Below are positions 1 to 64,000 of a stretch of 64,000 nt of DNA, piece by piece (position 1 is the first letter of the stretch; every line of letters begins with the position of its first letter). Below the pieces are notes generated by a model. That model worked only from the letters and a program-made list of their open reading frames with translations, did no database searches and was not told where the DNA came from. Made by a program: the position numbers and the translations under genes. The stretch is taken from positions 160,001-224,000 of the forward strand of contig OZ223514.1 in assembly GCA_965140785.1 (NCBI GenBank), read 5' to 3'. The DNA is from an uncultured Ruficoccus sp. (GTDB lineage Bacteria > Verrucomicrobiota > Verrucomicrobiia > Opitutales > Cerasicoccaceae).

Positions 1-428
1 GAGAAGTCCGGGCTGCGCACCCAGTCGCCACGGCGGACGCCGGCGGCGTGGTCGCCCACGCGGTTGCACAGCTCCAAGATGAGGGCCACGGTGTGCTGGG
101 CCACGGAAGCGGTGCTGTAGCTGGGCACATTGCACACCGTGACGCCCTGCTCGGCAGCCGCGGCGACATCGATGATGTTGTAGCCAGTGGCCAGGACCGA
201 GATCAATTTAAGCGCCGGCAGAGCCGCCAGCGTTTCGCGAGTGAAGGGCACCTTGTTGGTCAAGGCGACGCTCGCTCCGCGGCAGCGCTCGACCACGGCG
301 TCGGGGGTGTACTCCGTACGGTCATACAGGGTGACGCTCCCCAGCTCATCCAGCCCCGCCCACGGCGTGGGATCCGGGAAGTGAAAAGTCTCGGCGTCGA
401 GGACAACTATCTTGGGCTGGTCGGGCAT
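1..428 (-). CDS. D-2-hydroxyacid dehydrogenase (glycerate dehydrogenase-like); runs off the left edge
   Basis: Not in the ORF track. Manual translation from the ATG at 428: MPDQPKIVVLDAETF...ALTNKVPF...LKLISVLATGYNIIDV...GVTVCNVPSYSTASVAQHT, typical N-terminal substrate-binding domain motifs. Confidence 0.88.
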   Translation of the reverse strand, partial: MPDQPKIVVLDAETFHFPDPTPWAGLDELGSVTLYDRTEYTPDAVVERCRGASVALTNKVPFTRETLAALPALKLISVLATGYNIIDVAAAAEQGVTVCNVPSYSTASVAQHTVALILELCNRVGDHAAGVRRGDWVRSPDF

Positions 429-517
429 GGCTGAAGATTCTGAGTGTGCAGGCACCAAGCTCAGCGGCGGCGAATGGAAGCCCTGACCCTATCGCACCAA
501 TTCGGGGTTTGAACAGA

Positions 518-646
518 TCAATTTGCGGAAAAGCTCTCGGTTGCTGGGCAATTGATTCTCTCAGGTGAGAGCAGATGGCAAAGACGTAAGGAGGCCAGTG
601 CCCTGGCCCCCAAGTCATCCGCGAGGATAAAAAGCACATTTTGCAT
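518..646 (-). pseudogene. Vestigial sulfatase N-terminus
   Basis: MQNVLFILADDLGARALAS matches the sulfatase N-terminal motif (NILFILADDLG). Similarity then stops, a stop follows at 42 aa, and there is no CxPxR motif. Confidence 0.5.
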
Positions 647-680
647 GACGGGAGATTGCGGGTGTGACGTTCGGCGGTCA

Positions 681-709
681 GCGGCGGTTGGTAAAAAACC
701 AACCGCCGC
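681..709. terminator. Perfect 12-bp stem hairpin downstream of the minus-strand sugar-acid operon
   Basis: GCGGCGGTTGGT-AAAAA-ACCAACCGCCGC. Confidence 0.5.
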
Positions 710-885
710 GTGAATCTGTATGCCGAAACGCCGCCCGGGGTTCAAGCCTATGCGCTCGACGAATGAAACAAGCGTGCCTGACCGCGTAATAAATCTCTAT
801 CGTCGCCTGCCCGTGACGGATGGTTTTCCGTGCTTCTCCCCTTGTCTTTCTTTTTTAGAAACGAAGATGCTTGCGGGGGGACGCT

Positions 886-1605
886 TTAAAAATAGCCGCC
901 GCGGTCATGGATTTCCTCGGCGGAGAGGCCGGCGGCGACCCACTCCTTGATCTCGCCTTCGTTGCGCTCGATCTGCTCGGCCCGTTCGAGAACGGTTATG
1001 GCGAGCTTACGCGGGATGAGGACGGCTCCGTCGATGTCGGCCAGCAGGATGTCGCCGGGTTTGATCAGCAGCTCGCCGACGAAGATCGGCACCTGATAGC
1101 CGACGATTTTCGTGTGCGAGAGGGCACCGTTGCTGGTGCGGTAGCGGTACCAGATGGGAAAGTCCTGACTGAGGATGTCCTTACTGTCGCGGATGCCGCC
1201 GTCCACGATGGCACCGCGGCAGCCGCGCTTGATCGCGGCCTGGGTCATGACGCCGCCCCAGTGGGAGGCGTGGTCGTCGCCATTGGCGTTCCAGATAACC
1301 ACATGGCCGGGCCGCAGTTCGTCTAGCATCTTGACGCGCAGTTCGAGCTCGCCGCCCATGGTCGGGTCCTTGATTGCCTTGACGGTAAAGGCCTCGCCGC
1401 AGACGACCATCTCGTCGCGCAGGGGCACGATGCTGGACGGCAGGCCCTGGTTGGGCAGGCACATCTCGCGCAGCACGTCGTTGACGGCGCCGCTGTAGAG
1501 TTTCTCGTAGCGGGCGCAGAGTTCTTCCAGGGGGATGGAGAGCTCCTCCACCTCGACCGTGTCGCGAATCTCCTGGAGTTTGTTCACGTGCATTTTGTGG
1601 GCCAT
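886..1605 (-). CDS. RraA family / HMG (4-hydroxy-4-methyl-2-oxoglutarate) aldolase-like protein
   Basis: GEAFTV, WGGVMTQAA, GAIVDGGIRD and PGDILLADIDG motifs. Confidence 0.88.
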   Translation of the reverse strand: MAHKMHVNKLQEIRDTVEVEELSIPLEELCARYEKLYSGAVNDVLREMCLPNQGLPSSIVPLRDEMVVCGEAFTVKAIKDPTMGGELELRVKMLDELRPGHVVIWNANGDDHASHWGGVMTQAAIKRGCRGAIVDGGIRDSKDILSQDFPIWYRYRTSNGALSHTKIVGYQVPIFVGELLIKPGDILLADIDGAVLIPRKLAITVLERAEQIERNEGEIKEWVAAGLSAEEIHDRGGYF

Positions 1606-1657
1606 GGTTCGATATCCTTTCCGGTTGTTGAAATGAGTGAGAGGTGTTTGGGAAAAA

Positions 1658-2425
1658 TTACAGGTTCATGCCGCCATCGACATAGAGACTGTGGCCGGTG
1701 ATGTAGCAGCCGGCTTCGCTGCACAGCAGCAGTGCCGCCCCGGCACAGTCATCGGGGGTTCCGATGCGGGAGGCCGGGATGCGCCCCAGCACTTTTTGTT
1801 TGTAGTCTTCGTCGGCCAGTCGTCCGAGGTTACGATCCGTGCCGATGACGCCGGGAGCGAGGTTGTTGATGGTGACGCCGTGGGGCGCCAATTCCTTGGC
1901 CAGGTTGCGAACCAGGCTGGTCTGCGCGCACTTTGTGGCCGCGTAAACGACCATGTGCGGATGCGGAACGCTCTCCTGTACGCTACCCACGGTCAGGACC
2001 CGTCCCCAGCCGCGTTTCTGCATCGGCGGGATGGCCAGTTGGATCAGTTCGAATGTACTGCGCAGGTTGACATTGATCTGCTGCTCAAAATGCTCGCGGC
2101 TGGTTTCCGTCCAAAGCTCGGGAATCTGGACCGAGGCGTTGCACACGAGGATGTCGAGCTGGCCGAAGGCCGCTGTCACGGAATTATGGATACGCGCCGG
2201 CGCGTCATCGTCGCCCAAATCCTCCATAATGACGACGCTCTTGACGCCGAGTGCTTCCACCTCGCGAACGACTTCCTGCGCCTTGTCGCAGGAGGCGGTG
2301 GCATGAATGGCCACATTCGCGCCCGCCTGGGCAAAGGCCAGAGCGATGCCCCGGCCGATGCCGCGGGAGGAGCCGGTAACCAGGGCGCTACGGCCACTTA
2401 GATCGAAGAGGGAGGGTAGGTTCAT
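1658..2425 (-). CDS. SDR family oxidoreductase
   Basis: TGSSRGIG Rossmann motif, YAATK (YxxxK), NLAPG, ITGHSLYVDGG. Confidence 0.93.
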   Translation of the reverse strand: MNLPSLFDLSGRSALVTGSSRGIGRGIALAFAQAGANVAIHATASCDKAQEVVREVEALGVKSVVIMEDLGDDDAPARIHNSVTAAFGQLDILVCNASVQIPELWTETSREHFEQQINVNLRSTFELIQLAIPPMQKRGWGRVLTVGSVQESVPHPHMVVYAATKCAQTSLVRNLAKELAPHGVTINNLAPGVIGTDRNLGRLADEDYKQKVLGRIPASRIGTPDDCAGAALLLCSEAGCYITGHSLYVDGGMNL

Positions 2426-2455
2426 AAGCGGAATGGGTTTGCGTTCTACCGGTTA

Positions 2456-3646
2456 TTATATGCCTCCAACGATCGGATACCAGTCCGGACGTTTCGGGTC
2501 TTGATGAAAACGGGCGTAGTAGTCGCCGCGCTTTTCGTACTCGCGTTCGTATTTGTCCATTTTCTCCGGATCGAGTTCCACGCCGAGGCCGGGGCCGGTG
2601 GGTACCTTGATCGCTCCGTTCTCGTACTTCATCAGTCCACCGGCGATGATGTCATCGGTCAGGTAATGGTAATGAGCGTCACCGGCGAAGGTCATCTCGG
2701 GAATGGTCGAGGCGGTGTGCAGCATGGCGGCCAGCTCGATCCCGAACTCGGCCCCGCTGTGCATGGCGACCCCGAGGCTGAAGGTCCGGCAGATAGCGGC
2801 CAGGTCCTTGACTCCGCGCGGGCCCTCCCAGTAGTGAATGTCGGTCAGGACGATGTCCACGGAGCCGAGCTTGACCGCGGGAGCGAGGTCGTCGAAACGG
2901 GCGGGGTACATGTTGGTCGCCACCGGGATGCGAACCTGCGAACGCACGGCGGCGTTGCCGTTGAGGCCCCAGGAGGGGTCTTCGAAATACTCCGGCGCGA
3001 TAGCTTCCAGCCGCCGCCCGATGCGCACGGCGGTCGGGACGGACCAGACGCCGTTGGGATCGATGCGCAGGCCGAAGTCCGGACCCAGCCGCTCACGGCA
3101 AAGCTCAAGCACGCGAGCCTCTTCACCCGGATCCATGACGCCGGCTTTGAGCTTCATGGCATTAACGCCGAGCGTTTCGTGCAGTTCGACACACCAGTCC
3201 GCCATGTCTTCGGCGCAGGTGTCGTCTTTGCCGTCGGGCCGGTCGTAGCGCCAGAACAGGTACGCAATAAATGGAATGCGGTCGCGCACACTGCCGCCGA
3301 GCAGGTCACTCAGCGAGCGGTTCATGGCCTTGCCCTGGATATCGAGGCAGGCCATCTCAATGGCCGCATAGAGGCGGGCGTTCGACATGTAGTAAATACT
3401 GCGCAGGACCTTCAGTTTGATCGTTTCCAGGTGAAACGGATCGAGGCCGACGATGCGGGGCTTGAGCTTTGTCAGGGCCGCGCGCTGGTCGCCGCCGCCG
3501 ACTTCGCCCAGGCCGACGATGCCCTCATCCGTGATCAGCTCCAGAATGGTCCGCAGGAAGTAGCCCGGATGGACACCGGTGTTGTGGCGGAGCTGGCAGG
3601 TTAGAGGGATGGCGACGGTGCGTACTTTGAGGTCAACGATTTTCAT
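2456..3646 (-). CDS. Enolase-superfamily acid-sugar dehydratase, glucarate dehydratase-like subgroup
   Basis: KLKAG (KxK), IDPN, FEDP, TNM (Asn ligand), MHS, VPTGPGLGVELD. Confidence 0.88.
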   Translation of the reverse strand: MKIVDLKVRTVAIPLTCQLRHNTGVHPGYFLRTILELITDEGIVGLGEVGGGDQRAALTKLKPRIVGLDPFHLETIKLKVLRSIYYMSNARLYAAIEMACLDIQGKAMNRSLSDLLGGSVRDRIPFIAYLFWRYDRPDGKDDTCAEDMADWCVELHETLGVNAMKLKAGVMDPGEEARVLELCRERLGPDFGLRIDPNGVWSVPTAVRIGRRLEAIAPEYFEDPSWGLNGNAAVRSQVRIPVATNMYPARFDDLAPAVKLGSVDIVLTDIHYWEGPRGVKDLAAICRTFSLGVAMHSGAEFGIELAAMLHTASTIPEMTFAGDAHYHYLTDDIIAGGLMKYENGAIKVPTGPGLGVELDPEKMDKYEREYEKRGDYYARFHQDPKRPDWYPIVGGI

Positions 3647-3705
3647 GGTATGTTCGCATTCTTTTGCTTTTTAGCATTTTCAGTCAAATTATTATTGATA
3701 AAATA

Positions 3706-3723
3706 ATTATCATATATGAAAAT
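3706..3723. promoter_or_regulatory. Candidate IclR-type operator in the divergent intergenic region
   Basis: 18-bp near-perfect palindrome ATTATCATATATGAAAAT (one mismatched pair) in the 83-bp AT-rich gap between the dehydratase operon and the IclR gene. Confidence 0.55.
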
Positions 3724-3729
3724 AAAAAT

Positions 3730-4479
3730 ATGAGCACCGCCCAGACTATTCCCGCCGTTCATAAGGCCGTAGCCGTCCTGCAACTGGTGGCCGATCGCAA
3801 CGAACCGGTCAGCGTAAAGGAGCTGGCCTACGGCCTGAACATCGCACCGGCCACCTGCTACCGGCTGGTGAAAACCCTGCTGGAGCACAACTGGCTGCGC
3901 GAGGACCCCGCCGGGGGGCTGAGAATCGCTTTCGGGCTGGCCAACCTGGCGCGTTCGTATTCAGAAATTGAATACGCCTTGAATTCGCTGGAGACGCCCC
4001 TGCGCCGCCTTGCAGATGAGCTCGAGATGTCGGCCAAGATCACGTTGCGCGAGGGGCACTACGCCACCACCGCGCTGCGGGCCGAGCCTGCCCGCCCCAA
4101 CGCTATCACCAGCCCCGTGGGCTGCCGTTTTCACCTGGCGGTGGGGTCGGCGGCGGCCGTGCTGCTGTCCACGCTGGACGACGCCGAAGTCAGGCGCGTA
4201 CTGGCGACGGCACCGTCCGATGTCTGGCAGCGGCAACAGGAGAAGGATGTTTGGGAGCGGATTCGAGAATGCCGTGGCAGCGGGATTTGTCGTGACTTCG
4301 GACAGCAGCATCCTTCGATTTTCGCTCTCTCGGCGTTGCTGCCGTTGACGGGCTCTGTCAGCGCCGCGATCAGCGTGGTGGGATGGCCGGAGGAGTTTGA
4401 AGGTAACCGCCCCGTCGCACTGACGCGAACCCTGAAGCGAGCTGTGGCCGAGATGCGGAAGATTCTGCCTCTGGCCTGA
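3730..4479 (+). CDS. IclR family transcriptional regulator
   Basis: N-terminal PAVHKAVAVLQLV...ATCYRLVKTL HTH plus IclR effector domain; ATG at 3730 preferred. Confidence 0.9.
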   Translation: MSTAQTIPAVHKAVAVLQLVADRNEPVSVKELAYGLNIAPATCYRLVKTLLEHNWLREDPAGGLRIAFGLANLARSYSEIEYALNSLETPLRRLADELEMSAKITLREGHYATTALRAEPARPNAITSPVGCRFHLAVGSAAAVLLSTLDDAEVRRVLATAPSDVWQRQQEKDVWERIRECRGSGICRDFGQQHPSIFALSALLPLTGSVSAAISVVGWPEEFEGNRPVALTRTLKRAVAEMRKILPLA

Positions 4480-4931
4480 GGCGCTCGGCAAGCTGGCCAC
4501 CCCAAAAGAGGGTCAGCGTTGAAGGGCTTTCATCCGTTGCGTGACTTGGACTTGGATGAAGCGGTGGACCTGGCGCGTTCTCGTTGGGCGCGGGGCGGTG
4601 TCCGGGTGGTCGTGCCTGCCCGCCACGAGACCGGTCGTTTGAGCTCTGTCTCCGGGGATCGGTGGATCTCGCCGCCGCGCAAGCCCACGTTTATATCGAC
4701 GCAAAGCCCTGGGGACGGAAGAAACGCTGATCTACGTCCCGACGATGCGGGCTCCATCGCGCAGGCCTTCGGGCAGGCAAAGCTTTTTTTTAGAGATCGG
4801 GGTCGAGTGGGTGCATCCGGCCATGGACGTTCGCGTTCCAGGCATTGGGTCTATCATGCCCAGTCCGGCGCGTACGGCTCTCTAGTGAGATTGCGGCTTG
4901 GCGGTCTTACGTTGGTGGGCTCGGCGTATGT

Positions 4932-5996
4932 TTAGAGCGTACTCATCTTGCGGATGAGGCCGCCGTGGAGGGCTTCGATATTCTGCACGGCCCCCAGGGC
5001 GAGGGAGACGAATGCCTTGTCGGTGGCTTTATCGGAGCTGATTCTTTTGCGCAGCTTCTCGGTGGTTTTCAGGATCTTGGCGCCGACGGCGTGTCGCTCT
5101 CCGGTGTAGGACTCGGTCGTATCGTTGAGGATCGCCTGGGCGGCGGCGACGGCGTCGTCGATCCCCAGGTTCATGCCGCGACCCCCGATGGGTGAGTGGC
5201 AGTGGGCAGAGTCTCCGGCCAGCAGGACGCGACCCCTGAGATAGGTTTCGGCCTGACGGACTGAAATGCGAAACGTGCCGGTGCGGCGGACGTTGACGAC
5301 GCCCAGATCGACCGGGATGGCCGCGAGCGCATCGGGCGTCGACGAAAGCGCCCGGGCTCGATATCTTTCGATCGGCAGACAGGTGGCGCTCACCCCGTGC
5401 TCGCCCTGCAACCAGAAACGGATGAGCGAGCAGTCAAAGTTCTCGTCCATGTCGATGTCGGCGATGGACCAGTCCTCGTCCAAATCGTAGCCGGGGTAAT
5501 CGATGCCGAGCTGTTCGCGCATGGTGGAGTGCTTGCCATCGCAGGCGACCACCCAATCGTAGGTGTCGGTCCTGCCGTCGGCGAAGGTCACGGTGGCCCG
5601 CTTCTCGGTGGTTTCCAGTTTGACGGCCTCGGTGCCATAGTGGGTTTGTACTCCCAGCCGGGCCAAGCCCTCGCGGATGAGCGTTTCTGTCCGGTCCTGA
5701 GGCAGGCCCAGGACGGCTTCTTCGGGGTTGACCTTACCGCGCATGTCGAGGTCCATCAGGACTTTCTCGTTGCGGAAAAACTGAAACCGCTGCCAGGAGA
5801 CGGCTTCCTTCAGGATGGCCTCGCCCACGCCCTCGTGGCGCAGGTTGTAACGGGTGAGGGGGATGATCCCGACGGCGCGTGAAAACTCCGAGGGGCCGGA
5901 GCGCTTTTCGATCAATTCGGGCTTGATGCCGTGGTGGGCCAATTCAAGGGCAGTGGCCAGACCCACGGGACCCGCTCCGATGATGAGGATCTTCAT
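4932..5996 (-). CDS. FAD-dependent monooxygenase (UbiH/PheA-like)
   Basis: GAGPVG, ACDG and GDSAHCHSPIGGRGMNLGIDDA fingerprints; start at MKILIIGAG. Confidence 0.92.
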   Translation of the reverse strand: MKILIIGAGPVGLATALELAHHGIKPELIEKRSGPSEFSRAVGIIPLTRYNLRHEGVGEAILKEAVSWQRFQFFRNEKVLMDLDMRGKVNPEEAVLGLPQDRTETLIREGLARLGVQTHYGTEAVKLETTEKRATVTFADGRTDTYDWVVACDGKHSTMREQLGIDYPGYDLDEDWSIADIDMDENFDCSLIRFWLQGEHGVSATCLPIERYRARALSSTPDALAAIPVDLGVVNVRRTGTFRISVRQAETYLRGRVLLAGDSAHCHSPIGGRGMNLGIDDAVAAAQAILNDTTESYTGERHAVGAKILKTTEKLRKRISSDKATDKAFVSLALGAVQNIEALHGGLIRKMSTL

Positions 5997-6206
5997 GGTC
6001 TCATAGCGTAGCACACCGCTATGCCCCCGCAAGATTTCAGCGTGTATTTTAGGGCAGTGGAAGCTTAGGCAGTGTCGCGATTTTGAAGTTCACGGCCTAT
6101 TGATTGCGGGCTTACGCAGCCCGCGCCCGCGGCAGGCATAGCCTGCACTTCCGATGCTTACAGCATCGTCTCTGCGATGGGCGGGACTGTTAGACGTGGC
6201 CGTCGA

Positions 6207-7043
6207 TTAGGTGCCGTAAAACTTGCGGTAGCAGCGAGCGAAGTAGCCGGCGTCGGTGAAGCCGCAGGCGTGGGCGACTTCGGCGATGTTCAGGGCCGGG
6301 TTTTTCATCAGCTCGTGAGCCCGTTCCATCCGTGAGCGTTGCAGGTATTGATGAAAGGATTGACCGGCGAACTGGGTGAAGAGGCGGGAAATGTGGTTGG
6401 GGTGCACGCGCAGAAAACGCGCCACCTCTTTGCGCCCCAAAGGTTCTTGAAGATGCTCCTGAATAAACTGGCACGCAGCCAGCCAGGTCAGTTTCGCTTT
6501 ACCCTCGGGGGCGTGTGGGCCGCTCAGCAGCAGGGATTGGGACTTGAGTAGGAGGAGCTCCACCAAACGCTGAAGGTAGCGGATGTCTGCCGGCTCACGG
6601 GCGCAACGGGCCATCGCGCTGAGAAAGGCCCGTCCTTCGCCATCCAGAGTAGCCTGGCTGTGGTGTGTGAGCAGGAAACGATGAGAAAAAGTCTGGTCGC
6701 GTTGCGGTTGTTTTTTCGCCAGGAGAAACCGGGTCAACCCATCCTGGAAGACCAGGCCAAAGGACAAATAGCGTGCCTGGGGATGCGACTCCATCAGGCA
6801 GTGGGGGAGGGCATAGATCACTTCTCCGCGCCGGATGTCCATCGCGGTGCGCCGCCCCTCACGCGTGATCACATACCTCGCCGATGCTGACAGGCACAGG
6901 CTGAACCGGTGGGCATGGAGGTGCGGGGCATTTCCTAAATGGCCACTGGCTTCGTTGGCGAAATGCACCTTTGGAGGAGGCCCTCGCCGCAGGATAGCAT
7001 CGATCAGTGAGCGAATCCGATCTGTTTGTTGATGAGGAGGCAT
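6207..7043 (-). CDS. AraC family transcriptional regulator
   Basis: C-terminal double HTH: HPNHISRLF...IAEVAHACGFTDAGYFARCYRK. Confidence 0.9.
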   Translation of the reverse strand: MPPHQQTDRIRSLIDAILRRGPPPKVHFANEASGHLGNAPHLHAHRFSLCLSASARYVITREGRRTAMDIRRGEVIYALPHCLMESHPQARYLSFGLVFQDGLTRFLLAKKQPQRDQTFSHRFLLTHHSQATLDGEGRAFLSAMARCAREPADIRYLQRLVELLLLKSQSLLLSGPHAPEGKAKLTWLAACQFIQEHLQEPLGRKEVARFLRVHPNHISRLFTQFAGQSFHQYLQRSRMERAHELMKNPALNIAEVAHACGFTDAGYFARCYRKFYGT

Positions 7044-7143
7044 TTTGTTACGATTTTCACGCTATTGTGCTTTTTTTAGCGTTTATAATACGGAACGGTC
7101 AGGTCTAAAAATTCAATATTGTTACAAATAAACCCTTACACCC

Positions 7144-8433
7144 ATGGCCTCAACTACGATTTCAGAACCCGAAAAATCCATCCCCGTTGTCCGTGAAACC
7201 GATGTGCTCGTTTGTGGTGGGGGCCCGGCCGGCCTCGCTGCCGCTTTTACGGCCGCCCGAGCCGGGGCCAGGGTGCTGCTTCTGGAGCGACATCCCTTTC
7301 TGGGGGGCGTCTGGACAGCGGGTGCCCTGACCATCATTCTCGATGCCCAGAATAAATCCGGACTGGTGCGGGAGATAAGCCAGCGGCTTGAAGCACAGGG
7401 CGACGTCGGGCATTACCATCCCTGGTTCAGTGCGCCGATTTATGGCATTGAGGCAATGAAAGGGCTGCTCGATGAGATGGTGGCGGAGACCGGGATCGAG
7501 GTGCAGCTCTACACCCAGGTTGTCGCGGTAGCCCGCGAAGGTTCACGCGTGAGCGGTGTGTTTACCGAGAGCAAGTCGGGGCGCGAATTCATCCGGGCCA
7601 AGGTCGTGATCGACACGACCGGCGATGGCGACGTTTGTGCGCAGGCCGGGTGTGACTTCGAGTACGGCCGCCCGAAGGACGGCAAGGTGCAGCCGATGAC
7701 GCTCTACGGCCGCATCGGCGGCTACCATGGGCTGCATGCGCGCCACCAGCCGATGCTGGGAATCGCCCAGGCCGCTGGGTTTCAGCTCAGTTATGAGCGG
7801 GTCACGCTTTTCCCCCAGCCGGGCCAGCCGGGCGTTTTCATGCTTATGGCGACGCACCTCTTCGCCAGCGCCCTGGATGCGCGCGAGTTGACCCGCGCCG
7901 AGTTTCAGGGACGCAAGGAAATCCGAGAGTTCGTGCAAATTTTGAAAACCCAGGGCGGGGACGACTGGAAGGATATTTACCTGATCGATACGGGCCCCTT
8001 TCTCGGGGTGCGCGAGGCCCGGCGCATTCTGGGCAAATACTATCTGACCGGGGAGGACATTCAGGTGGGGCGGCGGTTCGAAGACGGGATCTGCCACGTG
8101 CGCTTCAATGTGGACGTTCATCACCCCGATCCGAAGGAAGGGCGTGGGCTCTTTAACATCAAGGTACAGCCTTACGACATCCCTTACCGCTGCCTGCTGG
8201 CTCGCAATCTGGACAACGTGATGATGGCCGGGCGCTGTATTTCCGGAGACTATCTGGCGCACGCGAGTTATCGCGTCACGGGCGATGCGGTCGCGACCGG
8301 GGAGGCGGCGGGACTTGGGGCGGCTATGGCACTGGATGCGGGCTGTGCCCCGGACGCGATCGAGATGTCGGTCTTTCTCGCCCGGCTGGCAGAGATGCGC
8401 AGCGCCTACCCGGCGGAGGTGCCGGACAAGTAG
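7144..8433 (+). CDS. FAD-dependent oxidoreductase (FAD_oxidored family)
   Basis: DVLVCGGGPAG, IDTTGDGD, REARRI, YDIPYRCL, AGRCIS motifs. Confidence 0.9.
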   Translation: MASTTISEPEKSIPVVRETDVLVCGGGPAGLAAAFTAARAGARVLLLERHPFLGGVWTAGALTIILDAQNKSGLVREISQRLEAQGDVGHYHPWFSAPIYGIEAMKGLLDEMVAETGIEVQLYTQVVAVAREGSRVSGVFTESKSGREFIRAKVVIDTTGDGDVCAQAGCDFEYGRPKDGKVQPMTLYGRIGGYHGLHARHQPMLGIAQAAGFQLSYERVTLFPQPGQPGVFMLMATHLFASALDARELTRAEFQGRKEIREFVQILKTQGGDDWKDIYLIDTGPFLGVREARRILGKYYLTGEDIQVGRRFEDGICHVRFNVDVHHPDPKEGRGLFNIKVQPYDIPYRCLLARNLDNVMMAGRCISGDYLAHASYRVTGDAVATGEAAGLGAAMALDAGCAPDAIEMSVFLARLAEMRSAYPAEVPDK

Positions 8434-8574
8434 CTGATTGGCCCGTCCCGGGCAACGTCCTGCGCCCGGTAGGGGGCGAAGGATATAAATGCAGGAATCT
8501 TAAAAATCGATTTATATGCGAATAAAGCTGTTTATGGATTGACAGTGCCCGTGTTCTCAAAAAAAATCCGGGTC

Positions 8575-9690
8575 ATGCCAGCGAAACCTTCAGCCAAGTT
8601 AAAATCCGTGTATGGGGCGCTCCTCAAGCGCATCAAGGATGAGGACTGGAAAGTCGGCGAACTGCTCGCCCCTGCCAGTGAATTGGCCAAGGAGTATGAT
8701 TGCAGCATCGGTATGATGAGCAAAGCGCTCGCCATGCTGGCCCATGAAGGGCTGGTGGAGCAGCGCCCCCGGGTGGGGACCCGCATCATTGGCACGCCCG
8801 GTCAGGCCGGCGAGCAGAGCGGCAAGTCCCTGAAGCTGGATGCCTTCGCCTTTATCCACCCCAGCGAGCTGCATGAAGGGGGCTGGAAGATGCTGACGGC
8901 TTTTCAAAAAGCGGCCACACGCGTCGGAAGACGGACGGTAGTTTTGAGCACGGGCGCGGATTTTCAAAAGGAAATGGAAATGCTCCGGCGGCTCGACGAA
9001 TTTGACGTGCAGGCGGCGGCGATTTTTCCATTCCTGGTCACTCCGGCGGATCACATTCAGTTTTCGCAACTGATCGTCGCGGTGAATTATCCGATCGTTC
9101 TCATTGACCATTGCCCGGCCGGAGTCGAGTGCCTGTCGGTGCATATGGACTGCTTTCACGCCGGGTACACGATGACCCGTCGTCTGCTCGATCAGGGCGC
9201 ACGTCGCATCGGTTTTCTGACCAATAACGGCCTGCGCCTGTCGGGGCGCAATCGCTATCAGGGCTTTCTGTGGGCGATGCAGGAGGCCGGGGTCGAACCT
9301 GTGGACGACTTGCTCCTGGTGGAGTCCACCAGCCATCCCAATTTCGAAGATCCGTTCGCGGAGCCGACCCGGGTGGGCGAGTGCTATATGCAGCAAACGA
9401 AGGGAAAAGGCGTCGAGGCCGTGGTTTGCTCCAATGACGTGATGGCAATCGGCTTGATGCGGGCGGCCCGTGAGGCGGGCGTGTCGGTGCCGGGTGATTT
9501 GAAAATTATCGGAACGGACAACCTGGGCATTTCCGCGAGCGAAGAATTTTCACTGACTTCCTATGATCCGCCTTATGCGAAGCTGGGCGAGCAAACCTTT
9601 GACCTGCTCAACGCCGTCGTCGAGGGCAAGCCGGCTCCGCGCAGAGAATACAGTCTGCGCGGTGAGCTGATCGTACGCTCAAGCGCCTGA
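8575..9690 (+). CDS. GntR-HTH / LacI-type sensor hybrid regulator (AraR-like)
   Basis: GntR wHTH (ELAKEYDCS...LAHEGLVEQRPRVGT) fused to a periplasmic-binding-protein-like domain (NDVMAIG...VPGDLKIIGTD...GELIVRSS). Confidence 0.9.
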   Translation: MPAKPSAKLKSVYGALLKRIKDEDWKVGELLAPASELAKEYDCSIGMMSKALAMLAHEGLVEQRPRVGTRIIGTPGQAGEQSGKSLKLDAFAFIHPSELHEGGWKMLTAFQKAATRVGRRTVVLSTGADFQKEMEMLRRLDEFDVQAAAIFPFLVTPADHIQFSQLIVAVNYPIVLIDHCPAGVECLSVHMDCFHAGYTMTRRLLDQGARRIGFLTNNGLRLSGRNRYQGFLWAMQEAGVEPVDDLLLVESTSHPNFEDPFAEPTRVGECYMQQTKGKGVEAVVCSNDVMAIGLMRAAREAGVSVPGDLKIIGTDNLGISASEEFSLTSYDPPYAKLGEQTFDLLNAVVEGKPAPRREYSLRGELIVRSSA

Positions 9691-9810
9691 CGTCAGATTG
9701 AAGGGGCTCTGTCAGGTGCCTGGCCTATGGCCAGACAGTGGGTGTGGCTATTGTTTTTTACACTATTATTACACATTTTATAATAAAATATATTTTAACA
9801 AGTATGTCCC

Positions 9811-11985
9811 ATGAATGTTAGGGTGGAAATGAAGGAGCCGGTAAAGGCGTCGTCCGCGTGGATCTGGTTCCCGGGTGATGGCGCTTTCGGCATCCTGCGA
9901 AAAAAACTCGCTCGTCCCAGGGACGGGGGGAACTTGACCCTGCAGTGCGCGGCCTTTGACCGCTACGAACTTTACCTTGACGGGCGGTTAGCCCTTGAGG
10001 GCTCCTTGCCGGGCGACCTGCCACGCTGGATTCCCATCGACGCCGTATCGATTTCATTGTCACCTTCGGACCAGCCCTTGCTCGTCGAGGTGCTCGTTTA
10101 TCACAGCCGTTTGGAACGCATACACTATCGCGGAGAGAGTCGGCCCGGATTCTGGGCTATGCTGACGCTCGACGGTGATCAGTACACGACGGATTCGACC
10201 TGGCAGGCAGCCGGTCTGGAGGCATGGAAAAGGGCCGCTCCGCGGATGAATCACGTGCTCGACCCTCTGGAGGATGTGGATATCACCGGAGCGCAGTGGC
10301 GCTGGCGCGAGCAGGGTTGCGTTCTGGATATTGACGATGACTTCAGTTGGCAGGACGCGCAGGTCGTGGATTTACCCGATCCGCTTCGGTCAGAGGTCGG
10401 GTGGGAGCACAAAGCGGGATTTGTGAGCCGCTCCCTGTGTCCGGCGCGGCATTACTGGCTCGGCTGGGCAGGGGAAGATGCGGTGCCGGCTTTTACGGCG
10501 ACAGCCCAGGCGAATGCAGGCGGGGCGCTCGATCCGTCCCCGCAAACAGGTCCCCTCTGCGAGCGCGTCATCGACCCTTTCCGGCACGATCTCTGTGTGG
10601 TGGATTTTGGCGAAGCCGTTACCGGGATGCCGTGCGTGGAAATCGATACGCCGGTCTCCCTGATGGTTGAGCTGGGGTGGGCCGAGCGGCTCTCCTCTGA
10701 AGGGTTGCCTGTCATTTACGGCAAGGGGACGCTCTACCAGGCCCGCTATCGCGTGCCGCCCGGTCGCCACGAGCTCAAGCCTTTTCACTGGAGCGGATTC
10801 CGTTACCTGCGTGTGGGGATCGAAGCGCAGCCCGAGGGGACGGCAAGCATACGGCTGTCGGCCTGTGCCATTCGCCGCGCACTCAGTCTCCCTGCGGTGA
10901 GACCGACTCACTCCGGAGGCACAGCAGTGGCGAAGATCGAGGTTCTGTGCCGGACAACCCTGGAGAAAACCCTGCCCGAGTATCCGGCGGACTGCCCGAC
11001 CCGGGAAAAGGCTCACTACTGGACGGACGGTCTTTTTATCAGCCTGGCCCTGGAGCGAATATACGGGGAGGCGGTCTTTGCGGATTGGTATTGTGAGGCC
11101 TTTCGCCGGGTGCCCATGCAGGTCGGAGGCCTCTTCAGCTCCGTCTATCCGGGCGATCACCGGGTGTTGGTGGACGCGTGCCTGGCGCCGGTGATCGGCT
11201 GGCGTTACCGGCGTGCGCTTCGGGGGGAATTTACGGTGGACACCGGGCTTTGGGCGAAGGCTCTTCGGGTCAACGCATGGTATGAGAAGCATGTCAGTGG
11301 TAGTGGACTGCTCGAAGTGCCGGGCTGGGAACCGGATGCCGGTGAGCTGGTCTTTCTGGATCATCCTGGCTTGCCCTGGCACCACTTCGCGCACCCCTCG
11401 CTGGACCGGCGCAATCCCAGTGCGGCGCTCAATCTTTATTACCTGGCCTTCCTCCAGTCTCTCCTGCAGGCTGCGGCGGAGAGGGACGGGGAGTTGGAGG
11501 AAGTGCTTGCCGATCGGACGGCTGCACTTTCACAGGCGATCCGGGAAACTTTCTGGGACGGGGCTGTGCTGCGGGACAGCGACTTCCGGCGCTATCCGGA
11601 CGCGGGCGTGTCCTGGCTGGCCAACTCCTTGGGCGTGGTTGGCGGCGTGCTGCGCGGCGAGGAGGCGGTGAACGCGATGCGGACCATGATGGAAAGCTAT
11701 GACACGGTGTGCCGCTGTACGCCCGGGACGATTTTCTGGTTTCTCCAGGCCGCCAGCCTGACGAAGCTTTTTGGCGAAACCGAGCAGATACTGGGTCGGC
11801 TTTTTGGAAAAATGCTCAAGGCGCAGGCGACGGCAACCTGGGAAACTTTCGACGGCGAGTTGGAGGACAGCTTGTGCCATCCCTGGCTGGCGGCGCCGGT
11901 GGCCATGTATCTGGCTGATCCGGAGGGGTTCGGCTGTTCTCCACCCCTGTTGGCCTGTGTGGCGTCGAAGGGCAGGACTGGATAG
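9811..11985 (+). CDS. GH78-like alpha-L-rhamnosidase family protein
   Basis: VDFG, GFRYL, DCPTREK, ATATWE, SLCHPW motifs; no signal peptide evident. Confidence 0.78.
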   Translation: MNVRVEMKEPVKASSAWIWFPGDGAFGILRKKLARPRDGGNLTLQCAAFDRYELYLDGRLALEGSLPGDLPRWIPIDAVSISLSPSDQPLLVEVLVYHSRLERIHYRGESRPGFWAMLTLDGDQYTTDSTWQAAGLEAWKRAAPRMNHVLDPLEDVDITGAQWRWREQGCVLDIDDDFSWQDAQVVDLPDPLRSEVGWEHKAGFVSRSLCPARHYWLGWAGEDAVPAFTATAQANAGGALDPSPQTGPLCERVIDPFRHDLCVVDFGEAVTGMPCVEIDTPVSLMVELGWAERLSSEGLPVIYGKGTLYQARYRVPPGRHELKPFHWSGFRYLRVGIEAQPEGTASIRLSACAIRRALSLPAVRPTHSGGTAVAKIEVLCRTTLEKTLPEYPADCPTREKAHYWTDGLFISLALERIYGEAVFADWYCEAFRRVPMQVGGLFSSVYPGDHRVLVDACLAPVIGWRYRRALRGEFTVDTGLWAKALRVNAWYEKHVSGSGLLEVPGWEPDAGELVFLDHPGLPWHHFAHPSLDRRNPSAALNLYYLAFLQSLLQAAAERDGELEEVLADRTAALSQAIRETFWDGAVLRDSDFRRYPDAGVSWLANSLGVVGGVLRGEEAVNAMRTMMESYDTVCRCTPGTIFWFLQAASLTKLFGETEQILGRLFGKMLKAQATATWETFDGELEDSLCHPWLAAPVAMYLADPEGFGCSPPLLACVASKGRTG

Positions 11986-12060
11986 CCCCCGTAGATTTTA
12001 TTACGCTTTCTGAATTATATTTTTAATAAATCGCTTATTTGAAAAATACATTTATTTGCT

Positions 12061-12096
12061 TTGACACTCGCCTTTAGTGCTATTTAAATCGATTTT
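12061..12096 (+). promoter_or_regulatory. Sigma70-like promoter overlapped by an AAATCGATTT palindrome
   Basis: TTGACA at 12061, TTAAAT 17 nt later; TAAATCGATTTT at 12085-12096 is the exact reverse complement of AAAATCGATTTA at 8503-8514. Confidence 0.5.
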
Positions 12097-12279
12097 ATGT
12101 CAACCGGCCCTGTGGCCGTCGGGCACTATTCTTCGCCGTTCCCTTTTTAAACCCCTGCTTTGATACCCTTTGTTTTGAAGTACCACCCCTTTCGAGCCGT
12201 GGTCGTCGGCTTCGGCTGAAGAGGATTTTCCTTACCCAAAACCCATCCCAAAAATAATCCCAATACGACGAATACAAAA

Positions 12280-13014
12280 ATGAAAACTCAGTACATGTTC
12301 CCTATTCTGGTTGGCCTTCTGCTCGTCGCGGTGACTGGCTCAGCCAATGCGCAGGTTTCGTTCACGGACGATTTTAATCGTGCCGATGCCAGTGACCTGG
12401 GTCCCAACTACACCTACTATAACAACTTCGCATCCAGCAGTGCGGCGGACGCCATCTCCTCGAATACCGCGATCTCGACCATCGCCAACTCGCAGAACAG
12501 CATGGCTCTTGTTGTCGAGAGCGCCTTCATCGTGCAGCCCGGCGATGCCTTCACCCTCGAAGTTGATCTGCAAAGCAACTCTACCGAATCGAACTGGGGC
12601 GGCCTTGTTTACAATTTCCAGGACGCGGACAATTTCAGCTATGTTCGTTGGAAGTCCTCCACCGGGGATGTGCAGGCGATTACCATCGTCAACCAGAACA
12701 TCAGCAGTTTTGCTTCGCTCAACGATACCGATTTCATGACGACCGAAACGGTTCACATGGCCCTCAGCGGTGATGGCAGCGGGAACTATACGGTTACGCT
12801 CTCCAGAAGCGGCGTGGATGATGCCAGCCTGGACTGGACGAATACGACCTTTACCGAGGGAGAGGTCGGGATGTATTATACCGGAAACGGCACAGGCTCC
12901 AGCCAATGGACCTTTGATAATCTTTCCGCCAATATCCCCGAAAGCCGATCGACTGCGATCCTGCTGGGTCTGGGCGCGGCCCTGGCGATGCTCTTCATGC
13001 GGCGGCGCAAGTAG
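12280..13014 (+). CDS. PEP-CTERM-type sorting domain protein (beta-sandwich-like body)
   Basis: Signal peptide ending ANA; C-terminus IPES + transmembrane segment + MRRRK. Confidence 0.9.
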   Translation: MKTQYMFPILVGLLLVAVTGSANAQVSFTDDFNRADASDLGPNYTYYNNFASSSAADAISSNTAISTIANSQNSMALVVESAFIVQPGDAFTLEVDLQSNSTESNWGGLVYNFQDADNFSYVRWKSSTGDVQAITIVNQNISSFASLNDTDFMTTETVHMALSGDGSGNYTVTLSRSGVDDASLDWTNTTFTEGEVGMYYTGNGTGSSQWTFDNLSANIPESRSTAILLGLGAALAMLFMRRRK

Positions 13015-13145
13015 TTTTCCGGGCAAACGGCCAGCGGGGACGAGGGACATTTCCATTACCCGCCGGTTATGCTAGACAGTCCATGGATTATTTCGCACAG
13101 GGCCTTGGGTTCCTGCGCGGGAGGTACGTATGGATGGGTTAATCC

Positions 13146-15293
13146 ATGCATGAAGCACTCTTTAGAAAGCACCATTCTGTGAACACGAAAAACGTTCGTC
13201 TTTCTGCCCTGGCCGGCCTGCTCGTCTGTGGTCTTGCCTCCTCTTCTCTGCTTGGAGAAGAAACGATGCCGGAGGTGGAGACCGCTTGCATTGTGGTAAA
13301 AGCCTCGGAGACATTGGGACCGGTTAACACCCGGATCTTCGGGCATAATCTCTCGGCCGGGGATGGCGCGGGTATCTTCCCCTCCGGCACTCAGGAGCGG
13401 ACCATCATGACCGCGGATGGGCTTTGGGATCCTGGGACAGGAAAGGCCGTGCCGAAGATGGCCGAGCTGGCCGAGGAGGTGGGGATATCCATGATGCGCT
13501 ATCCGGGCGGATGCCTGGCGCACAACTACGACTGGAGGGAAACGGTCGGTCCGGTGGAGCAGCGCGGGCATGATAACTGGAGGTTTGGGTTGGATGAATA
13601 CCTGGCTTTCTGCGAGGAGCTGGGGGTGGAGCCGGTTATCACCGTCAGCGATTACGTGCTCCCGGCGGAGGAGATGCCGCAGCATGCGGCAGAGCTGGTG
13701 GAGTACCTGAACGCGCCCGCCACGCCCGAGCATCCCTGGGCCATGCGCCGCAAGGAGTGGGGACACCCGGAGCCCTACGGTGTGGGTTGGTTCGAACTCG
13801 GCAACGAGTCCGAGCACGGCAACCATGACGTGAGCCCGCACCGCGTTTACACCCCCGAGCAGTACGCGGACTATGCCGTCAACACGGCCCGCGCGATGAA
13901 AGCCGTGGACCCCTCGATCAAGGTCGGCGTGGTGATGGTGCCCGGTGCCGGCCAGGACGTTTACTGCGATTGGAATGAAACGGTCGCCCGGATCGCGGGG
14001 CCGGTGGCGGATTTTGTCGTCGTCCACATTTACACGCCCAAGGTCGTCAAGGATGTGCCGATCTCTCCGCGTCAGGAGGTTGACCTCATCGAAGCGATGA
14101 TGGGGGCACCCGAGCAGATCGACTACCACCTCAAGGATTACCGCCGAATGATCGAGGAGCAGTGCGGGCGCGCACTGCCGCTGGCCGTGACGGAGTTTAA
14201 CATCGGCGCGGTCACCAACGTCCCCCGTCCTTACCGTTTTACCTACGGCGCCGCGCTCGAGTGCGCGGACCTGATGCGGGTCTTTCTCCGGCCCGAGAAC
14301 GGCGTGATCATGGCGCAATACTGGCAACTGGCCAATGGCTACTGGGGCATGCTCGACTCGACCGGCCCGCTGGCGGATCCCACCATTGCGGAGCGGCCGG
14401 CTTTTCCGGTGTTCCGGCTATTTACCCGTCACGTGGGAGAGACACTGGTGGAGACGGAGGTAGATGCCCCGCTCAAGTCTTCCGCCGGATACCTGGGAGT
14501 CTACCCCGCCGATGCCGATGAGCATGAGCCGGGTGGGGAAGTGCTGGCCGTGATCGACAGCGATGAAATTCTCCAGCAGGTGTCCCTGAATAAATTCCCG
14601 GGAGAGGAAGTTTCGGCCAGCTTGGAGGACGGGACGCTGACGGTGACCATCGACGGCCTCTCAAAGAGCCGTTACCCGGCCTTTGCCGTGATCGATCGTC
14701 CCGCCGGGATTGAGGGACCATGTGACTACCGCTTCAGCTACGAGGCGCGTTTCATCGGGGAACCGGATAAGCCGACGCCCCCGGCGACGGTGGGGCTCAT
14801 GGACAAGCGCGGTTACGACCAGACCGGCTCAGCGTTGCGGATCAGCGGAGGGACGGCGCATGAGTGGACCGAGTACAGCGGTATTTTCAATGCTCTGGTC
14901 GATGCCCCGGGGGTAACCCTGCTGACCCGCCTGGAAGGGGGGGGCGGTCTGACCGGGACCCTGCAAATCCGTAATATGCGGCTCGAAGTCCTCAGTAAGG
15001 AGCGCTTCACGGAGTACCCGCTGCTGACGGCCATGGCCACCCTTTCCGGAGACGGCGAGACGGCCACCCTGATCGTCATCAACAAAAGCGAGACGCAGGC
15101 TATCCAGACGGATATTTTGTTGGATGGTTTCGAGGCGACAAGTGCCCGGCTGTGGCAAGTCAATGCTCCCGACCTGCTGGCGCAAACCGGTGTCTCCCAA
15201 ACCCAGACTGCCGTGCCGCTGGCTCTGGACCAGGGCGATGTCACCTACGTTTTTCCCGCTCACTCCATCACTGCTATCGAATTTCTGCGATGA
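13146..15293 (+). CDS. GH51-like alpha-L-arabinofuranosidase family protein, secreted
   Basis: MRYPGG, FGLDEY, HPEPYGVGWFELGNE (acid/base), VTEFN (nucleophile), C-terminal FPAHSITAIEF. The true start may be slightly downstream. Confidence 0.85.
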   Translation: MHEALFRKHHSVNTKNVRLSALAGLLVCGLASSSLLGEETMPEVETACIVVKASETLGPVNTRIFGHNLSAGDGAGIFPSGTQERTIMTADGLWDPGTGKAVPKMAELAEEVGISMMRYPGGCLAHNYDWRETVGPVEQRGHDNWRFGLDEYLAFCEELGVEPVITVSDYVLPAEEMPQHAAELVEYLNAPATPEHPWAMRRKEWGHPEPYGVGWFELGNESEHGNHDVSPHRVYTPEQYADYAVNTARAMKAVDPSIKVGVVMVPGAGQDVYCDWNETVARIAGPVADFVVVHIYTPKVVKDVPISPRQEVDLIEAMMGAPEQIDYHLKDYRRMIEEQCGRALPLAVTEFNIGAVTNVPRPYRFTYGAALECADLMRVFLRPENGVIMAQYWQLANGYWGMLDSTGPLADPTIAERPAFPVFRLFTRHVGETLVETEVDAPLKSSAGYLGVYPADADEHEPGGEVLAVIDSDEILQQVSLNKFPGEEVSASLEDGTLTVTIDGLSKSRYPAFAVIDRPAGIEGPCDYRFSYEARFIGEPDKPTPPATVGLMDKRGYDQTGSALRISGGTAHEWTEYSGIFNALVDAPGVTLLTRLEGGGGLTGTLQIRNMRLEVLSKERFTEYPLLTAMATLSGDGETATLIVINKSETQAIQTDILLDGFEATSARLWQVNAPDLLAQTGVSQTQTAVPLALDQGDVTYVFPAHSITAIEFLR

Positions 15294-15383
15294 GTTCCCC
15301 CTATGAACAGGATTGTCGTTTTATCATTCGCGGCATAAGCCGATACTGACTTTTAACCGACGCTTCGTACCCCTCCAGCCCTC

Positions 15384-16112
15384 ATGACCCCTTCCCCCAC
15401 CAGAGAACACGCTCGCCCGACGCTTAGGAAGCCGCGTGTCGCGGGGCACGGCTTTACCCTGGTCGAACTGCTGACGGTGTGCGCCTGCATTGGTATCCTG
15501 ATGCTTATTCTCTTTCCGGTGATTTCGACGATACGGGCGCGTTCGCAGAGTACGAAGTGCCAGTCGAACCTCCGGCAGATCGGTGTGCTGGCCAAGATGT
15601 ACAGCAATGACAACCAGGGTAATATTCTGCCGATGTACTACCCGAGTGACGACCCCAACGGCTTGTCGAAGAAACACTGGACGGGCCTGTTGGCTCCTTA
15701 CATGGATGGGGATTTTGACGGGAATTATTATCCCTCCTACGACGAGCTGCCTCTGTTTATATGCCCGGCTGAGCCGGACATTTTTGGCTACGGGTTGAAC
15801 TACTTCTGGTTATCTCCTTTCACCACGGAGTACGGGCCGGGGCTGCGCGTCAAGCTGGTCAAACAGTACGAGGTAGCCGATCCGACCCAGACCGTTTTTA
15901 TCACCGATGTCACCTTGGATGCCAACGACAACTGGCATCCCTATGTCAGGCCTCCCACCATGTGGGCGGGCTGGCAGTCGGGTGCGCCTAACCAGACGGC
16001 ATTTCGCCATCCCAACGATACGGCGAACGTATTATGGTTCGATGGGCACGTCAGTTCGGAAACAGGTGGCACTTCCTTCACTCAGGACGCGGAGTTGTGG
16101 GACACCCTTTAA
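15384..16112 (+). CDS. Prepilin-type N-terminal cleavage/methylation protein with H-X9-DG domain
   Basis: GFTLVELL; KCQSNLRQIG; FRHPNDTANVLWFDGHV. Confidence 0.92.
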   Translation: MTPSPTREHARPTLRKPRVAGHGFTLVELLTVCACIGILMLILFPVISTIRARSQSTKCQSNLRQIGVLAKMYSNDNQGNILPMYYPSDDPNGLSKKHWTGLLAPYMDGDFDGNYYPSYDELPLFICPAEPDIFGYGLNYFWLSPFTTEYGPGLRVKLVKQYEVADPTQTVFITDVTLDANDNWHPYVRPPTMWAGWQSGAPNQTAFRHPNDTANVLWFDGHVSSETGGTSFTQDAELWDTL

Positions 16113-16172
16113 GTTTGGGGTTGGGACTCACGCGCTTTGGCTGGATTTCTCCTGCGTCCGCAGGGCCGGGCG

Positions 16173-17222
<1,050 letters not shown>

Positions 17223-17647
17223 AGTTACCTGTCTCTCCTCTGTATTCTCATTAGCAAACCCCGCGCCGATCGGCGCATAAAGGGTGCGCTTCGTAGGGGG
17301 TGAGGGGGTGGGCGGCAACTGTGAAATCAGTTATACAAAGAACCTGGCCCGGGTAATAAGAACGGGTGTCGAGGGTATAAGCCGTGGTATAAGCCGGCTG
17401 GTTCCGATGGTGGGTCACAAGGCGGTCAGGACGGGGTTCATTTGACTCCCGGTCAAGGGGTTGGAGGAGAGCGATGAGGGTTGGGTGCGGTTTTGCTGGA
17501 AATCTCGCGCAGATTCTCCGATATACAGGGGTAGGATGTCATCCTCCCGTTTAGGACCCCCCTGTGGATATCCCTGCTGGCTGTCCGGCTTTCCTCCAGA
17601 TGGAGGGGCTTGTTTTACAGCGATAAATCAGAGGTCCGGACTTTACT

Positions 17648-17661
17648 TTACTATTTAGTCA
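17648..17661. promoter_or_regulatory. Candidate TetR operator (autoregulatory copy)
   Basis: TTACTATTTAGTCA, 12/14 match to the palindrome at 18331. Confidence 0.6.
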
Positions 17662-17675
17662 ATTATATTTGAACC

Positions 17676-18284
17676 ATGGGCAGACACAGTAATGCCAAGG
17701 AAAAGCTAATCGAAGCCATCATCGATCTGATGTGGGAGCGTTCCTATGGAATGGTCACTATTGACCAGATCTGTCAGAAGGCCGAGGTCAAAAAAGGCAG
17801 CTTCTATTACTTCTATAAATCCAAGAGCGAGCTGACCATGGAAGCCCTGGAGGTGTATTGGGAGGCCAATATCCGCGAGAAGCTGGATACCATCTTTTCC
17901 CCGACCAAGACCGGGGTTCAACGCCTCATCGACCATGCGGATTTCAAGTATAAATGGGCCAAGGAGCTCAAAGCCAAGCATGGTAAGTTGTTCTCCTGCT
18001 GCATGTTTACGGTCGGTCAGGAGATGTGTAATGTCGATCAGGACTTGCGCGACATGGTCCAGGCGTTTCTGGATCGCAGCATGCGCTATTTCGTGACCGC
18101 GGTTCGCGATGCGGCCAGCGAAGGGCTCATCCAGACCGACGATATCGAAGGGACGGCCGCCGGGCTTTTCAGTTGCTACGAAGGCATGTTCGCGCGAGCC
18201 CGCATTGCCAACGATCCTGAGATTATGCGCAATCTCAAGGCCAGCTATTTGCGCATCCTCGGGGTGCCTCAGTTGGTCGCCTGA
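17676..18284 (+). CDS. TetR/AcrR family transcriptional regulator
   Basis: N-terminal HTH TIDQICQKAEVKKGSFYYFYKSKSEL. Confidence 0.93.
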   Translation: MGRHSNAKEKLIEAIIDLMWERSYGMVTIDQICQKAEVKKGSFYYFYKSKSELTMEALEVYWEANIREKLDTIFSPTKTGVQRLIDHADFKYKWAKELKAKHGKLFSCCMFTVGQEMCNVDQDLRDMVQAFLDRSMRYFVTAVRDAASEGLIQTDDIEGTAAGLFSCYEGMFARARIANDPEIMRNLKASYLRILGVPQLVA

Positions 18285-18330
18285 GTAATTTCGAAAAAAG
18301 TTTTCCCGGGGCTTGATTGTTTCCGATTCT

Positions 18331-18344
18331 TGACTAATTAGTCA
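18331..18344. promoter_or_regulatory. Candidate TetR operator upstream of the efflux operon
   Basis: Perfect palindrome TGACTAATTAGTCA ending 15 nt before the outer membrane factor start. Confidence 0.7.
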
Positions 18345-18359
18345 TCTATAAATTTTCGG

Positions 18360-19769
18360 ATGCTACAATTTTTGCGACAACCTACTGTCCTGCCACTGCT
18401 TGCTGCCGTGCTCTTGCTGAGTGCCGGTTGCGCGGTTGGGCCGGATTACGAAAAACCTGACTTTCCCGCGCCGGCCGGTTATTCTTCGCCCCTCCTCGAT
18501 CAGGAAGGAGAAGCAATACCCATGCCGCTTCCCGGCCAGTGGTGGCTCGTCTTTGACGATCCGGTTCTGGACGAGCTGATCCTGAGCGCCAGCGGGCAAA
18601 ACCGCACCCTTCGGGCCGCCTATGACCGCTGGCTGCGTGCGGAAACGCTCATTCGCCGCGAACGGGCCGAGGGTCTGCCCCATCTGGATGCCGAGGCCAG
18701 CTACACCCGTGAGCGGCTTAGTCAGGAAACGCTGCTGATGGACGGCAATACCGACCAGAGTGTTTACAATGTCGGGGCCGCCGCCGCGATGGAGATCGAC
18801 CTCTTCGGGCGGGTGCGCCGCCTGGTGGAGGCCGCCGCGGCCGACGCCGATGCCGAGCGCGAGGCGCTGGCTGACCTGCGTCTGTATATCCAGACCGAGG
18901 TGGCTATCACGTACTACCGCATCCGTGCCATCGAGTCGGAACTCAGCTACGTGGAGGAAAGCCTCGGTACGCGCCGCCAGTCGCTGGACGTGGTGCAGAA
19001 CCGCTTCGAGGGTGGGGCGGTCAGCGAGCTGGATGTGGCCCAGGCCGAGTCCCTGCTGGAGACGACCCAGGCCGAGTTCGCCCGGCTCAAGCGCGAGCAG
19101 GCCATTCTTATTAACGCGTTGGCCGTGCTTACCGGGCAGCCCGCTCCGACCTTTTCTGTGACGGTGACGCCGCTGGACGGCACGCCCCCGCGCGTGCCCG
19201 CCGGTATCCCCTCGGAGCTGCTGTTGCGTCGCCCGGACATTCGCCAGAGTGAGCGCAAGCTCGCCGCCGCCAACGCCCGCATTGGCGTGGCCACGGCTAA
19301 CTTTTTCCCCCGGGTGACCATCGCCGGAGACATTGGGCTGTCCGCGCTCGACGCGGCGCAGTGGTTTCAGTCCAGCGCCGGTTTCTGGGCCATCTCCCCG
19401 CAAGTCTCCATCCCGCTCTTCGAAGGCGGGCGGCTGCGGGCCAACCTCGACGAGACCCGGCTCGCCTACGCCCAGTCCGTCGCCGAGTACGAGCAGACGG
19501 TCCTCGACGCTTTTGCCGAGGTGGAAAACGCGCTCGACTCCTGGCAATGGCTGAGCGAGCAGCGTGCCGCCGAGCAGCGTTCGGCCGATGCCGCCGGGCG
19601 CGCCCAGAAGATTTCCAGCCAGCAGTATGACGGCGGGCTGATCGACTTTATCACCGCCCTGGACTCCGAGCGGACCGCGCTGGAGAGCCAGCGCCGCCTG
19701 GCCATCACTATCGGGGCCGAATACACCAACGCCGTTCAGCTCATCCGCGCCATCGGGGGCAGCTGGTAA
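18360..19769 (+). CDS. RND efflux outer membrane lipoprotein (NodT/OprN-like)
   Basis: Lipobox LSAGC-AVGPDY; EIDLFGRVRR; PSELLLRRPDI; C-terminal AIGGSW. Confidence 0.95.
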   Translation: MLQFLRQPTVLPLLAAVLLLSAGCAVGPDYEKPDFPAPAGYSSPLLDQEGEAIPMPLPGQWWLVFDDPVLDELILSASGQNRTLRAAYDRWLRAETLIRRERAEGLPHLDAEASYTRERLSQETLLMDGNTDQSVYNVGAAAAMEIDLFGRVRRLVEAAAADADAEREALADLRLYIQTEVAITYYRIRAIESELSYVEESLGTRRQSLDVVQNRFEGGAVSELDVAQAESLLETTQAEFARLKREQAILINALAVLTGQPAPTFSVTVTPLDGTPPRVPAGIPSELLLRRPDIRQSERKLAAANARIGVATANFFPRVTIAGDIGLSALDAAQWFQSSAGFWAISPQVSIPLFEGGRLRANLDETRLAYAQSVAEYEQTVLDAFAEVENALDSWQWLSEQRAAEQRSADAAGRAQKISSQQYDGGLIDFITALDSERTALESQRRLAITIGAEYTNAVQLIRAIGGSW

Positions 19770-19789
19770 CTTTTTTCCATTCATTGACC

Positions 19790-20932
19790 ATGAAATTCTC
19801 TCACTCCCTTTCCGCTGCGGCGACGCTTGCCGCCGTCCTCTTGTTCTCCGGCTGCCAGGAAGAGGCGCCGCCCCCGGGCCAGCCACAGGCGCTCGACATC
19901 GACGTGGCCGATCCCGAGGTGAAATCCCTCATCGAGTGGTCCTACTTCACCGGACGGCTGGAAGCAGTCGAAAGCGTCGAGGTCCGCGCCCGCGTCAGCG
20001 GCTATCTCCAGTCGGTCAATTTCGAGGAAGGCCAGCTTGTGAACAAGGGCGACCTGCTTTTCGAGATCGACCCGCGTCCCTTCCAGGCCGAGGTCAACCT
20101 GGCCAAAGCCCGCGTGGCTCAGGCCGAGGCGGCCAAGACGCTGACGGATGCCAATAAAAAGCGCGCCGAAAATCTGATCCAGACCAACTCCATCTCCCAG
20201 GAGCAGTTGGACATCCGCCACAGCGAGGCCCTTCAGGCCGACGCGGACCTGATCGCCGCGCAGGCGGAGCTGGAGGCCGCCGAGCTGGACCTGGAGTTTA
20301 CCAAGATCAAGGCGCCGATCTCCGGCATTGCCGGTCGCTATGGCCTCACCGAGGGCAACCTCGTCCAGGGCGGCAGCGCCCAGGCCACCCTCCTGACGAC
20401 CATCGTGCCGCAGGATCCAATCTATGTCACCTTCGACGTGGATGAGAACAGCTACCTCGAGGGCATGCGCAAGATCCTCTCCGGCGAGCTGCCCGGACGT
20501 GCGCAAAACGGCAACATCCCGGTGGAAATCCAGCTTTCCGACGAGACCGAATTCAGCCGCCGGGGCATGATCAACTTCAAGGACAACCGGCTCAACCCCG
20601 GCACGGCCACCATGCACGTGCGGGGTCTGCTGGAGAATCCCGACGGCTTCCTCACCCCCGGCATGTTCGCCCGCGTGCGCACCCCCGCCTCACGTGAAGA
20701 GGAGCGGCTGCTGGTGCCGGATCTGGCGGTGCAGACCGACCAGGAGCTGAAGTTCGTCTGGGTCGTCAGCCCGGACAATACCGCCGAGCGCCGCACGGTC
20801 GAGGTCGGCCCCCTCCAGCAGAACCTTCGCATCATCCGCTCCGGGCTTGAGCCCGGCGAGCGTGTCGCCGTTTCCGGCATCCAGTTCCTGCAACCGGGCA
20901 TGCCGGTCGCCCCGCGCGACGCTGCCCAATAG
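19790..20932 (+). CDS. RND efflux periplasmic adaptor subunit (MexE-like)
   Basis: Lipobox FSGC; VEVRARVSGYL; LFEIDPRPF; IKAPISG; LTPGMFARVR. Confidence 0.95.
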   Translation: MKFSHSLSAAATLAAVLLFSGCQEEAPPPGQPQALDIDVADPEVKSLIEWSYFTGRLEAVESVEVRARVSGYLQSVNFEEGQLVNKGDLLFEIDPRPFQAEVNLAKARVAQAEAAKTLTDANKKRAENLIQTNSISQEQLDIRHSEALQADADLIAAQAELEAAELDLEFTKIKAPISGIAGRYGLTEGNLVQGGSAQATLLTTIVPQDPIYVTFDVDENSYLEGMRKILSGELPGRAQNGNIPVEIQLSDETEFSRRGMINFKDNRLNPGTATMHVRGLLENPDGFLTPGMFARVRTPASREEERLLVPDLAVQTDQELKFVWVVSPDNTAERRTVEVGPLQQNLRIIRSGLEPGERVAVSGIQFLQPGMPVAPRDAAQ

Positions 20933-20973
20933 CCTTTCACGGCGCATCACTCGTCCTTCACCGCCGAAGACCT

Positions 20974-23900
20974 ATGTCTATTTCCCACTATTTCATCGAC
21001 CGGCCGCGCTTCGCCATCGTCCTCTCGCTGGTCATCATCATCATCGGTGGACTGACCTTTTTCGGCCTGCCCACCGCGCAGTTCCCGGAGGTGGCTCCGC
21101 CCACGATCGTCGTGCGCGCCAACTTGCCGGGGGCGACCCCGGAGATCCTGGCCGAGACCGTCGCCGCTCCGCTGGAGCAGGAGATCAACGGCGTGGAAAA
21201 CATGCTCTACATGGCCTCCTCCAGCACGGCGGACGGCAGTGTGCAGATTACGATCACCTTTGAGCTGGGCACCGATCTGGACACCGCGCAGGTGCTGGTG
21301 CAGAACCGCGTCGCCGTGGCCCAGCCCCGCCTGCCGGAGCAGACGCGCCAGATCGGCGTGGTGGTGGAGAAGAGCGTCCCGGACCTGCTGATGGTCGTGC
21401 AGATGTACTCGCCGGACGACTCCCTCGACAAGGAGTACGTCAGCAATTACGCGATCCGCCAGGTCCGCGAATCCCTGCGCCGCATCGACGGGGTGGGTGC
21501 GGTGCGCACCTTTGGCTCGCGCGAATACAGCATGCGCGTCTGGCTCGACCCTGAGCGCATGGCCAATCTCAACATCACCGCCGGGGATGTCGTGAACGCC
21601 CTGCGCGAGCAGAACGTGCAGGTCGCTGCCGGCATCATCGGTCAGGAGCCGGTGGATTCGGCGGGGGACTACCAGCTGAACGTCAGCACCCTGGGCCGGC
21701 TCAACGAGGTGGAGCAGTTTGAGGACGTGGTGGTCAAGAGCGACGAGGAGGGCACGGTCGTTTACCTGCGCGATGTGGCGCGGGTGGAACTGGGCGCGCT
21801 GGAGTACAACGTCAACAACTACATGGGCACCACGCCCGCCGTGGCCATGCCCATCCAGCAGCGGCCCGGCTCCAACGCTCTCGCCACCGCGCAGGAAATC
21901 CGCAGGCAGATGCAGGAGCTGTCCAAGTCGTTTCCGCCGGGACTGGCCTACAGCATTATTTACGACCCCACGGTCTTCATTCAGGAGTCTATCGACGCGG
22001 TGTTTCACACCATTTTAGAGGCCATCCTTCTCGTGGTGCTCGTTATCATTATTTTCCTGCAATCCTGGCGTGCCTCCCTCATCCCGCTGACAGCGATCCC
22101 CGTCTCGCTTATCGGTACCTTCGCGGCCATGTCCGCCTTCGGGTTCTCCATTAACAACCTGACGCTCTTCGGGCTGGCGCTGGCCATCGGGATCGTGGTG
22201 GACGACGCCATCGTCGTGGTCGAGAACATCGAACGCAATCTGGACAAGGGCCTCTCCAACCGGGAGGCGGCGCGCACCGCCATGACGGAAATCACCGGCC
22301 CGCTGATCTCGGCCACGCTGGTCATGGCCGCGATTTTTATTCCCACGGCTTTTCTGCCGGGCATCACCGGGCAGTTCTACCGCCAGTTCGCGCTCACCAT
22401 CGCTTTCTCCGTTGGCATCTCGGGCTTTGTATCGCTGACCCTGAGTCCGGCGCTGGCGGTCTTCCTGCTGCGTCCACACGGGGCCAAGCCGGACTTCGTG
22501 CAGCGCGTCATCGACTTCTGCCTCGGCTGGTTCTTCCGGGGCTTCAACTGGCTGTTCGATCGCTTCACGCGAGGCTACTCCAGCATCGTCAAGCGCTTCG
22601 TCCGCATGGGCCTGGTGGCGTCGGCTATTTTTATCATTTTCCTCCTGCTGACCGCCTGGGGCTTCCGCCTCGTGCCGGGCGGGTTCATCCCCTCGACCGA
22701 CCAGGGGTACGGTATTATCGTATTGCAGTTGCCTGACGGTGCTTCACTGGACCGGACCGACGCCCTCGTGCAGGAGGTGACCGCGCGCGCCATCGCACTG
22801 GACGGCATTCACAGCGCCGTTGCCTTCGCCGGCTTCAACGGCGCGACCTTCGCCAACTCGACCAATTCCGCGGCTATCTTTGTCGCCTACGAGCCCTTCG
22901 AGGAGCGCAAGGACCCGGAGCTGAGCGGTAACGCCATTCTCAACCGCTTACGGGGCGCGTTGGCCGATATTCGGGACGCCTACGTCATCGTCATCCCGCC
23001 CCCCCCGGTGCGCGGAATCGGTAACGGCGGCGGCTGGAAAATGGAGATTCAGGACCGCGCCGGGCTGGGCTACTCCGCCCTGCAGGACGCCACCATGCAG
23101 TTGATGATGGCCGCCAATCAGGAACCCGGCCTGACCCAGGTTTTCACGCCTTTCCGCGCCAACGTGCCGCAGCTTTATGTCGATGTGGACCGCGAAAAAG
23201 CCAAGATGCTCGACGTTCCGCTGGACAACATTTTCGAGACCTTGCAGGTATTCCTCGGCTCGCTCTTCGTCAACGACGTGAACCTCTTCGGGCGCACCTA
23301 CCGCCTCACCGCGCAGGCCGACACGCAGTTCCGCGACGAGAAGGAGGACATCGCGAAGTTGAAAACCCGCAACGCCGACGGTGAGATGGTGCCCCTGGGC
23401 TCCCTGATCAAGGTCCGCACCATCGCCGGGCCGGACCGCGTGGTCCGCTATAACCTGTACCCCGCCGCCGAGCTGCAAGGCGTCAGCGCGCCGGGCTACA
23501 GCACCGGCCAGTCCCTCGAAACGATGGAGCGCCTGGCGGCGGAAATTCTCCCGCCGGGGATGAGCTTCGAATGGACCGACCTGGCCTATCAGGAGAAGCA
23601 GGTCGGCAACGCCAGCCTGTACATTTTCCCGCTCGCCGTGCTCTTCGTCTTCTTCGTGCTCGTGGCCCAGTATGAGAACTGGTCGCTGCCGCTCGCGGTC
23701 ATCGTTATCGTGCCGCTGTGCCTCTTCGGCGCCATCTGGCTGCTCTGGCTGCGGGGCATGGACAATAACATTCTCAACCAGGTCGGCTTCGTCGTGCTCA
23801 TCGGCTTGGCGGCCAAGAACGCCATCCTCATCGTCGAGTTTGCCAAGCAGCAGGAAGACGCGGGGACAGAGGTCCACCTGGCCGCCAGCGAGGCGGCGCG

Positions 23901-24120
23901 CCTGCGGTTGCGCCCGATCCTGATGACCTCCATCGCCTTCATCCTCGGGGTGGTGCCGCTCATGATCGCCACCGGTGCCGGTTGGGAAATGCGCCAGGCG
24001 CTCGGGACGCCGGTCTTCGGCGGCATGCTCTTCGTGACGCTGGTGGGTATCTTCCTGACGCCGGTCTTCTATGTCATGATTCGCCGCCTGACCCACCGCA
24101 AAGGCCACGCGAGCGAATAG
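20974..24120 (+). CDS. RND efflux permease (HAE1, MexF/AcrB-like)
   Basis: FIDRPRFA; GIVVDDAIVVVENIER; AKNAILIVEFA; RLRPILMTS; 1048 aa. Confidence 0.96.
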   Translation: MSISHYFIDRPRFAIVLSLVIIIIGGLTFFGLPTAQFPEVAPPTIVVRANLPGATPEILAETVAAPLEQEINGVENMLYMASSSTADGSVQITITFELGTDLDTAQVLVQNRVAVAQPRLPEQTRQIGVVVEKSVPDLLMVVQMYSPDDSLDKEYVSNYAIRQVRESLRRIDGVGAVRTFGSREYSMRVWLDPERMANLNITAGDVVNALREQNVQVAAGIIGQEPVDSAGDYQLNVSTLGRLNEVEQFEDVVVKSDEEGTVVYLRDVARVELGALEYNVNNYMGTTPAVAMPIQQRPGSNALATAQEIRRQMQELSKSFPPGLAYSIIYDPTVFIQESIDAVFHTILEAILLVVLVIIIFLQSWRASLIPLTAIPVSLIGTFAAMSAFGFSINNLTLFGLALAIGIVVDDAIVVVENIERNLDKGLSNREAARTAMTEITGPLISATLVMAAIFIPTAFLPGITGQFYRQFALTIAFSVGISGFVSLTLSPALAVFLLRPHGAKPDFVQRVIDFCLGWFFRGFNWLFDRFTRGYSSIVKRFVRMGLVASAIFIIFLLLTAWGFRLVPGGFIPSTDQGYGIIVLQLPDGASLDRTDALVQEVTARAIALDGIHSAVAFAGFNGATFANSTNSAAIFVAYEPFEERKDPELSGNAILNRLRGALADIRDAYVIVIPPPPVRGIGNGGGWKMEIQDRAGLGYSALQDATMQLMMAANQEPGLTQVFTPFRANVPQLYVDVDREKAKMLDVPLDNIFETLQVFLGSLFVNDVNLFGRTYRLTAQADTQFRDEKEDIAKLKTRNADGEMVPLGSLIKVRTIAGPDRVVRYNLYPAAELQGVSAPGYSTGQSLETMERLAAEILPPGMSFEWTDLAYQEKQVGNASLYIFPLAVLFVFFVLVAQYENWSLPLAVIVIVPLCLFGAIWLLWLRGMDNNILNQVGFVVLIGLAAKNAILIVEFAKQQEDAGTEVHLAASEAARLRLRPILMTSIAFILGVVPLMIATGAGWEMRQALGTPVFGGMLFVTLVGIFLTPVFYVMIRRLTHRKGHASE

Positions 24121-24202
24121 ATTATCCGGCGGGGAGTGTATGTGCTCCCGCCGGGGTGGCCGGTCGCCCCTTCTCCCGGCTGCCCGTCGGTGGCGCGGAG
24201 CT

Positions 24203-25426
24203 CTACGGGGTGGAGCTGGAAGAGGCGGAGCACGATTCCTGCGCTGCGGTCATCAGCCAGTCGCTGCCGGTTTCGGAGAGCACGGTTCCGGTCTCATGGG
24301 CTTGAAGTAATTGCCGGTCCAGCCCGCGCACGTAGTGGTACGGATCGCCTTTGAGCGTGCCCGTTTCTATCTGTTCGGCCGGGAAGTCCCTGATCGCCAG
24401 GTCTGCATGAAGCCTCGTTACAAAGCGCGTATGCGCTGCGGCCAGTTCGAGGGTGCAGCAGTCGCCCGTGCCTCCGGTCAGACGGCTGAAAATGGTTTCG
24501 AACATCTCCCGGCGCGGATCTATTTTTTCCGATTGGCTGGCCTCTTCCTCGCCGCCGATAAGGCGATAGTTTTCATTCTCGTACCACTGGAAACGCCCGT
24601 TCTCGCAGATGACTTCGATCGTGGGCCGGTGCCGGGCTTCGGTGGAATGGCTGAAGTTGAAGATCAACTCGATGCCGTTTTCGGTTTCCATGCGGGCCGA
24701 GAATGTATCGAAGCTCTCAATCGCCTGAGCGCGGTAGGCCTCGATGTCCTGCTGGACGACGCTAGCGGTGTCGGAGAGTGTTTTGCCGCCCAGGAACAAC
24801 GGCATCATGACAAAGTGCGCCATGGCATTGTTGACGGGAGAGTCCAGTACGGGCTGATTCCCGACGTACAGTTTCCCCGCCCAGGCATTGCGCGTGTAGT
24901 AACGGGTGGATCGTGGCCACAGCGCCAGGGCTTTGATGGTTTTGACACGCCCGAACTCTCCCCCCACCAGACGCGCCTTGGTCTCCCAGAGGCTTTTCGA
25001 ATACATGTTCTGGAAGCCGACGTAAACCTTCTTGCCGCAGCGGTCGCGGGCGTCGGTCATTGTGCGGACCTCCTCCAGACTGGCGGTGAGGGGCTTCTCA
25101 ACCAGGACATGCATCCCTGCCTCCAGGGCGGCGACTGTCATGCCGCAGTGCAGGTGGATGCTGGTGGGAATGGCGCAGAGATCCACCCGCCCGGCTTCTG
25201 CTTCGATCATCTGGCGGAAATCGCCATAGATGCGACAGCCGATTTGCTCAAGTTTGCGGCAGGTTTCTACGGTTTCATCCGGATTAATGACGGTGGCTGC
25301 GCAAAGGCGAATGCGTCCCTCCCGGTGATACCCCATCAGCTTGTCGGCATAGAGAGCTCCGTAGCCGGATACTCCTACCAGGGCAAGGCGGACAGGAGCG
25401 GTTGGATTCGTCTGTGTGGCAGGCAT
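24203..25426 (-). CDS. Gfo/Idh/MocA family oxidoreductase
   Basis: LVGVSGYG; HVLVEKPL; VGFQ; paralog of 43579..44763. Confidence 0.9.
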   Translation of the reverse strand: MPATQTNPTAPVRLALVGVSGYGALYADKLMGYHREGRIRLCAATVINPDETVETCRKLEQIGCRIYGDFRQMIEAEAGRVDLCAIPTSIHLHCGMTVAALEAGMHVLVEKPLTASLEEVRTMTDARDRCGKKVYVGFQNMYSKSLWETKARLVGGEFGRVKTIKALALWPRSTRYYTRNAWAGKLYVGNQPVLDSPVNNAMAHFVMMPLFLGGKTLSDTASVVQQDIEAYRAQAIESFDTFSARMETENGIELIFNFSHSTEARHRPTIEVICENGRFQWYENENYRLIGGEEEASQSEKIDPRREMFETIFSRLTGGTGDCCTLELAAAHTRFVTRLHADLAIRDFPAEQIETGTLKGDPYHYVRGLDRQLLQAHETGTVLSETGSDWLMTAAQESCSASSSSTP

Positions 25427-25522
25427 TTTTCAAGGGAGCGGGAAATGACCAAATGGAAGGGATGCTGAATTTACAGGGGGTCGTTTGGGAAGCTCGTGGT
25501 TGGAGGCGGCGCTCCTGTGTTT

Positions 25523-26254
25523 TTACAGTTGGGCGGGAGCCTCGCTGACAGGTGCTTCCATGATCCTCATATCAGCGCCTTTGAGCTTGGTGGGGTGAGG
25601 CGCGATAAACAGGTACAGGCGGGAGCCGGGTTGCATTCGGATATTTCTCTGGATGAGGGGTATCGCTCTGTTGCTGTCATCGTCTCTTGCTACCGCCATT
25701 AGGTTGACCCCTCGATTTATTTGCTCCGTTACTCGTATCAATTTAGTGCCATAAGCGGGCAGGCTGATCTGCTCATTCCCGATTTTCAGGTAAAGCGTCT
25801 TCGCGAATAAATTAACAATATACAGGCTCTGTGGCGGGAAGGCGCTCAGGCTGTTGTCAAACGCCCAGCCCTTAAACCGGATGGGCGTCACCGACAGGTC
25901 GGGAAAGAGCAGGATCGCCGTATCCGGCACCTGGGGGTTGAGCTTGATCGTGGCCGCCGGCGTGGGAGGAGCTTCGGGATTGGGCGGCTGAAGGTAGAGG
26001 GCCAGGTCTTCGGGACCGGCATAGGTGGTGGTTCGGCCGAAGTCTCCGAAGGGGGCTATCGCCTTGGTGACTTGCTCCTGCTTGAGATAGTAGAGGTCTA
26101 TGCCCGCCTTTTCGCCCTCATTCATGATGGGGCGCAGGTTCACCCCGTCGTACCAGACCGCCAGGCTGAGCCGTGTGTGGATGGCCGGAGGCTCCTGGGC
26201 GCTCAGGCTCACGGTAGCCAGCGCGATCAGCAGGTGGGGAAAAAAGTTTTTCAT
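25523..26254 (-). CDS. Hypothetical secreted protein, partner of the PilX/GspK-like gene
   Basis: Signal peptide MKNFFPHLLIALATVSLSA; starts 23 nt after the large pilin-like gene on the same strand. Confidence 0.75.
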   Translation of the reverse strand: MKNFFPHLLIALATVSLSAQEPPAIHTRLSLAVWYDGVNLRPIMNEGEKAGIDLYYLKQEQVTKAIAPFGDFGRTTTYAGPEDLALYLQPPNPEAPPTPAATIKLNPQVPDTAILLFPDLSVTPIRFKGWAFDNSLSAFPPQSLYIVNLFAKTLYLKIGNEQISLPAYGTKLIRVTEQINRGVNLMAVARDDDSNRAIPLIQRNIRMQPGSRLYLFIAPHPTKLKGADMRIMEAPVSEAPAQL

Positions 26255-26277
26255 CAGTTAATTTCTGGATGCGAAAA

Positions 26278-29200
26278 TCAGAGGGTATCGCCATTGAGCC
26301 AGCGGAAGGCGACGATGCGGAACTTGCGCCCGAGGGGAGTATTGGCGGCGTTGGCGGGCTCGGCCGGATCCTGCGCGGGGTCTTCGAGATAGCTGGGCAT
26401 ACGCTGGACAATGGCCTCGCACTGGGCGGAGGCGATGGTGTTGCCCGTGAGCGGATCGACGCTCTCGCCGTACGCGCGGATGAGAAAAGAGTCCCCGCGG
26501 ACCGTGAGGAGGGGGCCCAGCTTGGCCAGCAGATCCGCCTGGCTCAGGTAGCCCGGAGCCTGGCTGGAGCGTAGCCCCAGCGCGGCATCGGCAAACGCGT
26601 AATCCAGTTCCTCGTGCACGGCCTGGACGGCGTTGGTCGCGTCGGGAGTGGGGTTGATGCCGGCGGGAGCATAATCGACGCCATCGACGGTGACCGTCTG
26701 TTGCGAGTCGATCGCCGCCTGCAAAAGTCCGCTGAGCTGGTTGCCCGGCACCCCCGAGGCCGGGTCCCGATTGATGAATTCGGCCAGGCTGGTGAAGGGG
26801 CCGCGTTGGCGGATCTGATGCACGATCTGGCCGGCGAGGTTGCGTATCTGCACGTCGCTGAGATCGCGGTAGCCGCGCCAATATTCGGCAGTGGTGTCGG
26901 CATCATCGTCTTCCCCGATGGCATCGCCGGCGGGCAGGGGGCTGCGGGCATAGGCGCTGCCGGTATTCATGGTCAGGCTTTGCTGGCCGGAGATGGCGTC
27001 CTCAATGCGCGTTGGGAACCGGTAGCCGCTGGCCAGCAGGGCGGTCCACGCATCCACGGAGTCGGAGTTGACGTTGAAGGGGCCGTCGATCATCAGGTAC
27101 CCGGCTGCGCGCTCCGGGTCGAGCAGGGTAGCGGTCGCCGGGGGGGTACCGTCCCGGTCCACGATCTGGATGCGCGGGTAGGCCGGAGTCGCCACGCCGT
27201 TCTCATCGGTCTCCAGGGTGGAGAAGAAATAATCGTCCCAGAGCGCCTGGTTCAGCAGGTAGGAAAAATCCTGCAAGCCGTAGTCGGGCACAGCAGTGGC
27301 ATTCGCGGGTATCCAGGGGTTGGCGCGGGAGTTCCCCACCGCATAGGTCGGGGCATAGACGCTGGTGGAGAAGTCCACCTGCTGCAACTCCGCCAGCGAG
27401 GACATCGGCTCGCGGGGGAGATGGAAGAAGACCAGCCGCGGCTCCAGGGATGTGCTGTCGAACATGGCCGGGTCCCAGAGGCTGAAGACACCTTTGTACT
27501 GCGTATCCGTGTCCGAAAATGGCGATAAAACGGGGGACTGACCGAACTCTGTGATCCCCAGATTGCTTTTGTAGAGTTTTTGTTGGTAGTTGGAACGCAG
27601 GTTGTAGTCGCGCAGGCTGGCAAGCCCTTCATGAGAGGCCGGATGATCATCCTTATTAACGAGGTCGTTGGGCCCCTTGAGGTAAGCACCGATATAGTAG
27701 GTGGAGCCGGACGACTCGGCGTCATAGGCGACACTCTGCGTGGTGGTCAGCGTGTGGGACCTCATGGGGTTCTCGTTATCGACCAAGCCGAGGTAAAGCA
27801 GCGTTTTGACGGATCCGGCAAGGAGCCTCAACCTGAGAGCGTGTGTGCCGTCCTTCATCTGGTCGTACATCTCGCCGGTCAATGGCTGGTCGAGCGCGCC
27901 ACTGATATCCTCCGAAGAGGCGTAGTGGGAGCTCAACGGGTCTTTGACTTCATCCAGGGGCAGGACCCACTGATCGCTTTTGCCGGGGAGGTCCGTATTA
28001 TCGGAGAGGGCGAAGACCTTGATTTCTCCCGGTTCGAAAGACGCGGTAAAGCTGACCCGGAATGAGTTTGTACGGAACGTGTTGCCCGACGAGTCCGTTG
28101 TGTGCCCGGTGAAATCCGGCAACCATTCGTTCAGGTAGTTTCCGTAGTTTTCCTTCCCGTAGGAGGAGCCGGAGTGGGGAGTCAGGATCGTTGTGTCACC
28201 GCTGGCACCTTCGAGTTCCAGGACCATCGCCGGCTCGCGCTGAGTATTGTTCTTAGTGGGGTCAAATTCGTCGACAGTATAGCTGCCCCCGCCGGACTCT
28301 ATCCGAAACGTGTAGGTTTGCGACTTCAGCGGCACGTCATAGGGGTTGAGCATGACAACCACCGGCTCCAGGCGCAGTTCGAGGGGGATGATATCGGTGG
28401 GCTCATAAACCACGGGCACGGGGGGCTTAAGTGCTACGCTCATGCCCAGTTCCCAGAAAAACACCACCGGTGCGACGCCGTGGCTGTCCGGAAAATCCAT
28501 CACCGTCGCCCCGCCGCTGGTGACGGGATTGCGAACGCTCGGTCTGATCCCGTTGCCGTCGATGTCCTTGCTCAGGGCCAGGAAATTCTCCAGCAGCGCC
28601 CAGGGCGGTCCATCGGGATAGATGGTGCCGGGAGGCGCACTCGTCGCGGTCACGAGCGTGGTCAGGTCCTGCTTCAGTCCGCCATCGATCACGTTGGTCA
28701 GCAAGCCGTAGCTGTAGGCGCTGAGGCCGTGGTAGTGGTCTACCAGATCCTGCTTCGAGGTCAGGAGGGCGGCTTCGGCCAGGGAGGGCATCGAGCCCAG
28801 CTGGGCCCGCATCTTATCGCCTTCCTGACTGGGTTCGGAGGCGACGGCCAGCTCGCTCAAGTCGCTGATGGATGAAACGCCAAATCCTCTCGGGGCAACG
28901 ATGGTGGAGCCATCCTCACTGATGTAGCCATTTTCCGTGATCCTCTCGTCGGTTAAGTCGATGCGCGCTTTCTGCGCCAGGTCCGAGACCCAAAAGGCGT
29001 AGTATCCGCTCGGCGAGTTACCCCCAATGCGGACTTTGGGCGCGTAGCTCTCGCCATCGCCCAAAATGTCCACGCTGTTGGCTGCGTCGAGCGGGGTCTG
29101 CGGAGTTTCATCGCCGGAGACCATCCAGATCGGGGTGCCGGTGCCATCGCTGTTCCAAACGCCCAGCCAGCGGTTTTTTCCCGTCACTGCGGTGCTGGTG

Positions 29201-29472
29201 AGGGAGGCATCCGCCGTGATGACGGTATCCGGACCGAGGTCTTTTTGGACTTCACCGATCGCGACCTTCAGGCCCAGCAGCGCATTGGCCCGGGCCACGG
29301 AGATCTGGTTGACGGTCGACTGGGAGCGTGTCTCGACGGATACGAGCAGGCTCATGCTGAGCATCAGGCTCACCAGCAGGGCGAGTATCCCCAGCGAGAG
29401 GATCAGCGCGAAGCCGTTTTTACGGTTTCCATTCAGGGAGGAACCGTTTGCGTTGTTGGGGTAGACAAGCAT
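26278..29472 (-). CDS. Giant PilX/GspK-like minor pilin (verrucomicrobial type)
   Basis: Class III signal RKNG/FALILSL lacking Glu+5; GspK-like motifs QKARIDL, FNVNSDSVDAWTALL, RGPFTSLAEF, LTVRGDSFLIRAYG; C-terminal GRKFRIVAFRWL. Confidence 0.75.
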   Translation of the reverse strand: MLVYPNNANGSSLNGNRKNGFALILSLGILALLVSLMLSMSLLVSVETRSQSTVNQISVARANALLGLKVAIGEVQKDLGPDTVITADASLTSTAVTGKNRWLGVWNSDGTGTPIWMVSGDETPQTPLDAANSVDILGDGESYAPKVRIGGNSPSGYYAFWVSDLAQKARIDLTDERITENGYISEDGSTIVAPRGFGVSSISDLSELAVASEPSQEGDKMRAQLGSMPSLAEAALLTSKQDLVDHYHGLSAYSYGLLTNVIDGGLKQDLTTLVTATSAPPGTIYPDGPPWALLENFLALSKDIDGNGIRPSVRNPVTSGGATVMDFPDSHGVAPVVFFWELGMSVALKPPVPVVYEPTDIIPLELRLEPVVVMLNPYDVPLKSQTYTFRIESGGGSYTVDEFDPTKNNTQREPAMVLELEGASGDTTILTPHSGSSYGKENYGNYLNEWLPDFTGHTTDSSGNTFRTNSFRVSFTASFEPGEIKVFALSDNTDLPGKSDQWVLPLDEVKDPLSSHYASSEDISGALDQPLTGEMYDQMKDGTHALRLRLLAGSVKTLLYLGLVDNENPMRSHTLTTTQSVAYDAESSGSTYYIGAYLKGPNDLVNKDDHPASHEGLASLRDYNLRSNYQQKLYKSNLGITEFGQSPVLSPFSDTDTQYKGVFSLWDPAMFDSTSLEPRLVFFHLPREPMSSLAELQQVDFSTSVYAPTYAVGNSRANPWIPANATAVPDYGLQDFSYLLNQALWDDYFFSTLETDENGVATPAYPRIQIVDRDGTPPATATLLDPERAAGYLMIDGPFNVNSDSVDAWTALLASGYRFPTRIEDAISGQQSLTMNTGSAYARSPLPAGDAIGEDDDADTTAEYWRGYRDLSDVQIRNLAGQIVHQIRQRGPFTSLAEFINRDPASGVPGNQLSGLLQAAIDSQQTVTVDGVDYAPAGINPTPDATNAVQAVHEELDYAFADAALGLRSSQAPGYLSQADLLAKLGPLLTVRGDSFLIRAYGESVDPLTGNTIASAQCEAIVQRMPSYLEDPAQDPAEPANAANTPLGRKFRIVAFRWLNGDTL

Positions 29473-29525
29473 AAATGGTAACTTTCAGCGTGCTCTATTC
29501 CGATGAAAAGTCGAACGGGGCTATT

Positions 29526-29539
29526 CGTTACCTGTAACG
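29526..29539. promoter_or_regulatory. Pectin-locus palindromic motif, copy 1
   Basis: CGTTACCTGTAACG upstream of the GspK-like gene. Confidence 0.7.
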
Positions 29540-29630
29540 CCCGATGACCTCAACCCATTTGGTTCCTTTAAGACAACCCGCCAGCATCGATGCCCGCCAC
29601 GAACTTGGACAGAGTTGACGGACTTTGTCC

Positions 29631-29644
29631 CGATACGTGTAACG
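29631..29644. promoter_or_regulatory. Pectin-locus palindromic motif, copy 2
   Basis: CGATACGTGTAACG upstream of the CE12 fusion. Confidence 0.7.
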
Positions 29645-29722
29645 GCAGGGATCGCTGGCGTGTGCCAGCAGTCCTCTTATGGTAGCATGCTCAAACTCCC
29701 ACCCTCTGGAACCCCTGCGTAT

Positions 29723-31768
29723 ATGCCTTCTGTTTTTTTAAGGATTTTTCTTCTTATCCTCTTCATGGCCGCCGTGAGCGACGCCGCGCAGCCGGATACG
29801 GCCGATGGGCCGGTTGTCGTTATGGTCGGCGATTCCACCGTGACGGACGCGTTGTCCTCCCGCGATCAGGCCGGCTGGGGCTGGGCCTTGGCGCAAATGG
29901 CCCAGCCCGGAGTGACCGTTTACAATACCGCCAAGGGCGGGCGCAGCTCGCTCAGCTTCCGCACCGAAGGCCGGTGGGACGAGGCCATGAGTCACAATCC
30001 GGATTGGGTGCTGATCCAGTTCGGCCATAATGACCAGCCCGGCAAAGGGCCGAAACGCGAAAGCAAGCCGGAGACGGAATATCGCGATCACCTGCGCCAG
30101 TACATTGCCGAGGCCCGCGAACAGGGGGCCGAGGTTATTCTCCTGACGCCGATCGCCCGCCGGACCTTTGCCAAGGACGGGACATTGAAGGATAGCCTGG
30201 CTCCGTACGCCGAGGCCGTGCGCATCGTGGGAGAGGAGACCGGCACGCCCGTGCTCGACCTGCACGCGCGCAGCATGCAGGAGTACCTGGCAATGGGTGA
30301 GGAGGCGACCGCCCGCCTGGGCCCGCCCGACAAGGCCGTGGACCGGACGCACTTCTCCAAGGCCGGGAGCCAGCAGGTTGCCCTTTGGGTTTATGATCTT
30401 TTGAGCGAGACCACGCCGGAGCTGGCCGCCAGTTTCGACCCCTCCCTGTTTCCTGTCGTGGAGCCGATTTTCCAGATACCGACGCCGGGGCAAGGGCGGG
30501 AAGGCGTCAAGCTGATCCCCGGTCCCTTTGAGGATATCCAGGGCGCGATGGCCGAAGAGGCGGCGGTCAAGGTGGCCGAACCGCTGACGCAAGCGGCGCA
30601 ACTGGAGGCCGGGACACTCTGCTGCTGGTTTTACGTGGACCAGCCCTACCAAAGCGCACCCGGCAACGAGCAGTGGAAGGAGACCGTCGTTTCCGCGCCC
30701 AAGGTCCTCGACCTGACGGTGGGGCTTTGGCCGCAATTCTGGGGCCTGTTTATGAACTGGCGCGGGCCGTACAACTTCGGCGGCTACATGCGGATTCAGA
30801 CGCCCTCGATCTCCGGCCCCGGCTGGCATCACCTCGCGGCGGTCTGGGACACGCAGCGCGGCATCCAGAATCTCTACTTCGACGGTCGTCCCGCCGGAGC
30901 GAATATCCCGACCTACGAGCCCGGCGAGCCGGCCCCGGTTTTTAAGGAAATCGTGGCCAAGCTCCTGCCGACGATCGGGCTGTGCGACATCCGCCTCTAC
31001 GATCAGGCGCTCGACGAAGAGTCGCTTAATGGGCTTCTATCCGTCCTCTACTCGGGCCAGTCCGATCGTATCCTGGGGGTGGAATCGCTCGGGGAGATTT
31101 CCATCGAGGAGGACAACCTTACGTTGATCTACGAGAATGCCCTGACCTCGGACAAGGGCTCGGCGCAGTGGGTGATGGAAGGACCCGGCGAAGTCCAGTA
31201 CACGCCGGACGGGATGCTCATGGAGTCCAGCCGCCCGGAGAGTCGGGACGGACACTTCGTCTATTGGCTGGATAAAAAGCTGCCGGAGAATTTCGTGGCC
31301 GAGTGGAAGGTCAAGGTGCTCAGCGAGTACGGGCTGAACATCGTGTTCTTCTCCGCCACCGGACCCGGAGGGGGTTCCATCTTCGACCCGTCCGTCGCAC
31401 CGCGCGATGGCGATTTTAAGCAGTACCACAGCGGCGACATCGACTGCTACCACATCTCCTACTATGCCGACGGGGAGGAGCACCCCGGGCGCTCGACGGC
31501 CAACCTGCGCAAGAACAGCGGCTTTTACCTCGTCTCCAACGGCCCCGAGGGGATTCCGCCGGAGAGTACCGACTTTCATCAGGTCGTCCTGAAAAAGCAG
31601 GGCGGCAAGATCCAGTTGGCGGTGGACGGCAAGTTGTCCATCGACTGGCAAGACGACGGCGAGAGCTATGGCCCCGTGCTCGGGGCGGGATGGTTCGGAC
31701 TGCGCCAGATGCGCTGGACCCAGGCCCTCTATCAAGACCTTAAAATTTATGCTCTGAATGAAAATTAA
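29723..31768 (+). CDS. Rhamnogalacturonan acetylesterase (CE12-like SGNH) fused to LamG-like and DUF1961 (YesU-like) domains
   Basis: Signal peptide; GDSTV, GGRSS, QFGHND, DRTHF; WHHLAAVWD...LYFDG; WVMEG, GHFVYW, YHISYY, NLRKN, GLRQM. Confidence 0.82.
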   Translation: MPSVFLRIFLLILFMAAVSDAAQPDTADGPVVVMVGDSTVTDALSSRDQAGWGWALAQMAQPGVTVYNTAKGGRSSLSFRTEGRWDEAMSHNPDWVLIQFGHNDQPGKGPKRESKPETEYRDHLRQYIAEAREQGAEVILLTPIARRTFAKDGTLKDSLAPYAEAVRIVGEETGTPVLDLHARSMQEYLAMGEEATARLGPPDKAVDRTHFSKAGSQQVALWVYDLLSETTPELAASFDPSLFPVVEPIFQIPTPGQGREGVKLIPGPFEDIQGAMAEEAAVKVAEPLTQAAQLEAGTLCCWFYVDQPYQSAPGNEQWKETVVSAPKVLDLTVGLWPQFWGLFMNWRGPYNFGGYMRIQTPSISGPGWHHLAAVWDTQRGIQNLYFDGRPAGANIPTYEPGEPAPVFKEIVAKLLPTIGLCDIRLYDQALDEESLNGLLSVLYSGQSDRILGVESLGEISIEEDNLTLIYENALTSDKGSAQWVMEGPGEVQYTPDGMLMESSRPESRDGHFVYWLDKKLPENFVAEWKVKVLSEYGLNIVFFSATGPGGGSIFDPSVAPRDGDFKQYHSGDIDCYHISYYADGEEHPGRSTANLRKNSGFYLVSNGPEGIPPESTDFHQVVLKKQGGKIQLAVDGKLSIDWQDDGESYGPVLGAGWFGLRQMRWTQALYQDLKIYALNEN

Positions 31769-34103
31769 ACATCTCCTTACCCCCCTGTGTTTGCTTGCCT
31801 GTCTGCCTCAGGTTCTTACCGCGCTTGAGATCGAAGTTCAGCCGACCTTTCACAGTGCCAGCGTGTACCTGCGTGAGGCGGATACGCTCGACTATGCCGT
31901 GAACTATCGCGAGGCCGGGACGGAAGTCTGGCAACCCTCGCCCGAACTGGTCTGGACGGACGACATGCCAGTTCCGAGAAACTCCCTTCTAGGCCTTCGC
32001 GAAGACACCGCCTACGAGGTGGAGGTGCGGCTCGGCGAGGAGCTGGTGGCTCACACGCAATTCACCACCCTCAGTTCCGAGGTCCCGGTGGGCGAGACGA
32101 TTACCCTCACGGGCGGACCGGTCGTGATCACCCAGAGCGGCACGCCGGAGAGCTGGGTGCGGTATGTGGCCGACGCGGACATTGACGCCGGTGAGCAGGC
32201 ACCAAACGCCATCACGCTTCAGGGGGTGGAGTATGTCATTCTGGACGGGCTTGGCATCAAGGGCGGTCAGATCAACGCCATCAGTATCACGGACTCACGC
32301 CATGTGCGGGTGCGCAACTGCGACATCTCCGGCTGGGGCCGGGTGGGGGAGCGTCGCTATGACCGGCGGGGAGTTTTTTACGATGCGAACGGAAAAGTCA
32401 TCAACCGCGACTCCGGCGTGGATATTGAGAGGAGCCACTCCGTGGTCGTGGAATACTGCTATATCCACGATCCACGGGGCACGGCCAACTCCTGGGCCTT
32501 CTCCCATCCCGCCGGTCCCAACGCGATCTACGTTGTCGAAAACGAAAACACGGTCATCCGTTATAACGACTTTATCGGTTCGGATGCTCACCGCTGGAAC
32601 GACGTGATCGAGTCCTCCCGAAACGGCAGCCCCGACGGGGGCTTTCGCAAGGATGCCGACATCTATGGCAATACCATGGTCTACGGCAACGACGACGCCA
32701 TGGAGCTCGATGGGGGGCAGATGAACATGCGCGTCTGGGGAAACCTGATCGACGGCACCTTTGCCGGAATCAGTACGGCGCCTTCTTTTCATGGACCCAG
32801 CTATATTTATAACAACCTGATTCTCGAGTCGGGAGATCGCTGGGGGCTGTATGGGAATGTATTGAAAAACATATACAAGAGCATCTCTTTCGGCAGCGTT
32901 TACTTCGTCAACAATACCGCCCTGCACACCGGCACGGTTAGTGGATTCCAGCAAGGCCGCCCGGACACCGCGCACTATGTCGTGCAGAACAATGTTCTGG
33001 ATATAGACGATGCCATCGTCGCTGTCAGAGCGGTCAACGGAGATCTGGTCCTCAATCACAACCTGTACTGGTGCTGGGATGCGCAGTACCGCGAGGGATA
33101 TGCGAGCTGGCTGCGCGCACAGGGGGTCGAGTCGGCAGGCGTAATGGGCGATCCGATTTTTGTTGATGCGGCCAGGGGAAATTTCGTGTTGGCGCAGAGT
33201 TCGCCCGGCTACGCGATTGCCGCGGCGGTGCCCGGCTTTCCGGATTACGGCACACGCCCGGGCATTTCCGGGCCGATGCCGCTCCGCGACGCCGGTATCC
33301 ATCTGTCCCGTCGGCTGGTGACGCTGGACGGCGAGGCGCCGCATACTCTTACCGTTACTCTGGACGGTGCAGACGCGCAGGCATTCCGGGTTTTGAAAAA
33401 CGACGCCTTCGGCTGGTTCGAGGTGACGGCAAGTGCCGACCAGCTCACGCCGGAGGAACCCGTCACGCTGAGTGTTCGGCGGGTCGGTCCCGCTCCGCTT
33501 CTGGTCCAGCGTGGCGCCTTTATCGTCAAGCTGGCCGATGGCCGCTCCTTGCCCGTGATCGTGAGAACGACCGGCGAGGAGCCGGACCGGATCATTTACG
33601 CGGACGATCCCGGCGTCGTCGCTCTGATCGAGGCAGAGGAGATGACCGGGGCCGAGGCTTTCCCTCTGGTCGAAAGCGAGGAGGCCTCGTGGGGCCAGGC
33701 TCTTCTCTTCGGAAACCCCGCCGCGACCGCGGACGATCCCGGTCAGGTGATCGAAGCCACCTTTGAATGTCCCGCCGACGGGACCTACTACCTGGCGGTG
33801 CGTTTCTTTGCCGAGGCGCCATCGGGGAGCCATAACTCGGTCTTCCTCGGCCTCAATGACGACCCGTTGGTGGAGACTCAATTCCGGTGTGTGCCGGGCT
33901 GGAACTGGGCCGGTGTTTCCCGCGTGCAGGAGTTGCGGAACAAGCCCTGGTTTGAGCCTATCCAACTGAAGGCCGGGGAAGTGACGCTACGGCTCGCGGC
34001 CCGGGAGAAGCTGCTGCTGGATGCCATCGTGCTGGCGCACTCACCCGAAGCGGTCTATTCGGCTGAAGCCCTCAGCCCCGAGGCTGACCCTGGGGAGTCT
34101 TGA
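31758..34103 (+). CDS. Secreted right-handed parallel beta-helix protein (polysaccharide lyase-like) with C-terminal accessory domains
   Basis: Signal peptide; repeated VRNCDIS/VEYCYIHD/IRYND/IYGN/VWGN/IYNN turns; DDAMELDG; C-terminal IEAE CBM-like module. Confidence 0.78.
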   Translation: MKIKHLLTPLCLLACLPQVLTALEIEVQPTFHSASVYLREADTLDYAVNYREAGTEVWQPSPELVWTDDMPVPRNSLLGLREDTAYEVEVRLGEELVAHTQFTTLSSEVPVGETITLTGGPVVITQSGTPESWVRYVADADIDAGEQAPNAITLQGVEYVILDGLGIKGGQINAISITDSRHVRVRNCDISGWGRVGERRYDRRGVFYDANGKVINRDSGVDIERSHSVVVEYCYIHDPRGTANSWAFSHPAGPNAIYVVENENTVIRYNDFIGSDAHRWNDVIESSRNGSPDGGFRKDADIYGNTMVYGNDDAMELDGGQMNMRVWGNLIDGTFAGISTAPSFHGPSYIYNNLILESGDRWGLYGNVLKNIYKSISFGSVYFVNNTALHTGTVSGFQQGRPDTAHYVVQNNVLDIDDAIVAVRAVNGDLVLNHNLYWCWDAQYREGYASWLRAQGVESAGVMGDPIFVDAARGNFVLAQSSPGYAIAAAVPGFPDYGTRPGISGPMPLRDAGIHLSRRLVTLDGEAPHTLTVTLDGADAQAFRVLKNDAFGWFEVTASADQLTPEEPVTLSVRRVGPAPLLVQRGAFIVKLADGRSLPVIVRTTGEEPDRIIYADDPGVVALIEAEEMTGAEAFPLVESEEASWGQALLFGNPAATADDPGQVIEATFECPADGTYYLAVRFFAEAPSGSHNSVFLGLNDDPLVETQFRCVPGWNWAGVSRVQELRNKPWFEPIQLKAGEVTLRLAAREKLLLDAIVLAHSPEAVYSAEALSPEADPGES

Positions 34104-34162
34104 TCCTGCTGGTATCTTGGTTTCCTCAGCGCAGTGCGTCGCGAGCCGATAGCGATCGATAC

Positions 34163-34176
34163 CGGTACGGGTAACG
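34163..34176. promoter_or_regulatory. Pectin-locus palindromic motif, copy 3
   Basis: CGGTACGGGTAACG upstream of the PL10-like gene. Confidence 0.7.
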
Positions 34177-34238
34177 ACCTTGCGGCATGGTCAGGGTATC
34201 AGCTTTCGACGAGAGTAGGTGGAATCTTACGCTTACCC

Positions 34239-36392
34239 ATGTTTAAACCTTATCTCTTCTTCATCACGGGACTCGTCGTCATTGCTTCCCTGACGGGTTC
34301 CTCTTACGCAGACTCCACCCCGGCTTGGCCTGATCCGGATTTTCACGCCAGCTACGATACCGACACCTCGGCGGAAGCATCTCATGGCCTGCCCGATCCG
34401 GGCGGCTTCGGTACGAAAATCGTGCCCGACGGCGCTCAGGGCGGAGCCCTGCGCATCGAAAAACCCGGCGGTCATCTGCATTACCGGGCTCAGGGCAATG
34501 TCAGCCTCGAAGCGGGTGCGGTCAGCTTTTATACCCGTGGCAAGGCTATCGCCGGGCTCGACGGAGCGGCTTGGCTCTGGGCGGTTCGCACCCAGCACTA
34601 CGATTTCGGGCTCGTGGTCAAGGACGGCAAGCTCATCCTGCGCCGCGGGGAGTTCAGCCGCCGTGAGCAGCCCACGCTCGCCGAACTTTCACTGCCGCTC
34701 GCCGGTGACGATCCTGAGCAATGGCACAAGATCACGGCCTCGTGGGACTCTTTCCGCCAGCAAGCCTGGCTGGAGCTCGACGGCGAATTCATCGAGGGCT
34801 CCTTCGCGCTGCCGGAAAATTTCGAGCCGCTGCTGGCCATGTACATCGGGGGCGGGGTCGAGGGGCGGCTCTACGAGGGTGGCATGCTCAACGCCGGCAA
34901 CGAGTTCGACGACCTTCAGGTCTGGATGCAGAGCAAGGCACTGCTGGACCAGTACCAGCCGCTCAGTGATCCCGAGTCCGAGGAATTGCTCAAGCCCATG
35001 ATTGCGGGTATTTACCAGCGTCTCTACACCATCGAGGATCTGCAGTATAACGGAGGTTGGCAGGTAGCCTATACCTGGCCGACGATGCTCGGCGCTTACG
35101 CGCAGGGACGCGGCTATATTGACGACCAGAACATCATCAGCCTGGATAAGAGCAACGGCACGCCGATCATCGCTGCACGTTACGTGTATGCCTACGATAT
35201 CCTCGGCGACGAGTCCCTGCTCGAGGTGGCCAAGACGACGGGGGATTTCCTGGTCATGGCCCAATCGGAGGAGGGTTACTGGCTGAGCAACTACGAGTTC
35301 GGGACCGGGGAGCTGGTGCCGATTGACTCACCCAGCGGCCATGCCGAGCCGAAGTTTCAGGATGGCGTACAGAGCCAGTCGATCGCGCTCCTGCTGGCGC
35401 TCTATAAGGTGACGGGTAAAACCGAATACCTCGACAGCGCCGAGAAAGCGGGCGAGTTCTACCTGCGCGCCCAGAATCCCGACGGAAGCTGGTCCTACAA
35501 GTTCGACCCCAAGGAGGGCATCGGCAAAACCTTTCTCGGCAAGCCGCAGGGCGGAGAGATCAACGACTACGCCATGAACGATGCGCTCAACATCATGGTA
35601 TTGCTCTACCACTACACGCACGACATGCGCTACCTTGAGGCCGCCAAGCGTGGAGCCGACTGGTTCGTGGCGGCGAATCTCTCGGGGAAGGTGCACGGCT
35701 GGGCGCAACAGTACAGTAATGAACTGAAGCCCGCCCCTGCCCGGCATCACGAGCCCGCCGCGTACTCCAGCGAGGACACCCTGATCGCCTCCCAGGCGCT
35801 GGTGGAGGTTTACCGCATCTCAGGCGACGAGCGTTATCTGGTGCCGGTCCGCGAAGCGGCCGCCTGGCTGGAGGAGCGCTTCCCGGAGGGAAAAATGTAC
35901 AAGTACTACGACCCGGAAACGGGCCGTCCGGTAGCCAGCTGGGACTGGAAAGTCTATTACCTGGACGATCCGGAGCAGTTTAAGATTGCCGACAGCTTTC
36001 CGCAGAATCCCTTCGTGATCAGCCAGCGCCCGACGCCGGATATCCAGGGCTTGCTCGACAGCCTTGAGGAGTCTGAGGCCGAAGACGACGGGCTGACGCG
36101 ATCCGAGTTGGGCCTGGCCCGCCGGGCGTTGAACACCCAGAACGAGCTCGGTCTGTGGATTAAGGAGAATGTCGGCGGCGGGCGCCACACGCTGGGCAGC
36201 GGTTTTACGCCCAGTAGCGTGCGGGCCATTCACATGCTCAATTTTCTGGAAGCCTGCTATAAGGAGATGCACCTGGCCGAGCCGCGTTTGCTGCACCATG
36301 GCGATTTGATGCGTATGGCTGCTCCCGCGGACTGGTATGATATCCCCTGGCCCGGCAGTGAAACGAAGATGTCCGCCCATGTGACGCGATGA
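34239..36392 (+). CDS. PL10-like (alpha/alpha) pectate lyase with N-terminal LamG-like domain
   Basis: Signal peptide; AQNPDGSW; INDYAMND; GWAQQY...PAPARHHEP; N-terminal WHKITASWD. Confidence 0.75.
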   Translation: MFKPYLFFITGLVVIASLTGSSYADSTPAWPDPDFHASYDTDTSAEASHGLPDPGGFGTKIVPDGAQGGALRIEKPGGHLHYRAQGNVSLEAGAVSFYTRGKAIAGLDGAAWLWAVRTQHYDFGLVVKDGKLILRRGEFSRREQPTLAELSLPLAGDDPEQWHKITASWDSFRQQAWLELDGEFIEGSFALPENFEPLLAMYIGGGVEGRLYEGGMLNAGNEFDDLQVWMQSKALLDQYQPLSDPESEELLKPMIAGIYQRLYTIEDLQYNGGWQVAYTWPTMLGAYAQGRGYIDDQNIISLDKSNGTPIIAARYVYAYDILGDESLLEVAKTTGDFLVMAQSEEGYWLSNYEFGTGELVPIDSPSGHAEPKFQDGVQSQSIALLLALYKVTGKTEYLDSAEKAGEFYLRAQNPDGSWSYKFDPKEGIGKTFLGKPQGGEINDYAMNDALNIMVLLYHYTHDMRYLEAAKRGADWFVAANLSGKVHGWAQQYSNELKPAPARHHEPAAYSSEDTLIASQALVEVYRISGDERYLVPVREAAAWLEERFPEGKMYKYYDPETGRPVASWDWKVYYLDDPEQFKIADSFPQNPFVISQRPTPDIQGLLDSLEESEAEDDGLTRSELGLARRALNTQNELGLWIKENVGGGRHTLGSGFTPSSVRAIHMLNFLEACYKEMHLAEPRLLHHGDLMRMAAPADWYDIPWPGSETKMSAHVTR

Positions 36393-36433
36393 TACTCGAA
36401 TACACCGACTTGAGAGCGAGCAGCCAGGCGGAC

Positions 36434-36447
36434 CGATACGCGTAACG
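36434..36447. promoter_or_regulatory. Pectin-locus palindromic motif, copy 4
   Basis: CGATACGCGTAACG upstream of the PEP-CTERM gene. Confidence 0.7.
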
Positions 36448-36534
36448 GATACTCAAATTTGAACGCCGCCTGACGCTATGTAAGCTAATATTGATCTTAA
36501 GCTAGAATACCAACCCCCAACTCCAATCAACCCT

Positions 36535-37338
36535 ATGTATAAAAAAGCACTCATCCCCCTTCTGGTTCTCCTCAGCCCCGCGGCCTTTGCCCAAACTCTC
36601 ATGAATGTCGATTTCGAGAGTGATACGCCGGGCTCCCTGCCTGCGGAGAGCTCGTCAGCGACGAGATATACCACCGATGGCAATATCGTTCAGGTGCAAG
36701 ATACCAGCTACACGCCTGCGAATCCTTTTGGCGGAAATGCGCTCTATCTGTATGCGCCGGCTACCTCCAGCAAAGCACCCGGTATCTGGTTCCAAACCGA
36801 CGACACCACTCTTGTCAGTCAGGGGTCGTTCAGCTTCGACGTGCAGGTGAACTCCACCTTTCTGGACCTGCGCCTGGGCTCGAACGTGGGTTCATCCTCG
36901 GAAGGCCGTATCAACGGCCAGGGCGCCATCCGGCTCTTGATCGGGCAGGGCAATGGTGACAGCAATTTCAGTGTTTACCAGAATGGTGACGATGGTATTG
37001 TGACGGACCAGGGTTTCACTTACGGTGAGCAGCTCAGCATTACCGTGAATTGGAACTTCAGCGGTGAGAACGCGGGGTACTCCGTTAGTGTTAACGGGAC
37101 GCCGTTAACGGTCGCAGGTAGTCAAACCGTGTTTGATTTCTACGAACCGGATGGTTTGGTGGGCATCAATACAACGTTCTTTCGACTGGGCACGGGGACG
37201 AATACTGACTCAACCTACCAAATCTGGGCCGACAATCTGGTGCTGACCTCGGTGCCGGAATCCAGCAGCACGGGGCTGATTCTCGGCGTGGTCAGCCTGC
37301 TGACTCTGCTGGCTTACCGCCGCCGCTCCCTTAAGTAG
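36535..37338 (+). CDS. PEP-CTERM-type sorting domain protein
   Basis: Signal peptide ending AFA; C-terminus VPESS + transmembrane segment + YRRRSLK. Confidence 0.9.
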   Translation: MYKKALIPLLVLLSPAAFAQTLMNVDFESDTPGSLPAESSSATRYTTDGNIVQVQDTSYTPANPFGGNALYLYAPATSSKAPGIWFQTDDTTLVSQGSFSFDVQVNSTFLDLRLGSNVGSSSEGRINGQGAIRLLIGQGNGDSNFSVYQNGDDGIVTDQGFTYGEQLSITVNWNFSGENAGYSVSVNGTPLTVAGSQTVFDFYEPDGLVGINTTFFRLGTGTNTDSTYQIWADNLVLTSVPESSSTGLILGVVSLLTLLAYRRRSLK

Positions 37339-37598
37339 TCATCGATTTAATTATCCCCCAGCACAGGCGTCAGCCGAATTGGGAGTTAGTTCTAGCTCAG
37401 CCCGGTGTGGGTGCTGACAGGCTTCGTTCTGTCTGCACCCATGCTTGGTGTTGAGCCTTTGGTTTTTGTCGCTGGAAAGGCCCCGCTCCATCCGGACGTC
37501 TGGCCGGCACCCGCACAGACCGAGTCTGCCGTCTGGAAGCCCGGCCTGGGGGCGGGGATGGGACTGTTTATTTGTCCAGATTGCTGAGGAGGCTAAGC

Positions 37599-37706
37599 GA
37601 GAACATTGCCATGACCCACCTGGTCAAGGGAGTGACCGAAGACAAGATGGGCTACGATGTCGAGCTGACGCAGGCTGACCCAGGCACGATTTACCCCGCG
37701 CTGGCT
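37599..37706 (+). pseudogene. Fragment of a glycine betaine ABC transporter substrate-binding protein (OpuAC/ProX-like)
   Basis: ENIAMTHLVKGVTEDKMGYDVELTQADPGTIYPALA resembles the OpuAC N-terminal region; no signal peptide, and similarity ends at the 3' end of the AraC gene. Confidence 0.6.
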
Positions 37707-37714
37707 GCACATAC

Positions 37715-39430
37715 TTATCCTCGCCTGGATACTTTTGCTGCGGGCTGGTGCTGGCGCAGATAGTTCAACCGGTATTGCAGCGGGGTCTGCGAAAACTCGC
37801 GCTTAAAGGCCTCGATGAAGCTGCTGTCGTGGGCATAGAGGGTCTTCCGGGCGATGACGGAAATACTCAGGTTGGTCTCTCGCAGCTCTTGGGCGGCCTG
37901 AAGTAGCTTATGCCTGCGAATGATACTGGCGGGCTGGGGGGTATCGAGCCATTGGCTGCTCAGCTTCTGGCTCAGATGAGAACGGGAATAGCCAACCTGC
38001 TTGGCATAGTCGGTGACGGATTTTATTTTACGGAAAAATGAGCGCGAACGGAAGGCGGACAGCTCGGGTGTAGGTACGGGAGTGAAATTACCCGACTTGA
38101 GGAGGTTTTCCCATTGGATACACCACTCGAAGGCGGCGGCTGAGCCTTCCGGGGAGACGGTGCCCCGGTGCGTCAGCCAGTGCTTGGTCCAGCGAATGGC
38201 ATGCCGGACCGGGGGACTATCCAGGGGAACGGACAGGACCGCGCCATGGCTGAGGACGGATTCCTCCAACTGGCGAATCCCGTACAGGCCGCGTACCTTG
38301 ATCCAGACTCTTTTCCAAGTGTTCTGGTTGGGGCTGATCCATTGCGCATTGATCGGCTGGGGAAAGATGATAACCATCCCGGCCTTGATCGGAACCTGGC
38401 TGTTGCCGACCTGAAAGATCGCTTCGCCCTCAAGGCAGCAATTCCACTGGATCGCTTCGGAGAGCGTGTTGAGGGCGAGCTTATAGGGCTTTTCATAGGG
38501 ATAGGACGCGATGCCCCCGTCGAAATGAAAATACGGGCAGTGAGGGACGACAGCGGCGACGATTTCCGCCTGGGTGGGAGAAGTGGTTTCCTGCGCCTGA
38601 ACCGGTGCGGGGAGCCGAGGCGGCGGGACCGCCTTGGAGCGCTTGTTGCTTGGGATTTTCCGGGACTTGCCGGGCTGAACTCCAAAGCGCTTCTTGTAGG
38701 CCGCATTAAAGGCTGGCGCGGAGGAGTAACCGCACTGATGGGCAATTTCCCGAACCGGCAAATCCGTCTCCTTAATCAGTCGGGAGGCATGATACCAGCG
38801 GCATTCTTGCAGCAATGTCCGGGCTGATGCGCCATGAGCAGCTCGGAGGTTTTCTGCTAAAAGAGAGGGGCTGCATCCGAAGCGATTGGCCAGAGCCTTC
38901 AACTGAAATTTTTGACTCAAGGCAGTTTCAAGAAAATCCTGACCGCCGCTTTTGATGAAATCTCCCAGGCTGGACTGCTTTTCTTGAACAGCCTCATGAT
39001 TTAACGAAAACCACCGGAAGCTGTCTTTCGCATTAATGTCCTTACTCTTGGAGAGAGCGGCCTTCAGCCTTCGCAGATGCAGGAGCAGGCGCGGGTGTCT
39101 GTCCAGGTGGATACCATTTTCATGTTTGGAGGCGAAGAAGGTAACAAAATCGTGAGCGATACCTCCCTCGAACCGAAGTTCGACGATCTCACTCGCTTTG
39201 ACCACAGCCGGTTGGATAGTGAGTTTCGGGGCGGCTGGCAGGTGCAGAATCGTGTCTTTGTCTATCACGAAAGTGCGCCCCGGTCGATGGACTTTGAAGA
39301 TGCCCTTCAGGGCTACCAGACAGAGGGAGGTCCCCTCTTCCACGGGAGCGATGCTGATGTTCGTGCTGTGATCCTTCGAGCAGCGGTAGCGGTTCAAGGC
39401 GATGCAAAGACATTTGTCGGGAAGATTCAT
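37715..39430 (-). CDS. Tandem double-AraC transcriptional regulator
   Basis: Two AraC HTH regions: VREIAHQCGYSSAPAFNAAYKKRFGVQP and ISVIARKTLYAHDSSFIEAFKREFSQTPLQYR, each preceded by a cupin-like segment. Confidence 0.85.
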   Translation of the reverse strand: MNLPDKCLCIALNRYRCSKDHSTNISIAPVEEGTSLCLVALKGIFKVHRPGRTFVIDKDTILHLPAAPKLTIQPAVVKASEIVELRFEGGIAHDFVTFFASKHENGIHLDRHPRLLLHLRRLKAALSKSKDINAKDSFRWFSLNHEAVQEKQSSLGDFIKSGGQDFLETALSQKFQLKALANRFGCSPSLLAENLRAAHGASARTLLQECRWYHASRLIKETDLPVREIAHQCGYSSAPAFNAAYKKRFGVQPGKSRKIPSNKRSKAVPPPRLPAPVQAQETTSPTQAEIVAAVVPHCPYFHFDGGIASYPYEKPYKLALNTLSEAIQWNCCLEGEAIFQVGNSQVPIKAGMVIIFPQPINAQWISPNQNTWKRVWIKVRGLYGIRQLEESVLSHGAVLSVPLDSPPVRHAIRWTKHWLTHRGTVSPEGSAAAFEWCIQWENLLKSGNFTPVPTPELSAFRSRSFFRKIKSVTDYAKQVGYSRSHLSQKLSSQWLDTPQPASIIRRHKLLQAAQELRETNLSISVIARKTLYAHDSSFIEAFKREFSQTPLQYRLNYLRQHQPAAKVSRRG

Positions 39431-39752
39431 GAGGATCGTGCCAATGGGATTCTATCACTTGCGCGCTGTACTGGACGGCTTCGTGGCGCAGTTGGGTTAA
39501 GACCCCGCCGCGAAATAAAAACCGGGTCACATAAGCTTTTTGAGATTAATAAATGGACTTTTCCCGGGTAGGGGATGTCAAACATATTCCTTATTTATAA
39601 AGATATTCGATATTGCCATGATCGGGAGTTGCGGCTATGATCATACCGTCTTGGAAAAAGCCCAGCGGCCCATCTCAAAACCTTTTTTTCAGAGCAATTT
39701 TATCGACGCTTCTGGCATTTATTCACCACTCAAACCACTCCAAATACCCTCA

Positions 39753-40922
39753 ATGATGAATCATAAAACTTCGTTTCTTTACCCTCTGGTTGGCTTGGCT
39801 CTGACTGTGGCCGCTCCTCTCTCTGCCCAGTCGACTTTCGATTTGAGCGCTCTTAACAGCGCCAATGTTTCCGATCCGGCCCGATATATTGTTCTGTCCG
39901 GTTCAGCAACAACTCCTTCGGAGGGGGACGCGATCACCATCGTGCAGACCGACGGCATCACCTCATCTGCGCAGTTATCCATGTCCTCGAGTCGCAATAT
40001 CGAAACCTTCACCTACGGGACTTCGGATGGCGGTCTGGACGTCACTCGCGAGATACTGGTCCGAGGCAGCGGCTCGAGTGTAAAGACGCTGGGCATCAGC
40101 GGAAACCTGACCAAGTACGACAGTGGCACCTTGTCTTTTCGCAACCACAACAACTCGGATCTCCACGTTAACATTGACGGTAATGTGGACCTCTATAACG
40201 GCACGATGACCTTTGGCACGGATTCTGCCACCTATCGCGGGATGGGCTCTCTGAGTGTCGGCGGAAACACCACCGTCCACAACGGAGCCCTCAACTTTAT
40301 CCAGTTGAGCCAGGGAACCCTGGGCAATCTGACGCTGGCCGGTGGTACGATGAATATGCAAATGGGAAGCTCTTTGAGCACCGGCCTGGTAACCGTGCAG
40401 TCCAACAGCATCCTTTCGGCCGAGAGCGGCAACATTTCCCTGCAAGCGGGTGCGAGCCTCGTTGTCGAAAACAACGGCCTCATCACGCCTGAAGATGGCA
40501 CCATGATCCTGAATGGTGCCAATACGGACAGCTCGATCCTCGTTATGGAAAGTGGGGCGCACATGTCCTTCGTGCTGGGACCGGATAACGCCAGTGGAAA
40601 GATTGAGTTCTGGAACTACGCCGGCCCCTCGGACATGGTTCTGAATAACACGGTGATGGACTTCAGCGGTGCTGAAGAGGGCACCTACACACTGTTCACA
40701 TTCTTTTCGGACGACGGCACTATTGTCGCCTCGAGTGGCATCGATTCCGGTCTCACGGTGGGCAGCGGACTCGAAGACTATAGCTACGAGATCAATTACA
40801 ATGATAATTCGATTACCCTGACGGTTTCAGCAATCCCGGAAGCCCGTATGAGCGCCCCCTTGGGCATTGTTTTGATCCTTATGCTTGGCTGGTTGCACCG
40901 CCGTTCATCGAAGAGTCACTGA
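39753..40922 (+). CDS. PEP-CTERM-type protein with autotransporter-like beta-strand repeats
   Basis: Signal peptide; G/S/T/N-rich repeats (GNLTKYDSGTLSF, GNTTVHNGALN); C-terminus AIPEA + transmembrane segment + HRRSSK. Confidence 0.88.
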   Translation: MMNHKTSFLYPLVGLALTVAAPLSAQSTFDLSALNSANVSDPARYIVLSGSATTPSEGDAITIVQTDGITSSAQLSMSSSRNIETFTYGTSDGGLDVTREILVRGSGSSVKTLGISGNLTKYDSGTLSFRNHNNSDLHVNIDGNVDLYNGTMTFGTDSATYRGMGSLSVGGNTTVHNGALNFIQLSQGTLGNLTLAGGTMNMQMGSSLSTGLVTVQSNSILSAESGNISLQAGASLVVENNGLITPEDGTMILNGANTDSSILVMESGAHMSFVLGPDNASGKIEFWNYAGPSDMVLNNTVMDFSGAEEGTYTLFTFFSDDGTIVASSGIDSGLTVGSGLEDYSYEINYNDNSITLTVSAIPEARMSAPLGIVLILMLGWLHRRSSKSH

Positions 40923-40959
40923 TCATCCTCCTCGCCATCTCTCCTTCCCCTGTTTTCTC

Positions 40960-41003
40960 CGATTGCGGAAGCGGAGCACTGAGTACGCCCGCTTCCGCAA
41001 TCG
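40960..41003. other. Perfect 15-bp intra-operon hairpin without U-tract
   Basis: CGATTGCGGAAGCGG-N14-CCGCTTCCGCAATCG between the PEP-CTERM and pilin genes. Confidence 0.7.
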
Positions 41004-41031
41004 AGGCCCCTCCACTCACTGACCTAAGACG

Positions 41032-41700
41032 ATGCGCTCTACCCCGACATTTACGCGAAACGCAGGCTTCTCCCTGATTGAACTCCTGTGTGTCATCGCT
41101 GTCATCGCGACCTTGACAGCGATTTTGATTCCGGCCGTGTCTGTGGTATCCAGGAGGGCCGATGATACGAAATGCCGCGGTTCCCTGCACCACTGGGGGG
41201 TTGCCATGCAACTGTACGCCCTCGATCATGAGGGACGGCTGCCGGGACCCAGTTACGCCAATATTCTTCCGACGGCACTGGCGGAAAACAACCGCCATCT
41301 CTTTGCCTATCTGGCGCCCTATATGGGGCTCATCAATTCGCGGGATAGCACCCTGCCTCTGGAATACTACTGCCCGGGTTGGCTGCGGGAGGCTGAGGGG
41401 ACGACCGGCCCGGTCTACTACCTTTACAACCGCGCCATCTCCCTGGGTGATGAAGCGCAGACCACTGTTTTTCCCTTCGGACAAACAACCGGCAATGTGC
41501 CGGGCATGAAGCTGGCTTATCTGCAGACTCTGGTCGATTCGTCGAAAACCATTGCCATGATGGACATTGATGGAGCCATGATGTCAAGTGGCGCGAAAGC
41601 CAGCTATGGTGACCAGGTTCCTCAGGAGCCCGTTCACGGGGAACACCGCAATGTCCTATTCCTGGACTGGAGCGTCGGCACAAAACCCGTTTCCCAGTAA
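41032..41700 (+). CDS. Prepilin-type N-terminal cleavage/methylation protein, H-X9-DG variant
   Basis: GFSLIELL; KCRGSLHHWG; VHGEHRNVLFLDWSV (DW in place of DG). Confidence 0.88.
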   Translation: MRSTPTFTRNAGFSLIELLCVIAVIATLTAILIPAVSVVSRRADDTKCRGSLHHWGVAMQLYALDHEGRLPGPSYANILPTALAENNRHLFAYLAPYMGLINSRDSTLPLEYYCPGWLREAEGTTGPVYYLYNRAISLGDEAQTTVFPFGQTTGNVPGMKLAYLQTLVDSSKTIAMMDIDGAMMSSGAKASYGDQVPQEPVHGEHRNVLFLDWSVGTKPVSQ

Positions 41701-41732
41701 AGACGGCGTCCACCATTTTTTATATTTCTGTC

Positions 41733-43547
41733 ATGTTTGATAAACGCTTATTCAAAGGATGTCTGCTGGGCGGAGTCATGGGCTGCGTTGCCATCATTTT
41801 GTGTTCGTGCAAGACCACGGCCACGGCTCAGTCCATGCAGCCACAGACGGTGGTGTACGACGTGTATCCGGGGCCGGCTCAGGCGATCAGCGACGCTGTG
41901 GCCCAGGCCAACCCCGGCGACCGGATCCAGCTTCATCCCGGTGTTTATACCGGGACGGTTGAGATCAGCCGCAGGGGTGCTCCCGAGAGGCCCATCGTTA
42001 TCTCCGGCCGTGTGCCGGGTAGTAGCGAATGGGCGATGATCGATGGTGGAGCCGAGCCCGGCATGGGCTTGCATAATGAGGCGTTCAGGATCGCTGATTC
42101 ATCGTGGATTCGGATTGAAGACCTGGATATAGAAAACTGCTGGACCGATGTTTTTGTCCTGCAGGATTCCAGCTATATCTCTGTCGTGCGCTGTGCAGTT
42201 GACGGTGGGCGGACTATGGTCGCCGCCCACGGTGCGGCCTCACACCATATCCTGGTTGAAGGCTGCGCGTGGATTCAGGATGAGCTTGTCTATACGACCT
42301 GGCCCTGGGTGGAGCTTCATCATGGGGCTTACAAGTATTATAACGGCGGGATTTACGGTGGCTCGGATGCCGCCGGCAGTGCCGTTATCCGGGGCAACGA
42401 CGTCGGCTACGTCTTTAACGGCCTGCGGTGGTGGATGAGCGATGAGGATGCGGTGACCCAGCGCGCCCAGAGTAACATTGAAATTTACGATAATGACTTC
42501 CACCACGCCCGCGATAACATCATCGAACCGGAGCGCTATGCCTGGAACCTGCAGATCTATCACAACCGAATGGACTCATGCCCCCGGGGGGTCTTCTCCA
42601 TCGATAAGGTGCTGGGCGGCAACATCAATGTCTATGGGAATACCGGTCGCTGGGAGCGAGATGGTGCCATCGAGGAAAAGCCATGGACGATTTACAAGTT
42701 TCATAATTACCGGCCGGAGCAAGCTGCTTGGGAGTTAACTTCTCCACTGAATATTTATAACAACAGCTGGTCGTATACCTACGCATTCGTTCCCAGCAGT
42801 TCCCACAAGGCGAATGATAATGTCATTCATTACAACAATGCCTATGTGTTTGTTAATGCTACCTCTAGTATGGGCTTGATCGACTGGTGGGGGAAGGATT
42901 GCATCTTTGACTACGATATGGCGGCTGCTCCCTGGCATGCCGATCTGATTGCCGACGGTTACGAGCAGCATGGCTATCCCGATACCGATCCAGATTTTGT
43001 TTCAGAGCCCGATAATGATTTCAGGTTGTCGGCTGGGAGTCCGGCCATTGACGCGGGGCGAGTGATCGACGGCTTCACCCTCTGGTATCTCGGTGACGGG
43101 CCCGACATTGGCGCCTACGAAGGCGATATGCGTGTCTATGGCATGCCCTTCTACTACCAGACGCCGCCGGGGGGAGACTCCTACGTGGAAAAGCCGCGCA
43201 TTGTCCGCGTATTCTCCAAGGGATCGAAGCTGGCACTCTTTTTCTCAACCGATCTTGACGAGAGCACGCTGAGCGAAGACACCCTCTCGATAACTGCCAA
43301 CGATGGAACCTCGCTTGATATTCAGGAGGTGAGCTTTCCTGTTTGGGGCCGTGTGGCGGTGCTCCAACTGGAGGACCCCTTGCCCGCAGCGGCCGAGGAT
43401 CTGGATATTGAATTCATCACCCTGCCTAAGAGCACCTCGGGTGCAGATGCCACCCTGTGGGCCTCCGATCTGCGAATCGTGCGTATCCCACAAAACGCGG
43501 TCCTGACGCCAGATATGGCCACTTTGTTTTCCGAGAGTGGATCCTGA
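41733..43547 (+). CDS. Right-handed beta-helix lipoprotein (polysaccharide lyase-like)
   Basis: Lipobox-like LCSC; ANPGDRIQLHPGVY; IYDN/IYHN/VYGN/IYNN turns; FRLSAGSPAIDAG...PDIGAYE. Confidence 0.78.
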   Translation: MFDKRLFKGCLLGGVMGCVAIILCSCKTTATAQSMQPQTVVYDVYPGPAQAISDAVAQANPGDRIQLHPGVYTGTVEISRRGAPERPIVISGRVPGSSEWAMIDGGAEPGMGLHNEAFRIADSSWIRIEDLDIENCWTDVFVLQDSSYISVVRCAVDGGRTMVAAHGAASHHILVEGCAWIQDELVYTTWPWVELHHGAYKYYNGGIYGGSDAAGSAVIRGNDVGYVFNGLRWWMSDEDAVTQRAQSNIEIYDNDFHHARDNIIEPERYAWNLQIYHNRMDSCPRGVFSIDKVLGGNINVYGNTGRWERDGAIEEKPWTIYKFHNYRPEQAAWELTSPLNIYNNSWSYTYAFVPSSSHKANDNVIHYNNAYVFVNATSSMGLIDWWGKDCIFDYDMAAAPWHADLIADGYEQHGYPDTDPDFVSEPDNDFRLSAGSPAIDAGRVIDGFTLWYLGDGPDIGAYEGDMRVYGMPFYYQTPPGGDSYVEKPRIVRVFSKGSKLALFFSTDLDESTLSEDTLSITANDGTSLDIQEVSFPVWGRVAVLQLEDPLPAAAEDLDIEFITLPKSTSGADATLWASDLRIVRIPQNAVLTPDMATLFSESGS

Positions 43548-43578
43548 GCGGGACGGTAACTCCGTAGCTTTCAAAATA

Positions 43579-44763
43579 ATGTCTACAACTATTCCTACCG
43601 TCTGCATCATTGGCATCACCGGCTTTGGCAATGCGCACCTGAAATCCCTCTACGCACTTGAAGCCGATCATGTACTGAAAATTGGAGCGGCGACGGTCAT
43701 CAACCGACCGCAGGCGGAGGCGGACTGCACCCGACTCGAATCGCTCGGCTGCATGATCTATTCGGATTATACCGAGATGCTGCGCCAGGAGAGAGGCCGC
43801 TGCGAGCTGTGCATCATCCCGACCGGGATCCCCTGGCACTGTCCCATGACCGTAGCCGCTCTCGAAGCCGGCTACCATGTCTATGTGGAGAAGCCGGCCG
43901 CCGCGCTGCTTGGGGATGTTGACACGATGATCGCGGCCCGGGACCGGGCGGGTAAGCATGTCTATGTTGGTTTTCAGGACCTGTTTATGGATATCACCCG
44001 GACGGTCAAGCAGCGCATTCTGGACGGTGAGATCGGCGAGCTTAAGGAGGTCCGTGTCAGTGCGTCGTGGCCACGTCCGTATACTTACTACCAGCGCAAC
44101 GATTGGGCGGGAAAAATCCGGATCGGTGCCACGAGTATCTACGATTCTCCGGCCAATAATGCATTCTCCCACTACCTGATGGCCGCGTTCTATTTCGCGG
44201 GTACAGAGATTGACGGCATTGCCGAGTACGAGTCCTTTGAGGCGGAGCTGTTCCGGGTGCAAAGTATTGAAAGTTTCGATACGATCTCGACACGCATTCG
44301 CACCAAGTCCGGTGTCAATATTCTGTATACGGTTTCCTTGAGCGGGGGAGAAGTGCTCGGCCCGTATATGAATTTTTACGGAAGCCGGGGAAGTATCCGC
44401 TGGCGCATTGATAGCGGTTATCGCTTCGAGAAGACGGGTGAGTTTCTGGAGACACGGGCACCCGAGGCTGTCCGCGAGGATGCCTACCGCAAGGTGCTGG
44501 CCACCTTTCGCACCCCGCTTGCGATCGGATGCCGTTTGGAGATGGCCCGCGAGCACACGCGCTTTATCAATGATCTTCACGCATCCATTCCGATTCAGGA
44601 TGTCCACTTGGAGTACACCGCGGAGGTCGATAGCTCCAGGGGCATGATGCGAGCAGTGCCGGGTATGCATGAGGCTATTGTCCGCTCACAGGAGCAGAAT
44701 TGCCTGCTCTCGGAACTGGGTCTTCCCTGGACCATGGGCCAACGAATTTCGGAAAAAGTCTAG
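43579..44763 (+). CDS. Gfo/Idh/MocA family oxidoreductase
   Basis: IIGITGFG; HVYVEKP; WPRPYTYYQRNDWAG; DSPANNAFSHY. Confidence 0.9.
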   Translation: MSTTIPTVCIIGITGFGNAHLKSLYALEADHVLKIGAATVINRPQAEADCTRLESLGCMIYSDYTEMLRQERGRCELCIIPTGIPWHCPMTVAALEAGYHVYVEKPAAALLGDVDTMIAARDRAGKHVYVGFQDLFMDITRTVKQRILDGEIGELKEVRVSASWPRPYTYYQRNDWAGKIRIGATSIYDSPANNAFSHYLMAAFYFAGTEIDGIAEYESFEAELFRVQSIESFDTISTRIRTKSGVNILYTVSLSGGEVLGPYMNFYGSRGSIRWRIDSGYRFEKTGEFLETRAPEAVREDAYRKVLATFRTPLAIGCRLEMAREHTRFINDLHASIPIQDVHLEYTAEVDSSRGMMRAVPGMHEAIVRSQEQNCLLSELGLPWTMGQRISEKV

Positions 44764-44843
44764 GCTGGTCCCTTTTGGCCTGCCCGCCAACATGTAGTTT
44801 TTCTTTTACTGACTTTCCCTTCATACCTTTAAGATAACTTTAT

Positions 44844-46415
44844 ATGCAGTTTACCGTGCATGCCCAGGAGACAGACCGGCCAAACCGGGGATTTTGGCGG
44901 GCGATTGGCTACGATTTTATGTTCAAGCTGACCCATGAGCCGGAGGGGCAGTACCTGCTGGACAGGGCGCGCAAGCACGGGACTATCCAGTACATCCGTT
45001 CGCATTTCACTTTCAACAACCAGGACGCGACAGCGGACAAAAAGGCCGGGGGAAATGTCTGTGGGCAGGTGATGAGCTTCGGCACGGACGGGACCGTCAG
45101 CTATGACTTCAGCCGGGTCAACCGGACCTTTCAGGAATATGTCAAGCGCGGCATGAAGCCGATCGTCGAGTTCGACTTTTTCCCGGACGGCATGTGCTAC
45201 GACGAGCAGGAGGCCGCCAATGACGAGGGCTTCAGCATTAAAAGCGGACTCATCAAGGACTGGGGACTGTGGCGGCAGTTGCTGGAGCGTTTCATGCAGA
45301 ATCTCGAAGCAACCTTTGGCAAGGAGGAGCTGCGGACCTGGTACTTCGAGGTCTGGAACGAGCCGGACGTGTGGGAAGGGGAGCATCAGCAGCAACTTTT
45401 TCATCTCTACGATGTCTTTGCCGATGTCGTTAAATCCCATGACAGCGGCTATCGTATCGGCGGACCCGCCTGCTATAATTTCTATGCGCTCAAGGATTTT
45501 CTCGACCATATCACTCAGGGCGTGAATTTCGTCACGGGCGAGGTCGGCAGTCCCATCGATTTCATCTCCCATCACATTTACGGGGTCTCCGGCAACTGGC
45601 TGGCTCAGGGGCCCGAGATCGTTCCCCAGGTAAATCGCTTTTCCTCGGAAGTGCTTTGGTGGTATCGCTTGTTGAGGCGCTATCCTTCGCTCAGCCACGT
45701 CGAGCATCACCTCAATGAGTGGGGCGTTTGTTCCCATGGGGATACGAAGTTTGTCGATCAGTTCCCGCAGCTCGAATACCGCAACAGCGAATATTCGGCC
45801 CTGTTCCTGGTCAAGCTGGTGGACTGTCTCAAAAGCATCGAAGAGGCTTACGGATTTCGCACCGATCTGCTGCTTTACTGGGGCGCGTGTTGGAATGCCG
45901 GCATCCCCAATATGTTTCTGGGGTCGCGCGACCTGACCACCACCGGCAATGTGCCCAAGCCTATCCTGACCGGCTGGGAAATGCTGAGCAGGTTGGGAGA
46001 GGACTTCCTGAAGGTTGACGGCCCCCGGTGCGGGGGGCGGCTGGGGCTGCTCGCCGCCGCGAACGCCCAGGGCTGCCAGCTGCTGGCCTATAATTTCAAC
46101 GAAACCGATGACGACCCTGGGCGGGAAGATGATGTAACGATCGAGCTTGATCAGCTCAAAGCGGGCCGCAGCTACGAGGTTCGGGAAACCCGTTTGGACA
46201 AGGATCATCACAATACTTACCGGCAGTGGCAGCGTCTCGGTTCCGAGGTGAACCCCGGCCGCGAGCTTCTTGCTACCTTGATGCGTACCGCGGAGCTGGA
46301 CGCCGACGCAGTCCTGAGCGCCAACTCCGATGAAAGCGGGCGCCTGAAGCTGAGCCGGGGTATTCCCCGGCATGGCCTGTTACTGCTGGAGATCAGTGAA
46401 CGCGTATCCGCCTGA
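44844..46415 (+). CDS. GH39 family glycoside hydrolase (beta-xylosidase-like), no signal peptide
   Basis: YDFSRVN, GMKPIVEFDFFP, WYFEVWNEPD, DFISHHIYG, LNEWG. Confidence 0.87.
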   Translation: MQFTVHAQETDRPNRGFWRAIGYDFMFKLTHEPEGQYLLDRARKHGTIQYIRSHFTFNNQDATADKKAGGNVCGQVMSFGTDGTVSYDFSRVNRTFQEYVKRGMKPIVEFDFFPDGMCYDEQEAANDEGFSIKSGLIKDWGLWRQLLERFMQNLEATFGKEELRTWYFEVWNEPDVWEGEHQQQLFHLYDVFADVVKSHDSGYRIGGPACYNFYALKDFLDHITQGVNFVTGEVGSPIDFISHHIYGVSGNWLAQGPEIVPQVNRFSSEVLWWYRLLRRYPSLSHVEHHLNEWGVCSHGDTKFVDQFPQLEYRNSEYSALFLVKLVDCLKSIEEAYGFRTDLLLYWGACWNAGIPNMFLGSRDLTTTGNVPKPILTGWEMLSRLGEDFLKVDGPRCGGRLGLLAAANAQGCQLLAYNFNETDDDPGREDDVTIELDQLKAGRSYEVRETRLDKDHHNTYRQWQRLGSEVNPGRELLATLMRTAELDADAVLSANSDESGRLKLSRGIPRHGLLLLEISERVSA

Positions 46416-46447
46416 GCCATTAGCCATTTTGACCCCCTTGATGACGG

Positions 46448-47536
46448 ATGATAGACGCGACTCCCCCCACCGATAAATTCGAATTCCATAATGCGCATTT
46501 GTGGCCGCTGCCGGGAGGCAAATGGCAGTTGGCGCGTTATCCCTATGCGATACTGCACCAACTCAACGAGAAAGCGCCCGCCCGGGCCATGGATTCTTGC
46601 GGGATCGAGATACGCTTCACGACGCCGGCCCCCGAGTGCCGACTTACGCTCAGTTGCGAGAATCAGGATGGGGAGCTTTATATTTACCGGGGGGCGTTCC
46701 TCATCCGGACGCAAACTCTGAAAAAAGGTGTTCCCACGGTGGTAGAACTCCTGCCACCCGAAGCTATGGAGGAGGCTACGGATGAGGCGTTGGCGGTTGG
46801 AGGTTTTTCAAAAAACCTATACCGGCTATTGCTCGGGCGGGGCTGTTTTATTTTTCATCACTACGAAAGTTTCGGTTACGCGCTACGCCCCCCAGGGCCC
46901 GATGAGGGGCCTGCGATAAAATGGCTGGCCTACGGCTCGTCGATCACACACTCCAACCCGCTCGGATATCCCTATCATGCTGCGAGGCTGCTGCATTGGA
47001 ATGTTTATGGTAAAGGTCTTTCGGCGTCCTGCCATATCGATCAGGCGGCGGTCGATTATCTGGCCGCGTATGCGGCCCAGAAGCGGATGGATGTCATCAC
47101 GGCTGAACTGGGCGTGAACATGCGCAACCGCTATGGCGTGGATGAGTTCACCCGGCGGGCTTCCTACTTTATCCGGACGGTTCGCCAGGCCAATCCGTGC
47201 ACGCCCCTCGTGCTGATCACTGCCTTTACGAACAGCGGACACCATCCCCGCGACACTTCGGTGCAGCGTTTTGCCAATCAGCGTGCCTACGACGCTTCCC
47301 TTCGTCGGTTGCATCAGGAGGCGCAGGATCCGTACCTGCACCTGATTGAAGGGACTGAGCTGCTTCCGGATTTTTCCTTACTCAAGGCGGACGTCCTGCA
47401 CCCTTCACCCACCGGAGAGGCGCTGATGGGGTATTTGCTGGCCGACCGTCTTCGGTCTCTGCTTAAGCAAAATCGCCATGCGATGCCCCCTGAAACCTTC
47501 AGCCCCTCCGCGGCTTCAGCTGAGCCGCGATCATGA
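46448..47536 (+). CDS. SGNH/GDSL hydrolase (esterase)
   Basis: YGSSITH, ELGVN, DVLHP catalytic blocks. Confidence 0.87.
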   Translation: MIDATPPTDKFEFHNAHLWPLPGGKWQLARYPYAILHQLNEKAPARAMDSCGIEIRFTTPAPECRLTLSCENQDGELYIYRGAFLIRTQTLKKGVPTVVELLPPEAMEEATDEALAVGGFSKNLYRLLLGRGCFIFHHYESFGYALRPPGPDEGPAIKWLAYGSSITHSNPLGYPYHAARLLHWNVYGKGLSASCHIDQAAVDYLAAYAAQKRMDVITAELGVNMRNRYGVDEFTRRASYFIRTVRQANPCTPLVLITAFTNSGHHPRDTSVQRFANQRAYDASLRRLHQEAQDPYLHLIEGTELLPDFSLLKADVLHPSPTGEALMGYLLADRLRSLLKQNRHAMPPETFSPSAASAEPRS

Positions 47537-47571
47537 CCGCTCGAAGGTTTGTTAAAGCTGGATCGTGGTGA

Positions 47572-47895
47572 TTGCGGCTCAGACTGGAACAGGCGATAAG
47601 GGAGGCGCGGCGTCTTGGCTATAAGTCCAACCCCTTGGCCACCGCATTGATGACCTACCGCTCCCGGCGGCAGCTACTGGATGAAACCGGACTGCCCGCA
47701 GGAAGGCGACCCGTGCTGTTTAATTTGGGCTGTTACACTCAGGACGATGACACGCCGGGTATCTATCAGGATTATGAATCGATGGGGGTGACCGCCATCG
47801 AGCAACTGATCGGTATGGTTTTGCGCGCCGAGCGCGGCATACCGGTTCGGAGTATCCGCACGCAGGTTTCCGGCATTTGGGTCCCCGGCCACTAG
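47572..47895 (+). pseudogene. LacI-family regulator remnant (no HTH, large internal deletion)
   Basis: ARRLGYKSNPLATALM and GIYQDYESMGVTAIEQL...ERGIP...VSGIWVPG align to the start and end of the intact LacI at 61454; the middle is absent. Confidence 0.72.
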
Positions 47896-48257
47896 GGCCT
47901 GTCCGCAAACCTGCCCAGGTCACATCCTCGTGTCTGTTTGGGTCTGAATTTCGTGTCCTCAGCTCGACAATTCTTGATTGATTCGCCTTTGGCTCAGGGG
48001 GTTGCCCCAAATGCTCAGCATTCGCCCATCTGCACTTCGCTCCGTCACCGCGTCTCAAAACCTCAATCCAGCCTCGAAAAATCACTCATTTTTCCATCTT
48101 TTCCGTTTGCCTGACCCGGCCCTAATTGCCTGGCGCAACAACGGGACGGCACACCGGGCAGAGCATGGTACATCCACCCTCATCGAAGCTTCCGGTAGTT
48201 CACTCCACGGGCCGATCGGGATCGAGCGTGGTGTCGAATGTTAGCTAGTGAGGAAAG

Positions 48258-49814
48258 TCAGCTGTCGTCGCCACGGTCATGGGCCTTCTTACCGATCAGT
48301 GAGCAGCGATAGAGATCCTTACGGCGGTTTTTCAGGATTTGTACCGAGCCGTGGGAATGGAGCTGTTTCAGGCTTGGCAGGTGTACGTCGGCGATGAGCG
48401 TCATCTCGGTGTTCGGTGTACACTCGGCCTTGACCCCGTTCTCGGGAAAGGCGAAGTCACTCGGCGTGAAGATCGCGCTCTGGGCGTAGGAAATATCCAT
48501 GTTGTGTACGCGGGGAAGGTTGCCCACGCACCCGGCGATGACCACGTAGCACTCGTTTTCAATGGCGCGCGCGCGGGCGCAACTGCGCACGCGGTTGTAG
48601 CCGTTTTGCGTGTCGGTCTGGAAGGGAACGAACAGGATCTGCATGCCCTGGTCAGCCATGATGCGCGAGAGCTCCGGGAACTCCACGTCGTAGCAGACCT
48701 GGATGCCAATGATGCCGGCGTCGGTTTCATAGGTGCGTACCTGATCGCCGCCGGCCATGGCGAAGCGACTCGTCTCGTCCGGGGTGGTGTGGACCTTATA
48801 AATGTTTTCCATCGTGCCGTCGCGGCGGCATAGCACGGAAAGGTTGCGCAGCTTACCGTCCTTGCCGATCTCCGGCATGGTACCGGCGATGATGTTGACA
48901 TTGTAGCTCATGGCGAGTTCGCGCAGCTTATCCTTGAGTTGCTGGGTATAGCCGGCTAACCCGCGGATGGCCTCGACTTCGCTCAGTTCGTTGAACTCGG
49001 CCATGAGCGGCGCGCAGAAGTATTCCGGAAAAATACAAAAATCGCTTTCATAATCGCTGACCGCATCGACGAAATACTCCACATGCTGCAAGAGCGTATC
49101 GATCGAGGGGAGGGAGCGCATCTGCCACTGCACGACGCCGATACGGACATCCTCCTTGGTCGCGCCGACGAGGATTTCATTTTTTTCGTAATGGATGTTG
49201 ATCCATTCCAGCAGCGTGGCGTAGCTGCGGCTCTGCTCGTCCTCCGGATCGTAGCCCCGCAGGATCTTTTTGACATGAAAGTCGTTTGAGAGTTGGAAAT
49301 TGAGGGTCGGGTCGTGAATCTCGCGCTCGCGGACCTTGTCAATGTACTGGCGCGGGCTCAGCTTCTTGGCGTACTGGGCGTACTTGGGGATGCGCCCCCC
49401 GGCGATGATGGCGCGCAGGTTCAGGTTCTCACAAAGCTCCTTGCGCGCATCGTAGAGACGGCGACCGAGGCGCAGGTCGCGAAAGTCCGGGTGTACGAAG
49501 ACCTCGATGCCGTAGAGCACATCGCCGTTGGCGTCGTGGGTGGTAAACTTGTAGTCGCCGGTAATCTGCTTGTAGGTGTGCTTGTCGCCGTACTTGTCGT
49601 AATCGACGATGATGGCCAGGGCGATGGCGACGACCCGGCCATCGGCTTCGATGCACAGTTGTCCCTCCGGGAACATTTTGATTAACCGTTCGATGTCCCG
49701 TTGTGACCACGGCTCGTAGTTCGCCCCGCGGTAGGCTTCGAGCATGGTTTTGCGGGTCTGCCGGTAATCTTCGGGCTGTAGGCTTCTCAGGGTGATCTGT
49801 GCGGTCTTGTCCAT
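48258..49814 (-). CDS. Bifunctional GNAT N-acetyltransferase / carbon-nitrogen hydrolase
   Basis: VHPDFRDLRLGRRLY (GNAT); FPEY, YKVH, VCYDVEFPE (nitrilase E-K-C triad). Confidence 0.93.
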   Translation of the reverse strand: MDKTAQITLRSLQPEDYRQTRKTMLEAYRGANYEPWSQRDIERLIKMFPEGQLCIEADGRVVAIALAIIVDYDKYGDKHTYKQITGDYKFTTHDANGDVLYGIEVFVHPDFRDLRLGRRLYDARKELCENLNLRAIIAGGRIPKYAQYAKKLSPRQYIDKVREREIHDPTLNFQLSNDFHVKKILRGYDPEDEQSRSYATLLEWINIHYEKNEILVGATKEDVRIGVVQWQMRSLPSIDTLLQHVEYFVDAVSDYESDFCIFPEYFCAPLMAEFNELSEVEAIRGLAGYTQQLKDKLRELAMSYNVNIIAGTMPEIGKDGKLRNLSVLCRRDGTMENIYKVHTTPDETSRFAMAGGDQVRTYETDAGIIGIQVCYDVEFPELSRIMADQGMQILFVPFQTDTQNGYNRVRSCARARAIENECYVVIAGCVGNLPRVHNMDISYAQSAIFTPSDFAFPENGVKAECTPNTEMTLIADVHLPSLKQLHSHGSVQILKNRRKDLYRCSLIGKKAHDRGDDS

Positions 49815-50139
49815 GCCGATACGTTGCATGCACTTGTCCGCGTCTGCAACGCAGCAAATGCTTTTCAATGGCCTCAGGAAGCCCGGGCTACGCCCTCCTT
49901 GGGCCGAAACCTTGACTCTTTCTACAACCAATACTCGGTCACATTTTCAACCGCCTGGCCTCGTGCTTGGTGCGGTGCTGTTTTGTCTCCAGACCCAGCC
50001 AAATAAGCATAACGTGCCATAGTCTGCCGACTTAGGATTTGGATTCAAGGCAAAGCACGATGGGGTGCGGGTGTTCAATCGGGAATAGCTTGCGTTCGCC
50101 CGATGGGCTGCGTAAAAACTGCTCCAGTCTGTTACGCCC

Positions 50140-51693
50140 ATGCCCACTGTTGAAGAGCGAAAGACGATGAACAAGAAGCCCGTTTTTACGGTGCCCGCGA
50201 AAACTGTCATCAATTTCGCTTCTGAGTTTGAGGAAAAGGGGCTCTGTGACGGGCCGACGTTCTCGACGGGGTCCGCTTGCGCGTATTCGTGCTCCTTTTG
50301 CTATGTGGAGACTCAGATGAACAGAAATCCTCATCTGGAGCCGGTGCGTAAGGCTGGGATGGCCTTTGAGGATGTGGTCGTTCGCCGGGAAAAAGCCCTG
50401 GAACTGATCCGCCAGCAATTAACCGGCAAGGATGGGACTCCCAAATACAAGGATCCCAAAGATCGGAGGGTCATTTATTCCTCTCCGCTTGTGGATGTGG
50501 CCGCTAATATGGTTCTGGTGAAAGAGACCGTTGAAGTCTGCAAAGTGATTCTGGAGCTTACGAACTGGCAAATACGGTTGTTATCGAAGTCAAATCTCCT
50601 GCCCAAAGTCGCCTGCGAGATTCCTGAGCCGTGGAAAGATCGGATGATCTACGGGGTCTCCACAGGCACCTTGGACGATCGCCTGGCACGAGCGTTTGAG
50701 CAAGGCACCCCGAATGTGAGCAAACGCATCGAATCCCTGCACTGGCTGCAAGACAACGGATATAGAACCTACGGGATGATCTGCCCGAGCTTACCCCAGG
50801 ATGATTATGAGAAATTTGCTCGTCAGATGGCGGCAGCCATTCGGGTCGATCGGTGTGAGCATGTCTGGGCGGAGGTGATCAATTTACGGGGTCGCTCTTT
50901 CAAGCGCACAGTGGAGGCGCTTGAGCGTGCTGGCTTCAGCCGTGAGGCGGAGCAATTGACATCGGTCAGTGGCTCGGGGAAAAAGGAAGCGTGGGAGGCC
51001 TATGCCCGTGCGACTTTCGAAGCGCACGCAAAAGTCATCCCCGCTCATAAGCTCCGGTTCCTTCAATACGTCACGCCCGATACCCGTCAGTGGTGGAGTG
51101 AACGCAAGGATCAGGGGGCCGTTGTGCTGGGCAAGGAAACCGATGCGTTGTCCACGGTGGAGCGGACGCGTTTTCGCGAGCTCGACAAGGTGGTGGTGAA
51201 AGCGGCGAGGTCATTTATCGATGCGGGTATAGCGCTTGAGGAGATTAAAGTCAGCAGGCTGTACCGGGATCAGTTCGCGACGTTTGAGGCCTACTGTTTG
51301 AACGTGCACAACATCTCCCGAGCCTATGCCTACCACCTGATCAAAGCGGGGCATATCTACAAGGAAATGTCTACAATTGTAGACAAGAGAATGCCGACCC
51401 TGGAGCTGGTTAAGAATGAAGCGCAAATACGCGAACTCGGTCGCCTGCCCGATGCGGGCGCCCGTCTGGAGGTGCTGGAGCAGCTTGAGAGCGACGGAGA
51501 TATTACTGCGATGCGTATCCGGGAGGCGGTGGATATACGTCTGGCCGATGAGCCGAAGCCAGATCGTAAACCCAGCCCCACGGGCCGCCTTCAATCAGCC
51601 CGCGAATTGTTGCCGCACCTCGAACAGGCTATTGAGACGGGAGGCGATTGGCAGTCATACCTTCAGCAATTGAAAACGTTGCTTGCGGAATAG
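50140..51693 (+). CDS. Radical SAM protein (spore photoproduct lyase-like) fused to a phage-type helical domain
   Basis: CAYSCSFC (CxxxCxxC); RLLSKS; FEQGTPNVSKRIESL; C-terminal AGIALEEIK..RLYR...TFEAYC...AYHLIKA...NEAQIREL. Confidence 0.8.
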   Translation: MPTVEERKTMNKKPVFTVPAKTVINFASEFEEKGLCDGPTFSTGSACAYSCSFCYVETQMNRNPHLEPVRKAGMAFEDVVVRREKALELIRQQLTGKDGTPKYKDPKDRRVIYSSPLVDVAANMVLVKETVEVCKVILELTNWQIRLLSKSNLLPKVACEIPEPWKDRMIYGVSTGTLDDRLARAFEQGTPNVSKRIESLHWLQDNGYRTYGMICPSLPQDDYEKFARQMAAAIRVDRCEHVWAEVINLRGRSFKRTVEALERAGFSREAEQLTSVSGSGKKEAWEAYARATFEAHAKVIPAHKLRFLQYVTPDTRQWWSERKDQGAVVLGKETDALSTVERTRFRELDKVVVKAARSFIDAGIALEEIKVSRLYRDQFATFEAYCLNVHNISRAYAYHLIKAGHIYKEMSTIVDKRMPTLELVKNEAQIRELGRLPDAGARLEVLEQLESDGDITAMRIREAVDIRLADEPKPDRKPSPTGRLQSARELLPHLEQAIETGGDWQSYLQQLKTLLAE

Positions 51694-51849
51694 CCAACCG
51701 AGTCGGGTGATCCACATGGACTCAGGAATAACTTTGAGATGCGGCAAAGAGCCAGCGCGATCACGATTATCGGGAGTTTATCGGCTGCAATTATTCCTGA
51801 CGAATTCGCCGAGAATAAGACCTGTGCGAAAACGGATTTTTTAGAGGCG

Positions 51850-51887
51850 CGGTCATTAGTGACCGGACCCTCGGTCATCTATGACCG
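51850..51887. repeat. Two tandem palindromes CGGTCA-N4-TGACCG, 22 bp apart
   Basis: CGGTCA-TTAG-TGACCG (51850-51865) and CGGTCA-TCTA-TGACCG (51872-51887). Confidence 0.8.
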
Positions 51888-52297
51888 AGGGTAGGAGCGA
51901 TCCGGAAGGGAATCCGTTTTTAAACAGTACGGCTTTATCAACAACTTATGAAATCCAAAAAGACGAGAAATCCGGGCCTAATATAAATATTAAGAAAGCA
52001 AGTAAGGGCACTTGCCTGCTTTTTGATGAAAACACGTGGAATCGGTTTGTTGTGTCTATCCCCGAAACGATGAGTCCGAGACACGCGATCTCGGTGGCGC
52101 AAGATTTACCATCACGACCCCGGCACTCGGGCATCCATCGACGGATCACTAAAACGACGAGGATTAAAATAAACAAAGCCAAAGGGCTTATGGCACCTAG
52201 GGATACCTTTGGCGCCTAAAAGTGCGTTAAACCATTATTTATTTAATTCCTAGGGCCATTCTGATCGGGCAACCCCATCGTCAGTATGCCGCGGGAG

Positions 52298-52567
52298 TCA
52301 CTTGCGATGCACCCGGCTGCTGACGACTTTTTTGGCGAGCTTGGTTTTGGCGGGGAGTTCCGGGGCGAGGAATTCGTGTACCTCCAGGCAGAAGGCGGCG
52401 GCGAGGCGTTCGACGGTGGAGACCCAGATTTCCTTTTTGCGCCCGGCTTCGATCTGCTGGACGAAGTTCTGGTTGAAGTCGGCCAGTTCCGCCAGCTCCT
52501 GCTGAGTCAGCCCATGGCGTTTGCGCAGTTCACGCAAGCGCGTGCCGACTCGGGTAACAGAATTCAT
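52298..52567 (-). CDS. XRE family HTH transcriptional regulator
   Basis: RLRELRKRHGLTQQELAELADFNQNFVQQIEAG. Confidence 0.92.
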   Translation of the reverse strand: MNSVTRVGTRLRELRKRHGLTQQELAELADFNQNFVQQIEAGRKKEIWVSTVERLAAAFCLEVHEFLAPELPAKTKLAKKVVSSRVHRK

Positions 52568-52570
52568 ATC

Positions 52571-52619
52571 CCAGTGATCATAGGGGAAATGGCTTGACTT
52601 TGTTACCTGTGATCACTGG
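52571..52619. promoter_or_regulatory. Paired candidate XRE operators
   Basis: CCAGTGATCATAGG (52571-52584) and CCTGTGATCACTGG (52606-52619); minus-strand TATGAT -10 at 52577-52582; plus-strand TTGACT at 52594. Confidence 0.65.
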
Positions 52620-52685
52620 GGTGGTGGTTGCATGCTTAATGCGACCCTGCATTCTCAGCGAGCGAACACCCGAACCCATCCAGCT

Positions 52686-52838
52686 ATGAAGAAAAAGACC
52701 CTCCTGATCACCCTCGAACTCGCCATCGCCAGCGTTGCGCAGGCGATGGGCGTCAACTGCATCCGCCCCAACGGTACGGGCTGGCATGGCCGCTTTCCGT
52801 GCCCGCACGGCGGGGGCGACGGTATTTTCGGGAACTGA
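52686..52838 (+). CDS. Small secreted peptide with degenerate CxxCxGxG repeats (possibly decaying)
   Basis: MKKKTLLITLELAIASVAQA-MGVNCIRPNGTGWHGRFPCPHGGGDGIFGN. Confidence 0.55.
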   Translation: MKKKTLLITLELAIASVAQAMGVNCIRPNGTGWHGRFPCPHGGGDGIFGN

Positions 52839-52856
52839 TTTCAACGCACAGATACG

Positions 52857-53789
52857 ATGCCCTGGGACCAAGACGCAGTCTACTACTATGCGGATGGCGA
52901 CAATGCCATCGGCCCATTTACGCTGGCGAAGCTTAAGCAGATGACTGCCGCTGGCGTCATCTCGGGTGACGTGAACATTCGCGTCGCAAAAAGCGACGAC
53001 TGGAAACCGCTCTGCGAGTTTATAAAAGTGCCGGAAAAAGTCGCCACCCAGCCATCGCCTATCGGAGTCGGACCCACCTCTTCGGAACCAGCCGCCGTGA
53101 TCTCTTTTTGGAATCGATGCGTTTCGCGTTGGCCGAATGCGTTCATCATCGGCGGCGTCATTTTTCTGTTTGCCTTCTGGCTCTATGCCTGGAGCGGTAA
53201 TCATCTGCGGCCCGGGGGATTTGACTGGCACCTTTACTTGGCCAACGCCGTGGTTGAGATGGGCATTTTGGCTAGCCTGCTTCTCGGCATAAAAGCTCTG
53301 CGGGATGCCCGGAAGCGATCTCCGGTTAAATCAGCCCTGCCTAAATTCTGCGTCAGCTTTTTGTTGGTTCTTTTGTTCCTGATGGCGCTCCCATGTGCTT
53401 TTTTCGTGGTCAACCTTTACTCGGCCTACAACGCCTATACGGCGAAACAGGCTTTCGTTGAGGTTGCCCCGGAGCAATTCAGGGTGTCCATCGTCGAGAA
53501 TCGTCCCGTTCCCGTGCTGGGCGAGGATGCCCTGGTCATGCGCGATATGAGCCGATGGTTTACCCGAGCTCCCTCCCACAACGAAGAGTTTCTGCTTGCG
53601 CAATCGAAACGGAGCGTGTCTCCACCCGTCAGCGAATTACTGGCGATGATGATTTTCTACGAGCGGCATCCGGAAGTGGACTTTACTCAGGCCCTCAGCG
53701 ACAAACTCTACGACCTGGCCAACCTTTACGGCTTTCACTCATGGAACGAGATGAATCAATTCATGTATTCACAAAGCCCGGAATGGTGA
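52857..53789 (+). CDS. GYF_2 (DUF4339)-domain membrane protein
   Basis: YYYADGDNAIGPFTLAKLKQMTAAGVI...DWKPL followed by about three hydrophobic segments. Confidence 0.78.
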   Translation: MPWDQDAVYYYADGDNAIGPFTLAKLKQMTAAGVISGDVNIRVAKSDDWKPLCEFIKVPEKVATQPSPIGVGPTSSEPAAVISFWNRCVSRWPNAFIIGGVIFLFAFWLYAWSGNHLRPGGFDWHLYLANAVVEMGILASLLLGIKALRDARKRSPVKSALPKFCVSFLLVLLFLMALPCAFFVVNLYSAYNAYTAKQAFVEVAPEQFRVSIVENRPVPVLGEDALVMRDMSRWFTRAPSHNEEFLLAQSKRSVSPPVSELLAMMIFYERHPEVDFTQALSDKLYDLANLYGFHSWNEMNQFMYSQSPEW

Positions 53790-53965
53790 TGAGGATGTTT
53801 ATCCGCTCTGTTGTCTTGATTGGATTTTTTGCCCGCCTTGTTCCTGCCGTCCGCCAAGGAACACTTTTTGACGGGCCATTTTTCATCGTGGACCTCGGAC
53901 TCATGGCAGGCATGGCTTGGCTCCTGATCGACGAGTCAAGAGAGCTCAAGAAAAAGAAATCCTGA
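53789..53965 (+). CDS. Small membrane protein
   Basis: TGATG overlap with the upstream gene; two hydrophobic stretches and a basic tail. Confidence 0.5.
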   Translation: MRMFIRSVVLIGFFARLVPAVRQGTLFDGPFFIVDLGLMAGMAWLLIDESRELKKKKS

Positions 53966-54120
53966 CGCATACTCCTTAAGCACGCGACCATGGAAAATCT
54001 GCATCGGGATAGAGGGTTACTTCTCTTCCAGGTTGCAGTGGCTACCATCCGCTCCATCTGCCCCTCTGGCAAGGAGGACAAAAGCCCCCGTCCTCAAACG
54101 GTTCATCAGAGGGATTGACC

Positions 54121-54555
54121 ATGCGACCAGTAGTATCATCCAAGCCCTATCTACTCGCAGCCGTGCTCATCCTGATCGGGCCTGACCTCAGCGCCGCCCG
54201 CTGTCATCCCGAGTCGTACTACCGGAACTGGGCCGCTGCCGAACTCGGCGGTGAAACCGAGGTTGTCCTTCCCAACGGCACTCGCTGCGACATCCTCACT
54301 GAGCACTACGCGGTCGAGGTGGACTTTGCCGACAAGTGGGCCGAAGCCCTCGGCCAGTGCCTCAACTACGCGGCCCAGACTCATCGCCAACCGGGCATCG
54401 TCCTCATTCTCGAATCCCCCGACGACAAACGCCACCTCGCCCGTCTGCAAGAAACTGTCGAGCACTACCGGCTGCCCGTCAGGATCATGCCGCTTTACGG
54501 TTTTATACCCTCAGCATTTGAACCCAAAAAGATGAAACCCTCCGAGGGACCCTGA
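54121..54555 (+). CDS. Hypothetical exported protein with PD-(D/E)XK nuclease-like motifs
   Basis: Hydrophobic N-terminus; E..Y, TRCDIL, AVEVDFADKW, ALGQCLNYA, GIVLI. Confidence 0.65.
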   Translation: MRPVVSSKPYLLAAVLILIGPDLSAARCHPESYYRNWAAAELGGETEVVLPNGTRCDILTEHYAVEVDFADKWAEALGQCLNYAAQTHRQPGIVLILESPDDKRHLARLQETVEHYRLPVRIMPLYGFIPSAFEPKKMKPSEGP

Positions 54556-54589
54556 TTGAGATGTCCGGGGTGGGGGATTGACACCTCTT

Positions 54590-55282
54590 TTAATTTATAT
54601 CCCAAAGCCCGTCAGTATCAGTAAAATCACTGTTGGGCTCCGCCGAACTTACATGTCCATCTGCCCAGAGTACATTTGCTTCATTATCATGCCTAAAGGC
54701 CACTGAATTGGATTCTTCACTCTTCCATCCTCCCCATGATGCCGGGCGCACGAATGGACGCCAATTTTCTCCATCACGAATAACTATGTCGGTTATCATA
54801 ACGGTCTCCACAGGATTGAGGATTTCGTTTTGGTGACGGATAAGAATATTCACATTTGTTTCAGGGTTAGGCGCGTAGGGAGACAGCCATTTGTAATTCA
54901 GGCCATACCCATAGCGATCAGGAAGACTCGGGCACACAAAGACAGACCGCACCGTTCCCATGGTTGCTAAATCCTGATCGTCGGCAACGCCCACATATTC
55001 AGCCAGTAGCCCCGGCCAATGCTTTTCATCGAAGGGGTCCGTTGTGTTTTCATTGGGATAGTATACGGGCACAATAGCTCCGCCATGATCATTGCTGTAC
55101 AATTTTGCCGCAACTCCGATCTGACGTAAATTAGACGCACACTTAACACTATTGTTTGAGGATTGAATGGTGCCAACAACAGGAATTAAAATCGCCAACA
55201 ACAAGACTATCACTGCCATGGATGAAAGCAATTCAATGAGCGTAAAGGCGCGCTTAAATATAGATTTTCTATCCCAATACAT
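54590..55282 (-). CDS. Prepilin-type N-terminal cleavage/methylation protein with H-X9-DG domain
   Basis: AFTLIELL; KCASNLRQIG; FRHDNEANVLWADGHV. Confidence 0.92.
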   Translation of the reverse strand: MYWDRKSIFKRAFTLIELLSSMAVIVLLLAILIPVVGTIQSSNNSVKCASNLRQIGVAAKLYSNDHGGAIVPVYYPNENTTDPFDEKHWPGLLAEYVGVADDQDLATMGTVRSVFVCPSLPDRYGYGLNYKWLSPYAPNPETNVNILIRHQNEILNPVETVMITDIVIRDGENWRPFVRPASWGGWKSEESNSVAFRHDNEANVLWADGHVSSAEPNSDFTDTDGLWDIN

Positions 55283-55327
55283 AGCTCTTAAATAAATTTA
55301 TATCCAACACCAAGCACACCAATACGC

Positions 55328-58126
55328 CTAACGTTTCAATATATCTTCGATTTCATTCTCAGGAAAATCGTCCCCCCCAGTCAGGAACACGCACTCTGCA
55401 CCCACGTACTCATTTTCATCTATAGGATTCCCATATATATCGGATGGGGAAAATTTCGCTAAACCTTCGATCGCCACACTGACTTTTTCGTCGGGATCTG
55501 GTTGCAGCACAGCTGCCCAACCAGTATCAGAAGCAAAGACCAGGGCCCTTAATCCCTCAGTCAACTGGACCTCCTGACTGAAAGGCTTGCCCTCGATTCG
55601 CCAGCTCAGGGCAGACAACGCGATAGCCGTAGGGTGCGGATAGCCATCCTCCGTGACGAGCAAACGGTACGGATAGCCGTTGTCGAAATGTCGACCCTGC
55701 TTATGCATTGAATAAAGAAACACTTTCTTCGCGCCCGCTGCCAATACGCCTGCAATATGCCGCACCAGGCGATCGGCCGCATAGCGGTCATCACCTTCGC
55801 CGGGGAGCGGCAAACTATGGTAATAAAACCCGGCACTGGTCATTTTCTGAATCGCATTTCCTTCGGTCATCCAGACTTGGCGTGGAAGCTGACCGTCCTG
55901 ATCACGTAGCGGGTCGATAGCAATGGCGAATCCGTTTTCCAAACTATCGCCGGAGTAGCCGGGGTGCTCGTAAACATATTGATGATAAGAGATGACATCC
56001 ACCGAACAGAGTGCGTTATCATCGAGCAACTGGAGCGTCCACTCGCTGCCAGCTATTTTACTTCCCGGCACCGCGTGATTTCCTCCGGTGGTGTTAAAGC
56101 CGACGATTGCCAGCCCTGGGTCAACGAGTTTTGCAGCGTCATAGGCCGTGCGCTGGAGACGCGCATAATCGCCTGCAGGATCATCGCCCATGACTGCGTG
56201 CGTTCGTCCGTCTTTGTCTCGGCGGAGGTCTTTTTTCCAGAACTCTGCCATCCAAGGTTCATTCCAGACTTCCCAATAACGAATACTATGTTGGTAGCGG
56301 CGTGTGACTTTATCTACATAGTTAGCAAACTCATCCAAGTTGTCCGGCTGATAATAGCGGTCGGTCCAGCTATGCGGTCCTACACGCTGAAGCGCAGATG
56401 CCCATCCCGGCGAGCTTCCCAGCTGCCCCAAGACCATGAGGTCATGGTCACGATAGCGCTGAATCGCGGCATCATTGAACTCCCATTGGCCGGGCTCGGG
56501 CTCCAGAAAGTACCACCCCACGTACTGGATACCGGCATCGTGTAGACGCACCCAGTTAATGCCAATCGCCTTGGCGACGTCCATCGCGCGGTTGGTGGAC
56601 ATCAGGTGTGAACCGAATGGAGAGTCAGGCGCATCCTGCCCCCAGAAGCGCGGCCGTGGAACGCGGCTGACAACCAACTCTTCATAAGGGCTGATGCGTT
56701 GGCCATCCGGAGCCTCGACCCATGCCTCAAAACGAAAATTACCGTAGGGTAAACCGGGAAATTCCGGAAGAGCCCACTCTCCATTGGGTTCCCCGTCTGA
56801 ACCGGGTAACTCAATGTCGGGCACAGCGAGTTGCTGGTCATATAGGTTGACCACTTTGGCGCGCAGGGATGAACCTTCTGGCAGTTCCCCAGTCACAGCC
56901 CAACGGGCCGCAGGAGTATCGGCGGGCTCATCGGAAAAGAGGATGCGGTTGCTCCGAGTGGCTGCTAATGCCACCTCAGCAGCGAACCCGGTCTCATACT
57001 CAGTCGCGTCTTCACCAGGGGCCACGCGAAGCGCATCGATCCAAAGCACACCTTCATTCTCCAGCATGAGGAATAAGCCCCCATCCGATGATCCAGGGAA
57101 AAAGGGAAGTCCTACACGCGTCCACTCTTCTCCCGATGCAGAAAACTCGCAGGAATTAAGCACCTCGGTATCGGAGCAAACAGACAGGCGCCCCTTTCCG
57201 TTGCCATAGACTGCCAGTGAAGCGACATGAGCTCCTGTGTCCAGGCAAGCAAAGGGCTCAGTCATGACACGTGAACTGATGCCCGCCTGCGCTTCGATAC
57301 GCAGGGGCGATACCCCGGATGGTCCCTTTTTAGTCGTATCGGTGGAAATGACAACCTCATCGCCATCCGAGAGGTTGCGATGCAGCATCCAGTGCGGGGG
57401 CAACCCAAGGGGGAAGCGTGTGGTGCGCAGGAGATTGGTTTTCAAGGGAGCAAGTGTTTTATGTTGCAAGGCTGACTCACACAGGGAGGCATCCGTTATT
57501 TCGGCAGAAAAGCTCATAATATCGATGGCCCCCGAGCCACTGGTGGACAACACCACCTGTATATCGCTTAGGGGAACTTCCGCCTGCCAGGACACGTTTC
57601 GCGTGGTCCAGCCAGAGCCCGGTTTCAGGTCGAATGTTTCCAGTGGCTTCGATGCGTCATCTTTTTTCTGAACAAGACTCAATACAACCGGCGTCAGACT
57701 TGGGCTGCGCAGTGTGATCTGTATTTTTAAAGAATCTCCCACTGCCAGTTCGCCAATATCGGTGGAAATAGCTGAAAACGCATCTTCTTCCAATGCGCCG
57801 GCTTCCCAATGCAGGACCGGAATTCCATCCATGATCATACGACTATACCGTGAGTGAGTCTCTTTCGGTTCGGAAGCCTCCGACCAACCGCCGGGCAGAC
57901 GACCTTTTCTTCCTTCCACCGGGTTCCATTTTGCCGCAGGGGCCTCCAAGTGCATCTGACTGACTGTACGCACCACCGCCTGCATAACTTCCCAGACTCC
58001 CCCATGGGGTTCCGGGGAATACGGTTCGATCGCAAGCGACGATCCGCTCAGTGCGCAGACTGAGATAAGCCAGCCGATCAGCGGGAACAACCGCCGCCAT
58101 GGCAGGGTGAGATTTGCAAATGTCAT
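55328..58126 (-). CDS. Secreted clan GH-A glycoside hydrolase (GH39/GH5-like) with N-terminal CBM-like domains
   Basis: Signal peptide; DSPFGSH; GINWVRLHD; YWEVWNEP; DVISYHQY; VWMTEG. Confidence 0.78.
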   Translation of the reverse strand: MTFANLTLPWRRLFPLIGWLISVCALSGSSLAIEPYSPEPHGGVWEVMQAVVRTVSQMHLEAPAAKWNPVEGRKGRLPGGWSEASEPKETHSRYSRMIMDGIPVLHWEAGALEEDAFSAISTDIGELAVGDSLKIQITLRSPSLTPVVLSLVQKKDDASKPLETFDLKPGSGWTTRNVSWQAEVPLSDIQVVLSTSGSGAIDIMSFSAEITDASLCESALQHKTLAPLKTNLLRTTRFPLGLPPHWMLHRNLSDGDEVVISTDTTKKGPSGVSPLRIEAQAGISSRVMTEPFACLDTGAHVASLAVYGNGKGRLSVCSDTEVLNSCEFSASGEEWTRVGLPFFPGSSDGGLFLMLENEGVLWIDALRVAPGEDATEYETGFAAEVALAATRSNRILFSDEPADTPAARWAVTGELPEGSSLRAKVVNLYDQQLAVPDIELPGSDGEPNGEWALPEFPGLPYGNFRFEAWVEAPDGQRISPYEELVVSRVPRPRFWGQDAPDSPFGSHLMSTNRAMDVAKAIGINWVRLHDAGIQYVGWYFLEPEPGQWEFNDAAIQRYRDHDLMVLGQLGSSPGWASALQRVGPHSWTDRYYQPDNLDEFANYVDKVTRRYQHSIRYWEVWNEPWMAEFWKKDLRRDKDGRTHAVMGDDPAGDYARLQRTAYDAAKLVDPGLAIVGFNTTGGNHAVPGSKIAGSEWTLQLLDDNALCSVDVISYHQYVYEHPGYSGDSLENGFAIAIDPLRDQDGQLPRQVWMTEGNAIQKMTSAGFYYHSLPLPGEGDDRYAADRLVRHIAGVLAAGAKKVFLYSMHKQGRHFDNGYPYRLLVTEDGYPHPTAIALSALSWRIEGKPFSQEVQLTEGLRALVFASDTGWAAVLQPDPDEKVSVAIEGLAKFSPSDIYGNPIDENEYVGAECVFLTGGDDFPENEIEDILKR

Positions 58127-58749
58127 TTCTCGAGTTTCAGGTCGAAATACTCAACCACAGGCTCATCACGCTTCTGTGCATAGCCTGACACGCCGACAAA
58201 GCGTGGGCGGATGTCGAAGGGCAAGTTCGCCAGTTCATAGGCATCCAGTACCAGTTTGTCATTGACGTGAAGGGTCAGGGTCTGGGCCTTCAGATCGATA
58301 TTAAGCAGAAACTTAGTCGGTCGATCAGCGGAATAATCCTTGATCTTGGCCAGCCTGATTTTCGTAACTTTCCCAGACTGGGGATCTGTATAGTGACATT
58401 CGAATTCGGCATTCCGGTTGAGCAACACGAAGACGCCACCGGGCCACAGGATATTGATTTTGCCGTCCGGCGGAGTACCTAATCCAATAGCCACCCACCC
58501 CTCGTCCTTACTGACAGGATGGTTAAACAGCCCCGCTTCAATCGTGATTCCCTGAGTGCCTTCAGGCACAGCGGCCCGAGCCAGAAAGTTCCCAGGGTCC
58601 AATACGCTGAACAACCCCTGACCTGATTCATGCGATAGATTTTTAAGGTTATTCAATTGCCAGCCCAGCGTCCCTGGACTGGCTGCTGCCGACACTGCGG
58701 ATACAATCGCAAATCCGCAAAACATGCATGTAGATTTAATAAAACCCAT
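58123..58749 (-). CDS. Hypothetical secreted beta-sandwich-like protein
   Basis: Signal peptide ending AAA; 4-nt overlap with the downstream GH gene. Confidence 0.7.
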   Translation of the reverse strand: MGFIKSTCMFCGFAIVSAVSAAASPGTLGWQLNNLKNLSHESGQGLFSVLDPGNFLARAAVPEGTQGITIEAGLFNHPVSKDEGWVAIGLGTPPDGKINILWPGGVFVLLNRNAEFECHYTDPQSGKVTKIRLAKIKDYSADRPTKFLLNIDLKAQTLTLHVNDKLVLDAYELANLPFDIRPRFVGVSGYAQKRDEPVVEYFDLKLEK

Positions 58750-58773
58750 GGCAATATCAACCCGGTTGCAAGG

Positions 58774-59499
58774 TTAGCGGTTCCGGCGGCGACGCAAGGC
58801 AAGCAATGCGCCAAGGCTAGCCAGCCCCAGTATCAGCGAACACGTGGAAACTTCCGGAATGGCCGAAACTGTACCATTCACGACATAATTGTCATAGTCG
58901 ATATAGATGTTGGTGCCACCAAAGGGATAGATGCGGAATTCCAATGTCGAAGTGATGCTGTCGAAGTCCAGGCCACTGAGATCCACGCTATAGGAAGTAT
59001 AATTCGGACGCTGGGAGCCAATGCTCGAGCTATCCGGCGTAACGGTCAAATCATTCGTAAATCCGTCAGCGCTGCTACGCACCTGGAAGCCACGCGTCGA
59101 ACCGCCAGCACGGGCCGCATCGAGGGTAAAGCTGTCGAGGTCCAGCTCCATATTCTCGTCCGGAGTGATGCTGAATCCGAAGTAGGAAGTCGGAGTAAAA
59201 GTGGTGACACCTTCCGGATTCACGAGCAGGAAGTTATCCGCGTAACCGACCGAAGATCCATTGCCAATGGAGATCGTAAGGTTACCGCTAAGGTCCGTCA
59301 CATGGCTGGCCGTCAGTCCGCCTGCTATTGTGCTCGGGGCATATTGTGAGCCCGTTTCATTATTGGTCGCCGATCCGTTGAAATCATAGCCGACAAGAAC
59401 AGCGGCCTGGGTGGTGAGGCAAGAAGCAACACATGCCAGGAAAGGAGCAAGCAGGAGCTTCGAGGTGCTACATACACGGGATATCCTATTGATTTTCAT
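58774..59499 (-). CDS. PEP-CTERM-type sorting domain protein
   Basis: Signal peptide ending TQA; C-terminus AIPEVST + transmembrane segment + RRRRNR. Confidence 0.9.
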   Translation of the reverse strand: MKINRISRVCSTSKLLLAPFLACVASCLTTQAAVLVGYDFNGSATNNETGSQYAPSTIAGGLTASHVTDLSGNLTISIGNGSSVGYADNFLLVNPEGVTTFTPTSYFGFSITPDENMELDLDSFTLDAARAGGSTRGFQVRSSADGFTNDLTVTPDSSSIGSQRPNYTSYSVDLSGLDFDSITSTLEFRIYPFGGTNIYIDYDNYVVNGTVSAIPEVSTCSLILGLASLGALLALRRRRNR

Positions 59500-59583
59500 A
59501 TCGATGTATTTTGGGTTATATTTGGGGTTAAAAGACAAAGGCCAGTAACGTTCTCCATGATTTCTACCCACGCTGGCGCATTG

Positions 59584-61383
59584 CTAGCGCACAGGCAAAG
59601 CGGTTGAATTTTCGGCAAAATGTTCCTCCACTTTAGAGAGAGAAGGCGTAACAGTCGGCGCAATATTTGCTCTCTCAGACTTGCGCATGCGCTTAAAGCA
59701 TTCGCGAACCCCCTGGTAAGCCTCTTTGGGGCGACGGTACTCGTCCAGCGTGCCCTTATTGTTAAATGTGCGCGGACGTCCGAGCGAACGACCGCCACTG
59801 TAAGTTCGCATATCTGAGAAGTGCCATAGCGCGATGCCACTGCATCTGGGATTGCCCAACACGAGTTCACACGCTCGCTGCAGATAACGGTTCTGATAGG
59901 TCTCGGAGAAAAAATCATTGTGAGTATCTCGCCAACCATACAGCGCTTCGGCTCCAATCTCCGAGATCATCACCGGCTTATCTTCAAATCCGGCTTGGTC
60001 GATGTGTTCAAAGATCTCGCGCAGTTGGGGTTGAATCAAATCCAACGGCTGTGCCGCCTGCTCACAAGCATACCAGCCCGGATAGGTATTGATGCTGATG
60101 AGATCGACCAAATCGTAATGGAGGTCCGTTAGCGCAAACATGGTGGCGTAGGTTACCAGACGCGTCGGATCCAGTTCTTTTAAAGCCCTCGTGGCTTCCT
60201 CAAAAGCGCGCCGAACATACGGCGCGTCACTGCCCGCTTCATTGAGGAAGCCCCAGATAATGACCGATGGGTGGTTCGAACTGGCGCGCACCATGTTACG
60301 CAGTGACTCAGCGTGATCCGCGTGCCATTTCTCACTGGAGAATGTTTTCTCCCGCTGCCCCCACCCAAGGTTTTCCTCCCATACCAAGAGCCCGAGCTCG
60401 TCACAAAGGTCCAGGAAGCGTTGATCCTGAGGATAATGCGATCCCCGGACGAAATTACACCCCAGGTCCTTCAGCATTTGAATATCCGCAAGCATTTGCA
60501 GGGGCGACGTGGCGGGCCCACCGGAAGGATGCCACTCATGCCGGTTGTAGCCGCGCAATATCAAGCGTTCACCGTTCAGCCAGAGGGCACCGTCGCGGGC
60601 TTCAACATGGCGAAGCCCAAAGCGTGTTTCGACTAAATCACCATCCGGCAAGGCGACACGCAAGCGGTGCAGGTGCGGCGTTTCCGGAGACCAAATTCGC
60701 GGCGAATCAACACGCAAGTCAATCACCGCGCAATTGCCTGTCAGCTTAACCGCCTGATACGTTCTCACCGGCTCTTCATCAACCTGGACGGACAAATCGA
60801 TTTGGCGTACAGGGCACTCCGCGAGCTGTACCTTTACCCTCAGCAAGCCCTCACGATAGCCTCCTTCGACCAACGTCTGGACATGGTCGATGAAAGCCCC
60901 CCGGGCTGGCAATAGCCGCATCGTCACCGGGCGGATGATTCCTCCATATTGGTAGAAATCGAAATACTCCTCGTGCATAGGCACGCGTTCGAAGTCGTAA
61001 CGGTTATCCACCAGCACCAGTAATTCACGATCCTGTGATTCTGACTCGGCAACATCTACTTCAAAAGGTGCATACCCACATGCATGCTCTTTTACGGCGA
61101 CACCATCGATGCATAGGCGGCACCACATGGAAACAGCCCCAAAAGTGATGCGCGCGCGCTGGCCCGAAGGTATGTAAAAGCGCCTCCGATAGACCGCCAG
61201 CCCACGCTGGCCCGCATGATCCGGAAGCGCGTCGAATGCCGATGGAACAAGTGTCTTGCCCCACTCGATGTTATCGCAAGGATCGAACGAGTCGGGATCA
61301 ATATTACCCAAAAACGCAAACTCCCACAGATCGTTCAACGGTATCTCCGGGGTAAAGCGCAAATTCGCAGGTGCGTTTTGCAT
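59584..61383 (-). CDS. GH2 glycoside hydrolase (beta-glucuronidase/galactosidase-like)
   Basis: YGGIIRPV, WSPETPHL, GYNRHE, RGSHYP, NHPSVIIWGFLNE, ISEIGA; ATG at 61383 preferred over 61419. Confidence 0.92.
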   Translation of the reverse strand: MQNAPANLRFTPEIPLNDLWEFAFLGNIDPDSFDPCDNIEWGKTLVPSAFDALPDHAGQRGLAVYRRRFYIPSGQRARITFGAVSMWCRLCIDGVAVKEHACGYAPFEVDVAESESQDRELLVLVDNRYDFERVPMHEEYFDFYQYGGIIRPVTMRLLPARGAFIDHVQTLVEGGYREGLLRVKVQLAECPVRQIDLSVQVDEEPVRTYQAVKLTGNCAVIDLRVDSPRIWSPETPHLHRLRVALPDGDLVETRFGLRHVEARDGALWLNGERLILRGYNRHEWHPSGGPATSPLQMLADIQMLKDLGCNFVRGSHYPQDQRFLDLCDELGLLVWEENLGWGQREKTFSSEKWHADHAESLRNMVRASSNHPSVIIWGFLNEAGSDAPYVRRAFEEATRALKELDPTRLVTYATMFALTDLHYDLVDLISINTYPGWYACEQAAQPLDLIQPQLREIFEHIDQAGFEDKPVMISEIGAEALYGWRDTHNDFFSETYQNRYLQRACELVLGNPRCSGIALWHFSDMRTYSGGRSLGRPRTFNNKGTLDEYRRPKEAYQGVRECFKRMRKSERANIAPTVTPSLSKVEEHFAENSTALPVR

Positions 61384-61453
61384 GTCGAATATATGACAGG
61401 TTTCGACTTGCTCTTGCAAATTTGCTCTTACTGTTCACGATTAGTAACCGGAC

Positions 61454-62500
61454 ATGCCAATTAATCAACGAGAGCTTGCAAAGCGGGCTGGCGTGAGCCA
61501 GACAACAGTCTCGCTCTGCCTCCGCTCCCATCCCTCAATCCCCAAAGGGACGCGGGAGCGGATACTCCGGATAGCACGTGAACTCGGCTACAAGCAGAAT
61601 CCGTTGGTAGCCAGCTTGATGAGCGAAATTCGTTCGAATCGCCATGTCTCCTCTCAAAGTTGCATTGCGCTGTTAGTGGATGCCGAAGATGAAAAAGAGT
61701 GGTTTTGCCATGAGCTGTTTCGGCAGCAGTATGAAGGCATGCGCGCCAGAGCCCTCGCTCTAGGATTTCGCACCGAAGTGTTCTATGCAGGACAAAAAGG
61801 AACGACCCTCCGCGCGATTGACCGTATCCTCCACACGCGCGGCATCCGGGGCCTCATTCTCGCAGGCTCCCGAAGAAGAGCTTACGATCTCTCACTTATC
61901 CGATGGGCCGATTACGTCTGCGCCACGATATCGTACACCTGGGATCAGCCGGCGGTGGATCGTGCCTCGGCCCACCACCGCCATAATGTGGATATCGTTT
62001 TTCAGAAATTATCGGAACTCGGCTACTGCCGGATTGGTGTTTCATTAAGCCCTCATGCCCGAAAGGCTTCCGACCGAAACTGGCTCAGCGGCGCCCTACT
62101 CTGGAACGAGCTTCAACCCAGTAAAAAGCGTATTCCGTTTTTCGTGGCCGAGCAAACGGAGCATAATACGGAAGCCTTTGGCCGATGGATAAAAAAATGG
62201 AAGCCAGACGCCATTGTCACACTGGATGGCTGGGAAAAGTTATGGCTACACAAACTCGGCTTGAGCACTCCTGACGATATCGGACTGGCATGTGTCAACC
62301 GCTCCACCGAAAGCCGGGTATCGGGCGTCTACGAAGACCATGATTTAATTGGTGCTGCCTGTATCGATCTTGTCTCCGCCAAATTGCAACATAATGATTT
62401 CGGGCTGCCAGAGCGCCCCCATCTCCTATTGATCGAAGGACGCTGGGGTGATGGGGAAACTCTTCACCATGAAAAGGGCTGCCTCAGCCCTACGACCTGA
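61454..62500 (+). CDS. LacI family transcriptional regulator
   Basis: NQRELAKRAGVSQTTVSLCLR...TRERILRIARELGY; divergent from the GH2 gene. Confidence 0.93.
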   Translation: MPINQRELAKRAGVSQTTVSLCLRSHPSIPKGTRERILRIARELGYKQNPLVASLMSEIRSNRHVSSQSCIALLVDAEDEKEWFCHELFRQQYEGMRARALALGFRTEVFYAGQKGTTLRAIDRILHTRGIRGLILAGSRRRAYDLSLIRWADYVCATISYTWDQPAVDRASAHHRHNVDIVFQKLSELGYCRIGVSLSPHARKASDRNWLSGALLWNELQPSKKRIPFFVAEQTEHNTEAFGRWIKKWKPDAIVTLDGWEKLWLHKLGLSTPDDIGLACVNRSTESRVSGVYEDHDLIGAACIDLVSAKLQHNDFGLPERPHLLLIEGRWGDGETLHHEKGCLSPTT

Positions 62501-62748
62501 TTCGCTTTCACAGAGGGATGATCGCACCAATCGTACTGGTCAAACATGGTCAATTTACCGAACCTAGCAGGATCGAAAATCCGAGGCCCATCCACCGCCT
62601 AGAGGCTCCCAAGCAGCGCAACCGACGCCACGAGAACGCCCAGATCAAGCGCGGTGGGGTACCCAAGCGCATCGCCCGAAACTGCCTCGATATGAAGCAA
62701 ACGTAAACAGCACGGAGCCGTCACGGGATGCCTCCGAGCTGACCCCAC

Positions 62749-63096
62749 TCAGTTGACTCCGGTCTGCGCGTCGAGCAACTGGTGCAGCTTCTCCGTTCTC
62801 CCGGGCAGGAGGTTTAGGTTGCCTTTGAGGGATTCGGTGAAGGCGTTCTGGAGGGACCAGAGGGTGCGGGGGGTGAAGCAGGCGTGGGTGGGTTGGCGCC
62901 ACTCGTGGAGGACTTTGGGGATGTGCTGGTTGGAGCAGACACCCTTGTCCACGGCGCGGATGATGAGGTCGTGGGCGGTGGGGTCGCGGAGCGGAGTGCG
63001 TTTGTAGCGCTCGATGCGGCGGTCTTGTTCATCGAAGCGGGAGACGAGGCGTTGGACGGCTTGATGGGCCAGAGCGCCGAGGTCGCGATTAGGCCC
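62749..63096 (-). pseudogene. 5'-truncated DUF932-like (phage/plasmid-associated) gene
   Basis: RDLGALAHQAVQRL...AHDLIIRA...VLHEWRQP...RTLWSLQNAFTE resembles the C-terminal half of DUF932-type proteins; the N-terminal half is missing. Confidence 0.65.
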
Positions 63097-63175
63097 GAGG
63101 GGGCAGGTCAATAATTTAAATGTTGATTGTTGTCTGACTTGTGTGGTTATTCTAAATTATTGACACGACCTCTTC
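63097..63175. repeat. Imperfect inverted repeat pair at a GC-to-AT composition boundary
   Basis: GGGGGCAGGTCAATAATTTA (63099-63118) and TAAATTATTGACACGACCTC (63153-63172); perfect 12-bp core GTCAATAATTTA. Confidence 0.75.
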
Positions 63176-63361
63176 GGCTCACAGCAAAACTCTGTAGTGA
63201 AAAACAACTCAAGTATTCTCCGTAAAAAAATAAACAAAATTGGAAGAGCTAATATGCAGAATGAAATAGCAGCCAAGACATCCAGTGTCATTAAGGCTGT
63301 AGATAAAGCTGTAAATGATAGTAATGATTGACCTCAGAAATTCCACTAATGTACCGTAAAT

Positions 63362-64000
63362 ATGGATGCTATTAATCACATCAAACATCTCCATGATGGT
63401 CGGCTTAGGGAAATATATGAGGGGGATGCGATCTCATTTATTAATAATATTTCAAGTGTTAACGTAAATGGAGAATATGACCTAGATGACTATAGGGAAT
63501 GTGCATTTGGAGAATATTGGAGGAGGAGGATTTTGAGCCGAAAAACACTTGCTTATGATGATATTAGACATATTATTGAATATCGCCATTTGTGGGGTTC
63601 ATTATCCGTGATTGGTGAGTTTGCTAGGCTTGATTTAATAGCCCCATATTTATTAAACGATTTAATAATTAGCAAGGATGAAGACGTTTGGTCGTATCGG
63701 CAAATATCTGCCCGTAAAATCGTTCATACAGTGAAGGCTTTGATAGAAATTGAAAACCACATGGACTGTTTGACGATCATTAGTGCAATAGACCGCCTCA
63801 TCGAACTTAAGAATGTTGTTTGGGCGATTGAGGAGTTGTTGCCGCTATTACCATACAGTTGCTTGTGTTATCTTTATAACCGACTTACAAAAGAAAAAAT
63901 ATTAACTCGTTCTCACCGAGGTCATTTGAATTCTCTTATAAAAAAGGTACTGCAGGAGAAAACCCAGAAGGAGTCAAATCCAGGAGGGCCATGTCAATAA
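63362..64000 (+). CDS. Hypothetical AT-rich protein
   Basis: 212-aa ORF with composition unlike the rest of the window; its stop TAA lies within a third repeat copy GGGCCATGTCAATAA. Confidence 0.7.
   Translation: MDAINHIKHLHDGRLREIYEGDAISFINNISSVNVNGEYDLDDYRECAFGEYWRRRILSRKTLAYDDIRHIIEYRHLWGSLSVIGEFARLDLIAPYLLNDLIISKDEDVWSYRQISARKIVHTVKALIEIENHMDCLTIISAIDRLIELKNVVWAIEELLPLLPYSCLCYLYNRLTKEKILTRSHRGHLNSLIKKVLQEKTQKESNPGGPCQ

Follow-up and report, generated by a model that had tools for sequence, protein, structure and literature searches.

Paired genes for a PEP-CTERM-like protein and an H-X9-DG pilin-like protein as a candidate nutrient-capture cassette in an uncultured Ruficoccus

Gene content of the four loci

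We analysed a window of 64,000 nucleotides from an uncultured Ruficoccus sp., in which an initial annotation had described four loci as sharing one plan: a PEP-CTERM protein, a pilin-like protein, CAZymes and no transporter. Searches of 41 of the 87 window ORFs of at least 150 aa against Pfam and NCBIfam bore out most of the proposed gene names (Table 1). The common plan itself stood for three loci (8539-16112, 37715-47536 and 54590-62500, here loci 1, 3 and 4). Each of these contains a PEP-CTERM-like secreted protein, a pilin-like protein of the H-X9-DG/DUF1559 family, a sugar regulator and CAZymes, and several of their enzymes have signal peptides. It did not stand for locus 2 (25523-37338), which lacks an H-X9-DG pilin and has a different, GspK-like giant protein instead; thus, the plan has three instances and not four.

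The gene at the start of locus 2 had been taken for a GspK-like pilin. We found that 25523-26254 encodes a protein with a Sec signal and no family match, which is not a pilin, and that the GspK-like match belongs to a 1064-aa protein (26278-29472). In the latter, TIGR02600 (Verru_Chthon cassette protein A) covers residues 20-77 only (22.3 bits vs 332) and the GspK model NF037980 reaches E 0.3, with no full-length match to the T2SS minor pseudopilin model. The GspK-like giants are a separate family with 14 paralogs in the genome, none of them near an H-X9-DG pilin. The data do not support them as a second type of private pilin for PEP-CTERM proteins, as 3 of the 14 have such a gene within two genes (1.4 expected, shuffle maximum 6). 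The PEP-CTERM-like protein of locus 2, P0002, has no H-X9-DG pilin within two genes, and the pilin of locus 3 lies three genes off.

Table 1. Features of the four loci (window coordinates)
Locus	Position	Strand	Feature	Basis or remark
1	8539-9690	+	Regulator, GntR-type HTH fused to LacI-type sugar-binding domain	Pfam GntR, Peripla_BP_3, Peripla_BP_1
1	9811-11985	+	Weak GH78-like (alpha-L-rhamnosidase six-hairpin), without signal peptide	PF17389 E 1.2e-5, 25.2 bits vs cut-off 24.5
1	12280-13014	+	PEP-CTERM-like secreted protein P0001	Sec signal, ...IPES + TM helix + RRRK; TIGR02595 14.1 bits vs cut-off 16
1	13146-15293	+	GH51-like alpha-L-arabinofuranosidase with signal peptide	PF22848, PF06964, NF051901
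1	15384-16112	+	H-X9-DG/DUF1559 pilin-like P0006	N_methyl + SBP_bac_10; family HMM 207.9 bits
2	25523-29472	-	Two-gene unit separate from the cassette	1064-aa GspK-like protein (GFALI... N-terminus), then 243-aa secreted protein
2	29615-36392	+	Secreted pectin-type enzymes (next three rows)	Pfam + NCBIfam; signal peptide in every one
2	29615-31768	+	SGNH+LamG+DUF1961	Pfam/NCBIfam
2	31758-34103	+	Beta-helix	Pfam/NCBIfam
2	34134-36392	+	PL10-like	Pfam/NCBIfam
2	36535-37338	+	PEP-CTERM-like P0002	Predicted ConA-like lectin fold (AF2 model)
3	37715-39430	-	Regulator with two AraC-type HTH modules, divergent from operon	HTH_18 twice + AraC_binding
3	39540-40922	+	PEP-CTERM-like P0003	Translation; probable start 39753 (MMNHK..., signal peptide)
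3	41032-41700	+	Pilin-like P0008, DWS replacing DGH	TIGR02532 25.8 bits, above cut-off; family HMM 187.7 bits
3	41733-47536	+	Enzyme block (next four rows)	Pfam
3	41733-43547	+	Beta-helix lipoprotein-like protein	Pfam
3	43537-44763	+	Gfo/Idh/MocA oxidoreductase	Pfam
3	44844-46415	+	GH39, without signal peptide	Pfam + N-terminus
3	46448-47536	+	SGNH esterase, without signal peptide	Pfam + N-terminus
4	54590-55282	-	H-X9-DG pilin-like P0009	Family HMM 199.3 bits; 45% identity to P0006
4	55328-58126	-	Secreted 932-aa protein	No Pfam/NCBIfam match
4	58123-58749	-	Secreted 208-aa protein, no family	No Pfam/NCBIfam match
4	58774-59571	-	PEP-CTERM-like P0004	Translation; probable start 59499; weak NF038126 match, E 0.006
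4	59584-61419	-	GH2 (beta-glucuronidase-like), without signal peptide	Glyco_hydro_2_C/N, NF007538
4	61454-62500	+	LacI regulator, divergent from operon	LacI + Peripla_BP_3

The two partners and their pairing in the genome

All three window pilins carry a class III signal (GFTLVELL in P0006, GFSLIELL in P0008 and AFTLIELL in P0009), a C-terminal H...DGH or DWS motif and a TIGR02532 match above the cut-off of 16.3 bits (16.9, 25.8 and 20.3 bits). With PF07596, P0006 scores 26.2 bits against 23.3 though no single stretch passes, and P0009 scores 20.7; with TIGR04294 the two reach 13.2 and 15.7 bits against 19. P0008 matches neither model. Homologues in the databases carry both PF07963 and PF07596. 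A family HMM, built from 35 members of this genome chosen by regular expression, recognised 46 H-X9-DG family pilins; because all three window pilins are in its training set, their scores of 188-208 bits are no independent test. A near-invariant Cys pair and the H...DGH motif mark the family, and the class III signal with Glu5 is retained throughout the 46 paralogs.

An AF2 model of P0006 (pLDDT 88.6, pTM 0.82) was compared with known structures. In VIA-align, 23 of the best 24 rows were type IV pilins or pseudopilins, with 6xxd_A on top (Z 5.8, rmsd 3.8 over 120 aa); Foldseek matches had E-values of 0.1 or worse, so that none reached E 0.001. The VIA-align matches, modest as they are (Z at most 5.8), point to a type IV pilin fold for the modelled protein. 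We rejected a periplasmic-binding-protein fold for DUF1559 ('SBP_bac_10'), as no such chain occurs among the best VIA rows.

The translations of the four PEP-CTERM candidates end in [IV]PE-x, a hydrophobic helix and RRR, in the variants PES, PES, PEA and PEV. TIGR02595 matches two of them below its cut-off of 16 (14.1 and 12.0 bits) and leaves the other two without a match; PF07589 matches none of the four. A regular expression found 100 PEP-CTERM-like proteins among the 3858 called genes of the genome, 79 of them with canonical PEP. Proteins with PE-x are not significantly enriched near pilins relative to those with canonical PEP (10/21 vs 22/79, p 0.11).

Among the window's four, the fold was tested on P0002. 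Its AF2 model (pLDDT 85.9) is a ConA-like beta-sandwich jelly-roll, and the Foldseek matches are lectin, CBM and PL jelly rolls, 5mqr being the best (E 2.5e-8), together with Aly36B, the calreticulin lectin and the Emp47 CRD. This suggests a lectin/CBM-type fold for the PEP-CTERM partner and makes it a putative ligand binder. P0001, P0003 and P0004 had no Pfam match. A single homologue was found for P0001, and blastp places P0003 in a group of five paralogs, one of which (gene 978, contig C10) matches a PATR autotransporter-repeat model. In the genome as a whole, 10 of the 32 pilin-adjacent PEP-CTERM proteins match LamG_3, CBM96, PL, 3-keto-disaccharide-hydrolase, lectin or PATR models.

The annotation had called for a comparison of gene co-localisation with shuffled gene order, and in this genome the pairing is above chance. 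A PEP-CTERM gene is adjacent to 20 of the 46 pilin genes (2.4 expected, shuffle maximum 9) and lies within two genes of 28 (4.6 expected, maximum 12; 2000 shuffles), counts that depend on crude gene calls and a crude PEP-CTERM regular expression. Thirteen pilin genes directly follow a PEP-CTERM gene of the same orientation at a distance of 3-190 nt; counted by position, same-strand PEP-CTERM neighbours number 13 at -1 vs 3 at +1. The pair is therefore a real, recurrent and oriented cassette. It is not obligatory: 18 of the 46 pilins lack a PEP-CTERM gene at a distance of up to two genes, and about 68 of the 100 PEP-CTERM genes lack a pilin up to three genes away.

The proposed link to glycan genes was also upheld. 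With CAZyme classes tallied by hand from Pfam, a likewise crude measure, glycan-active families account for 54 of 216 pilin neighbours vs 9 of 199 genes in random windows (p 2.5e-9), and sugar regulators for 27/216 vs 4/199. A CAZyme lies within three genes of 32 of the 46 pilins, as compared with 8 of 34 control windows; the other 14 pilin genes have no recognisable CAZyme at that distance.

Transport genes, assembly machinery and other nutrient contexts

As the annotation had stated, the window contains no TonB-dependent receptor and no ABC, MFS or SSF sugar transporter among the ORFs searched with Pfam and NCBIfam; its only transporters belong to an RND efflux operon (17676-24120). The lack of transporters is, however, no defining trait of the cassette, as SSF, MFS, RhaT or ABC importers occur within three genes in 13 of 44 pilin regions, and transporters near pilins are not depleted (14/216 vs 7/199 control genes). 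Neither TonB_dep_Rec nor SusD matched any of the 41 window proteins or 216 pilin neighbours. The whole genome has two matches to the TonB-dependent receptor family (PF00593), both away from these loci.

The assembly machinery was expected to be encoded elsewhere, and genes for it are indeed present in the genome: 5 secretin matches, 7 T2SSE ATPases (3 of PilT size), 4 platform genes and 1 prepilin peptidase, with a complete T2SS-like cluster on contig C40. None of the assembly genes lies inside a cassette locus. There are 3-4 exosortases (EpsH; four PF09721 matches, all above cut-off, probably three genes).

The cassette also occurs outside glycan loci. One locus of this genome encodes, in order, a pilin, a 454-aa secreted protein, a PEP-CTERM protein, HemS/ChuX, Peripla_BP_2, FecCD and an ABC ATPase. 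This haem locus is kept in 12 other genomes of the order, with the ABC importer adjacent in 9 of the 12 and HemS in 5; no TonB receptor was present in the haem loci of the five relatives checked.

In other species, 14 of 17 related loci have a cobalamin riboswitch directly upstream of an operon running from PEP-CTERM gene to pilin gene. Three loci of the riboswitch type encode a DUF4465 domain, and DUF4465 proteins from PVC bacteria bind B12 according to the available sections of PMC13398666. In this genome no cobalamin riboswitch scored above the gathering score, with one match of 29.1 bits at C10:385505, and L014, L042 and L035 have none. A complex prediction for the soluble parts of the pilin and the second PEP-CTERM protein of the riboswitch operon gave 0.01 against a mark of 0.32, which is uninformative either way.

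We also examined 80 outside loci, which were retrieved with two peptide patterns from the 22 closest sequences, a choice that biases the subfamilies sampled. Within these, 29 PEP-CTERM ORFs fall in the 1 kb upstream of the pilin on the same strand (19 of 74 loci), while other 1-kb bins hold 0-4. In L080, L088 and L090 the partner lies downstream of the pilin. No PEP-CTERM partner was found in the flanks of the closest outside homologues of P0006 (L079-L084), nor a C-terminally anchored partner beside the homologues from Lentisphaerota and Armatimonadota.

Possible function of the cassette

In other Gram-negative bacteria, bulky cargo passes the outer membrane through SusC/SusD, BtuB or haem receptors. 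The same cassette is found in haem-import loci and behind cobalamin riboswitches, so a role in capturing cargo that normally needs TonB-dependent receptors fits its distribution. We consider, with a probability of roughly one half, that the cassette is a ligand-specific capture pair, a PEP-CTERM binder with its private pilin, that plugs into shared type IV filament machinery.

Such a two-gene specificity cassette would be written into substrate-regulated operons. The exosortase-sorted PEP-CTERM protein, displayed at the cell surface, may bind the ligand of its locus by a beta-sandwich domain. Its partner, a private protein of the H-X9-DG/DUF1559 family with the predicted pilin fold, would be processed by the genome's one prepilin peptidase and then join a shared secretin/ATPase/platform machine encoded elsewhere. 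Together they might bring bulky cargo through the outer membrane. The ligand would mostly be a glycan in this genome, where LacI, AraC or GntR-hybrid regulators accompany GH, PL, CE and sulfatase genes; in one conserved locus it would be haem, and in other Verrucomicrobiota and Planctomycetota cobalamin. Passage through the inner membrane would fall to ordinary SSF, MFS or ABC importers, which about 30% of the regions encode themselves. The three window loci would need such importers because their GH78-like, GH39, SGNH and GH2 enzymes have no signal peptides, and the genes are probably located elsewhere in the genome.

The strongest rival, which we regard as possible though unlikely, reverses the direction of transport. 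The private pilin would be a locus-specific pseudopilin that adapts the T2SS to export or display the PEP-CTERM protein and the enzymes; the binder alone would capture, and small products would enter via porins. Major pseudopilins are among the structural matches of P0006 (EpsG at Z 4.5, PulG at Z 3.7), the C40 cluster is complete, all enzymes of locus 2 and several in loci 1, 3 and 4 have signal peptides, and PEP-CTERM proteins have to pass the outer membrane somehow. The Klebsiella pullulanase gene, moreover, adjoins its secreton. Against this reading, the many PEP-CTERM genes without a private pilin nearby imply that export generally needs none, and the riboswitch-controlled and haem cassettes stand beside importers and lack enzymes that would have to be exported. 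Known T2SS machines also use one pseudopilin set for many cargoes.

It is less probable that the pilin-like protein is no filament subunit at all and acts in the periplasm, anchored in the inner membrane, as a receptor, scaffold, exosortase-linked acceptor or chaperone, or as a ligand-binding protein that feeds an importer. The Pfam name of DUF1559 agrees with this, the Cys pair and H...DGH could form a metal or ligand site, the pilin adjoins inner-membrane importers in the haem and B12 loci, and the loci have no assembly genes. However, the fold predicted for the model is that of a type IV pilin, the best 24 VIA rows consist almost wholly of pilins and include no periplasmic binding protein, and the 46 paralogs keep the class III signal with Glu5, a hallmark of filament-forming subunits. 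Finally, meaningless co-occurrence of two big paralogous families and many CAZymes in shared 'glycan islands' is already disfavoured and very improbable: the two families have many members, regional clustering is not modelled by the shuffle null, and PEP-CTERM genes turn up in control windows such as L075 too, but the adjacency is orientation-specific with operon-like gaps, the same oriented pile-up recurs in unrelated species, and the cassette is kept behind riboswitches and in haem loci without CAZymes.

The capture-pair reading may be extended to a general system in which H-X9-DG/DUF1559 pilins and exosortase-sorted binders, as per-operon adaptor pairs for a few shared secretin/PilT-type machines, carry out TonB-independent, type IV filament-powered import across the outer membrane of every class of cargo classically served by TonB receptors, namely complex glycans, cobalamin and haem. 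We put this forward tentatively and consider it rather unlikely in its full form.

Read as a capture system, the cassette resembles the SusC/SusD PULs of Bacteroidota in layout: substrate-regulated operons bring CAZymes and a regulator together with a protein that binds glycans at the surface, and each substrate has its own capture pair, with many such pairs per genome. Unlike these, it has no TonB-dependent transporter or SusD (0 among 216 neighbours), its binder is of the PEP-CTERM/exosortase type and not a lipoprotein, and the second partner has a predicted type IV pilin fold. With type IV filament systems (the T2SS pseudopilins GspG/EpsG/PulG, type IV pili and competence pili, the last of which import a polymer, DNA, by retraction) the pilin shares the class III signal, the N-terminal helix and the predicted fold, and the genome also encodes the prepilin peptidase, secretins and ATPases of assembly and PilT size that such systems use. 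It differs in that the genes of the 46 paralogs are scattered in catabolic operons away from assembly genes, and in that the proteins are larger (about 210-300 aa) with the conserved Cys pair and H...DGH.

The Btu relay of Bacteroides thetaiotaomicron, in which BtuJ1/BtuJ2 (DUF4465), BtuG and BtuH act with BtuB, likewise has riboswitch-controlled, surface-exposed, B12-binding jelly-roll proteins, as far as the available sections of PMC13398666 describe it. The PVC binder, by contrast, has a PEP-CTERM and not a lipobox, an H-X9-DG pilin is in the operon, and no BtuB occurs among the ORFs scanned. Pilin-based polysaccharide uptake has been proposed before: in the accessible parts of the work on planctomycete 'fishing-rod' fibres, gold-labelled dextran was seen on pili-like fibres from crateriform structures, and uptake through dedicated pilin-like proteins was suggested (Boedeker et al. 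2017, PMC5394234; PMC12078418). The genes are unnamed there; the present pair is a defined set of two genes linked to specific substrates, in Verrucomicrobiota too. The PEP-CTERM/exosortase system as presented in the available text of Haft et al. 2006 (PMC1569441) shares the C-terminal PE(P) motif, TM helix and Arg cluster, the many diverse copies and the exosortase genes, and is discussed there with regard to exopolysaccharide and the formation of flocs; that text yielded no link to pilins or catabolic operons, and the window's four proteins differ in being PE-S/A/V variants below the model cut-offs. In the literature searched, which excluded subscription-only papers and supplements, we found no description of the PEP-CTERM/pilin pair.

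Among the chief degraders of recalcitrant polysaccharides are PVC bacteria, which take up whole polymers; to our knowledge, they have no SusC/SusD and very few TonB-dependent receptors. The cassettes may allow such bacteria to capture large nutrients without recourse to the customary receptors of the outer membrane. If TonB-independent filament import were real, it would explain 'selfish' polysaccharide uptake in Planctomycetota and Verrucomicrobiota and give a purpose to a pilin-like family of 46 copies here. DUF1559 is among the largest unexplained PVC families. Regulators and neighbouring enzymes in this genome, with riboswitches in relatives, tie it and the 100 PEP-CTERM proteins to defined substrates, which makes the function of both families directly testable. 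Read-outs are simpler in the haem and B12 contexts than with glycans.

Locus 4 adds a minor observation on the neighbours of the cassette: two paralogs of its 932-aa secreted protein found with phmmer, g1283 and g1275, adjoin other pilin genes, and g1275 has a weak GH10 match.

The PEP-CTERM/pilin pair in the window and in the genome

The initial annotation saw one plan in four loci of the window. Loci 1, 3 and 4 follow it, with short, operon-like gaps between their genes (ORF coordinates), but locus 2 has no H-X9-DG pilin. There, a 243-aa Sec-secreted protein has no family match and is not a pilin, and a 1064-aa protein, called a GspK-like pilin, resembles GspK/Verru_Chthon-A at its N-terminus only. 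The PEP-CTERM-like proteins of the window carry a Sec signal, and at their C-termini an [IV]PE-S/A/V motif precedes a hydrophobic helix and RRR (translations); their scores lie below the curated cut-offs of Pfam and NCBIfam. The three pilin-like proteins combine a class III signal with a C-terminal H...DGH, replaced by DWS in locus 3.

Features of the window (plain coordinates) and of other loci (G000, this genome; C, its contigs; L, loci extracted around pilin genes)
Feature	Position	Strand	Content
Locus 1	8539-16112	+	GntR-HTH/LacI-type regulator, weak GH78-like, PEP-CTERM-like, GH51-like, pilin-like protein
Locus 1 flanks	886-8433, 16173-17318		RraA-like aldolase, SDR, enolase-superfamily dehydratase, IclR, FAD oxidoreductases, UxuA mannonate dehydratase
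RND efflux operon, complete	17676-24120		between loci 1 and 2; TetR-regulated; outer-membrane factor, adaptor, AcrB-type pump
Locus 2	25523-37338		secreted pectin-type enzymes, one PEP-CTERM-like protein
243-aa protein, locus 2	25523-26254		Sec-secreted
GspK-like giant, locus 2	26278-29472		1064 aa
P0002, locus 2	36535-37338		PEP-CTERM-like protein
Locus 3	37715-47536		divergent double-AraC regulator; PEP-CTERM-like, pilin-like, beta-helix, Gfo/Idh/MocA, GH39, SGNH
Between loci 3 and 4	48258-51693		GNAT + carbon-nitrogen hydrolase fusion; 517-aa protein, weak radical-SAM matches
Locus 4	54590-62500	-	divergent LacI; GH2, PEP-CTERM-like, 208-aa secreted, 932-aa secreted, pilin-like protein
Giant paralogs (examples)	G000:C39:94229-98021; C13:7267-11603		
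Haem-type locus (L014, L159)	G000:C13:32226-39702		pilin at 32226-33107
L042	G000:C48:356842-361972		Fur-family regulator divergent from operon of PEP-CTERM, 470-aa protein, 293-aa pilin
L146 gene	9281-10426		prepilin peptidase
L100 gene	2318-3433		PilT-size ATPase

The window (G000:C43:160001-224000) belongs to a genome of 4.36 Mb in 50 contigs, 90.85% complete; a database search with P0006, the pilin-like protein of locus 1, found its closest named homologues in Opitutaceae. A simple codon-usage caller with gap filling called 3858 genes, and regular expressions matched 63 N-termini of prepilin type and 100 C-termini resembling PEP-CTERM in the whole genome; both caller and expressions are crude. 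With an HMM made from 35 members of H-X9-DG type and a minimum score of 80 bits, 46 genes were assigned to the family.

A PEP-CTERM gene is adjacent to 20 of these 46 pilins and at most two genes away from 28, against 2.4 (maximum 9) and 4.6 (maximum 12) expected from 2000 random placements, a null that ignores regional clustering. On the same strand, it lies immediately upstream of 13 pilins and immediately downstream of 3, with gaps of 3-190 nt in the upstream pairs. The pair recurs beyond chance and in an oriented form. Obligate pairing is contradicted by the 18/46 pilins without a PEP-CTERM gene within two genes. The pilins are one family; their PEP-CTERM partners are almost all singletons (blastp, 1e-5).

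Enzymes, regulators and transporters beside the pilins

We compared 44 regions around the 46 pilins with 34 random nine-gene windows, running Pfam on genes within three positions. Genes shorter than 120 aa, pilin-family genes and PEP-CTERM genes were excluded beforehand, which left 216 neighbours and 199 controls. Tallies were made by hand at E 1e-7 throughout (one control batch was run at that threshold), CAZymes were classed by Pfam, and Fisher tests were applied.

Strict GH/PL/CBM families are enriched (37/216 neighbours, 5/199 controls), as is the set widened by sulfatase, SGNH, beta-helix, LamG and similar domains (54/216 against 9/199; odds ratio 7.0, p 2.5e-9). By locus, one or more of these enzymes occur no more than three genes away from 32/46 pilins and in 8/34 control windows (p 9e-5). 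These counts bear out the proposed enrichment of the pair beside CAZymes. Sugar-type regulators are also more frequent (27/216 against 4/199, p 4.5e-5). In our reading, the conserved core is the PEP-CTERM binder and its private pilin; the enzymes are not part of it.

The loci had also been described as transporter-less. This stands for the three window loci: Pfam and NCBIfam, run on 41 of the 87 window ORFs of at least 150 aa, found neither a TonB receptor nor a sugar transporter among the 41 proteins. It does not stand for the module at large, where an SSF, RhaT, MFS_2 or ABC sugar importer lies within three genes in 13/44 pilin regions (two only at E 1e-5) and sugar-type inner-membrane transporters are not depleted (14/216 against 7/199, p 0.19). 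The window loci must use importers encoded elsewhere, because their GH78-like, GH39, SGNH (46448) and GH2 proteins lack a signal peptide (N-termini). No TonB receptor was found by Pfam among the 216 neighbours.

Haem, cobalamin and possible iron contexts

The haem-type locus on C13 has the order H-X9-DG pilin, 454-aa secreted protein, PEP-CTERM protein, HemS/ChuX, Peripla_BP_2, FecCD and ABC ATPase. Haem loci elsewhere carry a TonB-dependent haem receptor in the place of the first three. Orthologues of this pilin occur in 12/120 other genomes of the order. In their 20-kb surroundings we observed, beside the pilin, the 454-aa gene at 11, the PEP-CTERM gene at 10, an ABC importer at 9 and HemS at 5 of the 12 loci. 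No TonB receptor was found in the haem locus of five relatives checked, each genome having 1-3 TonB-receptor matches. A second locus, L042, may be an iron-regulated cassette; the C-terminus of its pilin (FGP..NGYWNP) is similar to that of riboswitch-controlled pilins of other genomes.

A search with two peptide patterns from the 22 closest pilins gave 80 outside loci from Verrucomicrobiota, Lentisphaerota, Planctomycetota, Armatimonadota and others. PEP-CTERM ORFs cluster in the first same-strand kilobase upstream (29 ORFs in 19/74 loci), other 1-kb bins to 8 kb holding 0-4. When the search was relaxed to C-terminal anchors of every kind, just three loci were gained, L080, L088 and L090, two of them Opitutaceae-type, with the PEP-CTERM gene downstream, and no anchored partner was found at the Lentisphaerota and Armatimonadota loci. 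Pfam on 112 ORFs of 15 pair-bearing outside loci revealed glycan contexts: alginate lyase and GH5 (L085), GH28 (L120), GH94 (L140) and sulfatase (L156).

Chthoniobacterales-type genomes carry a distinct conserved cassette in which the pilin comes after one or two PEP-CTERM proteins, with DUF4465 at L103, L120 and L143. PMC13398666, where the strings 'pilin' and 'PEP-CTERM' are absent, reports B12 binding by DUF4465 proteins, three of them from PVC bacteria. Rfam was run on 17 outside loci, and at 14 of them a cobalamin riboswitch above gathering score lies directly upstream of the PEP-CTERM-to-pilin operon; it was not found at L085, which is a CAZyme locus, at L110, or at L101, whose contig begins within the first gene. 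In 6 of the 8 loci that were scanned first (L103, L134, L137, L143, L146, L147), a DUF6580 membrane protein is encoded divergently on the opposite strand, some 0.3-1 kb before the riboswitch, as a candidate corrinoid transporter of the inner membrane. The L146 and L100 genes in the table each lie within about 2.5 kb of a riboswitch-controlled operon.

Protein folds and possible function

A database search gave 1018 relatives of P0006, which are annotated as prepilin-type/H-X9-DG and carry PF07963 and PF07596. The AF2 model of P0006 (78-row alignment; pLDDT 88.6, pTM 0.82) shows an alpha/beta domain bearing a long N-terminal helix. Its Foldseek matches to pilins were all weak (E no better than 0.1). 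With VIA-align against 48161 chains, type IV pilins or pseudopilins make up 23 of the 24 best rows, including 6xxd_A (Z 5.8), EpsG (4.5) and PulG (3.7), and no periplasmic binding protein is among these 24. In the family alignment D220 is invariant, and C59, C127, H209, G221 and H222 nearly so.

P0002 has 35 remote relatives; its model (pLDDT 85.9), a beta-sandwich followed by a C-terminal helix, matches ConA-like lectin, CBM and polysaccharide-lyase domains (E down to 2.5e-8). Of the PEP-CTERM proteins, 32 are no more than three genes away from a pilin; in these, Pfam (E up to 0.01) found Laminin_G_3 (4), CBM96 (2), Polysacc_lyase (1) and PATR (1), with weak matches to 3-keto-disaccharide hydrolase (1) and Lectin_like (1); 13, including all four from the window, had no match at this threshold.

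In profile searches of the 4.4-Mb genome, TonB receptors gave only 2 matches and secretins 5. The genome also has 7 T2SSE ATPases, of which four are large and three have PilT size, as well as 4 platform genes, a single prepilin peptidase and 3-4 exosortases. None of all these lies inside the window.

The cassette contexts cover three cargo classes, glycan, haem and, in relatives, B12, under sugar regulators or, in relatives, the B12 riboswitch. Other Gram-negative bacteria import these classes through TonB-dependent receptors, which are nearly absent here. Because the core is common to three TonB-type cargoes, is under nutrient regulation and occurs where such receptors are nearly absent, we read the pair as a putative ligand-specific capture cassette that would draw on shared type IV filament machinery. 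We give import-type capture a probability of about 0.5. Export and display of the binder, in place of import by retraction, we consider less likely; no pilin lies near about 68 of the 100 PEP-CTERM genes, which counts against a general export role. In our view the versions with glycan, haem and B12 contexts all belong to a single kind of cassette.

Pilus-based 'fishing' of polysaccharides was proposed for Planctomycetes from dextran bound to fibres (PMC5394234) and repeated in a 2025 review (PMC12078418); the accessible parts of both name no genes. In Akkermansia, the available text of PMC4960237 reports PEP-CTERM proteins changing with carbon source and the PilQ secretin as the most abundant membrane protein. 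Haft et al. 2006, in the part seen (PMC1569441), do not tie PEP-CTERM to pilins. The strings 'pilin' and 'PEP-CTERM' are absent from a Kiritimatiellia synteny preprint (10.64898/2026.10.06.756941) and a Planctomycetota fucoidan paper (PMC11685898), and literature searches on PEP-CTERM, DUF1559, H-X9-DG, DUF4465 and riboswitch contexts found no published description of the pair. What this genome adds is a genome-wide controlled count in an Opitutaceae-type genome, the transporter correction, the haem locus and the unified view of the three cargo versions.

The locus 2 giant has 14 paralogs genome-wide, of about 1030-1280 aa with a 'GFALI' N-terminus. A gene of about 190-310 aa comes after most of them, and similarity to the 243-aa partner was detected in two of these followers. 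This family is not linked to H-X9-DG pilins, none of the 14 in this genome having one within three genes.

The sugar-acid catabolism genes flanking locus 1 fit pectin or uronate use. The genes between loci 3 and 4 appear unconnected with the cassettes. Around locus 4 (52000-64000), G+C is 0.52-0.54, lower than in most of the window, whose first 36 kb have 0.58-0.64, and the codon-usage caller overlooked two genes of this locus; this part may have been acquired horizontally.
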